Assembly: GCF_018350175.1 (NCBI RefSeq)
Contig: NC_058368.1
Coordinates: 19,160,001 to 19,224,000, forward strand
DNA length: 64,000 bases
Direction: 5' to 3'
From: Felis catus
Taxonomy: Eukaryota
Shown here: one piece after another, positions 1 through 64,000 of the stretch
Position numbering within the stretch: the first letter of the stretch is position 1
How the letters are laid out: every line of letters begins with the position of its first letter
Program-made: the position numbers and the translations under genes
The notes under the pieces: generated by a model
The model's input: the letters and a program-made list of their open reading frames with translations, nothing else
Database searches by the model: none
What the model was told of the DNA's origin: nothing

Positions 1-352
1 GGTTTTGTGCTGAGGGTTCCTCTGCTCCCTGTCCACTGCTGATTCCTCCTTGCTCCAAATTCAATTCTGTCCTCTCTTGGCCCCATACACTCAGGGGGTA
101 TGTCATCTCATACCTGGGCAATTTCATAGTTTCCTAAGTGTTTTGGCTGCTACAAAAAGTAACAGACTATTTCCTTTTATGACCTGGTCTCCTTGCCCCA
201 AATAGATCCAGAAAAGAAAGTTACTTTCTGAAGCTTGCAAAGACTTGAGATAAAGTGTCAAAGAAACTCTGTATTGCCATGAGCACTTTCCTGAATGAAC
301 TTCACAAATCTCAGTATCTCCCTTCCTCTATCTCCATGTATTTATATCTCAC

Positions 353-405
353 CTTTCATCAAAGGGTCAACACTAGTTACTTTTTTCCCCTGACTTGGGT
401 CATTG
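353..405 (-). CDS. TPTE2: Repeat exon, only 53 nt (apparent 1-nt deletion): NDPSQGKKVTSVDP...
   Basis: tttttaatcctttag| acceptor and AG|gtgaga donor are intact, but the length is not a multiple of 3. Confidence 0.55.
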
Positions 406-704
406 CTAAAGGATTAAAAATGCACATTTTAAGACTTCACATGTCTCTCTAGATTTGTTTAATTTTTATATGAAAATTAGGTACAATTTGGCTACAATTT
501 GTACTCAAGTGGACTTAAAAATAATTTAATCAGCCTTGGATACCTGGCATTCAATGTTTCCCTACAAATGAGGCTTTATATGCTTAAAATGAGACTCTTA
601 CTCCTGTGGACAAAAACTTAATAAATCAAGTTTGTGTACATTTTCTTGACTCCTGAATCTTCTCCTTGCTCCAAAATGGGTTTATCTCCTCTCTTTTTCT
701 ACTT

Positions 705-925
705 TATTTTTTTAAGCTTATTTATTTATTTTGATAAAGAGAGCACGAGAGAGCATGAACAGGGGAGGAGAAGAGAGAAAGAGAGAAAGACAGAGAATCC
801 CAAGCAGACTCCATGCTGTCAGTGCAGAGCCCAACACGGGGCTTAATCCCGGGAACCATGAGATCATGATCTGAGCAGAAATCAAGAGTCAGATGCTTAA
901 CTGACTGAGCCACCCAGGTGCCCCT
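705..925 (-). mobile_element. CanSINE (SINEC)
   Basis: Reverse tRNA-derived head (..gagccacccaggtgcccc), (GA)n and T-rich tail. Confidence 0.9.
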
Positions 926-1140
926 TTGTTCCGCTTCCGTTAGAGTCTCATACATGGGGCATTTTGACAATTTCCTAGGGGTTTGGGTGGCCACTAGCTA
1001 AGGCTGACAAACAGGAGAGGAATAAGATGCATCCCCTCATGACCTGTTTCTCTTTTATCCAACTCTGTCTAAACTGGAGACAAAGTCACTTTCGTATGCC
1101 ACAGTAATTTGGAAATGGTGTCAAAGACTCTCAGTGTCTT

Positions 1141-1610
1141 CTGGAAAATAGTACGGAGGTTCCTCAAGAAAATAAAAATAGAACTACCCTACAACCCAGT
1201 AGTTGTACAGCTAGGTATTTATCCAAAGGATACAAACATGCTGATTCGTAGGGGCACATGTACCCTAATGTTTATAGCAGCACTATCAACAATAGCTAAA
1301 GCATGGAAAGAGCCCAAATGTCCACTGTTTGATGAATGGATAAAGAAGATGTGGTATATATATATATACACACATACACATGTGTATATGTACATATATA
1401 TATGTATATGTATATGTACATATACATATGTATATACATATATATGTATATGTACATATATATACATACACATATATGTATATGTACATATACATATGTA
1501 TATATGTATATGTACATATACATATGTATATACATACATATATATGTATATGTACATATATATACATACACATGTGTATATGTATATACACATATACACA
1601 CATATGTATG

Positions 1611-1641
<31 letters not shown>

Positions 1642-2083
1642 GAATATTACTCAGTGACCAAAAAGAATGAAATCTTGCCATTTGCAACAATGTGGATGGA
1701 ACTAGGGTGTATTATGCTCATTGAAATAAGTCAGAGAATGACACGTATTATATGATTTCACTCATGTGGAATTTAAGAAACAAAACGGATAAACATAGGG
1801 GAAGGGAAGCAAAAATGAGATAAAAACAGAGAGAGAGACACAAACCACAAAAGACTTAAATGCAGAGAACAAACTGAGGGTTGCTGGTGGGGTGTTGGGT
1901 GGGGGATGGGCTAAATGGATGATGAGCATTAAGGAGGGCACTTGTTGGAATGAGCACCGGATGTTATGTGTAAGTGATGAATCACTAAATTCTACTCTTG
2001 AAATCATTATTATACTATATGTTAACTAGGATTTAAATTAAAAAAAAAAAAAACAAGGAAGACACAGAAGGAAAAAAAAAAAA
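1141..2083 (+). mobile_element. 5'-truncated carnivore L1 (ORF2 C-terminus + 3'UTR + polyA)
   Basis: Translates ..IELPYNP..MFIAALSTIAKAWKEPKCP; L1 3'UTR; polyA; degenerate TSD aaagac..tgtctt. Confidence 0.92.
1355..1641. repeat. (TA)n/(CA)n compound microsatellite within L1
   Basis: Alternating purine-pyrimidine TATATACA/TATGTA repeats. Confidence 0.95.
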
Positions 2084-2208
2084 GACACTGTAATGTCTTG
2101 AATGCTCCTGAAAATGAACCTCCAAATCTCAGTCTCTCTCCCTCCCACCGTCTCCATATGTGTCTTTATACATGTATAGTTCTGTTTACATCTCTATTTA
2201 TATCTCAC

Positions 2209-2262
2209 ATGTCCTTGATGATTTCACCAGAAGTTACTGTTGTCAGTTCACTCAAGGCAATG
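2209..2262 (-). CDS. TPTE2: 54-nt repeat exon: IALSELTTVTSGEIIKD
   Basis: tttttatcccctag| acceptor, AT|gtgaga donor, open. Confidence 0.72.
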
Positions 2263-3171
2263 CTAGGGGATAAAAATGGGACAGAGTCAGACACTACATG
2301 ATATTCTACATTAAATACTTCAGGTCAGTTAGTTAAAATTACTCTCCAAATTACAAGATAGTTAACTCTTTTAAAATTTACATATAAATCAGTTATTTGA
2401 AACCTGGTATGTCGTTTCCCCCTAGAAATGAGGCTTTTTGTCTTTGTAATGAATACCTTGCACCTGTCAAAAAAATTAATGACTCAAGATTTAGGTACAG
2501 TTCTTTACTACTGAATCTGACTCAATGTGTAACATTCTTTTTGGGTGGGATTTATTTATTTACCTCAGCGTAGGAATACACCTCTCTTGACCAATCTAAT
2601 TTCCTCATTTGCAAGTCTTTCCAACCCATCTGTGCTTTTTAGGAATCATGGATGTCTTTCCTGCCCCTCAGCTAATATCAAATCACTACAGGTCTGGGTC
2701 AATGACTCTATCCAATATGATGGTAGGTCTGGGCTTGGGCACCCCCAGCTGCAAATGGTGGCAAACATACACAGATCCAAGTCTATAGGCTCAATTATTT
2801 TCTGCTGAGGCACCCTCTGCATCCTGTCCCCCCATATGTTTGCTGTTTATAATTTACTAGTATTCTCTTTCCTACCCTAGTACAGACTCAGACACAGGCA
2901 ATCTGAAAATTTCCTATCAGTTTGGCTGCTCATAACCGACGGTGAAGACTGGGGGTAAGAGAACTCCTTCTATGACCCGTTCATCTTTCTTCTACCTTGA
3001 TTCAAAAATCCTTGATTCTATATTACATATAGAAGCTTACCATGAGAAGACTTTACAAACAATCAAGAGAACGGTGTATCCCCACGGGGAGTGAACATCC
3101 CAAATCCCATCCCAAATCCCAATATGTGTGCGTACAGACACATATTTATGTATGTATTCATCATAGCTCAC

Positions 3172-3225
3172 TTTGCATTGGAGAGTCCTTTGGAGGATAC
3201 TGCTGTCCATTCACTCATGGCAGTT
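3172..3225 (-). CDS. TPTE2: 54-nt repeat exon: TAMSEWTAVSSKGLSNA
   Basis: ttttaatcctttag| acceptor, AA|gtgagc donor, open. Confidence 0.72.
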
Positions 3226-4176
3226 CTAAAGGATTAAAAGTAGACATAGTTAGACACCACATGACTTCTAGACTTACTGATTTAGTTCAAATTGTTTACA
3301 ATTACTCTTGAACTTACAAAATGGTTGATACTTAGAAAATTTGCCTGCAAATTAGTTATTTGAAACCCAATATCTCATTTTTCCTAGAAATGAACCTTTA
3401 TATGTTTGCAATATGTATTTTAGACCTAGCAAAAACATGAGTGATTCAAGAGTTAAGTACAGATCTTTTCTACTGATGCTGGCTCAGTGTGTACCAGCCT
3501 TTCATGGTGGAAATTATTTCAATTCGACCTCAATTTGCAAGTATACATCCTTCTTCCCTCCCAAATGTTCTGCTTCTCAAGTCCTTCCTTCATCTCCTTT
3601 TACCACTCTTGCCTTCTCTGCCCTCAGATAGTGTCAAGTAACTGCAGGCCTGAGGCAGGGGCTCCCTCCATGTGACTGTAGGTTTGGATCTGGGACAGCA
3701 GCCTCATATGGTGGCAGAACTCTTGGAGGGTGAACGATCCAGGTTCAATTAGCACCTTTCTTTCTGCTGAGGGCTCCTCTGTCCCCTGGCTACTGGCACC
3801 TCCTCTTTTGTCCTAGTAGGATTCTGTTCCCTCTTTACCCAGCCTAGTAAGACTCATACATAGGCACGCTGGAAATTTTCAAAGGTTTTGGCTTCTAGAC
3901 ACTAAGAGGAGGAAGGATTCCTCTTAGGACCTGCTCCTCTTTGATCCAAACAGATGCAAAAAGATAGGAAGTTACCTACAGGTGCTACAGTGAGAAGATT
4001 CAGAAACAAAGACACCGTATTGTCATGGATGATCCTGAGAATGCGTTTGGAAACCTTATCCCTTTCGCTCATAGCATTTGTTTTTGAACGTGTCTTTGTG
4101 TGTCTGTGTGCATATAAATGTAGACATACATATGTGCATATAAATATATATTTATCTTTATTCATTTATATCTCAC

Positions 4177-4230
4177 ATTTCACTGGTGAATTCCTCATAG
4201 CCATCTGATTTCGATTCAGTCAGGGCCGTG
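4177..4230 (-). CDS. TPTE2: 54-nt repeat exon: TALTESKSDGYEEFTSE
   Basis: tttaatcctttag| acceptor, AT|gtgaga donor; the other two frames contain stops. Confidence 0.75.
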
Positions 4231-4404
4231 CTAAAGGATTAAAGAGGTACATAATCAGACACCATGTGTAATACTAGACTGACTTTCCTTCATTTAAATA
4301 ACTATAATTGCTCTATACTTACGAACTGGTCAGTCTTTAAAAATTCATGTATTTACCACCTAATCGAACCTGGTAGGTCATTTTTTTTAGTAGAAATGAG
4401 GCTT

Positions 4405-4628
4405 GGGGTGCCCCTGGGTGACTCAGCTGGTTGAGCGTCTGACTTTGGCTCAGATCATGATCCCATGATTCCGTGAGTTCAAGCCCAGCAATGGGCTCTG
4501 TGCTGACAGCTCAGAGCGTGAAGCCTGCTTTGGATTCTGTGTCTCCCCCTCTCTCTCTGCCCCTCCCCTGCTCATCTCTATCTGTCTCTCAAAAATAAAC
4601 ATTAAAAAGATTTCTAAAAAGAAAGAAA
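4405..4628 (+). mobile_element. CanSINE with TSD agaaatgaggctt
   Basis: SINEC head, (CT)n, polyA; flanking direct repeat. Confidence 0.92.
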
Positions 4629-4924
4629 GAAATGAGGCTTTATATGAGATGTTAATGACTACCTTAGGCCTATAAATAATGCATCAATCTGTAAGTTCTT
4701 TACTGTCACTCTAAACTGATTGTGTAACAGCCTTTTGTAGTAGAATTTATTTCAAATTCAACTTCAGTTTGGAGACAGCCATCCCTCTTATCCATTTAAA
4801 TTCCTGGTTCTGAGGCCCTTCCCTCTTCTCCTGACTTTCATCTAAGGGTTTGGCTGCTAGAAAGGGAAACAAATCCACTCAGGGTAAGAAGTACCCCTCT
4901 TATGTCTTCCCCTTTTATTCAACT

Positions 4925-4957
<33 letters not shown>

Positions 4958-6149
4958 GATAGAAAATTACCTACATATACTACAGTGAGAGAACTTAGAA
5001 GCCGTATTGAAGACACTCCGGGGAGGAGTTAAGATGGGGAATGATTAGGGAGACCCCAAGCTTGTCTAGTCCCTTGAACACAGCTACATATTTATCAAAT
5101 CATTCTGAAACCAAAGAAATCAAACAGAGGTTTGAGAGAACAAAACTCGCGAGACTGCAAGTGGAAAAGTGACCACCCTTTAGGAGGTAGGAGTCATGGA
5201 GAATTTAATGGGGGAGCTGTTGTTCTGGGTACAGCTTGGGGAGGGATCCTGCTTGGAGAGGCTACTGCAAAGTAGTATAAGTAGCGGAACACAAAATCTC
5301 AACTTTTAGCAGTCTGCTACCACGGAGGAAGTTCCCGGCTTAAAGGTGCTCAAGTGGTGAAGTGGAGCAGAATCCCAGGAGTGACAGTGAGGTCTGAGAA
5401 TCCCTTGGGGCACAAGAAAGACACACGCCATGCCAACATACTGTGCTGTTTCCAGGCATAAGAGAGGGGACTCGCTCTGGCAGAGGGCAGCAAACAGGAG
5501 TGCTAGCTGTCTGCTCTGACATAAGCTCTGAACAGCGGTATATTCATGCCACTGCTTTTTTGGCACAGGCTGGCAAAAACCTGGTGAGACCCTCCCCCAG
5601 AGGAATACTGTGGGTCTGCCCCCACCGGGATCCCTAATATTTGGGATTTTTAAACTCAGTTGTAAGCCTGAATAAAAAAGCTTGGACATAGGCAGGGTGA
5701 ATGCAGGGTTCTGATGAAAACCGGGGACACAAGAAGGGTGATTAATTGCTCTTCTGTGAGGTTTCCCTGAAGAGTAAGTGGCGCAAGCATTTAGCTCCAG
5801 GGCTATAGAGCAGGGAGCTGCCATTTTCAATCCACTTTTCAGAGCCAAAAGGCTTCAGGGAGCAAAACAGCACCACCTAGTGGAGGTCAGAGCCACTTAC
5901 ACCAAGCCCCTCCCCTCGCACCCTAGAGGCGAATTTCCGCTCAAACAAGTCAGCCTGAGAATTAGTGCAGCAGGCTCCTCCTCCAGAAGACCAGCACCAA
6001 CAACTCACTTGCACCAAGTCTACTGGGCAAACAGATCTAGGAAACATAGGATCTAAATTCCATTTTACTTTTATTCTTTATGTTTTTATTATTACTTTTT
6101 TCATTCATTTTCTTATTTTTTTTAAATTCATCTTAAAATTTTTACTTTT

Positions 6150-6378
6150 TTGGGGTTGCCTGGGTGGCTCAGTAGGTTGAGCCTCCGACTTCAGCTCAGG
6201 TCACGATCTCTCAGCTTGTGAGTTCTAGCCTCACGTCAGGCTCTGTGCTGACAGCTCAGAGCCTGGAGCCCGCTTCGGATTCTGTGTCTCCCTCTCTCTC
6301 TGTCCCTAACCCACTCACACTCCATCTCTGTCTCTCTCAAAAATAAATAAACATTAAAAAAAGAAAATTAAAAAAAAA
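6150..6378 (+). mobile_element. CanSINE inside L1
   Basis: SINEC head and tail. Confidence 0.9.
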
Positions 6379-6659
6379 TTTACTGTTTTTTTTACATTTT
6401 TATGTATACATTTTTATATATACATATCCTCTTACTTTTTATCGTTTGTTTTCATTTCATTTCATTATATTATGTTTTAATTTGGGTCTAGACTCCTAAC
6501 AAGCCACCCAAAGCACACCCAGGATCTAGGGTGGTTGTTGTTTTTAATTTTTTTCTTTGTTTGTTTTCTTTAGTTTTTCTTTTCTTTTATGGACAAAATG
6601 ACAAGATGGAGAAACTCACCCCAAAAGAAGGAACAGGCAGTAGAACTCATGGTCAGAGA

Positions 6660-6887
6660 TTTTTTTTTTTAATTTTTTTTTTCAGCATTTTAATTTATTT
6701 TTGGGACAGAGAGAGACAGAGCATGAACGGGGGAGGGGCAGAGAGAGAGGGAGACACAGAATGGGAAACAGGCTCCAGGCTCCGAGCCATCAGCCCAGAG
6801 CCTGACGCGGGGCTCGAACTCCCGGACTGCGAGATCGTGACCTGGCTGAAGTTGGACGCTTAACCGACTGCGCCACCCAGGCGCCCC
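6660..6887 (-). mobile_element. Young SINEC_Fc-type SINE, TSD tcatggtcagagattt
   Basis: CpG-rich near-consensus copy; clear TSD. Confidence 0.93.
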
Positions 6888-7973
6888 TCATGGTCAGAGA
6901 TTTAATCAAAGCAGATATTAAGTAAGATGTCTCAACTAGAATTTAAAACCGCAATTAAAAGGATGCCAGCTGGGGTTGAAGAAAGCATAGAAGACAGCAG
7001 AGAATTCCTAAACTAAAATCTTGTCAGCCCCAAATTAAAAATGCTGTAACCAAGGTGCAATTTCAAATGGATGCCATGATAACGAGGCTGGATAGAGCAG
7101 AGCAGCGAATCAGTGATATAGGAGATAGAATTATGGAAAATAATGAAGCTGAAAAGAAGAGGGAAACAAAGACAAAAGATCATAATACAAGACTTAGAGA
7201 ACTCAGTGACTTATTAAAGAGGAATAACATTTGTATCATAAGAATCTCAGAGATGAAGAAAGAGAAAAGGGGGCAGAAGGTTTATATGAGCAAATTATAG
7301 CTGAAAACTTCCCTAATATGGAGGACATACATCTAAATCCAAGAAGCACAGAGAATCCCCATTAAGTTCAGCAAAAGCCAACCATCGCCAAGGAATACCA
7401 TAGTCAAATTCACAAAATACACAGACAAGGAAGAAATTATGAAAGCAGCAAAGGAAGAAAAGTCCTTAACCTACACGGGAAGACAAATCAGGTTTGTAGC
7501 ATATCTGCCCACAGAAACTTGGCAGGTCAGAAAAGAGTGGCAGGATAATTAAACATGCTAAATGGGAAAAATATGCAGCCAAGAATACTTTATCCAGCAA
7601 GGCTGTCATTCAGAATAAAAGGAGAGATAAAGAGTTTCCCAAACAAACAAAATCTAAAGGAGTTCATGACCCCCAATCCAGCCCTACAAGAAATTTGAAT
7701 GGGAACTCTTTGAGTGGAGAAAAACAAAACAAAACACCAAAAGCAACAAAGACTAAAAATGACCAGAAACACCAACTCCACAGGCAACACAATGGCACTA
7801 AATTCATATCTTTCAATAATCACTCTGAATGTAAATGGACTAAATGCTCCAATCAAAAGACATAGAGTATCAGAATGGATTAAAAAAAAAAAAAAAACAG
7901 ATACATCTCTATGCTGCCTACAAGACACCCATTTTAGATCTAAAGGCACCTTTAGGTCTAAAATTGCCTTTTA

Positions 7974-8560
7974 CCTTTTGTAGCAACATGGATGGAACTG
8001 GAGAGTGTGATGCTAAGTGAAATGAGCCATACAGAGAAAGACAGATACCATATGGTTTCACTCTTATGTGGATCCTGAGAAACTTAACAGAAACCCATGG
8101 GGGAGGGGAAGGAAAAAAAAAAAAAGAGGTTAGAGTGGGAGAGAGCCAAAGCATAAGAGACTGTTAAAAACTGAGAACAGGGGCGCCTGGGTGGCGCAGT
8201 CGGTTAAGCGTCTGACTTCAGCCAGGTCACGATCTCGCGGTCCGTGAGTTCGAGCCCCGCGTCGGGCTCTGGGCTGATGGCTCAGAGCCTGAAGCCTGGT
8301 TCCGATTCTGTGTCTCCCTCTCTCTCTGCCCCTCCCCCGTTCATGCTCTGTCTCTCTCTGTCCCAAAAATAAATAAGCGTTGAAAAAATAAAATTAAAAA
8401 AAAAAACAAAAACTGAGAACTGAGGGTTGATGGGGGGTGGGAGGGAGGGGAGGGTGGGTGATGGGTATTGAGGAGGGCATCTTTTGGGATGAGCACTGGG
8501 TATTGTATGGAAACCAATTTGACAATAAATTTCATATATTAAAAAAAATAAAATAAATAA
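7974..8560 (+). mobile_element. Young L1 3' fragment nested in the older L1, TSD aaattgcctttta
   Basis: Felid L1 3'UTR (..ggaaaccaatttgacaataaatttcat), polyA, TSD at ~7961 and ~8560. Confidence 0.9.
8180..8410 (+). mobile_element. Young SINEC_Fc-type SINE inside the nested L1
   Basis: ggggcgcctgggtggcgcagtcggttaagcg head; TSD aaaaactgagaac. Confidence 0.93.
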
Positions 8561-9745
8561 AATTGCCTTTTAAAAGTGAAAGTGAGGGGATGGAGAACCA
8601 TAGATCAGGCTAACTGAGGTCAAAAGAAAGCTGGAGTAGCCCTACTTATATCAGACAAACTATATTTGAAACCAAAGGCTAACATGAAATGAAGAATAGG
8701 TCTACCCTAATAATTAAGGGGTCTATCCATCAAGAAGATCTAACAATTATAAATATTTATGTCCCTAACTTGAAAGAACCCAAATATATAAATCAATTAA
8801 TAACAAACATAAAGAAACTAATTTATAATAATACAATATTATTAGGGGACTTTAACACCCCACTTACAACAGTGGACAGGTCATCTAAGCAGAAAATCAA
8901 CAAGGAAACCACATCTTTGAATGACACACTGGAACAGATGGACTTAACAGATATATTCAGAATATTTCAACTTAAAGCAGGAGAATACACATTCTTTTCA
9001 AGAAAACATGGAACATTCTCCAGAATATATCATGTATTGGGTCACAAATCAGCTCTCAAAAAGTACAAAAAGATCAAGCCCATACCACACATTTTCAGAC
9101 CACAGTGGTACAGAATTTGAAATCAACCACAAGAAAAAATATGAAAACAACATGAGTACTTGGAGATTAAAGAACATCCTATTAAAAAATGAATGGGCTA
9201 ACTAAGAAATTAAAGAGGAAATTAAAAAGTACATGGAAGCCAATGAAAATGAAAATACGACAGTCCAAAATCTTTGTGGTGCAGGAAAGGCAGTCAGAAG
9301 AGGGAAGTATATAGCAATCTAGGCCTTCCTAAAGAAGAAATGAATGTCTCAAATACACAACCTAACATTACACCTAAAAGGGCTGGAAAAAGAAAAGCAA
9401 ATAAAGCCCTAAATCCGCACAAGAAAGGAAATAATGAAGATTAGAGCAGAACTCAATGATATCGGAAAAAAACAAAAAATGTAGACCATAACAGTGAAAC
9501 TAGGAGCTGGTTCTTTTAAAGAATTAACAAAATTGGTAAACCCCTAGCCAGATGTCTCAAGAAGAAAAAAGAAAAAAACAAAATAGATAAAAAATAAGAA
9601 TTAAAGAGGAGAGATCACAACTAACACCACAGAAATACAAACAACTATAAGAGAATATTATGAGCAAGATATGCCAACAAATTGGGCAATGAGCAAGAAA
9701 TGGATAAATTCCTAGAAACATATAAACTATCAAAACTGAAATAAA

Positions 9746-9967
9746 GGGGCACCTGGGTGGCGCAGTCGGTTAAGCGTCCGACTTCAGCCAGGTCACGATC
9801 TCGCGGTCCCGGAGTTCGAGCCCCGCGTCAGGCTCTGGGCTGATGGCTCAGAGCCTGGAGCTTGTTTCCGATTCTGTGTCTCCCTCTCTCTGCCCCTCCC
9901 CCGTTCATGCTCTGTCTCTCTCTGTCCCAAAAATAAATAAACATTGAAAAAAAAATTAAAAAAAAAA
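9746..9967 (+). mobile_element. Young SINEC_Fc-type SINE
   Basis: Near-consensus head; TSD aaaactgaaata. Confidence 0.93.
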
Positions 9968-11262
9968 CTGAAATAGGAAGAAATAGAAAACTTGAATAGA
10001 TCTGTAAGTAGTAAAGAAATTGAATCAGTAATCAAAAATCTCCCAACAAACAGGGTCAGATAGCTTCCCAGGAAAATTTTACCAAACATTAAAGAAGAAT
10101 TAATACCTAATCTTCTCAAACTATTTAAAAAAATAGAAATAGAAGGAAAACTTCCAAGCTTATTCTACGAGGCCAGCATTACCTTGATTCCAAAACTAGA
10201 CAAAGACCCCACTAAAAAGGAGAATTACAGACCAATATCCCTGATGAACACTGATGCAAAAATTCTCAACAAGATACTAACGAGATACTGGCACAAAAAC
10301 AATCAATGGAATAGAATAGAGAACCCAGAAATGGACCCTCAAATGTCTGGCCAACTAAATCAAAGCAGGAAAGAATATCCAACGGAAAAAAGATGGTCTT
10401 TTCAACAAATAGTTGAAGAATGGGAAAACTGGACAGCAACAGGCAGAAGAATGAAAACGGACCACTTTCTTACACCACACAAAAATAAACTCAAAATGGA
10501 TGAAATACCTAAAGGTAAGACCATAAAAAATCCTAGAAGAGATAGCAGGCAGCAACCTCTTTGACCTCAGTGGCAGCAATTTCTTAGACATGTCTCCCGA
10601 GGCAATGGAAACAAAAGCAAAATGAACTATTAGAACCTCATCCAGATGAAAAGCTTCTGCACAATGGAAGGAAACAATTAACAAAACTATAAGGCAATTG
10701 ATGGAATAGGAGAAGATTTTTGTAAATCTTCTGATAAAGTGTTAGTATTCACAATCTATAAAGAATATATCAAACTCAACATGAAAAAAACAAACAACCC
10801 AGTTCACACGTAGGCATAAGTCATGAGCAGACACTTTTCCAAAGAAGACATCCAGATGGCTAGCAGACACATGATGCTCAACATCACTCATCATCAGGGA
10901 AATACAAATCAAAACCACAATGAGGTACCACCTTGCACCTGTCAGAATGCCTAAAATTAATGACTCAGGAAACAACAAATGTGGGCAAGGATGCAGAGAA
11001 AGGGGAAGACTTTTGCACTCCCGGTAGGAATGTAAACTGGTGCGGCCACTCTGGAAAACAGTATGGATGTTCCCCAAAAAATTAAAAATAGACTACCCTA
11101 CAACCCAATAATTGTACTACTCAATATTTATTCAAGGATACAAAAATGCTGATTTGAAGGGGCACATGCACCCCAATGTTTATAGCAGCACTATCAACAA
11201 TAGCCAAAGTATGGAAAGAGCCCAAATGTCCATCAACTGATGAATGGCTAAAGAAGATGCGG

Positions 11263-11319
<57 letters not shown>

Positions 11320-11850
11320 GAATATTACTTAGTCACCAAAAAGAATGAAAGCTTCCATTTGCAATGACGTGGATGGAACTAGAGTGCACTATGCTAAGCA
11401 AAAGAAGTCAGTCAGCGAAAGACAAAAATCATATGATTTTACTCATATGTGGAATTTAAGAAACAAAACAGATGAACATAGGGGAAGGAGAGGCAAAATA
11501 AAATAAGATAAAAACAGAGAGGCAAACCTTAAGAGACAACTAAATATAGAGAAAAAAACAGGGTTGCTGGAGTGGAGCTGGTGGGGGGATGGATTAAATG
11601 GGTGACAGGCATTAAGGAGGACATTTGTTGGAATGAGCACAAGGTGTTATATGTAAGGGATGAAGCACTAAATTCTACCCCTAAAACAAACACTACACTA
11701 TATATTAACTAACTTGAATTTAAATAAATAAAAAAGACACCCTGTGGATGCACCTGTCATTTTAAAAATCTCATATCTCTCTTTGTTGTTTTATGTGTGT
11801 ATGTGTCTAGATTATACATACAATTTTAAATTTATGCATTCATATCTCAC

Positions 11851-11904
11851 ATTTCATTGGTGGATTCCTCATAGTTTTCTAATGTCAGTTCATTCTGGGC
11901 ATGG
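11851..11904 (-). CDS. TPTE2: 54-nt repeat exon: HAQNELTLENYEESTNE
   Basis: Same splice sites and sequence as 14063-14116. Confidence 0.75.
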
Positions 11905-12884
11905 CTAAAGAATCAAAAAGGTACATAGTCAGACACAATGTGTAATTCTAGATTTCCTTTTTTCCATTCAAATAGCTACAATTATTCTACAGTATGAGTT
12001 GGTTGAGTTTTAAGAGTCCAAGTGCAAATCAATAATCTGGAACTTGTGTGTCATTTCATATTAGAAATGAGGGTTTATATGGTGGTAATGATTATCTTAG
12101 GCCCATGAATAGTGAACACATCAAGACTTAGGTAAAGTGTTCTTAGTCATTACCCTAACCCAATATGTAACTACCTTTGGTGGTAGAATTTCAATTTGAC
12201 TTCAGTTTATAGGTTTATAAGTACATATCCCTTTGACTCCAACTAATTGCATGATTGGCAATTTCCTCCATCCCCTGCTTACTCTTCATGCTTCATGGCT
12301 GTCTTTCCAGACCCTCAGACAGGTTAAGTAACTAAAGACCTGAGGCAGAGGCTCCCTCCAATATGGTGGTGGGTTTGGGGCACTAGTCTCACATGGCAGC
12401 AGAGTTCTGGAGTATGCAGGACAGACCCAGTTTCAATTAGCTCCTTTCTTCCTGCTGAGGGCTTCTCTGTCCACTGGCTACTGCTACCTCCTACTTTGTC
12501 TTAAGTAGGATTCTGTTCCTTCTTCACCCAATCTAGTAAGACTCATACATGGACATTCTGGAAATCTCCAAAAGGTTTTGGCAGCTAGTTACTAGGAGGA
12601 GAAAGGATTCTTCTTATGACCTGCTCCTCTTTGATCCAAATAGATCCAAAAAAAGGCAGGAAGTTACCTACAGGTGCTACAGTGAGAAGATTCAGAAACA
12701 TTCAAAGACACTGTATTGTCATGGATGATCCTGAGAATGCATTTGGAAACCTCATCCCTTTCATTCATTGTATTTATGTTTGCATACATGTCTTTGTGCA
12801 TCTGTGTTGATATAAGTATATTCATACATATGTGCATATACATATATATAAATCTATATTTATCTTTGCTCGTTTATATCTCAC

Positions 12885-12938
12885 ATTTTACTGGTGACTT
12901 CCTCATAACTGTCTGATTTCCATCCAGTCAGGGTTATG
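12885..12938 (-). CDS. TPTE2: 54-nt repeat exon: ITLTGWKSDSYEEVTSK
   Basis: tttaatcttttag| acceptor, AT|gtgaga donor, open. Confidence 0.75.
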
Positions 12939-13116
12939 CTAAAAGATTAAAGAGGTACATAGTCAGACACCATGTGTAATAAATACTAGACTGACTTTTT
13001 CCATTTAAAAAGCTACAACTGCTCTATACTCAAGAACTGGTCACTCCTTAAAAATTCATGTATGTATCACCTAATTGAACCTGGTAGGGCATTTTTGATA
13101 AGAAATGAGGCTTTAT

Positions 13117-13580
13117 TTAAGAGTCTTTTATGGTTTGCCTCCCTCTCTGTTTGAAACTATTTTTCCCCTTCCCTTCCCCCATGGCCTTCTGTTAAGTTTC
13201 TTAAGTTCCACATATGAGTGAAAACATATATCTGTCTTTCTCTGACTGGCTTATTTCACTTAGTGTAATACCCTCCAGTTTTATCCACGTTGTTGCAAAT
13301 GGCAGGATTTCATTCTTTCTCATTGCTAAGTAGTATCCCATTGTATATATAAACCACATCTTCTTTATCAATTCTGCAAAGGAGAGGGGAAAATGGGTGA
13401 TGTGGATTGAGGAGGACACTTGTTGGGATGAGCACTGAGTGTTAAATGTAAGCAATAAATCATGGGAATCTACCCCCAAAACTAAGAGCACACTGGGTAC
13501 ACTGTAGGTTAGCTAACTTAACAATAAATTATATTAATAATAATAAAATAAAATGAAATGAGAAGAGCTCCCCCCAGAAA
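13117..13580. mobile_element. Short 5'-inverted (twin-primed) L1 3' end, TSD agaaatgaggcttta
   Basis: ~13117-13370 is L1 3' sequence on minus; ~13375-13560 is the terminal 3'UTR on plus. Confidence 0.85.
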
Positions 13581-14062
13581 GAAATGAGGCTTTATATGGG
13601 ATGCTAATAACTACCTTAAGCCTATGAAAATTTATGCATCAATCTATAAGAAGTTCTTTGCTATCACTCTAAACCCAGTGTGTAACAGCCTTTTGTAGTA
13701 GAATTTATTTCAAACTCAACTTCAGTTTGGAGGAAACAATCCCTCTTATCCATTTAAATTCCTGATTCTGAGGCCCTTCCCTCTTCTCCTGACTTTCATC
13801 TAAGGGTTTGGCTCCTGCTAAGAGAAACAAATCCATTCAGAGGAAGAAGCATTCCTCTTGGGCCCTCCTCTTTTAGATTTAACTAAATTTAAAAGAAGTT
13901 ACCTAGATATACTACAGTGAGAGAACTTAGGAGCAGTATTGAAGATACTCTATTGCTGTGGATACTCCCGAGAAGGTTTTTTACAAATATTAATCTCTCT
14001 ATTGTTTTATGTATTTGTTGAGATTATACATACAATTTTAAATTTATGCATTCATATCTCAC

Positions 14063-14116
14063 ATTTCATTGGTGGATTCCTCATAGTTTTCTAATGTCAG
14101 TTCATTCTGGGCATGG
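14063..14116 (-). CDS. TPTE2: 54-nt repeat exon: HAQNELTLENYEESTNE
   Basis: tttgattctttag| acceptor, AT|gtgaga donor; only the phase-2 frame is open; identical to 11851-11904. Confidence 0.75.
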
Positions 14117-15118
14117 CTAAAGAATCAAAAAGGTACATAGTCAGACACAATGTGTAATTCTAGATTTCCTTTTTTCCATTCAAATAGCTACAATTATTCT
14201 ACAGTATGAGTTGGTTGAGTTTTAAGAGTCCAAGTGCAAATCAATAATCTGGAACTTGTGTGTCATTTCATATTAGAAATGAGGGTTTATATGGTGGTAA
14301 TGATTATCTTAGGCCCATGAATAGTGAACACATCAAGACTTAGGTAAAGTGTTCTTAGTCATTACCCTAACCCAATATGTAACTACCTTTGGTGGTAGAA
14401 CTTATTTCAATTTGACCTCAGTTTATAGGTTTATAAGTACATATCCCTTTGACTCCAACTAATTGCATGATTGGCAATTTCCTCCATCCCCTGCTTACTC
14501 TTCATGCTTCATGGCTGTCTTTCCAGACCCCCAGACAGGGCTAAGTAACTAAAGACTTGAGGTAGAGGCTTCCCCCCAGTATAACAGTAGGTTTAGGATG
14601 GAGTCTCAGCCTAATACAGTAGCAGAACTCTTGAGAGTCATGGACACATCAGTCTATTATCTCCATTGTTTCCTCCTGGCTTCAATGTGCCGCCCACTGT
14701 AGACTCTTCCTTGTTCCAAATACCAATCTCTCCTCTCTTGGCTCACCCTAGTAGAGTCTCATATACAGGCCATCTGGTAATTTCCTCAGGGTTTGGCTGC
14801 TACCCACTAAGGCTAACAAACATGCTTAGAGGAAGAAGCATCCCTTTCATGACCTGCTCCTATTTTAAGTGAATCTGAAAATAATAGTTATCTACAATGT
14901 AAATGTGAGAAGACTTAGAAAAAGTGTCAGACATTCTGTATTGCTTTGGATGTTTCTCAGGTGAATTTCACAAATTCTATTTCTTTGTGTTATATATCTG
15001 TGTGTGTGCAGGTGTATGAGTGTTGTGTGTTCGTGTTGACAGGAGCATGTATATGTGTGTGTGTATATATTATATACTTATATATATATACACATATCTT
15101 TATGCCTTTTAAGCTCAC

Positions 15119-15172
15119 ATTTCATTGTCGTCTTCCTCATAGGTTTCTGATGTCAATTCATTAGGGTTTGGG
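15119..15172 (-). CDS. TPTE2: 54-nt repeat exon: PNPNELTSETYEEDDNE
   Basis: ttttcaatcctttag| acceptor, AT|gtgagc donor, open in phase 2-2. Confidence 0.75.
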
Positions 15173-16931
15173 CTAAAGGATTGAAAAGGTACATGATCAG
15201 ATACCACATATAATTCTACACTTATTTTTTTTGTTCAAATAACTGTAATTATTCTATTTTTATGAACTGTTTGATCTTTAAACATTCATGTAGATATCAG
15301 TAAATTGAACCTGGTATATATTTTTTTATTAGAAATAAGGTATTAGACTTCTGGGCAAGATGGTGGAAAACAAGGATCCTGAACTCACCTCATTCCATAG
15401 ATACACCTAGATAACACCCATATCAGTATAAATAGCCCAAAAAATAACCCAAGACTGACAGAGGAGACTCTTCATTCATAAATGTAGGGAATAGGCCACA
15501 TCAAAGAGGGTAAGAAGGGCAGAGACACAGTCAGGAGCTAAATGGACCCACAGGACTCCTCATGGGAGGGAGGGATGCTGTGGGCACATCGAAGGTAGAG
15601 AAGACTTCACACCATGCATCCAGGCATGGGAAACATGTACAGGAAAGTCAAATCACCAGAACATTAGGCTTTAAAAACCTGGTGGGGCGGGGGAGGCGGT
15701 GTATCAACCTTACTAGTTCTTAGAATCAGTAGGACTTAACACCTGGAACTTTAAAAATCAGTGGGCTTGGCTCTGGGAGAGCTGGAAGGCAATATGAAAT
15801 AAGTACCTGCCCTTAAAGAGACAGCACAACCAACAGCTTCCCAAGATAGAGCGCAAACATAGCAGTTTGTAAAACACTTGTGGTATACAGGAAGATTTAC
15901 TTACTCATCTCAGAGCATGTGCTCAAGGGAGAGGGACCTTTGGGAAACTTGTCCAGGAACAAAAGTGCTGGCAGGTGCCATTTCCCTTCCCCACCTCTCA
16001 GCCAAGTTACATGGATACCTGCAGGAACCAGTGCAGCACAAACACTCTCCACCTAGCTTGCTAACTGTGCCATGCACCCATATTCTCCTGCTGATGCTCC
16101 CCCACCATCTCAGACTGGACAAGAGTTTTCTAGGAGCGGCTGCAGGTCCCTTCCCACACTGGACCATTGTGGACCCAGTACCCCTCTCCCGCATTCTCCT
16201 GCAGACCTATCCTCAGCAGGAGTCCCTCCAAAGCTGTGTCACAAGCAGTATGCAAGCAGCCCTGACACTGACCAGCACCACTACAAAGTGACTCCTGCCC
16301 TGGGGAGGGAAAGATAACCACACACACCAGTTCAAGTGCACTGGCAGGGCAGGCCCTGCCCACCAACAAAAGCTTCTCGGGGAACAACAAGGCAGAGTGC
16401 TCTGCAGTTTGGTGCTACAGCAACTCTGGCAAATGCCTGGTCTGATCCCCTGAAGCCCATGGTGGCCACAGACTGGCCTACTAACAACACAAATAATACA
16501 CCCTGCCCACAATAGGCAAATAGAGCCATTGCAAATGACTAGGCTGAAGGCAAACACAGCTCAGTCACAACAGTAGGGCACATGTAACACACAGAAGACA
16601 CCCCTGAAGTGCCAGGTTCTGGTGAACAGGGGACACCACTGCAGCACACAACAGGACCTCTTCTTTCAAGAGCAAGAGATGTAGCTACTTTCTCAACACA
16701 TAGAAACAGACTCGGAGAGTTAAACAAATGAGGAGAGAGAAGAATATGTCCCAAATGAAAAAAAAAAGGACAAAAATCACTGCAATAGAGCTAAATAAAA
16801 TAGAGATAAGTCACATGCCTGAGAGAATTTAAAGTAATGGTAATAAAGATACTCATTGAACTTGAGAAAAGAGGTAGGACTTCAGAGAGACCTTCAAGAA
16901 AGAGAAAGAAACCATAAAAAGGAACCAATCA

Positions 16932-17120
16932 GGGGCATCTGGGTGGCTCAGTTGGTTAAGTGTCTGACTTCAGCTCAGGTCACAATCTCATGGTTTGTGA
17001 GTTTGAGCCCCACATTGGGCTCATTGCTGTCAGCACAGAGCCCACTTGGGATCCTCTGTTCCCTCTCTCTCTGTCCCTCCCGTGCTCATTCTCTTTCTCT
17101 CAAAATAAATAAATTTTAAA
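16932..17120 (+). mobile_element. CanSINE in L1 ORF1
   Basis: SINEC head and tail, TSD aaa.gaaccaatc. Confidence 0.88.
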
Positions 17121-17178
17121 AAAGAACCAATCGGAATGAAAAATTCAATAACTGAAGTTAAAAGTACACTAGAGGGAG

Positions 17179-17365
17179 GGGCACCTGAGTGGCTCAGTCA
17201 GTTAAGCACCTGACTCTTTATTTCAGCTTAGGTCATGATCCCAAGGTCATGGGATTGGGCCCCGCATTAGACTCTACACTGAGCATGGAGTCTGCTTGGG
17301 ATTCTCTTTCTCTCTCTCACTCTCTCCTCCACTCACACACTCACTAAAAAAAAAAAAAAAAAAAA
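17179..17365 (+). mobile_element. CanSINE in L1 ORF1
   Basis: SINEC head, polyA, TSD cactagagg. Confidence 0.88.
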
Positions 17366-19196
17366 CCACTAGAGGAAATAAGTACTAGAAGAAGAAGAGT
17401 GGATCAGCAACCTGGATGGGAGAGTAATACAAAGCAATCAAGCTGAACATGAGAGAGGAAAAACAAACAATAAAAAAAGGAGAATATATTAAGGGAACCA
17501 GTGCCATCATCAAGCATAATAACATTTGCATTATAGGAATCCCAAAAGTAGAAGAGAGACAAAAGGGGGCAGAAAATCTATTTGAATAAATAATAGTAGG
17601 AAAATTTCCTAACCTGGAGAAGGAAACTAAAATCCAGATCCAGGAGGCAGAGAGAACCCCCAACCAAATCAACCCAAGGAGGTCCACACCAAGACACATA
17701 GTAATTAAAATGCCAAAAAGTAGTGATAAGGGAGAATTTATAAAGAAGCAAAAGAAAAATCAAACAGTTCTATACGAAAGAAACCCCATAAGGCTATTAA
17801 CTGATTTTTCAACAGAAATTTTGTAGGTTAGAAGACAATGGCTGATATATTAGTGCTGAAAGAAAAAAACTTGCAAGCAAGAATACTCTATCCATTAAGG
17901 CCATCATTCAGAATGGAAGGAGAAATCAAGAGTCTCCCAAACAAAAGGTTAAACAAATTCTACATCACTAAACCAACCCTACAAGAAATTTAAAGGGGAC
18001 TCTGAGTGACAAAAAAAGAGATCATAAGCAGGAATAAGACAAGTAGGAAGCACAAACGCAGTAAAATTAAGTACATCTATAAAAATCAGCTAAGGGATTC
18101 ACAAAATAAAAGATGAAAAGTATGACACCATATACCTACAATGTGGGGGAAGAGTAAAAATTTAGTGCTTTTAGAATGGGTTCAAATTTAAGCAACCATC
18201 AACTTAATATAGACGGCTATATGTATAAGATGTTATATATAAACCTAATGGAGCCACAAACAAAAACCAGTAATAGATATGCAAAAAATAAAGAGAAAGG
18301 AATCCAGGTGTGTCGCTAAGGAAATCCAACTAACCATGAGAGAAAAAGGAAGAGAAGAAACGAATAGAGCAATAAAACCACTATAAAGTAACAAAACGGT
18401 AGTTAAGCACATACGTATCAATAATTACTTTGAATGTAAACAGACTAAATGCTCCTGTCAAAAGACATAGGGTGATGGAATGGATAAAAAAAGCAAGACT
18501 CATTTATTGGCTGCCTACAAGAGACACATGTCAGAACTAAAGACACATGTAGATTCAAAGTATAGGGATGGAAAGCATTTGTCATACAAATGAAAGTGGA
18601 AAGAAAGCTGGGGTGATAATACTTATAGTAGACATAATAGATGTTAAAACAAAGACTGAAAAGAGACAAAGAAAGACATTACCATAATCATGAAGGGAAT
18701 AATTCAACAAGAAGATATAACAATTGTAAATATGTATGCATTCAACATGGGAGTACCCAAATACATAAAGTAATTCATAACAAACATAAATTAATTGATA
18801 ATAATTCAGTAAAAGTAGGGGACTTCACCACCCCACTTACATCAAAGGACAGATAATCTAAACAGAAAATCAAATAAGGAAACAGTGGCTTTAGTCCAGA
18901 TGAATCTAAAAGATCTTTCAGAACATTTCATTTCATCCTAAAACAGCAGAATACACATTTTCCCCAATAACACATAGAACAGTCTCCAGAATCAATCCCA
19001 GGTTAGGCCACAAAACAAGTCTCAACAAATTAAAAAACACTGAATGCATACTATGCATTTTTGACCACAGCACTAAGAAACCAGCACATCAACCACAAGA
19101 AGAAATCTGGAAAGAACACAAATACATGGAGGTTAAATAACATGCTACTAAACAATAAACAGGTCAACCAAAATAAAATCAAAAAGGAAATTAAGA

Positions 19197-19390
19197 GGGG
19201 CACCTGGGTGGCTCAGTCAGTTAAGTGACCAACTTCAGCTCAGGTCATGATCCCCAGGTTTGTGGGTTCAAAGACCCACAATGAGTTTTGTGCTGACAGC
19301 TCAGAGCCTGAGCATTCTGTATCTCCCTCTTTTTCTGCCCCTTCCCTGCTCATACTCTGTCTCTCCTTCTCTCAAAAATAAATAAAACCT
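19197..19390 (+). mobile_element. CanSINE in L1 ORF2
   Basis: SINEC head and tail, TSD aaaaggaaattaag. Confidence 0.88.
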
Positions 19391-21415
19391 GTATAAAAGG
19401 AAATTAAGTAAGTAGCAGAAAGAGATATTAAGAAAACAGTCCCATTTACAACTGCACCAAAAATAATAAAATAAAATACCTGGGAATGAACTTAACAAAG
19501 GAGATAGAAGACCTGTACTCTGAAAACTATGAAACACCTGATGAAAGAGACTGAAGATGACAAAAACAAACAGAAAAATACTCCATGCTCATGGATTGGG
19601 AGAATATTGTTAAAATTTCTACCCAAAGCAACCCGCAGATTCAGTGCAATCTCCATGAAATTACCAACATTCTTCACAGAACTAGAAAAAAGAACCCTAA
19701 AACGTATATGATATGGAATCACAAAAGACCCCTGAGTAGCCAAAGCAATCTTGAAAAAGAATGAAACTAAAGGTATCACAATCCCAGATTTCAAGATATA
19801 CTACAAAGCTGTAGTAATCAAGAAAGTATGGTACTGGCATAAAGACAGATACATAGGTCAGTAGAACAGAATCAAGAGGGCAGAAATAAGCCCATGATAA
19901 TACAGTCAAATTAATTTTCAACAAGGAGGCAAGAATATCCAATGAGAAAAGAGACAGTCTTTTTAAGAAATGAATGGTGTTTGGAAAATTTGACAGTTAC
20001 CTGCAAAAGAATGAAACTGAATAACTTTGTTATTCCATACATAAAAATAAGCTTAAAATAGATTAAAAACCTAAATGTGAGACCTGGAACCATAAAAATC
20101 CTAGAAAAGAGCACAGGCAGTAATTTCTGGTATTAGCTGTAGCCACATCTATTTAGATATTTCCCTGAGGCAAGGAAAACAAAAGAAGTATAAACTATTG
20201 GGATCACACCAAAATAAAAAGCTTCTGCACAGTGAAGGAAACAATCGACAAAACTAAAAGACAACCTACTAAATGGGAGAAGATGTTTGCAAGTGACATA
20301 TCTGATAAAGGGTTAGTATCAAATATGGTCAAGTAACTTCAGGCCTAGGGCAGGGGCTCCATCCAATATGTGAAGAACTTATACATCTCAACACCAAAAA
20401 CCAAATAATCCAATTAAAATATGGGCAGAAGACATGAACAAACATTTCCCCAAAGAAGATATCCAAATGGCCAACAGACATGTGAAAAGATACTAAACAT
20501 CATTAATCATTAGGGAAATGCAAATCAAAGCCACAATGAGATATCACCTCACACCTGTCAGAATGGCTAAAACCAAGTATCTATTGATAGTTGAATGAAT
20601 GAAGAAGGTGTGGTATATGTACACAATGGAATATTACTCAGCGATAGAAAATAATGAAATCTCACCATTTGCAACATGGATGGATCTAGATGGCATAGTG
20701 CTAAGCAAAACAAGTCAGAGAAAGACAAATACCCTATGATTTCACTCATATGTAAAAATTCAAGAAACAAAACAAACCAACAAAGAAAAATGAGACAAAA
20801 AAAAATAATCAGACTCCTAAACCAGATTCCTAACTAGGCCAGAGGGGAGGTAGGTGGGGGGTAAAGGGGATTAAGAGTACACTCATCATGAGGAGCACTG
20901 AATAATTTACAGAATTGTTGAACCACTATATTGTACACCTGAAACTAATATAACACTGTATGTTAAATATACTGGAATTGAAAAATTGAAAAGAAGAAAT
21001 GAGACTTTGTATGGTGGTAATTAATATCTTAGGACTGTGAAAATAGTAAGCATCAAGGTTTAAGTAATGGTCTTTACTTTTCCCTAATCTCAATAACTAA
21101 CAGCCTTTTGTGGTGGCATTTATTTCACTTTAACTTCAGTTTATTAAGTACACATCCCTCTTACTCCATCTAAATGCCTGATTCTCAAGTCCTTCCATCA
21201 CCTCCTTACTTTCACCCATCATGGTCATCTCTCCTGCTTCTCAGACTGGGTGAAGCCCTACAGGCCTGAGGCAGTGGCTGTATCCACTATAGTAGTGGGA
21301 TTGAGTTTGAGGGTCACTTCACATAGTGGCAGAGCTCTGGAGGGTATGGGGCAGATTCCAGTCCACTGCCATCATTCTCCTTGCTCCAAATAGGAGTCTC
21401 TCCTCACTTGTCACA

Positions 21416-21861
21416 TACTATAAGTTGGATATAGTCCCATCAAAACTGAAATGTTGAAATCCTATCTCCTGGAACTCAGAATGTGACTTTGTCGGAAATA
21501 GGGTTGCTGAAGATGTTATTAAGATATAGTCAAACTGGTTTGGGGGGCTCCTAATCCAGTCTGACTGGATAGCCAAAGGAAAAATTTAGACACAGACACA
21601 CATACTTCACCCATGCAGAGATTAAGGTAGTAACTGGAGCAATGATGCTACATACCACAGAACAGCAAAGATTGACAGCAATCACCAGAAGCTAGGAGAC
21701 AGGTATGCACTAGATTCTTTCTCACAGCTCTCAGAAGGAAACAACCCTGCTGACATCCTGATATCAACTTCTAGCCTCTAAGACTGAGACAATAAACTTC
21801 TGTTGTTTAAACTATTCCGTTTTATGATATTTTATTACAGCATCCCTGGCAAATGAATACA
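21416..21861 (+). mobile_element. MaLR solo LTR (MLT1-like)
   Basis: Typical motifs gaatgtgact..ggaaatagggt, ccagaagctaggaga, cagaagga..caaccctgctgaca, acaataaacttctgttgtttaa, ..aatgaataca. Confidence 0.8.
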
Positions 21862-22090
21862 GCCCAATCTAGTAGAATCTCATATACAGCAATCTGACAG
21901 CTTTCCCAAGAGTTTTGGCTGCTGGTAACTCAAGACAGGAGGGCCTGTTCCTCCTCTATCCAATTAGATAAAAAAAAAATGTTAATACAGAAGTTGATAT
22001 TGCCAACACTTTAGAAAGAGTGTCCAAGAAACTCTGCACTGAATATCTTGTACTTTTATATATACATATACCATACATATACATATACAT

Positions 22091-22130
<40 letters not shown>

Positions 22131-22133
22131 CAC

Positions 22134-22187
22134 CTTTTACTGGTGACTTCCTTATCAGTTACTGATGTCAATTTATTTCGATCAGAA
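22134..22187 (-). CDS. TPTE2: 54-nt repeat exon: SDRNKLTSVTDKEVTSK
   Basis: ttttatcctttag| acceptor; donor AG|gtggtatgt (two GTs 3 nt apart); open. Confidence 0.7.
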
Positions 22188-22784
22188 CTAAAGGATAAAA
22201 TGTATCTGATCAAACACCATGTGATCCCTTACTTACTTTTTTTCATTCAAATTAGCTACAATTTATCTACACTTGATAATGTGGTTGAACCCTCAAAAAT
22301 TCTTATGTAATTTGGTTATCTGGAAAGAAGTATTTCATTTTCCCCCAGAAATTCAGCTTTATATGGTAGAAATGAAATTCTTAAGCTTGTACAAGAATCA
22401 TTCATGGATAAAGATTTAAAAACATTTCTTTACTACTGAACTGAACCCCAGTGTTTATGTGCCTTTTGTGCTTGCATTTATTTCAAATTCAACTATATTT
22501 TCATGCTTCATGAAGTTTTTCTTGCTCTTCCACTATGGGCAAGTAACTTCACGCCAGGGCAGGGGCTCCATCCAATATGATGGTGAGTTTGGGTTTAGAA
22601 CAACTAGCCTCACAAGTAGCAGAGCTCTGAAGGGTGATCTCTTAGCTCCTTTATTTTCTGCTGAGGGTGCCTCTGCTCCCTGTCCACTGCTTTTGCCTAT
22701 TTGCTTCCCAGTAGTATTCTCTCCTCCCTTGTTCCACACAAGTAGAATGTCATATACAATCACTGTGATAATTTCCCAACTGTT

Positions 22785-22990
22785 TTTAATTTTTTTTAAT
22801 CTTTTTTATTTGAGAGACTGAGTGCAAGTGGTGGAGGGGCAGAGAGGAAGAGGGAGACACAGAATCTGAAGGAAGCTCCAGGCTCCGAGCTGTCAGCACA
22901 GAGCCCAACAAGGGGCTTGAACTCAGGAACCGCAAGTTCGTGACCTGGGCCGAAGTCGGACACAACCAATTGAGCCACCCAGGTCCCCCA
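22785..22990 (-). mobile_element. CanSINE, TSD tttcccaactgtttt
   Basis: Reverse SINEC; flanking direct repeat. Confidence 0.9.
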
Positions 22991-23202
22991 GTTTCCCAAC
23001 TGTTTTGACTGCTAATCCCCAACGCTCACAAACAGACCCATAATAAATGTTCTCCCTCTTTGATCTGTTCCTTCTTTTTCTATTTAGATCCAAAGCAGAC
23101 AAAAAATTACATACAGAAGCTAACAAGCTATCATGAACAAGCCCTAATGCCACTGATGCTTCCAAGTGGTTTTCCCACCCAGATGACAGAAAATCAACTC
23201 AC

Positions 23203-23259
23203 CTATTGTTGATATTGTGGCCAGAGGACACCAAAGAGGACATTGGAGTGTTGTTATAT
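23203..23259 (-). CDS. TPTE2: 57-nt exon: YNNTPMSSLVSSGHNINN
   Basis: tttttttccctttggcag| acceptor, AG|gtgagt donor, open in phase 2-2. Confidence 0.7.
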
Positions 23260-23440
23260 CTGCCAAAGGGAAAAAAATACACAAAAAATAAAGTCAGATG
23301 ATGTGGAAGGAAATCACGCTCTTTCCTGAAAGGAATTTCAGACACGAAAAGTAAATCACACATCACAAATCCTGAAGAGAGGTGACAGAAACTGAAGCAA
23401 CAGCTTTGAGTTACCACAGTGTAACCTGTAAGCCAGCCTC

Positions 23441-23482
<42 letters not shown>

Positions 23483-23844
23483 ACACAGGTACATATTTAC
23501 TGGAAATAGAAGCAGCAATGATGATTAATATCCTTGCTTCTTTCCCAATTTCTCTGCAATTCTGGAAACTGCTGAATAAATTTGGGAAGAGAGACAGACA
23601 CACAGACAGACAGACATGAGAGTAAATGGATGGGGAAGTGGATCCAGGTAACGGTTGATGAAAGGATACAGATTTAATGGAAAGAAATGCCCAAACAATG
23701 AGAATTTCAATGGCAAGGCCAGTCCCTAGTTGCTATTTGGTAGGGTAGAAACAAGAATATGCCTAAATTTTGTTCACAAATGTTTCTTGAAAGTGGAGCA
23801 CATCATTAGAATGGCTTTTCTTGCTGTTAATCCTTTAACAACTT

Positions 23845-24125
23845 TTTTTAATTAAGGTGTAATTGACATACATTATATTAGTTTCAAGTGCACAACTAAT
23901 AATTTGTTATTGTATATATTACAAAATGATCACCATAGTAAGTCTAGTTAACATGTGTCACCTTAGAGAATTTTTTCTTGTGATGAAGACTTTTAAGATT
24001 TACTCTCCTAGCAACTTTCAAACATGCAATACAGTATTATTAACTGGAGTCACCATGCTGTATAGTACATCTCTATAACCTGTTTATTTTATAGCTAGAA
24101 ATTCGTAACTTTGGACCCCCACCAC
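23845..24125 (-). mobile_element. L1 3'-end fragment
   Basis: Reverse L1 3'UTR (aattgacatacattatattagtttca..). Confidence 0.7.
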
Positions 24126-24129
24126 CCAA

Positions 24130-24186
24130 ATAGAAGAAACAATCAATGAATTCAAATACAGGGCAGTGCAATTCATCTAATCAGAG

Positions 24187-24217
<31 letters not shown>

Positions 24218-25710
24218 GAATGAAGAAGAGTGAAGATAAACCAATGATAAAAAAAATCTTAGGGGCACAGCAAAAGCAGTACTAAGAGGGAAAGGAGTAG
24301 CAATATAAATCTACCTCAAGAAACAAGAGAAGCTCAAATAAAAAAAACATATCCTTACACCTAAAAGAAACTAGGAAAAGATTTTAAAAAGCCCAAGGTG
24401 AGTAGAAAGTAGGAAATAAAAACTATCAGAGAAGAAATAAATGGCATAGAGACTAAAAAATATCTATGTATATGTATATATGTGTAAATATATATATGTA
24501 TATATGTGTATACATGTATATACATTCTGCCTGTGTGTTTATATATCAATAAAACCAAGAGTTGGTTCTTTGAAAACATCAACAAAATTGACAAAACCTC
24601 AGCCACCCTCATTAAGAGAAAAAAGAGAGAGAGAGAGACTCAGTTAAAATCAAACAAAAGGGGAAAACTGACGCCACTGAAAAAAACAGAATTATAAGAA
24701 AATACTATGAAAAATCACATGCCAACAAATTGGACCACTCAGAAGAAATGCATAAATTCCCAGAAACATACTATTTTCCAAAACTGAATTGGGAAGAAAT
24801 AGAAATCTGAACAGGCTATTACTAGTAATGAAATTGAATTGGTAACCAAAAAATTTCCCCCAAATTAAAGTTCAGGCCAACATGAATTCACAGGTGTATT
24901 CTATCAAACATTTAAAGAAGAGCAAATTCCTATTCTTCTCAAATTATTCCAAAAATAGAAGAGGACAGAAAGTTTCCAAATTCATTCTATGAGACCAGCA
25001 TTACTCTGATACCAAAATCAAAGACACCACAAATAAAGAAAACTACAGGCCAATATCACTGAGGAACACAGATGCAAAAGTCCTGAACAAAATGTTAGCA
25101 AAATCACATTCAATAATACATTAAAATGATCATTCACCACGATCAAGTGGACTTTATTCCAGAGATACAAGGACGGTGCAATATTGACAAATCAATCAAT
25201 ATGTTACACCAACTTAACAAAATGAAGGATAAAAACCATCTGATTTTCTCAACAGATGTAGTAAAAGCATTTAACAAAATTCAACATCGTTCCTATGAAA
25301 AACCCCCAACAAAGTCGGATTAGAGGGAATATGCCTTAACATAATAAAGACCATATACGAAAAACCCACAGCTGACATCATACTTAATAGGTGAAAAATT
25401 GACATTTCCTCAGAGATTGGGAATAAGTCAAGCATGTCCACTCTCACCACTTCTACTCAACATAATAGTGGAAGTCCGAGCCACAGCAATCAGATAAAAG
25501 AAAGAAAGCAAGGAAATAAAGGAAACAAATAAGAGACATCCATATTAGGTAAGGAAGAATTTAAACCGTCACTATTCACAGATGACATAATACTATACAT
25601 AGAACCCATAGAGACTCCACCCAAAAAAAAAAAAAAAAAAAAAAAGCTATTACAAGTAATAAATGAAGTCAATAAAGATTCAGGATACAGATTAACACCC
25701 AGAAAGTCAT
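24130..25710 (+). mobile_element. L1 ORF2 fragment
   Basis: [30 protein letters not shown] remnants. Confidence 0.88.
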
Positions 25711-26610
25711 TGTCTTTGTGTGTGTGCTCCCTAATCCATCCATTAAATACAAGTCAGAAAATTATAAATTTGATAACATATTTGATGGTACGATGAGGAT
25801 CTAGAGACATGGGGAAAAGGGTATGTTCCTTAATTTAACCAGAACTGATGATTAAATCACTTGTGTTTGGGACCAGGATATTTGAAAAAATTTAAAATAG
25901 GCCCCATGATTTCTGTTTAGGATCTTGCTTTGGATGTGAAGTATGCACACATGGAGTAATTAGAGAGCAATTTGAAGCAGTGTGTGGACACAAGAAGGAG
26001 ATAAATCTCTATGCTGGGCATAAATGGACTGTGGAGACAAGAAAGCAACAGAGGGAAAGACAATCAGTTGTGCAGGAAACAAAGATTACTGAGGAGATTG
26101 AGAATATTGGAGAATGAAATATGAGCAAGAGCACAGAAATGGGAAATAGGTGATACATCAATGGGCCATTGGTAGGCATGTGTGCCATTAACATAGAAGG
26201 TCCAGAGAGGACCAGGCCTTGAGTTTTTTACCTCAAGATGCTCACAGCCAAGCAGGGGGAATAATATGCAAACCACTCATTATAGCATCAGTGGTTAGTG
26301 AGGATAGAAGGAAAGTAAAAACTTCTCTGGTGGAGGGAGTCTGGGAAGGCTTCTCGAGGGGGAGATAAAATTTGAAGAAGGAGACAGGGACTTTCAGGCT
26401 AAGAGAATACCAGATATAGTTGGATGGAAGGGAGATCTCTGGTGGGAAACAATCTTCCACGTACTTTGAAATCTAGTATCAATTATTTCTAAATTTATCA
26501 AAAGACCTACTACTTTATGAGACTTTGTTGCACAATAGCTTTGAGACTTCACATTTCAAGTATTTGTGAAAATTGCTAACAATTCATCAAGTATAATATA
26601 AAAATAATTT

Positions 26611-26815
26611 TGGGGCACCTAGGTGGCTCAGTCAGTTGAGTGTCTGACTTTAGCTCAGGTCATGATCTCGTGGTTCGTGGGTTTGAGCCCCATGTTGGGC
26701 TCTGTGCTGACAGCTCAGAGCCTGGGGCCTGCTTCAGATTCTGGGTCTCTCTCTCTCTCTCTCTGCCCCTCCCCTGCTAATGGTCTGTCTTTCTCTCTCT
26801 CTCTCAAACGTGAAT
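26611..26815 (+). mobile_element. CanSINE
   Basis: SINEC head and (CT)n. Confidence 0.9.
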
Positions 26816-26824
26816 AATTTTTTT

Positions 26825-29455
26825 TAATGTCCATACTAACCAAAGTAATCAATAGATTCAATGCAATTCCTATGAAAATACCAACAACATTTTTCACAGA
26901 ACTAGAGCAAACAATCCTAAAATTTGAATGGAACCACAAATGATCCTGAAGAGCCAAAGCGATCTTGAGAAAGAACAACAAAGCTGAAGATAGCACAATC
27001 TAAGATTTCAAAATATACTACAGAAGGAAACAATCAACAAAACTAAAAGGCAGCCTACAGAATGAGAGAAGATATTTGCAAAGAACATATCTGATAAAGG
27101 GCTGGTATCCAAAATCTATAAAGAATTTATCAAACTCAACATCCAAAAAACAAACAACCCAGTGAAGAAATGGGCAGAAGACATGAATAGACACTAATCC
27201 AAAGATGACATCCAGATGGCTAACAGACACATGAAAAGATGTTCAACATCACTCATCATCAGGGAAATACAAATCAAAACCACAATGAGGTATCACCTCA
27301 CACCTGTCAGAGTGGCTAAAATTAATAACTCAAGGAAACACCAAATGTTGGCAAGGATGCAAAGAAAGGGGAACCTTCTTGCACTGCTGGTAGGAATGCA
27401 AAATGGTGCAGCCACTCTGGGGAACAGTATGGAAGTTCCTCAAAAAATAAAAAATAGAACAAGCCTATGATCCAGAAATTGCACTATTAGGTATTTACCC
27501 AAAGGATACAAAAATGGATTTGAAGGAGTACATACACCCCAATGTTTATAGCAGCTTTATCAACAATAGCCAAACTATAGCAAGAGCCCAAATGTCCATC
27601 AACTGATGAATGGAAAAAGAAGATGCGGTATATGTATATATATATACAATGGAATACTACTCAGCCATCAAAAAACAACAATGAGATCTTTCTATGTGCA
27701 ATGATGTGGATGGAGCTAGAGTGTATTAGGCTAAGCAAATGAAGTCAGTCAGAAAAAGACAAATCTCATATAATTTCACTCATATGTGGAATTTAAGAAA
27801 CAAAACAGATGGACATATGGGAAGGGTGATAAAAAGAGAAGAGAAAGAAACTAAACCACACACTCAATGATAGAGAACAAACTGAGGGTCCATGGAGGGA
27901 GGTGGATGGGTGATGGGCATTAAGGAGGACACTTGTGATGAGCACTGGGTGTTGTATGTAAGTGATGAATCACTGAATTCTACTTCTGAAACCAATATTG
28001 TACTGTAAGATAATTAAATAACTAAAGTAAATAAATAAGAAGATAAATAAATAAGAAAAAAGCCAAAATATACTACAAAGCTGTAGTAATCAAGACACTA
28101 TGGTAATGGCACAAAAACAGACACATAAACCAATGTAGCACAATAGAGATCCCAGAAATAAATCCATACTTATAGGGTCAATTAATCTACAAGAAAGGAA
28201 TAATATGCAATAAGGAAAAGACCATCTCTTCAACAAATGGTGCTAGGAAAACTGGACAGCTACATGCAAAAGAATGAAACTGGACCACTTTCTTACACCA
28301 TTCACAAAAATAAACTCACAATGGGATTAAAGTCCTAAATTAAGACCTGAAACTACAAATATCCTAGAAGAGAACATAGACAATAATTTCTGTGACACTG
28401 GCCATAGCAACAATTTTCTATGTGCTCAGACAAGAGAAACAAAAGCAAAAATAAACTATTGGAACTGCACTAATGTAAAAGCCTTGTGCACAGCAAAGGA
28501 AACTATCAATAAGTCAAAAAAGCAACCTGTTGCATGGGAGAAACAAATGTTATGACTGATAAGGAGTTAATATCCAAAATATATAAAGAACTGATACAAC
28601 TCAACACCCAAAATAATGAATAATCCAACTTAAAAAGGGGCAGAAGACATGAATAGGTCTTCTTCAAAGAAGACATGCAAGTGGCCAAAAACACAGGAAA
28701 AGACACTCAAGGTCACTAACCATCAGGGAAGTGCAAAATAAAACCACAATGAGCTATCACTTTATACCTGTCGGAATGCCTAAAATACAAACGCCAGGAA
28801 ATAACATGTGTTGGTGAGAACATGGAGAAACAGGAACCCATGTGCACTGGTGGTAGTAATGCAAATTGGTGCAGCCACTGTGGAAAACAGTATGGAGTTC
28901 CCCCCAGAATTAAAAATAGAATTCCTATATGATCCAGTAATTCCACTATCAGTATTTACCCAAAGAAAATGAAAAGACTAATTTGAAAAGATATACATAT
29001 TCCTATGTTTACTACAACATTATTTACAATAGCCAAATTATGGAAGCAACACAGTGTCCACTGACAGATGCATGGATAAAGAAGATGTGGTGTATATATA
29101 CAATAGAATATTATTCAGCTATTAAAAAAGAATGCCATCTTGTCATCTACAACGACATGGAGGACCTGGAGGGTATAAATAAGTGGAAAAAGTCAGAGAG
29201 AAACAAACACCATATAATTTCCCTCTATGTGGAATTTAAGAAACAACACAAAGAAAAAAACAAACAAAAACCTGGACTCAAACACAAGAACTGGTGGTTG
29301 TCAGAGGGGAGGTTGGTGGGAATTTGAAACAGATAAAGGGAAGTAAGAGTACACTTATATTGATGAGCACTGAGAAACGTATAGAAGTATTGAATCGTTA
29401 TATTGTACACCAGACACGAACACTGTATGTTAATTATACTTGAAATAAAAAAGTA
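26825..29455 (+). mobile_element. L1 3' portion hosting a nested L1 3' fragment (~27023-28065, TSD aaaatatactaca)
   Basis: ORF2 C-terminal remnants occur twice; the host sequence resumes after the TSD. Confidence 0.87.
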
Positions 29456-29457
29456 AA

Positions 29458-29670
29458 GGGGCGCCAAGGTGGCTCAGTTGGTTAAGTGTCCAGCTCAACT
29501 CAGGTCATGATCTCACAGTTTACAGGTTTGAACCCCGTATCAGGCTCTGTGCTGACAGCTCAAAGCCTGGAGATACTTCAGATTTTGTGTGTGTCTCTCT
29601 CTGCCCCTCTCTCACTCGTGCTCTCTCTCTGTCTCTCAAAAATAAATAAATATTAATTTTTTTTTAAAAA
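29458..29670 (+). mobile_element. CanSINE
   Basis: SINEC head and tail. Confidence 0.9.
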
Positions 29671-30602
29671 ATAAAGAATTAATAACAATCTCAAACTCTT
29701 CCAAAAATAGGAGGAAATACTTTCAAACTATTTTAAGAGGCCAGCATTATCCTGATACCAAAGCCAGATAAGGACATCATAAGGAAAGAACTCCACAGGC
29801 CAATATTCTTCATGAATGTGGATGCAAATTTCCTCAGTAAAACATTTGCAAACTGAATAAACCAATATATTAAAAAGATCATACGCTGTGTCTAAATGGG
29901 ATTTATTCCAGGGATGCAAATATGGTTCACTATCGGCAAATCAATAAATGTAATACATTACATTAATAAAATGAAGGATAAAAAACATGATCATCTCAAA
30001 AGATGTAGATAAAGCATTTCACAAAACCCCTTTCCATGATTAAAAACTCTCAACAAACTGGATGTAAAGGGAATGTACCTCAACATAATAAAGTCCATTA
30101 ACACACAGCTAACATCATACTGAACAGTGAAATTATGAAAGCTTTTTTTTTCTAAGATCAGAAACAGGACAAGGGTGCCCACTGTCCCCACTTTTATTCT
30201 ACATTTCACCAAAAGTCCCAGTCAGAGAAATCAAGTAAGAAAAAGAAATAAGAGGCATCCAAACTGGAAAGGAAGTCCAACAGTATGTATTTGCAGATGA
30301 TATTATCTTATATAGAGACAATGCTAAAGAGTCCACCAAAAAACTGTTAGAACTAATGACCAATTTTATTGTTTGAATCAAAGTTGTAGGACACAAAATT
30401 AACATATAAAAATCAGTTGTGTTTCTGTAATACCAACAACAAACTATGGGGAGTAGAAATCAAGAAAAAATCTTATTTACACAAGGGTTAAAAGGAATTA
30501 GATACTTCATAAGTATAACCAATGAGGTGAAAGATCTGCACATTGAAAACTACAAGACACTGATGAAAGATGTTCAAGAAGACATAATTAAATGGAAAGA
30601 TA

Positions 30603-31749
30603 TGCTGAACATGGTGGAGAAGTAGGGGGACCTGAAGCTCCCTCGTCCCTCAAACACAGCAGTATTGAGGTGAGAAGACTTGGAATTCTAGGAATCCTGG
30701 CTACAGACTGACAGAAACATCTCCAGGGGCCCACGGGGACAATGTGATGGGCCCTAGGTGCATGATTGAAAACCGGGAGAGATAAAATGGGCAGCATAGG
30801 AATGGAGGGGAGGGATCTCCTTCTGTGAAGACAACAGAAAGAGGAGAGGCTGTGAAGTGTAGGATTACATTTGGACAAGAGAAAAACCACAGACTGGGAA
30901 ATGGAGAAAGAGCTAATTTCTCATTGTGAGGATTTCTCAGCCCTGTTTGTGTGCCTGGAAAGGAGGGGAGCCAGCCCCAGGCACGGTGGCTAGCTCCCAG
31001 GAGCAGTAGAAGAGAGCAATCCTCTCCCATGAGTGCTGTGAGAAGAAGGCAAATAACCATTCCAAGGACAAAAGACCCTGCAGGCACCCACTAGCCAGAG
31101 GCCCTTAGCTGGCTGGCAGAATGACAGTACCCTGGAACCAGGGTGCACGGAGCAGGATCCTTTAAGGCATCAGGATTTGAATCCCAGCAAAGCACCTGAG
31201 AGGCATGGGAGACTGTGGAGTGGAACAGAACTGGCCCACTCAGGCCACTGTGAAAATGGCCTGAACAGAGTGGTTTGGGACACCTAGCGTGGGGAGGAGA
31301 GACAGGGGTGTTGCCATTTTTTTTTACCCATCACCAACAAGGTGGGGTTTCAGGGAATGGACAATGGGCCCACAGTGGAGGTGGGACCACCTACCCCAAA
31401 CCATGCCCCTCTGTGCCTGGCAACTGCATATCTAACAGGCAAGATTGACACTGACAGAACCAGACAGCCCTTCCTCCAGACCAGCGCAGCCACCAGTTCC
31501 AAGTCACTATCAGATATCAGCCCAGTGGTTTTGCATTCTCTGATTTGATTCTTGGTCAATTCTTGTTTCATGTGTGTATATGCATATACACATATGTGTA
31601 TACACACACACACACACACACATTTTTTTTTCTTCTTTTTCTTCCTCTTATTTCTTCCCTTTTCTAGTCTGGTTGTTCTGGTTTTTGGTTTGTTTAAGCA
31701 GACTTTTTTAATCTATTGTTTTTACACCTCTTCTGTATCTCCTTCTTTA

Positions 31750-31788
<39 letters not shown>

Positions 31789-34700
31789 ACTAAGCTATAT
31801 AGCTTCTCTGATTTTCTGCCTGCTCAATTTTTTTTTCTTTTTCTTTTCCCTGCCTCTGTCATTTCTCTCTTTGTATGGGATAAGGCCTTTTCCATCACCT
31901 CCCCCATCTTATTTAAACTTTTCCATATATACTTCAATGAACAAATCAAAGCACACCTGGTGGAAGGTTCAAACCACCACTATGAGTAGGGAGATAAAGC
32001 AACCAGAGTCATAACAACAGCATGAAACACACTCCAAAAACACCTCCTAAAGAGCCAAGCCCTGAACAGCATATGATCCCTTTTTAATATAGTAGTGATC
32101 ACAGGTGCAGGACTCATAACAAGCTATTAAAACACATAAGGGACAGAAAACTAGCCAATATGATGAAATGGAAGAGTTCTCAAAAGAAATTCCAGGGATA
32201 AATGACAGCTAGAGAATTGCTCAAAACAGATATAAAAATATAACTGAGTGAGAATTTAGAATAACAGTCATAAGATTAATAGATGGGCTTGAAAAAAGCA
32301 CAGATGACAGCAGAGAATCTATTACTGCAGAGATCAAGGACCTAAGAAATAGTCACTACAAATTGAGAAATGTTGTAAATGAGGTGCAAGATAAACTAGA
32401 TGCAGTGACAGTAGGATGGAGGAGGCAGAGGGGAGATTAAGTGAAATAGAAGATAAAATTATGGAAAATGAAGCCGAGAAAGAGATAAGTAAATACTAGA
32501 CCATGAGGGGAGAATTAAAGAACTAAGTGATTCAATGAAATGTAATAATATCCGTATCACAGGAGTTCCAGAAGAAGAGAGAGAGAAAGGGACAGAAGGT
32601 CTACTTGAACAAATTATAGCTGAGAACTTCCCTAACCTGGAGAAGGATATGGCTATCCAAAGCCAGGAGGCACAGAGAACTCCCTTCAGATTTAACAGGA
32701 ATAGATCTTCTCCACGGGATATCATAGTGACACTGGCATAATACAGATAAAGAGAGAAATCTGAAAGCAGCTAGGGACAAGTGGGCCTTAACTTACAAAG
32801 GTAGACACATAAGGGTAGTGGCAGACCTATCCACTGAAACTTGGCAGGCCAGAAGGGAGTGGCAGAAAATATTCAATGTGCTGAATAGGAAAAATATGCA
32901 GCCAAGAATCCTTTATCCAGTAAGTCTATCATTCAGAATAGAAGGAGAGATAAAGGCTTTCCCAGACAAACAAAAACTGAAGGAGTTCATGACCACTAAC
33001 CCAGCCCTACAAAGAGATCCTAAGGGGAACTCTGTAAGTGGAATGCTATAAAGATTACAAAGGACCAGAAACATCACCACAAGCATGAAACCTACAGATA
33101 ACACAATGACACTAAATCCATATATTTCAGTAATAACTCTGAATGTAAATGGACTAAATGCCCCAAGCAAAAGACCTAGGTTATCAGAATGGATAAAAAA
33201 CCAGATCCATCTATATGCTGTCAACAAGAGACCCATTTTAGACCTGAGGACACCTTCAGATTTAGTGAGGGGATGGAGACCCCTTTATTATGCTATTGGA
33301 AATCAAAATAAAGCTGGTGTAGCCATACTTATATCAGACAAACTAGATTTTAAACTAAAGGCTGGAACAAGAGATGAAGAAGGGAATTATATCATAATTA
33401 TGGTATTGATCCATCAAGAAGAGCTAATAATTATAAATTTTATGCTCCCAACTTGGAGGCACCCAAATACATAAGTCAATTAATCACAAATATAAGCAAT
33501 CTTATCGATAAGAATAAATTAATTGCAGAGAAATTTAATACTCCACTTACAACAATGGACAGATCATCTAGGCAAAAATCAATAAAGAAACAATGGCCTT
33601 GAATGATACACTGGACCAGATGGACTTGACAGGTATTCAGAATTTTTCATCCAAAAGCAGAATACACATTCTTCTCAAGTGCACATGGAACATTCTCCAA
33701 GATAGATCACATGCTGAGTCACAAAAAGAGCCCTCAATTAATATAAAAGAATCGAGAGCATACCATGCATATTTTCTGATCACAACACTATGAAACTTGA
33801 AATCAACCACAAGAAAAAATTTGGAACTCCTCCAAATGCATGGAGGTTAAAGAACATCCAACTAAAGAATGAATGGGTCAACCAGGCAATTAAAGAAGAA
33901 ATTAAAAAATATATGGAAGCAAATAAAAATGAAAACATGACAGTTTAAACCCTTTGGGATGCAGCAAAGGCAGTCATAAGAGGAAAATACATTGCAATCC
34001 AGGCCTATCTCAAGAAACAAGAAAAATCCCAAATACAAAATCTAACAGCACACTTAAAGTACCTAGATGCAGAACAGCAAAGAAACCACAAAGTCAGCAG
34101 AAGAGAAATAATAGAGTAGAACAGAAATAAACAATATAGAATCCAAAAAAACAGTTGAACAGATGAGTCTAAGAGCTGGCTTTTTGAAAAAATAAAATTG
34201 ATAAACCCCTAGCCAGACTTCTCAAAAAGAGAGAGGACCCAAATGATAAAATCACGAATGAAAGAAGACAGATCACAACCAACACCACAAAAATACAAAC
34301 AATTATCAGAGAATACTATGAAAAATTATATGCTAACAAACTGGACAACTTGGAGGGAATGGACAAATTCCTAGACACCCACACACTACCAAAACTCAAA
34401 CAGAAAGAAATAGAAAATTTTAACAGACCCATACCAAGCAAAAAAATGGAATCCGTTATCAATAATCCCCCAACAAATAAGAGTCCTTGGCAAGATGGCT
34501 TCCAGAGAGATTCTACCAGACATTTAAAGCAGAGTTAATATCTATCTTTCTCAAGCTGTTCTATAAAATAAAAATGGAAGGAAAGCTTCCGGACTCATTC
34601 TATGAAGCCAGCATTACCTTGATTCCCACACCAGACAGAGACCCCACTAAAAAGCAGAATAACAGACCAATATCCCTGATGAATATGGATGCATTCTCAA

Positions 34701-37390
34701 CAAGATACTAGCAAATCAAATTCAATAATATATCAAAAGATTATTCACCATGATCAAGTGGGATTCATTCCTGGGCTGCAGGGCTGGTTCAATATTCGCA
34801 AATCAATCAATGTGATACATCACTTGAATGGAAGAAAGGGTAAGAACCATATGATCCTGTCAATAGATGCAGAGAAAGTATTTGACAAAATACAGCATCC
34901 TTTCTTAATAAAGACCCTCAAGAAAGTTGGGATAGAAGGAACATACCTCAACATCATAAAAGCCGTATATGAAAAGCCCACAGCTAATATCATCCTCAAC
35001 GGGGAAAAACTGAGAGCTTTCTGCCTGAGATCAGGAATACAGCTGGGATGTCCACTCTCACCACTGTTGTTTAACATAGTGTTGGAAGTCCTAGCATCAG
35101 TAATCAGACAACAAATGAAATAAAAGGCATTCCAATTGGCAAACAAGTCAACTTTCACTTTTCACAGATGACATAATACTCTAGATGGTAAATCAAAAGA
35201 CTCCACCAAAAAGCTACTAGAACTGATACATATAAATTCAGCAAAGTCACAGGATACAAAGTCGATGTACAGAAATCAGTTGCATTTCTATATACCAATA
35301 ATAAAACAACAGAAAGAGAAATCAAGAAATCAATCATATTTACAATTGCACCAAGAACCATAAAATACCTAGGAATAAACCTAACCAAAGATGTAAAGAT
35401 CTACATGCTGAAAACTACAGAAAACTTATGAAGGAAATTGAAGAAGACACAAAGAAATGTTAACAAATTCCATGCTCACAGATTGGAAGAACAAATATTG
35501 TTAAAATGTCAGTGCTACCCAAAGCAATCTACATATTCAATGCAATCCCAATCAAAATTGCACTGGCTTTCTTCTCAAAGCTAGAACAAACAATCCTAAA
35601 ATTTATATGGAACCACAAAAGACCCTGAATAGCCAAAGTTATGTTGAAAAAGAAAACCAAAGTGGGAGACATCACAATCCTGGACTTTAGCCTCTCTACA
35701 AGGCTCATCAGGACAGTATAATACTGGCACAAGAACAGACACAGACCAATGGAATAGAATAGAGAACCCAGAATTGGACCCACAAATGTATGGCCAACTA
35801 ATCTTTGACAAAGCAGGAAAGAGTATACAATGGAAAGAAGAGGCTTTTTTTTTTTAATGTTTATTCATTTTTGAGAAACAGAGAGAGACAGAGCATGAGC
35901 GGGAGAGGGGCAGAGAGAGAGGGAGACACAGAATCCGAAGCAGGCTCCAGGCTCTGAGCTGTCAGCACAGAGCCCGATGCAGGGCTTGAACTCAGACTGT
36001 GAGATCATGACCTGAGCTAAAGTCAGACGCTCAACCAACTGAGCCACCCAGGTGCCCTGAAAAGAGTCTCTTTAGCAAATCATGCTGGGAGAACTGGATA
36101 GCAACATGCATAAGAATGAAACTAGACTGCTTTCTTACACCACACACAAAAATAACTCAAAATGGATGCAAGACCTAAATGTGAGACAGGAAGCCATCAA
36201 AACCTTAGAAGAGAAAACAGGCAACAGTCTCTTTGACCTCAGCCACAATAATTTCTTGCTCAACACATCTCTAAAGGCAAGGGAAATGAAAGCAAAAATA
36301 AACTATTGGGACCTCATCAAGATAAAAACCTTCTGCACTGCAAAGGAAACAATCAACAAAACTAAAAGGCAACCAACAGAATGGGAACAGATATTTGTAA
36401 ATGACACATCAGATAAAAGATAGTATCCAAAATCTATAACAAACTTACCAAACCCAACACCCAAAAAGCAAACGACCCAGTGAAGAAATGGGCAGAAGAT
36501 ATGAATAGACACTTTTCCAAATAGGATCACCAGATGGCCAACAGACACATGAAAAGATGTTCAACACCAGTCATCATCAGGGAAATACAAATCAAAACCA
36601 CACTGAGATACCACCTCACACCAGTAAGAGTGACTAAAATTAACAATTCAGGAAACAACAGATGTTGGCAAGGATGTGAAGGAAATGGGAACCCTCTGGC
36701 ACTGTTGGTGGGAATGCAAACTGGTGTAGCCACTCTGGAAAGCAGTGTGGAGGTTCTTCAAAAAATTAAAAATAGAACTACCTTATGACCCAGAAATAAC
36801 TCTACAAGAACTTATCCAAAGGATATAGGAGTGCTGATTCATAGGCATACATGTACCCCCATGTTTATAGCAGTGCTTTCAACAATAGCCAATTTATGGA
36901 AAAAGCCCAAATGTCTATCAATTGATGAATGGATAAAGAAGATATGGTTTATATATACAATGAAATACTACTTAGCAATGAGAAAGAATGAAATCCTGTC
37001 ACTTGTAGCAACATAGATGGAACTGGAGGGTGTTATGCTAAATGAAATGTCAGTCAGAGAAAGACAGATATCATATCTTTTCACTCATAAGTGGAACTTG
37101 AGAAACTTAACAGAAGACCACGGGGGAAAGAAAGGGGAAAAAAATAGTTTCAAACAGAGAGTGAGACAAACCATAGGAGACTTTTAAATACAGAGAACAA
37201 ACTGAAGGTTGATGGTGGCGGGGAGGGAATCGGTGATGGTCATTGAGGAGTGCACTTGTTGGGATGAGCACTGGGCATTGTATGTAAGTGATGAATCATG
37301 GTAATATACCCCCAAACCAAGAGCACATGGTATACACCGTTAGCTAACTTGACAATAAATTATATATATTAAAAAAAATTTTATTAAAAC
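30603..37390 (+). mobile_element. Full-length but frame-disrupted carnivore L1, TSD aaagatat
   Basis: 5'UTR; ORF1 pieces (NNIRITGVPEEEREKG, ADLSTETWQARREW); EN, RT ([22 protein letters not shown]) and C-terminal pieces; 3'UTR. Confidence 0.93.
35845..36058 (-). mobile_element. CanSINE in L1 ORF2
   Basis: Reverse SINEC. Confidence 0.9.
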
Positions 37391-38162
37391 AAAAGATATC
37401 CTATGTCCATGGATTGGAATGATTAACACTGTTAAAAAGTCTACACTACTCAAAGCAATCTACAGATTCAATTCAATCTATCAAAATTCTGACAGCATTT
37501 TTCACAGAAATAGAAAAAAAAATCCAAAAATTTGCACAGAACTAAAGACTCCAAACAGCCAAAATAATCTTGAGGGGAAAAGAACAAAGTTAAAGAAGTC
37601 ATTCCTGATTTCAAACAATTTTACAAAGCTAGGGTAATCAAAACAGTATGGTGTTGGCATAAAAAACACATAGATCAATGGAACAGAATAGAGAGCCCAA
37701 AAATAAACTCATTATATATAGTCAAATTTCAGGAAAGGAGCCACAAAAACTTGTGTTGAGAAAACTCTATAGCCACATGTAAATGAATGAAACTGGACCC
37801 CCTATCTTATGCTATACACATAACTCAACTCAAAATAGATTAAAGACTTGAATACCTGAAACCATAAAACTTCTAGAAGAAAACATAGGAAGTAAGCACC
37901 TTGACATTGGTCCTGGCAGTAAGTTTTTGGACGACACTAAAAACAAAGACAACAAAAGCAAAACCAAACAAGTGGAACTACATCAAACTAAAAAACTTCT
38001 GTGCAGCAAAGAAAACCATCAAGAAAATGAAAATGCAACCCATGCAATAGAAGAAAATACTTGTAAACCACATAACACATAAAAGGTTTATATCCAAAAT
38101 ATTCAAGGGACTCATTCAACTCAATAGGAAAAACCCAAATAGCCTAATTAAAAAATAGGCAA

Positions 38163-38372
38163 GGGGTGCCTGGGTGGCTCAGTCGGTTAAGCATCTGACT
38201 TTGGCTCAGGTCATGATCTTGTAGTTCATGGGTTCTAGCCCCGCGTCAGGCTCTGTGCTGACAGCTCAGAGCCTGGAGCCTGCTTCAGATTCTGTGTCTC
38301 CCTCTCCCTCTGCCCCTCCCCTGCTCACATTCTGTCTCTCTCTCAAAAATAAATATTAAAAAATTTTTTTAA
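38163..38372 (+). mobile_element. CanSINE, TSD aaataggcaa
   Basis: SINEC head and tail. Confidence 0.9.
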
Positions 38373-38888
38373 ATAGGCAAAAGACTGAAATAAACATTTA
38401 TTCAAAGACCTACAAAAGGACAACAGGTACATAAAAAGGTGTTCAACATAATTAATCATCATAAAGGAAATGCAAATCAAAACCACAATGAGATCACATC
38501 ATACTTGTTTATCAAGAAGACTAGAGATAACAAATGCTGGTGAGGATACAGAGAAGAAGAAACCTTTGTACTGTTGGAATGTAAACTGGTACAACCACTA
38601 TGGAAAGCAGTATGGGGGTTCCTCAAAAAAATAAAAATAAAACCACAATATGATCCAGTAATCTCACTTCTGCGTATACCTCCAAAGGAAATGAAATTAT
38701 TATCTCACACAATTATACGTACTTCCATGTTCATTGAGACATTATTCAAAATAGCCAAGATATGAAAGCTTAACTCTTCACTGATACACAATGGACAAAG
38801 AAAATGTGGTATATACATAAATAAAAATGGAGCAATACTCAACCTTAAGGGAATTTTCACCATTTGTAATGACATGGATGAACCTGGA

Positions 38889-39428
38889 GTAAGGAGGCAA
38901 AAAGAATTACAAAGCCATAGGATGCTCACACCCAAGTTTGAGTAAACAAGATCAGGTAAATAAGTATAGAGGGGGCAGGGCCAAGTCCCCCAGGATAGAC
39001 AGGGAGGGGCAAAGGCCCCTGTGCAAAGGTATTAGGTATTCAGGGCAAAAATGTCTGGCAATTTACTACTGTAGCAGAAAGCTGCTTTTTCACTGGAAGG
39101 AAGGACCAAAATAGGGAAACAGGTAAATAGGGCTATAGACAGCTGTGGGTGAAGCTGCCCAGAGAGAGCTAATTAGCAAAAGAAAGGTGCCTTGTTAACC
39201 CTGAGGCCGCATGTTCTCTGTCTTATCCCCTGGGCTGGCTGAGATAAAGAGACCTGGAGCCTCCTGTTTGCAATTATCATCCAACTGCCCGGCGGGGCCA
39301 GGATTTTGGTTTACATTGACCCAAACCCCTAACACTGTCTCTCTTCAAAACCCCCTTTCCCTCCTGCCCATGAGTTAATGTTCACAGATTCATTGTCTCT
39401 TTGTGCACACCCATCACGTTTGCAAGTA
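38889..39428. mobile_element. Probable ERV LTR fragment interrupting the L1 3' end
   Basis: ~540 bp of more GC-rich non-L1 sequence with LTR-like composition between L1 pieces; family not identified. Confidence 0.5.
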
Positions 39429-39747
39429 AGATGAATTAGGGTGTGAGGACCTAATGTATAATTGGTGACTATAGTTGATAACACTATATTGTATAATTAA
39501 AATTTGCTAACAGAAGTTAAATGATCTCACACATAAAGTAAATATGTGAGGTGATGGCTAGGAATAATCCTTTCACAATGTATAGCAGATCATCATTTTG
39601 TACTTTTTAAATATCTTATATTTTTGTCAATTATACCTTCATAAAGGTGGAAAAAGGTTTTAAATGCATATGTAGTTTTATTAACTAGGAAATATATTCA
39701 TGATATGTCATTAAGTAATAAAGTTATTTTTTTTTTTAATGTGTGAT

Positions 39748-39935
39748 TGGGGCACCTGGGTGACTCAGTTGAGAGTCCGAATTGGGCTCAGGTCATAATC
39801 TCAGGGCTCGTGGGTTTGAGCCCTGTGTTGGGCTCTGTGCTGACAGCTCAGAGCCTGGAGCCTGTATCTCCTCTCTCTCTACTCCTCCACCCCCCCCCCT
39901 CAAAAATAAATAAAATGTTAAAAATATTTTAAAAG
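39748..39935 (+). mobile_element. CanSINE, TSD aatgtgtgatt
   Basis: SINEC head and tail. Confidence 0.88.
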
Positions 39936-40361
39936 AATGTGTGATTTAGTACCTAGAAACAAAAAATGTATATACCTAAAAAACTAGAAGGGTATGTATC
40001 AGAATAAGAATGACTATTTGTGGATGGACTTATTGCTTATATTTTCTGATTTTGCTATAATGAACTTGTGTTCTTTTGGTTGTTTTATTTTTAAGAGCAC
40101 CATTGCACTTATCTAAAACAGGCAAAAAGTAGCTTGCTGATAGGTATGGTATTGCCTGGTTCTCCTTTCAGAGAGACCTTAGAAGATAATGTTGCCTGGC
40201 AATTTTAAAATACAAAGTTGTAGCGCTTTATAGACATTCATTCGACAGTTTTCTGAGTGCTTCATGGCTCCAGATATGCCAGAGCAAAGAAGAAACAACC
40301 CCTGTGATCCCAGTTCAGGATGCAGGTGGCACCCACATGAGGAGACAGTTGTGTTTTGTTA

Positions 40362-40680
40362 GTTTTTAAAGACTTTACTTTTAAAACATTTTTATCTTAA
40401 CAGCAAAATTAAGAGGATGGTACAGAGATTTCCCATATGCCCCATCCCTGCATGTGCATTGCCTACTCTATTAGCAACATCGTCCACCAGAATAGTACAT
40501 TTGTTATCCACCGACATATTATAATCAATGTCCATAATTTCTAGTTCACTTTTGAGGCTGTACATCCTATAGGTATCGACAAATGTATAACGACATGGAT
40601 CCATCATTATAATATCATACAGAGTATTTTCACTGCCCTCAAAATCCTGTGTGCTTCTCCTATTTATCCTTACCCCCCTT
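40362..40680 (-). mobile_element. Ancient L1 (L1MC-like) 3' fragment
   Basis: acagcaaaatt..gtacagagatttcccatat..ccaccagaatagtacatttgtta motif. Confidence 0.65.
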
Positions 40681-43600
40681 TTTGAATATTAGCATAAAAC
40701 TTAATTACGGTGCTTCAGAGTTTTCGAAGCACCTTCACCAACATTTTTTCCACTTTTACTGTTAATTTTTTATTATACAAATCTCAGTTAGACAGAAACC
40801 TCCAATAGTATTACCACCAGTTTACAGATGAAGAAACAAGTTTGAAGAGGTTTAGGGACTTTCCAAGCATCGATACCAGCTCTTATTACAAATCCAAGAC
40901 CATCCCTTAAGTAGAAATCATCAGTGTTTCTCACAGGGAGTACTGCAAATACCTCCTTTCCCTATATAGTAAACTTTTGTAATATTAAAAAAACACAAAG
41001 AAAACCACCCCCAAATCTATTTTATTTGGAGTTGGGTGGGAAGAAGAAAATGCTTGCCTTGCTCAATCTATCCAAATTTTCAATCCCATTGCAGAATAAG
41101 TGTAGCTAATATGTAGACATGTAACACATCCACTGCCTATTCTCATATCATCAAAAAAAGGAATGCCAAGTTATTTTCTGGAAATACATTTTGGAGAAAA
41201 TGGATAATTTGGTGATTAAGGAAACAGATGGAAACTAACCATGATACGGAGACCTATGTACCACCCAGGGTCCTATAATGAGGAATCTGAACTGAGACCA
41301 GGTCATCTGTAGGCTTCTTGTTGGCCAAACTATTCAGATGTCCCTAAGGGAGGGAGCAACTAGGCCAACTAAGGAGAGATTCCCAAGACTGAGATTCTGC
41401 CCATGGGAAACTAAATGAAGAAAAAATCAAACTGAATTCCACATCCCTACAGGTTTTGATCAGACACAGTTGTATCAGTTTAGCTCTGTACCTCTTACAA
41501 TACACCAGAATACTTCCTGTGTTCTTGTAAAGTAATCCCACTGTGTGCTGTGGTTACTGGCTTCCCTCCTTCCTTGGTTTACTTCGATAAAGTATGTACC
41601 AGTGTATCACTATGTGATGAGCTATACTTTTATTTTTGGCATCATTTTCCTAAATATTTTCATTAAGTATAATTTTGGCTATATTAAAAATTGGTTTAGA
41701 ATACTTACTAATATTTTCTTAGAAATCCAGTTTCTGCATAAGGAGAACAGGGTTATAGATACTACCTAGCAAGAGACTTTGTTCCAGGGACATATCAAAT
41801 CAAATATCTAAATAAATAGAGCTGGCTAGGCAAACTGCCTGACATAGAGTATATATTCAATAAATGCTCATTTCTGTCACTACCCCAGTCCATAAAATTC
41901 ATGTGACATACTCCAGGACCCTTAAGTGGCAGAGTAAACTCTCCATTGAAGACCCATGATGAAAGAAGTCATGAAAATGAAAAATCATGGATTTGCAAGG
42001 AAGATGTTGGAGTAGGGGGATTCTAGGCTCACCATGTCTCACAGATAAACCTAAATAACACCCACATCAGTATACATAACCCAGAAAACAACCTGAAGAC
42101 TGGAAGAACAAACCCTTCACAGCTAAATGTAGAGAAGAGGCCATATAGAAAAGGGCAGAAACGTGGTTGGAAGTCAAAGTGACCTACAAGACTGTCCTTA
42201 GGAGGGAAGGACATCATGGTCACGAAGGGAGAGGAGCAGACCTCATACCAGGCACCCCCAGGCATGGGGGACCTGCACTGGGAAGACAAATCCCCATAAC
42301 ATTTGGCTTTGAAAACCAGAGGAGACTAACTTTTGAATTTTTATAATCAGTGGGGCTTAACACCTGAAACTTTGAAAACCAGCAGGCTTAGCTCTGAGAG
42401 AGGTGGAAGGCTATAGGAACCTAAGTCCTCACCTTTAAAGAGACAGTGTAACAAACAGCCTGACTGAGGTACAGCATAGAAGCAGCAGTTTGAAAAACAC
42501 CTAAGGAATACAGGAAGGACATTTGTTTGCTAATATCAGAGCTTGTGTTGGAGGGGGTGGGGATCTTTAGGAGAACAAAAGAATTGGCAGGTACCGTATC
42601 ATCCCCTACTCCCCAACCTAGCTATACGGACAGCTGCAGAAACCAGCACAGTGCAAACACTCTATACCCAGCTGTGCACTCTACACCCACACTCTTGTGG
42701 ACCTGCCCCCTCCACCCTAGCCTCGCCAAGAGTTTTCCAGAAGTTCCCCTACCACAGGTGAAAACCACATACCTTGCTGACACTATATAACACACCCCTA
42801 TATTTTCCTGCAGATCCACTTCATCTAACATGCCCTGGGCAGGAGTCCATCCAAAGAGGATGTGAGAGTGAGAAAGCAGTCCCAGCAGGGGCCAGCACCT
42901 TCCCAAAGCAACTACTGCCCTGGAGAAAGGGGAAGAAAACCAAACACACATACAGTCAGACTGCGGCCACAGCATTAGGCTGCAGGCAGACATCTGGTCT
43001 GACTTCAAGCTCTGCCCCCCAAAGAAAGCAGCTCAGGAAATAACACTGGGAGAGCATCCTGCAATTTGGTGCTACTGCATCTCTGGCAAATGCCTGGTCT
43101 GACTGAACTCAAGCCTAAGGTGGCCCCCAGACTGGCCCACTAAGAACATAGGCAACAAACCCTGCCCGCAAAAGGCAAAGAGTCACTGCAGACATCTGGA
43201 CTGAAGTCACAATAGTAGAGTATACACAACACACCTAGGAGGCACCCCTGAAACAACAGGTTCTGATGAAAAGGGGACATTGCATTTCAGGGCACTAAAG
43301 GACCTCTTCATAGGGCCACTACTTTCAAGAGCAGGGGACACAGCTCAATTGCCAATCACATAGAAACAGACACAGACAGACAAAATGAGGAGACAAAGGA
43401 ATAGGTCCCCAAACAAAGAAGAAGACAAAATCACAGCAAGAGAGATAAATGAAAAAGAGATAAGTAACATGCCTGATAGAGAATTTAAAGTCATGGTCAT
43501 GAAGATATTCACTGGACTTGAGAAAGGAGTGAAAGACCTCAGTGAGACCCTCAATAAAGGGATAGAAAACATAAAACAGAACCAATCAGGGTTAAAGAAC

Positions 43601-44477
43601 TCAACTGAAATTAAAAATACCCTAGAGGGAATAAATAGATTAGAGGAAGGAGAAGAATCGGTCAGCAACCTGGAGGACAAAGTAATAGAAAATAGTCAAG
43701 CTGAACATGAGAGAGAAAAAAAAACAATAATAAGAAACGAGAATATATTAAGAGAACCCAGAAACACCATCAAGCATAACAACATCCACATTATAGGGAT
43801 CCCAGAAGGAAAAAGAAAGGGAGAAAATTTGAGTAAATAGCTGAATACTTCCCTAACCTGGGGAAGGAAACAGAAATCCAGATAAAGACGACACAGAGAG
43901 CCCCCAACAAAATCAACCCAAGGAGGTACACACCAAGACACATAGTAATTTCATGGCAAAAAGTAGTGATAAAGAGAGAATTTTAAACGCAGCAAAAGAA
44001 GACAGTTACATCCAAGGAAAATTCCATAAGGCTATCGGCTGATTTTTCAGCAGAAACTTTACAGACCAGAAGAGATTGGCATGATATATTCAAAGTCCTG
44101 AAAGGGAAAAATGGGCAGCCAAGAATTCTTTATCCAGCAAGGCTATCATTCAGGATAGAAGAAGAGATAAAGAGTTTCTCAGACAAAAACTAAAGGACCT
44201 CTACAAGAAATATTAAAGGAGACACTTTGAAAGCAAAGGAAAGACTGTAAGTGAGAGTATAAAAAGTAGGAAACACTAAAGCAGTAAATATGAGCATATC
44301 TGTAAAAACCAGGCGAGGGATTCACAAAATAGAATGTAAAATATGACACCATATTCCTAAAATGGGGGGGGGGTAGGGGAGGAATAAAGAATGGATTCAA
44401 ACTTGAGCAACCATCAACTTAATATAGATTACAATATTGCAGAAGAGGATATATAGAAACCTAATGATAAACACACA

Positions 44478-45043
44478 TACAAATGCTGATTCCAAAGGGC
44501 ATGTGCATCCCAATGTTTATAGCAGCACTATCAACAATAGGCAAATTATGGAAAGAGCCCAAATGTCCATCAACTAATGAATGGATAAAGAAGACGTGGT
44601 GTGTGTGTGTATATAATGGAATACTACTCAGTGATCAAATAGAATGCAGTCTTGCCATTTGCAACAATGTGGTTGGAACTAGAGTGTATTATGCTAAGTG
44701 AAATAAGTCAGAGAGAACACAAGTATCATGATTTCACTCATATGTGGAATTTAAGAAACAAAACAGATGAACACAGGGGGAGGGAAGGAAAAAGAAGATA
44801 AAAACAGAGGTAAACCAACCATAAGAGACTCTTAAATACAGAGAACAAACTGAGGGTTGCTAGAGGGGAGGTAGGTGGGAGGATGGGCTAAATGGGTGAT
44901 GGGCATTAAGGAGGGCACTTGTTGGGATGAACACTGGGTGTTATATGAAAGTGATGAATCACTAAATTCTACTCCTGAAACCAATACTGCACTATGTTAA
45001 CTAACTTGAATTTAAGTAAGTTAAAAAATTTAAAAATTTAAAA
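44478..45043 (+). mobile_element. Nested L1 3' fragment
   Basis: MFIAALSTIGKLWKEPKCPS and 3'UTR inside the host inter-ORF region. Confidence 0.87.
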
Positions 45044-45394
45044 ACCAGTTATAGCTATGCAAAGAATAAAGAGAAAGTATTCTGAGTATATCACTAAAGA
45101 AAGACACAAAAGCAGGAAAGAGCAGGGGAAGAAAAGATTTAAAAAAAAAATCACAAAAACAACCACAAAACAAGTAAGAAAATGGCAATAAATACATATC
45201 AATAATTACTTTGAATGTAAATGGCCAAACACTCCAAAAGAGATAGGGTGACAGAGTAGATTAAAACAAGACCCATCTGCCTGTCAGACACCATTTCAGA
45301 CCTAAAGACATCTGCAGATTGAATGTGAGTGGGGAGAAACATTTATCATGTAAATGGATGTCAAAAGAAAGGGGTAGCAATACTTTAAAAAAGT

Positions 45395-46024
45395 ATTTTT
45401 TCCTATATAAGTTTTTATTTAAATTCCAGTTAGTTAACATGCAGTATAATACTAGACTCAGGAGTCCAATATAGTGATTCAGCACTTCCAGACATCACCT
45501 GCTGTTCATCAAAACGATTGCACCCTTGGGATGCCTGGGTGGCTCTGTTGGTTAAGTGGCCAACTGTGGCACAGGTCATGATCTCAAGATTCAGGAGTTT
45601 GAGCCCCACACCGGCATCTGTGCTGACAGCTCAGAGCCTGGAGCCTGCTTCAGAGTCTGTGTCTCCCTCTCTCTCTGCCCCTACCCTGCTTATGCTCTGT
45701 CTCTCAAAAAAAAAATAAACATAAAAAATTTTTGTTTAAAAGTGCACTCCTTAATCCCCACTACCTATTTAACCCACCCACCCCCACCTCCCCTCTGGTA
45801 ACCATCAGTTTGTTCTGTAAAGAGTCTGTTTCTTGGCTTGCTTCTCTTTTTCCCCCCTTTGCTCGTTTGTTTTGTTTCTTAAATTCCATATATGAGTGAG
45901 ATCATATGGTATTTACCTTTCTCTAACTGACTTATCTCACTTAGCATAATACTCTCTAGCTCCTTCCATGTTGTTACAAATGGCAAGATTGCATTCTTTT
46001 TGATGGCCAAGTAATATTCCAACA

Positions 46025-46071
<47 letters not shown>

Positions 46072-47148
46072 TTATCCATTCATCAATCTATGGATACTTG
46101 GGCTGCTTCCATATCTTGGCTATTATAAATAATGTTGCTATAAATATCAGGATGCATGTATCTCTTCGAATTGGTATTTTTGTATTCTTTGGGTAGATAC
46201 CTAGTAGTGCAATTGCTGGATCATAGGGCAGTTATACCTGTTGCAGAACCTCCACACTGTTTTCCAGAGTGGCTGCACTAGTATGCATTCCCATCTACCA
46301 TGCAAGAAGGTTCCCCTTTCTCTACATCCTTACCAACACCTGATTGTTTCTTGTGTTGTTGATTTTAGCCACTCTGATAGGTGTGAGGTGGTATCTCATC
46401 ATGGTGCTGATTTGCATTTTCCTAATGAATAATGTTGAGCATCTTTTCATATGTCTGCTGGCCATCTATAGGTCTTTTTTGGAAAATTACCATTCCTGTC
46501 TTCTACCTTTTTTATTTTTGTTTTTTAAATGTTTATTTATTTTGAGAGAGAGACAAAGGGCAAGAGCAAGCAGGGGAGAGGCAGAGAGAATCCCAAGCAG
46601 ACTCCACCATCAGCACAGAGCCCAACACAGAGCTCAATCTCACAAACCAGGAGATCATGACCTGAGCCGAAATCAAGAGTTGGATGCTTAACATACTGAG
46701 CCACTCAGGCACTCCTGCCCATTTTTCAATTGGATTGTTTTTTGGGTGTTGAGTTGTATCAGTTATTTATATATTTTGGAGACTAACCCTTTATCACATA
46801 TATCATTTGCAAATATCTTCTCCCATTCCATAGGCTGCCTTTTAGTTTTGTTGACTATTTCCTTTGCTGTGCAGAAGCTTTCTATTTTGATGTATTCCCA
46901 CAGTGAATTTTTGTTTTTGTTTCCCTTGCCTCAGGAGACATATCTAGAAAAATGTTGCTATGGCTAATGTTAATTAAGTTACTACCTGTATTCTCTTCTA
47001 GGACTTTTATAGGTTTCAGGTCTCACATCTAGGTCCTTAATCCATTTTGAATTTATTTTTTGTGAATGGTGTAAGAAAGTGGTCCATTTTCATTCTTTTG
47101 CATGATGCTGTCCAATCTTCCCAACACCACTTGTTGAAGAGACAGTCT
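45395..47148 (-). mobile_element. Nested minus-strand L1 3' portion containing SINEs at ~45528-45738 (+) and ~46510-46715 (-)
   Basis: Reverse ORF2 C-terminus and 3'UTR interrupting the host endonuclease region. Confidence 0.87.
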
Positions 47149-50100
47149 TGGAAGAAATAGACTTTAAAACACAGACTGTAACAAGAGACAAAGAAGGACA
47201 CTACATAATCATAACAGGAACAGTCTAAAGAGAAAATATAACAATTGTAAATATTTATGTACCAAACATGAAAGCATCCAAATATATAAAATAGTTAATA
47301 GCGAACATAAAGGAACCAATTGATACTAATACAACAGTAGTAAGGGACTTTAAACACCCACTTATATCAATGGACAAATCATCCAATCAAAAAAATTAAT
47401 GAGGAAACAGTGGCTTTGAACAACATACTGTACCAGATGGATTTAACAGATATATTCAGAATATCCCATCCTAAAACAGCAGAATACATATTCTTTTCAG
47501 GTGCACATGAAACATTCTCCAGGATAAACCACATATTAGGCCACAAAACTAGTCAACAAATTAGAAAATACCGAAGTCATGGTATGCATCTTTTCTGACC
47601 ACAACACTATGAAACTAGAAGTCAACCACAAGAAAAAAATTAGGAAGAGCACAAATTCATGGAGGTTAAATAACATGCCACTAAATAATGAATGGGTCAG
47701 CCAAGAAGTCAAAGAGGAAATCAAATTAAAAAAATACATGAAGACCAATGGAAGTGAAAATACAATGAGTCAAAATTTCCGGATGCAACAAAAGCAATTG
47801 TAAGAGGGCTATTTATAGCAATATGGTTCTACCTCAAGAAGTAAGAAAAATCTCAAACAACTTAACATTACACCTAAAGGAGCTAGGAGAAAAAGGAGCA
47901 AATAAAACTCCAAACCAGAAGAAAATAATAAAGATAAAAGAGGAAATAAATGATACAGAAACTAAAAATTGAACAGATCAATGAAACCAGGAGCTGGTTC
48001 TTTGAAAAGATCAACAAAACTGATAAACCTCTAGCCAGACTAATCAAAAGAAAAAAAAAGAGGAAGCGCAAATAAACAAAATCACAAATGAAAGAGGAGA
48101 AATAACCACCATAGAAACACAAACAATTGTAAGAGATTATTATGAAAAATTATATGCTGACAAACTGGATAACCCCCAAAAGATGGATAAATTTCTAGAA
48201 ACGTATAACCTACCAAAACCGAAGCAGGAAAAAATAGAAAACTTGAACAGACTGATTACCAACAATGAAATTGAATCAGCGATCAAAAAACTCCCAACAA
48301 ACCAAAGTCCAGGACCAGAGAGCTTCACAGGAGAATTCTACCAGTTAAAGCAGACTGAATACCCCTTCTTCTCAAACTATTCCAAAAAACTGAAAACAAA
48401 GAAAAACTTCCAAATTCATTCTATGAGGCCAGTATTACCCTGATACCAAAAATCAGATAAAGACACCACAAAAAATGAGAACCACAGGTCAATATCTCTG
48501 ATGAACATAGATGCAAAAATCCTTAACAAAATACTAGCAAATCAAATCCAACAATACATGAAAAAATCATTCAACAATCAAGTGGGATTTATTCCCACAA
48601 TGAAAGGGCGGTTCAATATTTGCAAACCGATCAAGGTGAAACATCACATTAGTAAAAGAAAGGATAACAACAATATGATCATTTCCATAGGTGCAGAAAA
48701 TGCATTTGGCAAAGTACAGCATCTGTTCACGATTAAAAACCCTCAACAGAGTAGGTTTAGAGGCAACATACCTCAACATCATAAAGGCCATATATGAAAA
48801 CCCACAGCAAACATCATACTCAATGGTAAAAAACAGACTTTTTCCCCTGAGGTTAATAATAAGACAAGGATGTCCACTCTCACCACTTTTATTCAACACA
48901 GTGTTGCATGTCCTACCCACAGCCCATCAGACAACAAAAAGAAATAAACGGCATCCAAATTGGTAAGGAAGAGGTAAAACTATTTGCAGATGACATGATA
49001 CTATATAGAGAAAACCCTGAAGATTCCAACAAGAAAATACTAGAACTTATAAATTCAATAAAGTCACAGGATACAAATCAATATATAGAAATCTGTTTCA
49101 TATCTATATACTATTAATGAAGCAGCAGAAAGAAATTAAGAGAATAGTCCCATTTACAATTGCACCAGAAATCATAAGATTCCTAGGAATAAACTTAAGA
49201 GATGACAGGTCTGTACTCTGAAAACTATAAAACACTGATAAAACAAATTGAAAAGGACACAAACAAATGAAAGATATTCTACGCTCATGGTTTGGAGGAA
49301 AAACATTGTTAAAAATGTCTATATATTTTTTAATAAATAAACTTTTTAAAATGTCTATATTATGCAAAGCAGTTTACAGATTTAATACAATCTTTATTAA
49401 AATATCAGTAACATTTTTCACAGAACTAGAACAAACAAACCTAAAATTTGTATGGAACTACAAATAACCCCCAATAGTCAAAGCAATCCTGAAAAACAAA
49501 ACTTGAGATATCACAACTCCAGATTTCAGGCTCTATTGCAAAGCTATATAGACACACAGATCAACAGACAAAAATGGACACACAGATCAACAGAACAGAG
49601 AGGCCAAAAATAAACCCACAATTATATAGTCAATTAATCTTTGACAAAGAGGAAAGAATATACAATGGGGAAAAGACAGTCTCTTCAACAAATGGTGATG
49701 GGAAAACTGGACAGCTACATGCAAAAGAATGAAACTGGACCACTTTCTTATACCATTCACAAAAATAAATTCACAAGGGATCAAAGCATCAAAGTTCTAG
49801 AGGAGAACACAGACACTAATTTCTGTGACATTGGCCATAGCAACATTTTTTTGAAATATGTGTCCTCAGGCAAGAGAAACAAAAGAAAAAAATAAACTAC
49901 TGGAATTACACTACAATAAAAAAATAAAATAAACTTTTGTACAGCAAAAAAAAAACCATCAACAAACAAAAAGGCAATCTAGGATATATCCGATAGGGGG
50001 TTAATATCCAAAATGTGTAAATAATGTATACAATTCAATATGCCCAAACAAATAATCAAATTAAAAATGGGGCAGAAAACTGCATCGGACTTCAACTCAG

Positions 50101-51446
50101 GTCGTGATCTCAGGGTTTGAGAGCTCAAGCCCTGCTTTTCTCTCTCCCCCTTCCCTTCTCCTCCCACCACTGGAGTATTATTCAGCCATGTAAAAGGATG
50201 AAATCTTGTCATTTGTAACAATATGGATTGATCTAGAGGGTATAATGCAAAGTGAAATAGTCAGAGAAAGATAAATACCCTAGGATTTCATTCATGTGGG
50301 GGATTTAAGATGCAAAACAAGTGAACAAAGTAAAAAAGAGACAAACCAAAAAAGAAACCCTTAAATAGAGAATAAAATGATGGTTACCTGTGGCAGGAAG
50401 AGGGGGTCAAGTGAAATAGGTGAAAGGGATTAAAGAGTACACTTATCGGGATGGGCATGAAGTAATTATAGAATTATTGAATCACTATATTGTATACCTG
50501 AAACTAGTAACGCTGTATGTTTATACTGGAATTAGAAGAATTTAAAGGGAAAATTACAGATAATCTCAAGTATTTGTAGTCATTAGTTGGCCCTTTATGT
50601 TCCATGTAATCTTTGTCTAGACAGTAAAACAATTCCAACAGTGACCAGTTAATTTCCTCTTCAGCACTCCTCATTCTTCAACATTGACACAATATTAAAT
50701 GGTTGAATAATATGGCCAGAAAAATCCCATGACTCTTTGTGCAGTTCAGACATATGTGGTTTTAAAAATGTCTTCTTTCCTTGGCTCGAGTACACAGTAA
50801 AAATGCCTTCAGATCATAGCAATAGAAAGTATTCTCAGTCAGATTACTTAGAAACAAGTCAAAACTAATTCCAATGAGCAAAAATTTAATCTGCAAAACA
50901 TGTTCACATCTATTAGTCTCATTACTCATAGACAAAAATCCACAAAATGGGGAATCATAATACATCCAGCAAAAATGAGACAGGAATATAACTGAAGATT
51001 TACCAGTGGCCCTCATTTCTCTATTTTAAAAGACTGATAAAATTTCAAAAGATATATTCACATTTTCAACCTAGAACATTTAAATGTGGTAAATAGAAAA
51101 AAAATTTTAAACATGGTACTTTCTATATGAATTATTGTATGCCTTTCCCTCCCACACATTTTGATACCTTTCCATAGTTCTCCATTTTCTTCCTAGCTCA
51201 GAACAAGCCATATCTCCCCCCAAATAAGAGATTCATCAATAGCTCCCCTCCCCCAAGACTTCAATCTGATTTTCCTAATTCATCTGAAATTGATGTAAAT
51301 CAATGTCTTCATCACCATCATTGTGCCTAGAAAGTTGGTCTAGCTTACTTTAAACACCAACGAATGAAAAAATATCATTAGAGATTTCCTACATGGAGCA
51401 GTGAGGTGATCAATTTATCTGAACAACAAAAACTAAAAATCTAAAA

Positions 51447-51654
51447 ATTTTTTTTCAACGTTTATTTTTGGGACAGAGAGAGACAGAGCATGAACGGGGG
51501 AGGGGCAGAGAGAGAGGGAGACATAGAATCGGAAACAGGCTCCAGGCTCTGAGCCATCAGCCCAGAGCCTGACGCGGGGCTCGAACTCCCAGACCGCGAG
51601 ATCATGACCTGGCTGAAGTCGGACGCTTAACCGACTGCGCCACCCAGGGGCCCC
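51447..51654 (-). mobile_element. Young SINEC_Fc-type SINE
   Basis: CpG-rich reverse SINEC. Confidence 0.92.
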
Positions 51655-51820
51655 AAAAACTCCTTGAATCTAAAATGTATAGTCAACATGACCTAACTCA
51701 CAGAAAGCCCTAACTTTTTAGAACAAATTTTATTTTAGATCACTGTCCAGAAAATTCTATGTTGCCATGGATACCCCTGAGACTGAATTTCTCACCATCC
51801 CCCAATATATTATACCTTAC

Positions 51821-51874
51821 CTTTCATTGGTGGCTTCATTAGAGATTCCTGATATGAATTCATCTAGATCATCT
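51821..51874 (-). CDS. TPTE2: 54-nt repeat exon: DDLDEFISGISNEATNE
   Basis: tttaattctttag| acceptor, AG|gtaagg donor, open in phase 2-2. Confidence 0.75.
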
Positions 51875-52781
51875 CTAAAGAATTAAAAATGTGTATGATC
51901 AGACCCCAGTGGCTTCATAGCCAAACTTCTGTTTTAACTTAGCTTTGTTGTTGTTGTTGTTGTTGTTTGTTTTTTAGAATTCAGCCAGCTTACAAATTGA
52001 AGACTCCCTGTAACTATTTGTAAATTAGTTATTTGGAAACTGGCATTTCCATTTTCCTTAGAAATGGGTTTTTTTTTTTTAATAGCAGTAATGAAAATCT
52101 CTGGCTTAACAAATCAAAAAAGCCTAACAAATCAAGGCAAGTACAATTCTTTACTGCTAAATTCAATTCTCCTGAAACTGCACTGAGGTGGAATTTACTT
52201 CAAAATATAGCTTCATTTTGTAGGTATACAGTCTTTCAGCTTATTTCCTGATTATCAAGTTTCTTCACTGTATCCTTACTCTTCGTGTGTCATGTAAGTC
52301 TCTTCTGTTCCTGAGTTTGGTTCAAATAACTGCAAGCTTGAGTCAGGGGCTTCCTCAAATATAATGATGGGTTTATATCTGAAACACCAGCTTCAGATGA
52401 TTGTAAACCTCTGGAGGGAAAGGGGACAGACCAAGGTCTATGAGCTCCATCCTTTTCTGCTGAGAGCTCCACAGTTACCTGTCCACTGCCACCTCTCGCT
52501 CAAATAATAGGATCCTCTCTTTACCTGGTCTACTCTAGCAGAGTCTCACACACATATATTATGAGAGTATCCTAAGAAACTCTGGCTTCTGGTTACTAAG
52601 GGTCATAAACTATGAGCAGGAAGTCTCCCTCTTCTGACATGTTCTTCCTTTTATCCCCCCGACTTAGACCCCAAAAGAAAGACAGTTATTTACAGAAGCT
52701 TACAGTCTCTTATGGAAACCTCTTATTGCCAACAATGCTCTCTAATACCTTTCGGCACTCAGATCAGTCAAGTCAACTCAC

Positions 52782-52817
52782 CCATGGTCATCACTGTTGT
52801 CAGAGGAATCCATAATT
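52782..52817 (-). CDS. TPTE2: Micro-exon, 36 nt (39 nt with alternative acceptor): IMDSSDNSDDH
   Basis: tttagcag| acceptor, GG|gtgagt donor, open in phase 2-2; paralogous to exon 23203-23259. Confidence 0.65.
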
Positions 52818-53287
52818 CTGCTAAAGGGTAAAAACACACAAAAAATAAATTCAGACATTCTGGAAAGCAATCAGTTTCTTCTTCCCGACAGAATTTTATG
52901 ACATGAAAAGTAAAATCATGAGGAAACATGACAAAATGACAGAAACATTGTCAGCGTACAGCAATGAGACCTCTGAGATAGCCTCTTGGCTGTGTGTGTG
53001 TCTGCCCACTGGAAAGAGAAGGAAAGAATTAAGGGAGGTATAATTTTTGTGATTAAACCTCCTTTCTTCTCCATTTTGTCAACCATTCACATATTCTGGA
53101 ATCCGTTTGGGAAATAGGAATGATCTGAGCAAAAGGATGGGGAGGGAGATCCAGATAATAACTAATGAAAAGATACAGAGATAAAGAAAATACCACAACA
53201 ATAAATATTCCGGTTTCAAGGACTAGTCCCTGATCACCATTTGGTAGAGAAGAAACTAGTAGGTAGGTCAAGAATTGCCTAAATAAT

Positions 53288-53492
53288 GGGGCACCTGGGT
53301 GGCTTAGTTGGTTAAGTGACTCCTGATTTCAACTCAGGTCATAATCTCATGGTCCATGAGATTGAGCCTGCATTGGGATCTGTGCTGACAGTGCAGGGCC
53401 TGCTTGGGATTCTCTCTCTCTCCCTCTCTCTCTCTCCCCCTTTCCCCCATGCTCTCTCTTTCTCTCTCTCTCTCACTCAAAACAAACAAACA
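53288..53492 (+). mobile_element. CanSINE
   Basis: SINEC head and (CT)n. Confidence 0.88.
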
Positions 53493-54159
53493 GGTATTCA
53501 GAATGGTTTCTTTTTCTCTCAATTCATTTTACGAAAAGGTATCTGGTTAAATTATCCAAAGTCAAGACTCCTCACCACCAAACCACTGGCTTGGATAACT
53601 TAATTTCTCTACAATTTAATTTTCTCATCTGTAAAATAAGACACATTGAAATGCACTTTCATTTGTCCAGGTAATAAAATCATGCTGTATGTTCATCATA
53701 TCACAAACATTACTGGTTTTTAGGCAGCCTTCCCTCTTCACCAAATGTTATACCAAAAATACCAATGTGACAAACAACATGGAAGAAAATCATAAATTTC
53801 AAAAACACTTCAAGATTCTCAAAGTACTAAATTTCCATAATTTCCTAGGAAATCTTGGATTCCTATCCATAGGAGAGTCTTCCTCCCAAAACTATAGAAG
53901 TCAAACTGAAGTATGGATTTTAAAAACTAACAATAACAGAAACCCTGGGAGAAGCCAGAAGACTGAGAGCTGTCTTCTGTGGTGGACAGACTGAGGAAAA
54001 AGTCTGATACAGGCAGTCTTGAGGGGCTTAGCGGGAGGGAAATTTTTAAGTTCTTTTCTTGCTTTTCCTCTGAGTTGCTTGGAGACAATAACTGCCATTC
54101 TCAGTAGAAACCAGAAGCCACTACCCAGATGTAGTTAGGATAAAATTTGGGTAGCATTG

Positions 54160-54365
54160 TGGCACCTGGGTAGTTCAGTCAGTTGAGCATCTAATTCTTG
54201 CTTTTGTTCAGGTCATGATCCCAGGTTTGTGGGATCAAGCCCTTTGTTGGGCTCTGCACTGAGCATGGAAACTGCTTAAGATTTTCTCTCTCTCTGTCTC
54301 TCTCTCTCCCTCCCCCCATCCCTCTCCCCCACTCACATGGTTTCTCTCACTCTAAGATAAAAAAA
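54160..54365 (+). mobile_element. CanSINE (older)
   Basis: SINEC head and (CT)n. Confidence 0.85.
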
Positions 54366-54942
54366 TTTTTCATTGGCATTAGGTTAGCTGATGAAAACAG
54401 GGAAGGGCTAAAGAGCAATCCTTGGGCCTTCACTCTTCCACCCTTTTACCTCCAAAAGTCCCAGGTGAACAACCTAGAAGTCTGCCTTCTCCAATGCTGC
54501 TTTTGTCCAAGACCTTAAAGGTAGCATATCTTGACAAGAGAAATTACCTGGATCACAGTGTTTCACCATTATGCAGAGTCTCTGTCCCCAGGCTATCACC
54601 TCCCTTCATGTTATATTTACTGAGAAAAACATACCTTAGGTCCTAGCTTTCAACAACAGTTACTATATAAAACGTCACCCAACCCAGGATACGTTTGAAA
54701 GTGAAAAGGACATGTTATTAATAATTTTGCTGAGACAACAGCCACAGATTGAGATTTTCCCAAGAAAATCTTCAGTCCTTCCCTAATACAATTTACCAGT
54801 CAGAGGGCTCAATGGCCACAAGGAATATGAGCTCACAAATCAAAATAGTTAGATACCTGATGAGTACGACTGAAAAAGAGACACAACAAACTGAAAAACA
54901 TATACCATCTGAAACAGGACTATTGGAACATACTGAACAAGA

Positions 54943-55281
54943 TTTTTTTTTAACATGAAATTTATTGTCAAGTTGGTTTCCATACAACACCCAGTGCTCA
55001 TCCCAACAAGTGCCCTCCTCAATACCCATCACCCACCCCCCCTCCCTCCCACCCCCCATCAACCCTCAGATTGTTCTCAGTTTTTAAGAGTCCTTTATGG
55101 TTTTCCCTCCCCCTCTTTTTCCTTCCCCTCCCCCATGGCCTTCTGTTAAGTTTCTCAGGATCCACATAAGAGTGAAAACATATGGTATATCTGTCTTTCT
55201 CTGTGTGACTTATTTCACTTAGCATAACACTCTCCAGTTCCATCCACATTGCTACAAAAGGCCATATTTCATTCTTTCTCA
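54943..55281 (-). mobile_element. Young L1 3' fragment, TSD tgaacaagattttt
   Basis: Reverse felid L1 3'UTR; direct repeats at ~54934 and ~55282. Confidence 0.9.
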
Positions 55282-56231
55282 TGAACAAGATTTTTAAGTA
55301 AACATGAGAAATACACTTAAAGATACAAGGGAAGATGTTAGTAACATGAAATAAGAATAAGAAATCGTATTGAAAAACCCAAGAGGATATCTTAAATGTA
55401 AAAGTCAAATTGTTGAAATAAAGAATCACTTCATGGCATAAACAGTAATTTGGATACATGTCGAAAGCAAGTTAATCCAGAGTTGGAAGAGGAGGTTGAG
55501 AAATCCCCAGAAAACAGAAGAGACCACAAAAGAAAAACCAGTTGATATAAAGGATAAAAACAGATCTCTAACACCTGGACTCTAGATAACAAAATATATA
55601 TATATATTTTTAAATAAATTTCCCCAAATTAAAGAAAATATCAAAAGTGATGTTTCATCTAACAAACATTTACATGGTATTTACTAAGTGCCAGGTATTG
55701 TCCTCATGCTTCACAAATATTTCAATTGGTCCTCAACCTTCAAGATAGTTACAATTATTATTTATTTTAACCAATTCACAGATCTTGAATAGTCATGTTT
55801 CTAATATCCACCATACTGATTTATAAGCCACTCATTGCTAATAAAAATTTGTGACCTTCCCTGTGGTAATTTACAGTGTTTCAGGTATTGATTGAAATGG
55901 GACAATGGAAGCCCTTGCAATGACCATCTCAAAATGGTCATCCCCCACCAGCCATGGACAGAGCATCCCCCATAAGGGCATCCAGCTGTCCTAGAGGGAA
56001 AGCTTAAAGTGACTGTAACTGGCATATGCATATTGTTAATGGCATACTGTCTAAGCAGTAGTAGCATAGGAAATTGTAAGCATAAAACAGTGTCTTTAAG
56101 TTGTGAGTTTGCCGAATTTCATTTATGTATAGTTTACGCTCATTACGAAAGAAGGTATATATATATATTCCCTATTCAATTCACCTTGAATGGTGCTTAA
56201 AATTTGGTAAAATTTGCATCTTATTACTTAC

Positions 56232-56290
56232 TTATTATTTCTTTGATGCATGAACCAGAGATATAAAGGGTTCCTCTTTAATCTCTGCAT
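56232..56290 (-). CDS. TPTE2: Probable first coding exon (whole exon 56232-56327): MQRLKRNPLYLWFMHQRNN+AA
   Basis: Long poly-T acceptor ending in CAG at 56328-56347, donor AA|gtaagt, ACCATG Kozak context, ends in phase 2 matching the downstream exons; LYLW motif as recalled for mouse Tpte. Confidence 0.75.
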
Positions 56291-56623
56291 GGTATTGTCT
56301 TGTGGACAACCACAATCTACAATTAATCTGAAAAAAAAAAAGAAAAGCACATATGACTTTTATATTCAGGATTTTTAAAATACATAGGATACTTGCCCTG
56401 TTAGGAAGAAAGTCACACATAGAACCTACCAGGTATGCATTGGCCTTTCTAAAGTCTTGAATCTACAACTTATAAGATCCACAACACTGTACAATTTTAT
56501 CATTCCTCTGAAATATGTATTCTGTATTTTATTTTAGTTCAAGGAATGGAAGAAAAAGTTTTTTGAATGTTCAGTAAAATTTAAGTTTAGTTCAAAGACA
56601 GAACACTTTAAAGACTGCTCTCT

Positions 56624-56862
56624 TGGGGCGCCTGGGTGGCGCAGTCGGTTAGGCATCCGACTTCAGCCAGGTCACGATCTCGCAGTCCGTGAGTTCGAGC
56701 CCCGCGTCAGGCTCTGGGCTGATGGCTCAGAGCCTGGAGCCTGCTTCCAATTCTGTGTCTCCTTCTCTCTCTGCCCCTCCCCCCTTCATGCTCTGTCTCT
56801 CTCTGTCTCAAAAATAAATTTAAAAAAACGTTAAAAAAAAAATTAAAAAAAAAAAAAAAAAA
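56624..56862 (+). mobile_element. Young SINEC_Fc-type SINE, TSD aaagactgct.tctt
   Basis: Near-consensus copy, long polyA. Confidence 0.93.
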
Positions 56863-57400
56863 GACTGCTGTCTTGCTACATAGGACCCGGCAAGTGAAAT
56901 AAAGTGAATTTCAAACCAAATTTACATCATCATAGTGATTTATGATATTTCCATCTTGAAACATTCCATAGCATAAATCAAAGGAGTGGTAAAGCAAAGA
57001 TATGTCCTTCAACATTTCACATAGCAGATTCGTGGCATGCAAGGGAACTGGAAGTCACTGGAGAATAAGACATTGCCAATTACATTGCCAAGTTACCAAA
57101 TAGGCGACTGAAATGTGCCACAAGGCCCTAAATTCTTGGCAAAGAGCAAAAAAATGAAAACAAACTGAAAAATACTTTTTTCATAAATAAATCAATTGGG
57201 GCATAAATTTTTATTTTGAGTTTGGGGCTTGAGAGCAAGCCACCTGTAAATCCTGTATCTTCAAGAGGTATCACCTCATGGACAGTGGGAGTAGGAATCC
57301 CAAAGTTCTTTTCCAGAGGTGGCCAGGAAAACCAATGTGGACCAAGACAGAGCCACGTATCTAAGGATCCTCTGTCCCTGCAAACCTCAGATCTGCTTAC

Positions 57401-57488
57401 CTACAGGTAGGGCGCTTTCAAGGGGCCACAGCAGAAGGGAGGTGGAGCACAGAAGGACTCAGATCTTGGGACTTGAATACAACTTTTC
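57401..57488 (-). other. Candidate upstream (5'UTR) exon
   Basis: ttgcttccacttag| acceptor-like site and AG|gtaagc donor in non-repetitive DNA about 1.1 kb upstream of the ATG exon; splice motifs only. Confidence 0.25.
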
Positions 57489-58542
57489 CTAAGTGGAAGC
57501 AAATATTACTCAAGATCCTATTATCAGTATTCTTTCCTGGATACTGCCTTTAACTTCTTTTTCTTTTAAAAAATTTTTAATTTCCCCAGACCAAGCCCAT
57601 TAAGTCAAATCTTGTCCCAGTTCCTGGCCAGCAACAAGGTTACTGCTTTTTGGTCCTATATTGGCCTAGTACACCCCCATCCCTGCCCACACATCACCAT
57701 TTCACATCCCCTCCACCTCTGGTTCCCTGGGGATGAGGAGGTCCTTTCTGGAAGGTCTCTGGGAAGAAGTGAACATTTATTAATCCCCCACTGCTGAGCA
57801 CAAGGCAAAACTTGCCATCTATGGCCACAAAGACCCCCACCTGCCCCTTTCCCCCCACCTTCAGCCCTCCCTGTAAGACATTCTTCTGTCTTTGAGGATG
57901 AAGGACAACATTAGCCAACATAGAAGGCAGAGGATGGGATGCCTTTGTCCAGAGACACCCTCCCACCCTTAGGTCTTTACCTGGTGCTGGTAACAAGCTA
58001 GTACTGGAATAAGAACTCCGTGTCCATGGCAACCCCAAACAACAGATTCCAAGTGGTCCTGAGTGTAGAAGAGTGGGGAATACAATGAACTTGGTTCCAC
58101 ACTGATTCCAGGTAGTTCTGAGATTGTAGTAGTACGGTGGGGAATACAGTGAACTTGGTTCTAGGCTATAGGGTCTTAAAAACAGATGCTGTTCTCCTTA
58201 AAGATGGGGGTACCAAGATCAAAGATCCCAGGATAATCTCAGAGAAGATTGTCTCACCTTATACTTTTTATTTTGCCAGAAAGAGAATGATCAAAGAGCT
58301 AAATGTTTTCTAATATAAAATTTGATTAAAATATGCAAGGTTGACACAGGACCCTTTATTTCCACAAACTATTGGAAATAAAATTATTTCCACAAACTAT
58401 CATTTCATGGGATTCAGAAGAAACAATCAAATATTATTTGTGAATTTAAAATACACCCATTTTCCTGGTAGAGTAAATCTGAGAAGGTGGAAACAAATGC
58501 CAAAAAACAAAAACAAATATAGAAAGTTTTAAAACTCTAGAT

Positions 58543-58772
58543 GAGGAGAGCCTGGGTGGCTCAGTCGGTTAAACAGCCGACTTTGGCTCAGGTCATGATC
58601 TCAAGGTTCGTGAGTTCGAGCCCCACATCATGCTCTGTGCTGACAGCTCAGAGCCTGGAGCCTGCTTCAGATTCTGTGTCTCTCTCTGTCTCTGTCTCTC
58701 TCTCTCTCTCTCTCTGCCCTCCCCCACTTGCTCTCTATCTCTCAAAAATAAACATTAAAATTGTTTTAAAAA
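58543..58772 (+). mobile_element. CanSINE
   Basis: SINEC body and (CT)n, TSD ctagatga. Confidence 0.9.
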
Positions 58773-59199
58773 GCTAGATGAAACATTAGAATTTTCTATA
58801 TGAAAATTATAATATAAAAATTACCACAAAAATAATTAAGAAAGATCTGTTTGACAGTTTGTGTTGGTACATGTTCTGATGCTGAATAGTCACAGTAGAA
58901 GTCATGGAAATGAGATTAAGGTTGTATTTATTTAATATTTCTATAAGTAGTTTGCAAGATACAAAAATGAATAAAACATGGTCACTGACTTCAGTGTCAC
59001 ATCGATGACCTCAAGGCCAGACCAGTTTGAAATATGCCCAGAGCATTCTGTTCTCTGTGAGAAAGACCCAGCCTAAAGAGAAACTACCAGAGCCTTGTCT
59101 GATCTAAGGAAAGGCCAAGAAGACAACCTTAGCCCCTTCTAGCCTTCCTGTCTCACATAGGAGGATGGAAAAGAGACAAACTCTTCTGAAGGTCACAGC

Positions 59200-60330
59200 C
59201 CTTGTTTCTTTTCATGTCTTAGTATTTTATTGAAGATTGGGCTTTTAAAATAATATAACAACTGCAAATCAGATTTTTCCCTTTCCTCGGGGTTTATTGT
59301 TGGTTTTTTTGGTGACTTTTCTGAATTCTAATTAGGAATTTCTAATTCAAAATTCTGTAAAGTCTCTATTCTTTGCAGAGTGTGGACATTTTTCGATTCT
59401 TTGGAAAGTGTGGAAAGTCTCCATTCTTTGCAGAGTGTGGAATTCTCTGCACTCTATTTTGTGTAGTCAGCTTGATTAGCATAATGATCAGCTAATAAAA
59501 GGACAGAGATTCCCTCAGATGCCTGGAACCAGTAAGTCTCTTAGTAGAGACAAAGGAGTTTCATGTACATGCTTGAGCATGTTTTTCACACAGCCAGGCA
59601 GATTACAACCCCACCATAACCTACATTTCTTTCTATGTGCAGAGCCTCAAGTTTGGTCAGAGATGAGAGCTTTAGGTCTTTCCAGGTCTTAAGTTTGCAA
59701 AATCCTAGACACGTGTACAGCCTTAGATATGCAGGTGGTCTTCTAGAGTCCCAGGAATAGGTTTCAACTTTTCAAAGCTCCCTATGGATAGCTCATAACA
59801 CAACTTTTTCTTTTGCCTCAACTATTATCTGTACCTCAGGCAGCCATGATGTTCAACAGTTGTCTTTGACTATCTTCAACAAATGTCCCCAGGGCAAACG
59901 CTGGGGGAGCTCCAAGTCAAGCAAAATGAAGACAGTCTTGTGAGTGGGGTCTTGCCGGGACCCACTAGATAGATCAAATAAGGACATTATCTGGGAATAG
60001 ACCTTTGAAGGAGTTCTAACCCCATTCTGTCCCCTCCATTGGCCTTCAGGTGGCTGGTTTATTCCATGATTGCAGGATGTTAGTCTTCAAGGCTGCCACA
60101 GAGCTGAGGAGAGTGTGACAGGAATGGTGCAAGTTAGAATACCACAAAGTTCATGATTCTTACCAAAATACAGCCTATGTTCTTAAATAAATGCTCCCCA
60201 GATTGCTGAAAGCCTTTGATTAATTTCTAGAGTTCTGCAAAAGGTGATTCTGATCATTTTTGCCAGTATTCTTGGTAATTTTATAAAGGAAGAATTTTTG
60301 GAGATCCCTATTTTGGCATTTTCACTGGCA
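59200..60330 (-). mobile_element. Probable ancient L1 (L1M) 5'-region fragment
   Basis: Composition and motifs resemble old L1M 5' sequence; not confirmed. Confidence 0.45.
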
Positions 60331-60352
60331 TTATTTCTAAACTTACTTAAAA

Positions 60353-60552
60353 AAATTTTTTTTAACGTTTATTTGTTTTTGAGACAGAGAGAGACAGAGC
60401 ATGAACGGAGGAGGGTCAGAGAGAGGGAGACACAGAATCTGAAACAGGCTCCAGGCTCTGAGAGCCCGATGCGGGGCTCGAACTCACGGACCGCGAGATC
60501 ATGACCTGAGCCGAAGTTGGCCGCTCAACCAACTGAGACACCCAGGTGCACC
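60353..60552 (-). mobile_element. CanSINE, TSD aaacttactt
   Basis: Reverse SINEC. Confidence 0.9.
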
Positions 60553-60893
60553 AAACTTACTTTTAAATGCACTGCTAAATTCAAAAGAAACCAAGGGAAT
60601 TACTAAGTGATCACAAGCACATAAACATACACATACATACATGCATACATACACACTCTGCTACTGAAAGTAAAGTGGTAAATGACAGAAGCTTGGAATG
60701 CTCTGGAAGTATGCCAAGCAAAAAAAAAAAAAATCTAGTTTTGTTGGTTAACATTGTGGCTGCCTGAAGTGACAAATAGGATGTGGGGCAAACAGTAGCC
60801 TAACCAAAATGGGGGTAGGGCGAAGGAGGGAGAGAGACAGGGTGAGGGTGTGTGAGGGAGAGGGGGGGGAGGGTGTGTGAGGGAGAGGGGGGT

Positions 60894-61742
<849 letters not shown>

Positions 61743-62244
61743 CAAGAAAGTTATAAAATGGCATGTGAAGAAAGGACTTTGAAAAACTCTAACATAATCC
61801 TGGGAATCTCGAGTTTTATTGTTTAGCTAAGTAATGGGATTTGACTTTGACAAAGTGGTAAGCTGAATCTAAGATCTGCACACAAATCCAGGCATCCCAA
61901 CTGGCTATATATTTAGTTGAGAAGAAAAACTTGGAAAAAATCTATATGCTGACAGAGTGACCAAAAAGCATATCAGTTTGTCTCTATTGGCATTTGGGTT
62001 TAAAAATATTAATAATTTTAATTTAATAGTCTTTCTTAATGTTTTGTAACCAGCTCTACTCTCTTCCTGGAATTTGAATTTATACCACAGTCTACCACCT
62101 CAATCCAATCAATTAAATTGAAATGGTTCTTGATTGGTAGTGATCCCTAGCACTCAGCACAAACCAAGGCGAATCATCTCAATTTAGATAGCTAAATTTA
62201 AGATTCCCAAAGCTAAAGTTTGGTCAAATAGGCGCTCTTTAAAA

Positions 62245-62454
62245 ATTTTTTTTAAAAATGTTTATGTATTTTTGAGAGATACAGAAAGAGTGTGAGCAAG
62301 GTAGAGGCAGAGAGAGAGGGACACAGAATCCAAAGCAGACTCCAGGCTCTGAGTTGTCAGCACAGAGCCTGACATGGGGCTCAAACTCATGAACCATGGG
62401 ATCGTGACGTGAGCCAAAGTAGGACGCTTAACCAACTGAGCCACACAGGCACCC
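62245..62454 (-). mobile_element. CanSINE
   Basis: Reverse SINEC. Confidence 0.9.
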
Positions 62455-62924
62455 CATAGTCAAATACGAACTCTTAACACAATCTAGGAAACATGTGAGG
62501 AATCACACCCTCATGAACAGAAGTCAATAGAAATTATAAGAAGAAAAAAATCAAAAGACTATAGGTATTAAAGTAAGAAACTTTATGCTCAGGAAGTACG
62601 TTTAAAAGTGTGTTTGAAGTGAAAGACATCAACACTACCTGGAACAGGAAAAAGGGCTGTTGACCTGCTTTGGAACTTCAAGCTGATTTTTTGAAGGAGA
62701 GGATTCTTGGACTTGAAGGACAGTAAATAATAAGCCAGGAGGAAAGAAAGTGGTGAGAAAACTCCAGACAGAAAAATCATAAAAAAAACAATTACATGGA
62801 AGCATTGAACAGCATGCAGACTTTAGGGAAAACGGTAAACATTATTACTCCCATAACATGCAGAGCAGGGAAGAGCAGACATTTTAAAAATAGTCCCATA
62901 CACCATATTAAGAAGTACAGACTT

Positions 62925-64000
62925 TATACACCAACAAATTAGACAACCTAGAAGAAATGGATAAATTCCTAGACACAAATAATCTTGTAAACTAAATCAG
63001 GAAGAAATATAAAATTTGAACAGGCCAATTACTAGCAATGGAATTGAGTCAATAATCCAAAAATTCACAGCCAACAAAAGTCTAGGACCAGATGAATTCA
63101 CAGGTGAATTCTACCAAACATTTAAACAAGAGTTAATACCTATTCTCAATATATCCAAAAAGAAATAGAAAGAAGGAAAGTATCCAAAAATAGTCTATGA
63201 GCATTCTCCAGATATCAAAACCATACTAAGACAGTATAAAAAAGTAAACTGCAGGCCAATATCTCTGATAGAGATACAAAAATCCCCAACAAAATATTAG
63301 CAAACCTCATTCAGCAATACATTAAAAAGATCATTCATCACCATTAGGTGCGATTTATTCTGGGAATGCAAGGATAGTTCAATATTCACAAATCAATATG
63401 ATATACATCAACTAAGGATAAAAATCATGTCTTCTCAATAGAATTTTGTCAAATGCTTTTTCTGTACCAACTTCTGTTCATGATAAAAACTCAACAAAGT
63501 GGGTTTAGAGGAAACATACCTCAATATTATAAAGGCCATATATGAGGGGTACGTGGGTGGCTCAATCAGTTAAGTGTCTGGCTTCAGCTCAGGTCATGAT
63601 CTCGCAGTTCATGAGTTTGAGCCCCTCGTTGGGCTCTGCACTGACAGCTCAGAGCCTGGAGCCTGCTTCGGATTCTGTATCTCCCTCTCTCTTCCCTTCA
63701 TCCACTCACACTCTGTATCTCTCTCTCTCTCTCAAAAATAAACATAAAAATTTTTTAAATAAAAAAATGAATGCCATATATGAAAAACGACAGCTAAAAA
63801 TCATACTCAGATGTGAAAAACAGCTTTTCCTCTAAGATCAAGAACAAGAGAAGGATGTTCATTCTTACCACTTTTATTCATAGGCATCCAAATAAGTAAG
63901 GAAGACATTAAACTGTCACTATTTGCAGATGACATAAATACTATACATAAAAAATCCTAGACTCCACCAAAGAACTTTTTGAATAAAGGAACAGTAAAGT
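62925..64000 (+). mobile_element. L1 ORF2 fragment containing a CanSINE at ~63546-63765
   Basis: caacaaattagacaacctagaagaaatggataaattcctaga.. ORF2 sequence; SINE TSD gccatatatga. Confidence 0.88.

What the first reader, a model, noticed from the sequence alone, without database searches (positions are those of the whole stretch)
1..23800. Exons multiplied together with their introns: a ~1-kb degenerate tandem unit
Seen: the intronic DNA between exons is itself paralogous, with the same motif order and a ~960-1060-bp period where no TE intervenes. Inference: the array grew by unequal crossing-over of whole exon+intron units. The 54-nt length and frame were kept while intron copies accumulated indels, which suggests purifying selection on exon length and frame. 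An ancient MLT1-like LTR in one unit (21416-21861) implies part of the array is old, while other copies are recent.
Basis: partly seen in the sequence, partly recalled or inferred. Interest (0 to 1): 0.7.

Follow-up and report, generated by a model that had tools for sequence, protein, structure and literature searches.

The report
Repeated exons of sperm phosphatase TPTE2
This is the front end of the cat's sperm voltage-sensing phosphatase gene (TPTE2), where a 54-base exon was copied again and again together with its intron, building a floppy acidic tail whose length differs between mammal groups and between splice forms; the copying mechanism is known from other testis genes, and what the tail does is not shown.

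Summary
Nine whole exon+intron units lie on the minus strand in 353-23202, a cut tenth at 1-352, and one more at 51821-52781. All 45 intron pairs beat their shuffles. The gene is felid TPTE2, the voltage-sensing phosphatase. The 54-nt phase-2 exons are spliced, with skipping, in 2 of 4 runs. They encode a disordered, acidic N-terminal tail. One intron is a chimera of two others, the footprint of unequal crossing-over. The 'recent' copy is a 510-bp gene-conversion tract: a Panthera-only amino-acid change sits in both copies. Exon length is constrained (9 of 10 are 54 nt), but exon sequence is no more conserved than intron (61% each). Two copies look unused. Other placentals expanded the same kind of 18-aa unit independently: horse 2-16 doublets, mustelids, macaque, pangolin. 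Human TPTE2's three 54-nt exons are already in print, and DAZ grew the same way. Verdict: a new member of a known kind; the tail's role is untested.

The parts
1..352 (-). gene-5' part of the intron of a further unit; its exon (read as YDSSELKRVT... in cat TPTE2) lies left of the window
   Evidence: profile hit 342-4; loose end at 2209 in run X5 has 0 matches in the window
353..405 (-). 53-nt frameshifted copy of the exon (one base short); apparently skipped
   Evidence: skipped in run X5; absent from cat models P0001, P0043
2209..2262 (-). 54-nt phase-2 exon (IALSEL...)
   Evidence: spliced joint 2262/3172 in X4 and X5; in P0001
3172..3225 (-). 54-nt phase-2 exon (TAMSEW...)
   Evidence: joints on both sides; 100% match to P0001
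4177..4230 (-). 54-nt phase-2 exon (TALTES...)
   Evidence: joint 3225/4177
11851..11904 (-). 54-nt exon (HAQNEL..., second copy), identical to 14063-14116; skipped in run X5
11905..12884 (-). chimeric intron: junction of the unequal crossover near 12310-12380
11809..12314 (.). gene-conversion tract, copy A (1 mismatch and one 4-nt indel against 14021-14530 in 510 columns)
12885..12938 (-). 54-nt exon (ITLTGW...), sister of 4177-4230 (81% identical)
   Evidence: joined directly to 4230 in X5
14021..14530 (.). gene-conversion tract, copy B
14063..14116 (-). 54-nt exon (HAQNEL..., first copy)
15119..15172 (-). 54-nt exon (PNPNEL...)
21414..21861 (.). LTR-like insertion interrupting one unit (MLT1-like by recall; not tested against a library)
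   Evidence: unit profile breaks at 21421/21862
22134..22187 (-). 54-nt open-frame exon (SDRNKL...) with a poor donor (GTGGTA); absent from all stored felid models, orthologue used in horse and bear models
23203..23259 (-). 57-nt phase-2 exon (YNNTPM...) heading the array; its flank 23176-23768 is paralogous to 52756-53284
   Evidence: joined directly to 4230 in X4
51821..51874 (-). 54-nt exon (DDLDEF...) of the far unit, same gene
52782..52820 (-). 39-nt phase-2 exon (IMDSSD...), paralogue of the 57-nt exon
56231..56290 (-). first coding stretch of cat TPTE2 (MQRLKR...)
   Evidence: tblastn 100% over 20 aa
4405..4640 (+). SINE at unit site A (13-bp target duplication)
13117..13595 (.). L1 3' fragment at unit site A (17-bp target duplication)
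15340..21004 (+). L1 at unit site A (decayed target duplication)
5017..11740 (+). near full-length L1 with nested SINEs at unit site B
1130..2081 (+). L1 3' fragment at unit site B

Best explanation
The array is the N-terminal repeat region of TPTE2, the mammalian voltage-sensing phosphatase of sperm. An ancestral cassette (about 0.9-1 kb intron + 54-nt phase-2 exon) was multiplied by unequal crossing-over before the laurasiatherian radiation and has kept turning over in each lineage. Each exon is symmetric and 18 codons long, so any gain, loss or skip keeps the frame. The product is a disordered, acidic, Ser/Thr-rich tail ahead of the voltage sensor. Shown: gene identity, splicing and skipping, intron paralogy, one crossover junction, length constraint. 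Inferred: recurrent conversion of one 510-bp tract, and its use for a block deletion in Prionailurus. Inferred for function: the tail most likely acts as a length-tolerant spacer or trafficking segment. Selection removes frameshifts in used exons but cares little for residues or copy number, so the array behaves as a mostly neutral 'accordion'.
For: Exon-peptide profile gives 27 hits; 21 carry a TPTE2 or PI(3,4,5)P3 3-phosphatase name from felids, best E 2e-32. Window exons match cat P0001 at 100%. Exact CT..AC joints in 2 of 4 runs, plus three skipping joints from loose ends. 45 of 45 intron pairs beat shuffles. Chimeric intron and two-unit duplication at about 85-87%. All 9 two-copy Panthera models (3 species) have Ile in both HAQNEL copies; all 9 two-copy non-Panthera models have Thr in both. 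Exon and intron identity are both 61%; pooled dN 0.56. N-terminus against core identity: 93 vs 98.7% (tiger), 63 vs 85% (dog). pLDDT below 50 for residues 17-209. N-terminal length runs from 34 to 657 aa with periods 18, 34 or 36. Human TPTE2 exons 2-4 are 54, 54, 54 nt (PMC3229583 supplement S1D).
Against: Nothing here tests the tail's function. Pooled NG86 dN/dS among paralogous exons is 1.6 (dS 0.35, below intron divergence; pairs not independent; 17 codons each), which could mean positive selection instead of drift. Retention of 54-nt exons across placentals and near-perfect homogenisation in horse, mustelids and macaque could mean the repeats are selected. Copy numbers for other species come from predicted gene models, not from their DNA, so intron paralogy outside this window is assumed. 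Run X6 gave only intronic contigs and X24 no reads; X4 and X5 are 'RNA by guess', though their joints are exact splice joints.
Confidence: 0.62

Rival explanations
1. Same origin, but the tail is a functional dial: the number and net negative charge of 18-aa units, set by lineage and by exon skipping, tune VSP trafficking or its access to PI(4,5)P2 in sperm, and evolve under reproductive selection.
For: Repeated independent expansions. dN/dS above 1 in a crude pooled test. Several skip patterns in RNA and in RefSeq isoforms. Replacing the mouse N-terminus and S2-S3 loop together with Ciona parts raised surface expression in oocytes (PMC11344830, passages). Cat N-terminus has 50 acidic against 17 basic residues in 237.
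Against: Residues drift at the intron rate. Two exons have dropped out in cats. N-terminal models of 34-72 aa exist in marmoset, human and vampire bat. The mouse experiment changed two regions at once, and its authors state that N-terminal swaps did not alter voltage dependence of other VSPs.
Confidence: 0.25
2. The unit is a tandem or dispersed repeat of non-genic origin (old transposon or satellite) whose copies were exonised one by one.
For: Exon sequence is no better conserved than intron. No repeat library could be searched, so the intron body is not formally excluded as an old transposon.
Against: All copies share one register, one acceptor and one phase. The unit occurs only inside this gene within the window. 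No Rfam match. Orthologous exons occur in other orders and human has 54-nt exons at the same place.
Confidence: 0.05
3. The near-identical 510-bp pair is an assembly or polishing artefact, or a very recent duplication, not gene conversion.
For: The one read-laying run did not cover 11.8-14.5 kb, so the tract was not checked against reads. Run X5 shows the exon at 11904 skipped.
Against: The flanking parts of the same duplication are about 85-87% identical. Both copies exist in Felis, Acinonyx, Leopardus, Neofelis and Panthera models, with a lineage-specific residue shared by both copies in three Panthera species.
Confidence: 0.08

Closest known systems
TPTE/TPTE2 (TPIP), mammalian voltage-sensing phosphatase
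   Same: It is this gene: exons match Felis catus models at 100%; PTEN_C2 and phosphatase domains; HCKGGKGR active site as in human TPTE2 and mouse Tpte; human gene has three 54-nt exons at the front.
   Different: The cat uses 8 54-nt repeat exons inside the window and one more beyond it, against 3 listed for human TPTE2. Two further cat copies look unused. No Pfam family covers the repeat.
DAZ repeat region (exon 7 units, 24 aa, 8-24 copies)
   Same: Testis gene; intragenic amplification and pruning of exon-bearing units; an intron-7 probe detects the repeat units; copy number varies among primates (PMC2322974, passages).
   Different: DAZ is Y-linked and primate-limited. This array is autosomal by synteny, far older (61% identity, star-like tree), phase 2, and sits on a membrane enzyme.
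RBMY SRGY boxes, SAGE1 47-aa units, NBPF/Olduvai, LPA kringle IV-2 (all recalled, not read here)
   Same: Whole exon+intron cassettes multiplied in tandem by unequal exchange.
   Different: Different genes and unit sizes; not homologous to this unit as far as recalled; not tested.
CanSINE insertion hotspots in Feliformia
   Same: Independent insertions with overlapping target duplications at one site (PMC4084570, passages).
   Different: There the site is orthologous across species; here it is paralogous across units of one genome.

Membership tests
TPTE/TPTE2 (VSP) | Exons encode part of a protein annotated as TPTE2 | tested here: met
TPTE/TPTE2 (VSP) | Four-helix voltage-sensor domain, PTEN-like phosphatase with HC(X)5R, C2 domain | tested here: met
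   On cat model P0043, whose core lies outside the window: PTEN_C2 E 1.8e-33 and phosphatase hits; motif at residue 495; four long helices 250-382. Ion_trans did not reach E 0.01 for P0043 but did for 5 of 5 other orthologues.
TPTE/TPTE2 (VSP) | Synteny near ATP7B | tested here: inconclusive
   Earlier notes put ATP7B about 302-355 kb beyond the window; the gene order in between is recalled, not seen
TPTE/TPTE2 (VSP) | Testis or sperm expression; voltage-dependent activity | not testable with these tools
   Run tissues are coded; mouse data only from PMC11344830 and PMC13039310 passages
Tandem exon+intron cassette arrays (DAZ type) | Introns paralogous along their length | tested here: met
   45 of 45 pairs
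Tandem exon+intron cassette arrays (DAZ type) | Symmetric, frame-preserving exons that are spliced | tested here: met
   9 of 10 are 54 nt and open in one frame; joints in 2 of 4 runs
Tandem exon+intron cassette arrays (DAZ type) | Unequal exchange or conversion between units | tested here: met
   chimeric intron and 510-bp tract; shared Panthera residue
Tandem exon+intron cassette arrays (DAZ type) | Copy-number variation within a species | not tested
   Only between-species and between-model variation seen
Dispersed transposon family | Copies scattered outside the locus; match to a repeat library | tested here: inconclusive
   No scattered copies within the window; no genome or repeat library available
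MLT1 LTR (21414-21861) | Match to an MLT1 consensus, TG...CA ends, 5-bp target duplication | not testable with these tools
   No library; likeness to MLT1C is recalled; no exact target duplication of 7 bp or more found

The most novel reading that the evidence does not exclude
The N-terminus of mammalian VSP is a placental-wide exon 'accordion' that has expanded and homogenised independently in cats, mustelids, horse, pangolin, macaque and rabbit, and is trimmed further by exon skipping. Its length and charge set where VSP sits and how strongly it removes PI(4,5)P2 in sperm, making it a fast-evolving fertility dial. In cats one 510-bp tract acts as a standing conversion and deletion hotspot.
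Probability: 0.2. Interest if true: 0.72.

Novelty: new member of a known kind. Interest (0 to 1): 0.4.

Why it matters
Mammalian VSP shapes sperm phosphoinositides and fertility in mice (PMC11344830, PMC13039310, passages), yet it has been hard to express, and its N-terminus had to be swapped out to get it to the surface. This region turns out to be a modular exon array that differs widely among mammals, which gives natural length variants to test what the tail does. As genome evolution it is a clean, old, autosomal example of cassette multiplication with a visible crossover junction, a recurrent conversion tract, dying exons and repeated transposon hits at copied target sites. The mechanism itself is known.

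Tried and rejected
My first reading, that the unit at 51.8-52.8 kb starts a separate paralogous gene, was wrong: it is an exon of the same gene. Before any search I considered collagen, MUC19, TSBP1, SAGE1 and CCDC7 from memory and dropped them once named the gene. Candidate extra exons inside the unit (near the 'site B' motif and short AG..GT stretches) were not supported: the joints skip them. No whole genome was held. Rfam gave 0 matches. Earlier findings near or alike gave nothing; one search gave an unrelated protist VSP. The stop-codon test was weak (P about 0.056). The transposon-site test depends on the number of usable sites per unit: P 0.25 for 8 sites, 0.05 for 15, 0.008 for 30, so it is suggestive only. 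A cat-only repeat matrix found 0 units above threshold in human TPTE2, marmoset, rat, Peromyscus and manatee and 1 in mouse, so sequence homology of primate and rodent units to the cat's is weak; it rests on period, position and exon size. It also gave 0 units in 14 of 15 unnamed distant representatives. BLASTP of the manatee model against 58018-58080 found no alignment. The unit tree is mostly unresolved (2 of 7 inner branches well supported). Paper searches found no description of the repeat array; the main TPTE papers (Tapparel 2003, Guipponi 2001, Okamura 2018) appeared only as reference-list entries and were not read.
Full report
What is there. The window is felid DNA rich in L1 and SINEs. 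A scan for 54-nt exons and a profile search found 10 copies of one exon on the minus strand: 405-353, 2262-2209, 3225-3172, 4230-4177, 11904-11851, 12938-12885, 14116-14063, 15172-15119, 22187-22134 and 51874-51821. I removed 8 transposon insertions by hand and aligned the units. The introns are paralogous: 45 of 45 pairs beat the best of 30 shuffles, median local identity 70.5%. The four units with no transposon have periods of 963, 1005, 1034 and 1056 bp. The rest are 659-961 bp after removal. A unit profile hits only these places and one 52-bp fragment inside an L1.

The gene. Earlier notes placed ATP7B about 300 kb beyond the window, which from recalled gene order suggested TPTE2. A profile of 8 exon peptides with in-frame flanks then gave 27 proteins among 1535 candidates. 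21 carry a TPTE2 or PI(3,4,5)P3 3-phosphatase name from felids; the other six are a truncated-name Prionailurus model, two short leopard-cat models, a bear model and unnamed or partial entries of the same gene. Cat model P0001 maps to the window at 100%: 56290-56231, then the 39-nt exon, 51874, the 57-nt exon at 23259, 15172, 14116, 12938, 11904, 4230, 3225 and 2262. It leaves out 22187 and 405. The voltage sensor, phosphatase and C2 domain lie left of the window (on P0043).

Splicing. I laid 4 of the 24 listed runs on 2100-4390. Two (X4, X5; two studies; RNA by guess) show exact joints 2262/3172 and 3225/4177 with CT..AC ends. X6 gave only intronic contigs and X24 no reads. Loose ends, compared by eye, show three skips. 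X5 joins exon 12938 straight to 4230. X4 joins the 57-nt exon straight to 4230, skipping five exons. X5 joins 2262 to an exon that is not in the window and reads as the next repeat of P0043, so the 53-nt copy is skipped. A second loose end at 2209 in X4 was a mixed consensus and I did not interpret it. RefSeq isoforms of other cats show the same skips.

How it grew. Intron 11905-12884 is a chimera: its gene-5' half matches intron 3226-4176 (73-98% per bin) and its 3' half matches intron 14117-15118 (97-100%). This is what an unequal crossover between two units leaves, here doubling a two-exon block. Most of the doubled block is about 85-87% identical, but 510 columns differ by only 1 mismatch and one 4-nt indel. 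The block is doubled in Felis, Acinonyx, Leopardus, Neofelis and Panthera models. All 9 two-copy Panthera models (lion, tiger, jaguar) have Ile in both copies of the HAQNEL exon; all 9 other two-copy models have Thr in both. So the tract was homogenised at least once on the Panthera stem. The cat's two differences in 510 bp are fewer than a copy as old as the cat family should show, judged roughly from 7% N-terminal amino-acid difference to tiger; this second event is an inference. The Prionailurus models seen (P0011, P0037, P0023) lack exactly one HAQNEL and the ITLTGW exon, which is what exchange between the two tracts would delete; skipping is the alternative. The flanks of the 57-nt and 39-nt exons are also paralogous (score 240 against shuffled best 42), so a two-exon module was doubled early.

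Age. The unit tree is star-like. The unused cat exon 22187 has clear counterparts in horse and bear models and weaker ones in mole, hedgehog and whales, so the units were distinct before these orders split. Human TPTE2 lists exons 2-4 as 54, 54, 54 nt (PMC3229583, supplement S1 read whole). The MLT1 label is recalled only.

Selection. 9 of 10 exons keep 54 nt and one open frame, with 1-5 stops in each other frame. In 167 intron windows of 60 columns the commonest length was shared by 35% of copies on average and never by 90%. Residues are not conserved: median exon and intron identity are both 61%. Pooled NG86 over 7 of the 10 exons (dropping the 53-nt copy, the unused 22187 and one identical twin) gave dN 0.56, dS 0.35; this is crude. 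Lack of stops alone is weak (P about 0.056).

Other mammals. Among 52 models examined N-terminal length runs from 0 (partial models) to 383 aa, with strong periods in horse (34), mustelids and macaque (36), pangolin and sea lion (18). Eight further horse models hold 2-16 copies of the doublet, up to 657 aa. Rodent tails are long but show no clear period. These are gene models, and their introns were not seen.

Transposon sites. Of 7 non-LTR insertions in the array, 3 fall at one unit position (167-178 nt before the acceptor) and 2 at another (110-127 nt after the donor). Sister units carry different elements at the first site, so these are independent. Chance is 0.008-0.25 depending on assumptions. 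Hotspots of this kind are known in cats (PMC4084570, passages).

What it does. AlphaFold gives pLDDT below 50 for residues 17-209 and a confident core. No Pfam family covers the repeat. In mouse, VSP shapes sperm phosphoinositides, and swapping its N-terminus and S2-S3 loop raised surface expression (PMC11344830, passages); knockouts are subfertile (PMC13039310, passages). My best reading (0.62) is a length-tolerant disordered spacer or trafficking tail under selection for frame only. A selected length-and-charge dial is the main rival (0.25).

Novelty. The gene, the cat exons and human 54-nt exons are on record, and DAZ grew the same way (PMC2322974, passages). Searches found no account of this array, its intron paralogy or its lineage-wise expansion. 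The library lacks most subscription papers, and the main TPTE gene-structure papers were seen only as references, so the claim is weak. PMC10769328 (passages) covers other TPTE2 isoforms. Verdict: new member of a known kind, interest 0.4.

Noticed in passing
window 20319-20370: A 52-bp piece of the intron unit sits inside the L1 (E 4.7e-11); by eye it is closest to 22536-22585, 2.2 kb away, so possibly a templated insertion after the L1 arrived.
   Followed up: partly
window 58020-58033: X-box-like (RFX; label recalled) 14-mer, 1 match, 0 in 100 shuffles (pattern was fitted after seeing it), inside a candidate first exon with a donor near 57981; fits testis transcription.
   Followed up: partly
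window 57981-58100 and 57401-57488: Candidate 5' untranslated exons with good donors; one reading frame resembles the manatee model's N-terminus by eye, but BLASTP found no alignment.
   Followed up: partly
window 23260-51820: A 28.6-kb intron made almost wholly of stacked L1 pieces and SINEs separates the two early modules; most L1 lie antisense to the gene.
   Followed up: no
window 60858-61739: About 880 bp of GA/GAAA purine repeat upstream of the gene.
   Followed up: no
window 52820-52818: NAGNAG acceptor: cat models differ by one residue here (P0001 against P0043/P0049).
   Followed up: partly
horse models P0305-P0316: Several TPTE2-like models on one horse contig with 2-16 copies of the 34-aa doublet: the gene itself may be multiplied in horse.
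   Followed up: partly
Panthera and Neofelis models: They lack the IALSEL exon used in Felinae, and lion lacks 4 residues of the 57-nt exon.
   Followed up: no

What the first reader, a model, noticed from the sequence alone, without database searches (positions are those of the whole stretch)
353..56327. Hidden micro-exon array building an expanded N-terminus on a TPTE/VSP-like gene
Seen: twelve 36-57-nt exons with strong AG/GT sites. Eleven are symmetric phase 2-2 and open in the same frame, even though their amino-acid sequences diverge. They follow an ATG exon that also ends in phase 2, giving ~230 aa that no ORF track reports as a unit. Known (from recall): human TPTE/TPTE2 carry only 2-3 such 18-aa/54-nt exons, whose skipping defines isoforms; mouse Tpte has a longer N-terminus with LYLW near the start. 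Inference: this felid carries a lineage-expanded modular N-terminal domain on the sperm voltage-sensing PI phosphatase. Because the exons are symmetric, any subset can be skipped, allowing combinatorial isoforms.
Basis: partly seen in the sequence, partly recalled or inferred. Interest (0 to 1): 0.85.

Follow-up and report, generated by a model that had tools for sequence, protein, structure and literature searches.

The report
Cat TPTE2 N-terminal micro-exon array
The window holds the 5' part of the cat's sperm-type voltage-sensing phosphatase gene (TPTE2), whose long N-terminal tail is built from tandemly duplicated 54-base exons; the array is real, but it is already in the public gene model and is not special to cats.

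Summary
On the minus strand there is an ATG exon (56232-56327) followed by twelve 39-57-nt exons. Eleven are multiples of 3 and open in the same phase. The twelfth (353-405) is 53 nt.

The gene identity also holds. Voltage-sensor, P-loop and C2 exons lie 20-110 kb further along the same strand. Splicing the ATG exon, ten of the window's twelve micro-exons and one more unit 0.4 kb outside the window gives exactly the first 213 residues of Felis catus RefSeq TPTE2 isoform X1 (707 aa). The array is therefore not hidden.

Two of the twelve exons are in none of the 34 felid models parsed: 22131-22187, and the frame-breaking 353-405.

The expansion is not felid-specific. Horse, mustelid, dog, bear, pangolin, mole and macaque models carry their own amplified 18-aa units, and 6 of 93 non-felid models have longer N-termini than the cat.

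One new detail: a 510-bp gene-conversion-like tract makes two exon units near-identical.

Verdict: a real and correctly named feature, already annotated, of modest interest.

The parts
56232..56327 (-). Exon E1: 5'UTR part plus ATG (56290-56288). It encodes residues 1-19 (MQRLKRNPLYLW...) plus 2 nt, so it ends in phase 2.
   Evidence: tblastn of the cat model is 100% over residues 1-19.
52782..52820 (-). Exon E2, 39 nt, symmetric. Skipped in some felid isoform models.
51821..51874 (-). Exon E3, 54 nt, a member of the repeated exon-unit family. Skipped in some felid isoform models.
   Evidence: (E = 2.5e-31)
23203..23259 (-). Exon E4, 57 nt, symmetric. Not a member of the 54-nt repeat family by nhmmer. 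Present in the full-length felid models.
   Evidence: and 51 (100% over residues 51-69)
22131..22187 (-). Exon-like unit E4b (57 nt, or 54 nt with the alternative donor). It is open, with intact AG and GT, and a (TG)n run abuts the donor. It is in no felid model. It is orthologous to an exon used in the horse model (13 of 17 aa identical) and the bear model (10 of 17).
   Evidence: (E = 7.6e-30)
15119..15172 (-). Exon A, 54 nt, carries TYEED
14063..14116 (-). Exon B, 54 nt, carries NYEES. Its nucleotide sequence is identical to B'.
12885..12938 (-). Exon C, 54 nt, carries SYEEV
11851..11904 (-). Exon B', 54 nt, identical to B
4177..4230 (-). Exon C', 54 nt, carries GYEEF
3172..3225 (-). Exon D, 54 nt
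2209..2262 (-). Exon E, 54 nt. Present in the Felis, Acinonyx, Leopardus and Prionailurus models. Absent from all Panthera and Neofelis models.
353..405 (-). Unit F, 53 nt, a paralogue of the next unit G with a 1-nt deletion. Splice sites are intact, but inclusion shifts the frame and gives a stop in G. It is in no model, so it is probably a dead or NMD-only pseudo-exon.
   Evidence: (E = 1.4e-30), (73.5% to the G unit)
14021..14530 (-). Gene-conversion-like tract of unit B. It is near-identical to about 11809-12314 in unit B' (1 substitution and one 4-bp indel in 510 bp).
11809..12314 (-). Partner of the conversion tract, in unit B'. Coordinates are derived from the exon offset and are approximate at the ends.

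Best explanation
The window contains the 5' third of the single TPTE/TPTE2 (voltage-sensing phosphoinositide phosphatase, VSP) gene of the domestic cat. The gene is transcribed from the minus strand and spans about 167 kb.

Its N-terminal cytoplasmic tail (residues 1-213, ahead of the S1-S4 voltage sensor) is encoded by an ATG exon plus a chain of 39-57-nt exons that all start and end in the same phase. Most of these exons belong to one family of roughly 1-kb genomic units: a 54-nt exon with conserved acceptor and donor flanks, multiplied by tandem duplication.

Because every unit is a multiple of 3 in one phase, units can be gained, lost, homogenised by gene conversion (B and B') or skipped in splicing without disturbing the downstream enzyme.

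The product is an acidic, Ser/Thr-rich tail that is probably disordered, and its length and content differ between mammalian lineages.

Inferred, not shown: the tail modulates trafficking, localisation or partner binding of the sperm VSP rather than voltage sensing or catalysis. Two copies (F and a partial copy just outside the window) are decayed. One (E4b) looks intact but is unannotated in felids.
For: Gene identity and colinearity:
- The window is C1:19160001-19224000, and a PTEN_C2 hit lies at C1:19049701-19049805 on the minus strand.
- Open frames with S1-S2, S3, S4 and C2 sequences lie downstream on the minus strand.
- The S1-S2 exon is 100% identical to a Felis catus UniRef entry, and the other hits are TPTE2 or TPTE2-like proteins.
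- tblastn of the cat model P0051 places 542 of 707 residues at >= 90% identity on the minus strand from C1:19216290 to 19049686.
- The P-loop HCKGGKG|RTG is split between exons at C1:19111093-19111173 and 19080164-19080226.
- PDB TPTE2 9c49_A matches at E = 1.1e-189 over cat residues 234-702, and the Ci-VSP voltage sensor 4g7v_S at E = 4.5e-22.
- Pfam PTEN_C2 hits at 1.8e-33, with no family in residues 1-440 at E <= 0.001.

The array:
- The spliced window exons plus unit G equal residues 1-213 of P0051 exactly.
- The unit family gives 10 nhmmer hits at E <= 7.6e-30 in the window, plus 1 strong and 1 partial hit just downstream.
- Units are homologous over 0.3-1.4 kb at 65-82% identity.
- There is a conversion tract of 510 bp.
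- Panthera models carry the same T>I change in both B and B'.

Skipping: 12 distinct whole-exon patterns occur among the 30 felid models with a parseable array (34 parsed in all).

Tail properties: D+E 42, K+R 15 and S+T 47 of 213 residues. AF2 pLDDT is 23-27 with no secondary structure over residues 18-214, against 50-84 in the core (the model is poor overall).

Function hints from papers (passages read):
- Replacing the mouse VSP N-terminus (M1-S211) together with the S2-S3 loop raised surface expression (PMC11344830).
- N-terminal swaps changed trafficking but not voltage sensing (PMC12652588).
Against: - No RNA evidence was obtained here, so exon use rests on computationally predicted RefSeq models whose supporting reads I could not see.
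- The tail is barely conserved: no invariant column before residue 259 in a 23-species alignment. It is nearly absent in human TPTE2, at 37 aa. It could therefore be functionally neutral.
- The AF2 model is poor overall (mean pLDDT 43.2), so the disorder call is weak.
- The near-identity of B and B' could in principle be an assembly artefact, although five other felid genera's models also carry both copies.
Confidence: 0.85

Rival explanations
1. The array is transcribed and spliced but is functionally neutral filler. On this reading it is a disordered spacer whose copy number drifts by unequal crossing-over because symmetric exons are harmless, with no selected role.
For: - Extreme lineage variation in unit number and type.
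- Human TPTE2 keeps only 37 aa of it.
- No invariant column in the N-terminus.
- N-terminal swaps do not change voltage sensing (PMC12652588 and PMC11344830, passages).
- Decayed copies (F and the partial copy) sit in the array.
Against: - All 10 annotated repeat-family copies keep the same open frame and intact splice sites, although their introns have diverged to 65-80% identity.
- E4b is 13 of 17 aa identical to the horse exon.
- The N-terminus influences trafficking in heterologous cells (PMC11344830, PMC12652588).
- The YEE core recurs in 5 cat units.
Confidence: 0.25
2. The repeated acidic Y-E-E-(V/F/S/D) cores make the tail a multivalent phosphotyrosine docking platform, for example for SH2-domain proteins during sperm maturation or capacitation. 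Valency would be set by exon number and skipping.
For: - Five YEE motifs at 18-aa spacing in the cat, at residues 81, 99, 117, 135 and 153.
- YEE or YE(D) cores also occur in dog, bear, hyena and ferret units.
- The resemblance to the pYEEI-type SH2 optimum is recalled knowledge, not tested here.
Against: - There is no phosphorylation or binding data.
- The motif is absent from the horse, pangolin, macaque, mouse and human tails.
- Acidic Tyr motifs are common in disordered regions.
Confidence: 0.1
3. Some or all of the micro-exons are prediction artefacts. Gene predictors thread open symmetric pseudo-exons, and the real cat transcript has a much shorter N-terminus.
For: - UniRef holds cat and Panthera entries of 407-487 aa that lack the array.
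Against: - The same exon chain is modelled independently in Felis, Acinonyx, Leopardus, Prionailurus, Panthera and Neofelis, with graded isoforms.
- Homologous units are modelled across many orders.
- Mouse Tpte, a named (not 'PREDICTED') entry of 664 aa, has a 175-aa extension, and the 211-aa mouse N-terminus was cloned from testis cDNA (PMC11344830, passage).
- Splice sites are strong and the frame is kept.
Confidence: 0.05

Closest known systems
Felis catus RefSeq model TPTE2 isoform X1 (XP_019681383.1 / XP_044908341.1, 707 aa; P0051)
   Same: Its first 213 residues are letter for letter the splice of window exons E1, E2, E3, E4, A, B, C, B', C', D and E plus unit G. The contig length on record for it equals that of C1.
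   Different: Nothing differs for the 11 window exons it uses (E1 plus ten micro-exons).
Human TPTE / TPTE2 (TPIP) N-terminal 18-aa cassette exons
   Same: The same gene family, the same position ahead of S1, and the same 18-aa unit size. Human TPTE2 (P0120) shows two units. Alternative splicing of the family is the subject of Tapparel et al. 2003, seen only as a reference in PMC3229583; the paper itself is not held.
   Different: The human extension is 37 aa against 213 in the cat. Unit sequences have diverged, and there is no YEE core.
Mouse VSP (Tpte) long N-terminus
   Same: A long cytoplasmic N-terminus before S1: M1-S211 in PMC11344830, and a 175-aa extension by my anchor. It has the same ...LYLW... 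start. Experimental swaps affect surface expression.
   Different: The mouse tail shows no obvious 18-aa periodicity with the felid-trained profile.
Lineage-specific arrays in other mammals' TPTE2-like models (horse, ferret, mink, pangolin, macaque, mole, dog, bear, hyena)
   Same: The same architecture and the same unit types (E2/E3-, C-, D- and G-like).
   Different: Different units are amplified (all): horse about 9 x a 34-aa E2+E3 pair, mustelids about 6 x a 36-aa C+D pair, pangolin about 9 x an E3-like unit, macaque 4-5 x a 36-aa pair, felids A-B-C-B'-C'.

Membership tests
Voltage-sensing phosphatase (VSP / TPTE family) | S1-S4 voltage-sensor domain N-terminal to the phosphatase | tested here: met
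   phmmer against Ci-VSP VSD 4g7v_S gives E = 4.5e-22 over cat residues 242-395. TPTE2 9c49_A gives E = 1.1e-189 over 234-702. The exons lie at C1:19139439-19139603, 19136568-19136687 and 19134970-19135077 on the minus strand.
Voltage-sensing phosphatase (VSP / TPTE family) | PTEN-like phosphatase domain with a C(X)5R P-loop (HCKGGKGRTG, the active type) | tested here: met
   P0051 contains AIHCKGGKGRTG. The motif is split over exons at C1:19111093-19111173 and 19080164-19080226. Pfam PF22785 and PF22784 score over their cut-offs.
Voltage-sensing phosphatase (VSP / TPTE family) | PTEN-type C2 domain at the C-terminus | tested here: met
   PF10409 at E = 1.8e-33 over residues 568-702, and a genome hit at C1:19049701-19049805 on the minus strand.
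Voltage-sensing phosphatase (VSP / TPTE family) | The window's exons are colinear with, and on the same strand as, the core exons (one gene) | tested here: met
   tblastn order and strand, and an exact 213-aa match to the start of the same model.
Voltage-sensing phosphatase (VSP / TPTE family) | Testis or sperm expression and voltage-dependent activity | not testable with these tools
Alternatively spliced cassette micro-exon array | Exons are multiples of 3 in one shared phase, with functional splice sites | tested here: met
   11 of 12 micro-exons qualify; the twelfth is 53 nt.
Alternatively spliced cassette micro-exon array | Inclusion and skipping seen in RNA | not tested
   The only support is predicted isoforms: 12 exon patterns among the 30 felid RefSeq/UniRef models with a parseable array. 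Junction reads could not be obtained.

The most novel reading that the evidence does not exclude
The N-terminal tail of the mammalian sperm voltage-sensing phosphatase may be a hotspot of recurrent, independent exon amplification and concerted evolution, with different 54-nt units multiplied in felids, canids, mustelids, horse, pangolin and macaques, and an active conversion tract in the cat. In carnivores the amplified units carry evenly spaced acidic YEE(V/F) cores. These could act as a splice-tunable, multivalent phosphotyrosine docking platform that controls where or with what the enzyme works in sperm. No paper listed by my searches, by title and start of abstract, and none of the passages I read in five of them, describes the array.
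Probability: 0.12. Interest if true: 0.55.

Novelty: already known. Interest (0 to 1): 0.27.

Why it matters
The result, however, duplicates the public annotation.

Biologically, VSP is needed for the normal phosphoinositide layout and motility of mouse sperm. Its long, variable N-terminus is the part experimenters routinely cut off or swap to get surface expression (PMC11344830, PMC12652588).

A comparative account of the array does not seem to be in the searched literature. Such an account would cover independent amplification of different units in many mammal lineages, whole-exon skipping and gene conversion. It would give a concrete handle on why mammalian VSPs traffic so differently, and it is a tidy case of exon-level concerted evolution in a reproductive protein. 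That is of moderate, specialist interest.

Tried and rejected
RNA junction test:
- The look-up of sequencing runs with the last coding exon plus 3' UTR (L009:9530-9797) listed 18 holders in 12 studies. No RNA holder was listed; 14 were guessed to be RNA.
No read evidence was obtained, and I did not resend anything.

Is E4b in any annotated protein?
- An 18-aa query was too short.
- A contiguous 59-aa read-through (P0139, region 1-40) gave no hit at E <= 10 among 1473 candidates. This is weak evidence only.
- Among the 138 fetched proteins, E4b-like peptides occur only in non-felids.

Other steps that led nowhere:
- The search of earlier findings by place and by words returned nothing.
- AF2 on a 23-sequence alignment gave a poor model (mean pLDDT 43.2, pTM 0.32). 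I used it only for the contrast between tail and core.
- Counting repeats with the felid-trained 18-aa HMM is biased towards felid units, so I used N-terminal length and inspection instead.

Literature:
- Searches listed no paper whose title or start of abstract describes the N-terminal exon array.
- I read only passages of PMC12652588, PMC3440755, PMC3229583, PMC4322731 and PMC11344830.
- Tapparel 2003 is not held.

Readings I rejected:
- That the exons are chance AG..GT pairs.
- That they belong to another gene.
- That the expansion is felid-only.
Full report
**1. What is in the sequence**

The window is mammalian DNA at 35-41% GC, with LINE fragments and microsatellites.

I scanned the minus strand for AG...GT intervals of 30-63 nt with a pyrimidine-rich acceptor, a GTRAG-like donor and at least one open frame. 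This gave 68 candidates. Among them was a conspicuous set of 54-nt intervals whose upstream 20 nt are almost the same. The plus strand gave 20 candidates. Only one of these was 54 nt, and it was not open solely at offset 1. On the minus strand there were eleven 54-nt candidates, eight of them open only at offset 1.

Aligning ten of these intervals with 60-nt flanks shows that exon, acceptor region and the first ~16 nt of the intron are all homologous. A profile of that alignment finds 10 hits at E <= 7.6e-30, all on the minus strand. The next best of 17 further hits has E = 0.025.

Reading the sequence directly fixes two exons:
- The ATG exon is at 56232-56327, with ATG at 56290 and donor TAA|gtaagt.
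- The last copy is at 353-405 and is 53 nt, not 54, because of a 1-nt deletion.

Eleven of them are symmetric and open in the same phase. Together they come to 697 nt, about 232 aa.

**2. Which gene**

The window is C1:19160001-19224000 of a 2.43-Gb assembly. A PTEN_C2 match lies on the minus strand of the same contig at 19049701-19049805. I fetched the 120 kb between that hit and the window.

- Its minus-strand open frames contain recognisable S1-S2, S3, S4, C2 and C-terminal segments.
- The S1-S2 frame hits a Felis catus UniRef entry at 100% identity. The other hits are TPTE2 or TPTE2-like models from felids and other mammals, 42 proteins at E <= 0.001.
- The 90%-identity cluster of one hit contains Felis catus TPTE2 isoform X1 (P0051, 707 aa, XP_019681383.1 / XP_044908341.1). 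The contig length on record for it, 239,367,248, equals that of C1.
- tblastn of P0051 places 542 of 707 residues at >= 90% identity, all on the minus strand, from 19216290 down to 19049686.
- The P-loop is split as ...AIHCKGGKG | RTGTMAC... between exons at 19111093-19111173 and 19080164-19080226.
- P0051 matches the solved TPTE2 chain 9c49_A at E = 1.1e-189 (cat residues 234-702) and the Ci-VSP voltage sensor 4g7v_S at E = 4.5e-22.
- Pfam finds PTEN_C2 at 1.8e-33 and phosphatase families. It finds nothing in residues 1-440 at E <= 0.001.

**3. The array is already annotated**

I spliced E1, E2, E3, E4, A, B, C, B', C', D and E from the window with one further unit, G. G lies 0.4 kb beyond window position 1; its nhmmer alignment spans C1:19159437-19159598 at E = 4.5e-26. 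The result is a 213-aa peptide identical to the start of P0051.

- **E4b (22131-22187).** It is open and has intact sites, with a (TG)n run abutting its donor. It is in none of the 34 felid models parsed. It does correspond to an exon used in the horse model (13 of 17 aa) and the bear model (10 of 17).
- **F (353-405).** It is 53 nt. Including it gives a stop within G. No fetched protein resembles it closely; the best match is 8 of 17. Its unit is a 73.5%-identical paralogue of the G unit.

A further partial copy at C1:19159180-19159260 has lost its acceptor AG.

**4. Skipping**

I parsed 34 felid RefSeq/UniRef models, and 30 of them had a parseable array. Among these I count 12 distinct exon patterns:
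- the full chain;
- loss of E3;
- loss of E2+E3;
- loss of the A-B-C-B' block;
- loss of B or of B' alone;
- combinations of these.

E is present in the Felis, Acinonyx, Leopardus and Prionailurus models but in none of the Panthera or Neofelis models.

These are computed models, however, and I could not see their RNA support. My own attempt at junction evidence failed.

**5. Not a felid peculiarity**

A search with the conserved core of P0051 returned 906 proteins at E <= 1e-100, of which 120 were listed. I measured the N-terminal extension from a conserved anchor. Of 93 non-felid models, 37 have at least 100 aa, 22 have at least 150 aa, and 6 exceed the cat's 213 aa. Those six are horse at 359, three ferret isoforms at 288, European mink at 226 and a beaked whale at 226, part of which looks spurious.

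Inspection shows the same unit types amplified differently in each lineage:

| Lineage | Amplified units |
|---|---|
| Horse | about nine copies of a 34-aa E2+E3-like pair |
| Ferret and mink | about six copies of a 36-aa C+D-like pair |
| Pangolin | about nine E3-like units |
| Macaque | four to five 36-aa pairs |
| Mole | about six units |
| Dog and bear | a duplicated C-D pair |
| Hyena | three C units |
| Human TPTE2 | only two units (37 aa) |
| Mouse and rat | long tails (about 175 aa) without obvious periodicity |

Within the cat, paralogous units align over 0.3-1.4 kb at 65-82% identity. By inference, most duplications long predate the cat family.

**6. A recent conversion tract**

Exons B and B' are identical. 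An alignment of the ~1.5-kb stretches around A-B and C-B' is 45-70% identical per 50-column bin, except for one block that is 90-100% identical. Between 14021 and 14530 there is just one substitution and one 4-bp indel, with a 379-bp identical run. The sharp edges point to gene conversion.

Panthera models carry the same T>I replacement in both B and B'. That is what concerted evolution would give. An assembly artefact is not excluded, but it is unlikely because six genera model both copies.

**7. What the tail is like and what it may do**

Residues 1-213 have 42 D+E, 15 K+R and 47 S+T. There are five YEE cores at 18-residue spacing.

A 23-species alignment has no invariant column before residue 259. 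An AF2 model built on that alignment is poor overall (mean pLDDT 43.2). It does show pLDDT of 23-27 and no secondary structure across residues 18-214, against 50-84 in the core.

Passages from two papers bear on function:
- Replacing the mouse VSP N-terminus (M1-S211), together with the S2-S3 loop, with the Ciona ones raised surface expression in oocytes (PMC11344830).
- Swapping N-termini changed trafficking but not voltage sensing, and the region is treated as random coil (PMC12652588).

My preferred reading is a disordered, acidic, length-tunable tail that affects trafficking or partner binding. That last step is inference. The rivals are neutral filler (0.25), a multivalent pTyr docking platform (0.1) and prediction artefact (0.05).

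**8. Verdict**

The feature is already in public annotation, so I rate the novelty as already known.

The comparative pattern and the conversion tract are modestly interesting. No paper listed by my searches, by title and start of abstract, describes them, nor do the passages I read in five of those papers.

Noticed in passing
window 14021-14530 and about 11809-12314: A 510-bp near-identical tract (1 substitution and one 4-bp indel, with a 379-bp identical run) between two exon units whose surroundings are only 45-70% identical. This is a gene-conversion signature covering exons B and B'.
   Followed up: yes
just outside the window: C1:19159437-19159598 and C1:19159180-19159260 (locus L020): The array continues beyond window position 1. 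The first interval is the nhmmer hit that holds a functional unit (G), which is part of the cat model. The second is a partial copy that has lost its acceptor AG.
   Followed up: yes
window about 22078-22130: A (TG)n microsatellite directly abuts the donor of the unannotated exon-like unit E4b. It might weaken the use of that exon in felids.
   Followed up: no
window 60735-61826: A (GA)n/(CT)n simple repeat of about 1 kb, 4.4 kb upstream of the ATG exon. It produces long SLSL.../RERE... pseudo-ORFs on both strands.
   Followed up: no
window 8689-9120, 10184-10564, 34689-35123 (+ strand): LINE-type endonuclease and reverse-transcriptase fragments lie inside the gene's introns, antisense to it (Pfam Exo_endo_phos_2 at 2.1e-05, RVT_1 at 1.6e-20 and 5.9e-04). 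The 7.6-kb gap in the exon array between B' and C' holds two of them.
   Followed up: partly
outside the window: S4 exon at C1:19134970-19135077 (P0051, residues about 347-382): Cat S4 reads ...LFQSLRLIILIR..., where the 23-species consensus has ...LFRPLRLIILIR.... One S4 arginine is therefore replaced by Gln. The hyena model shows the same change.
   Followed up: no
window 1109-1755: A TA/CA-rich simple repeat giving YIYIYI-type pseudo-ORFs on both strands, inside the intron between units E and F.
   Followed up: no
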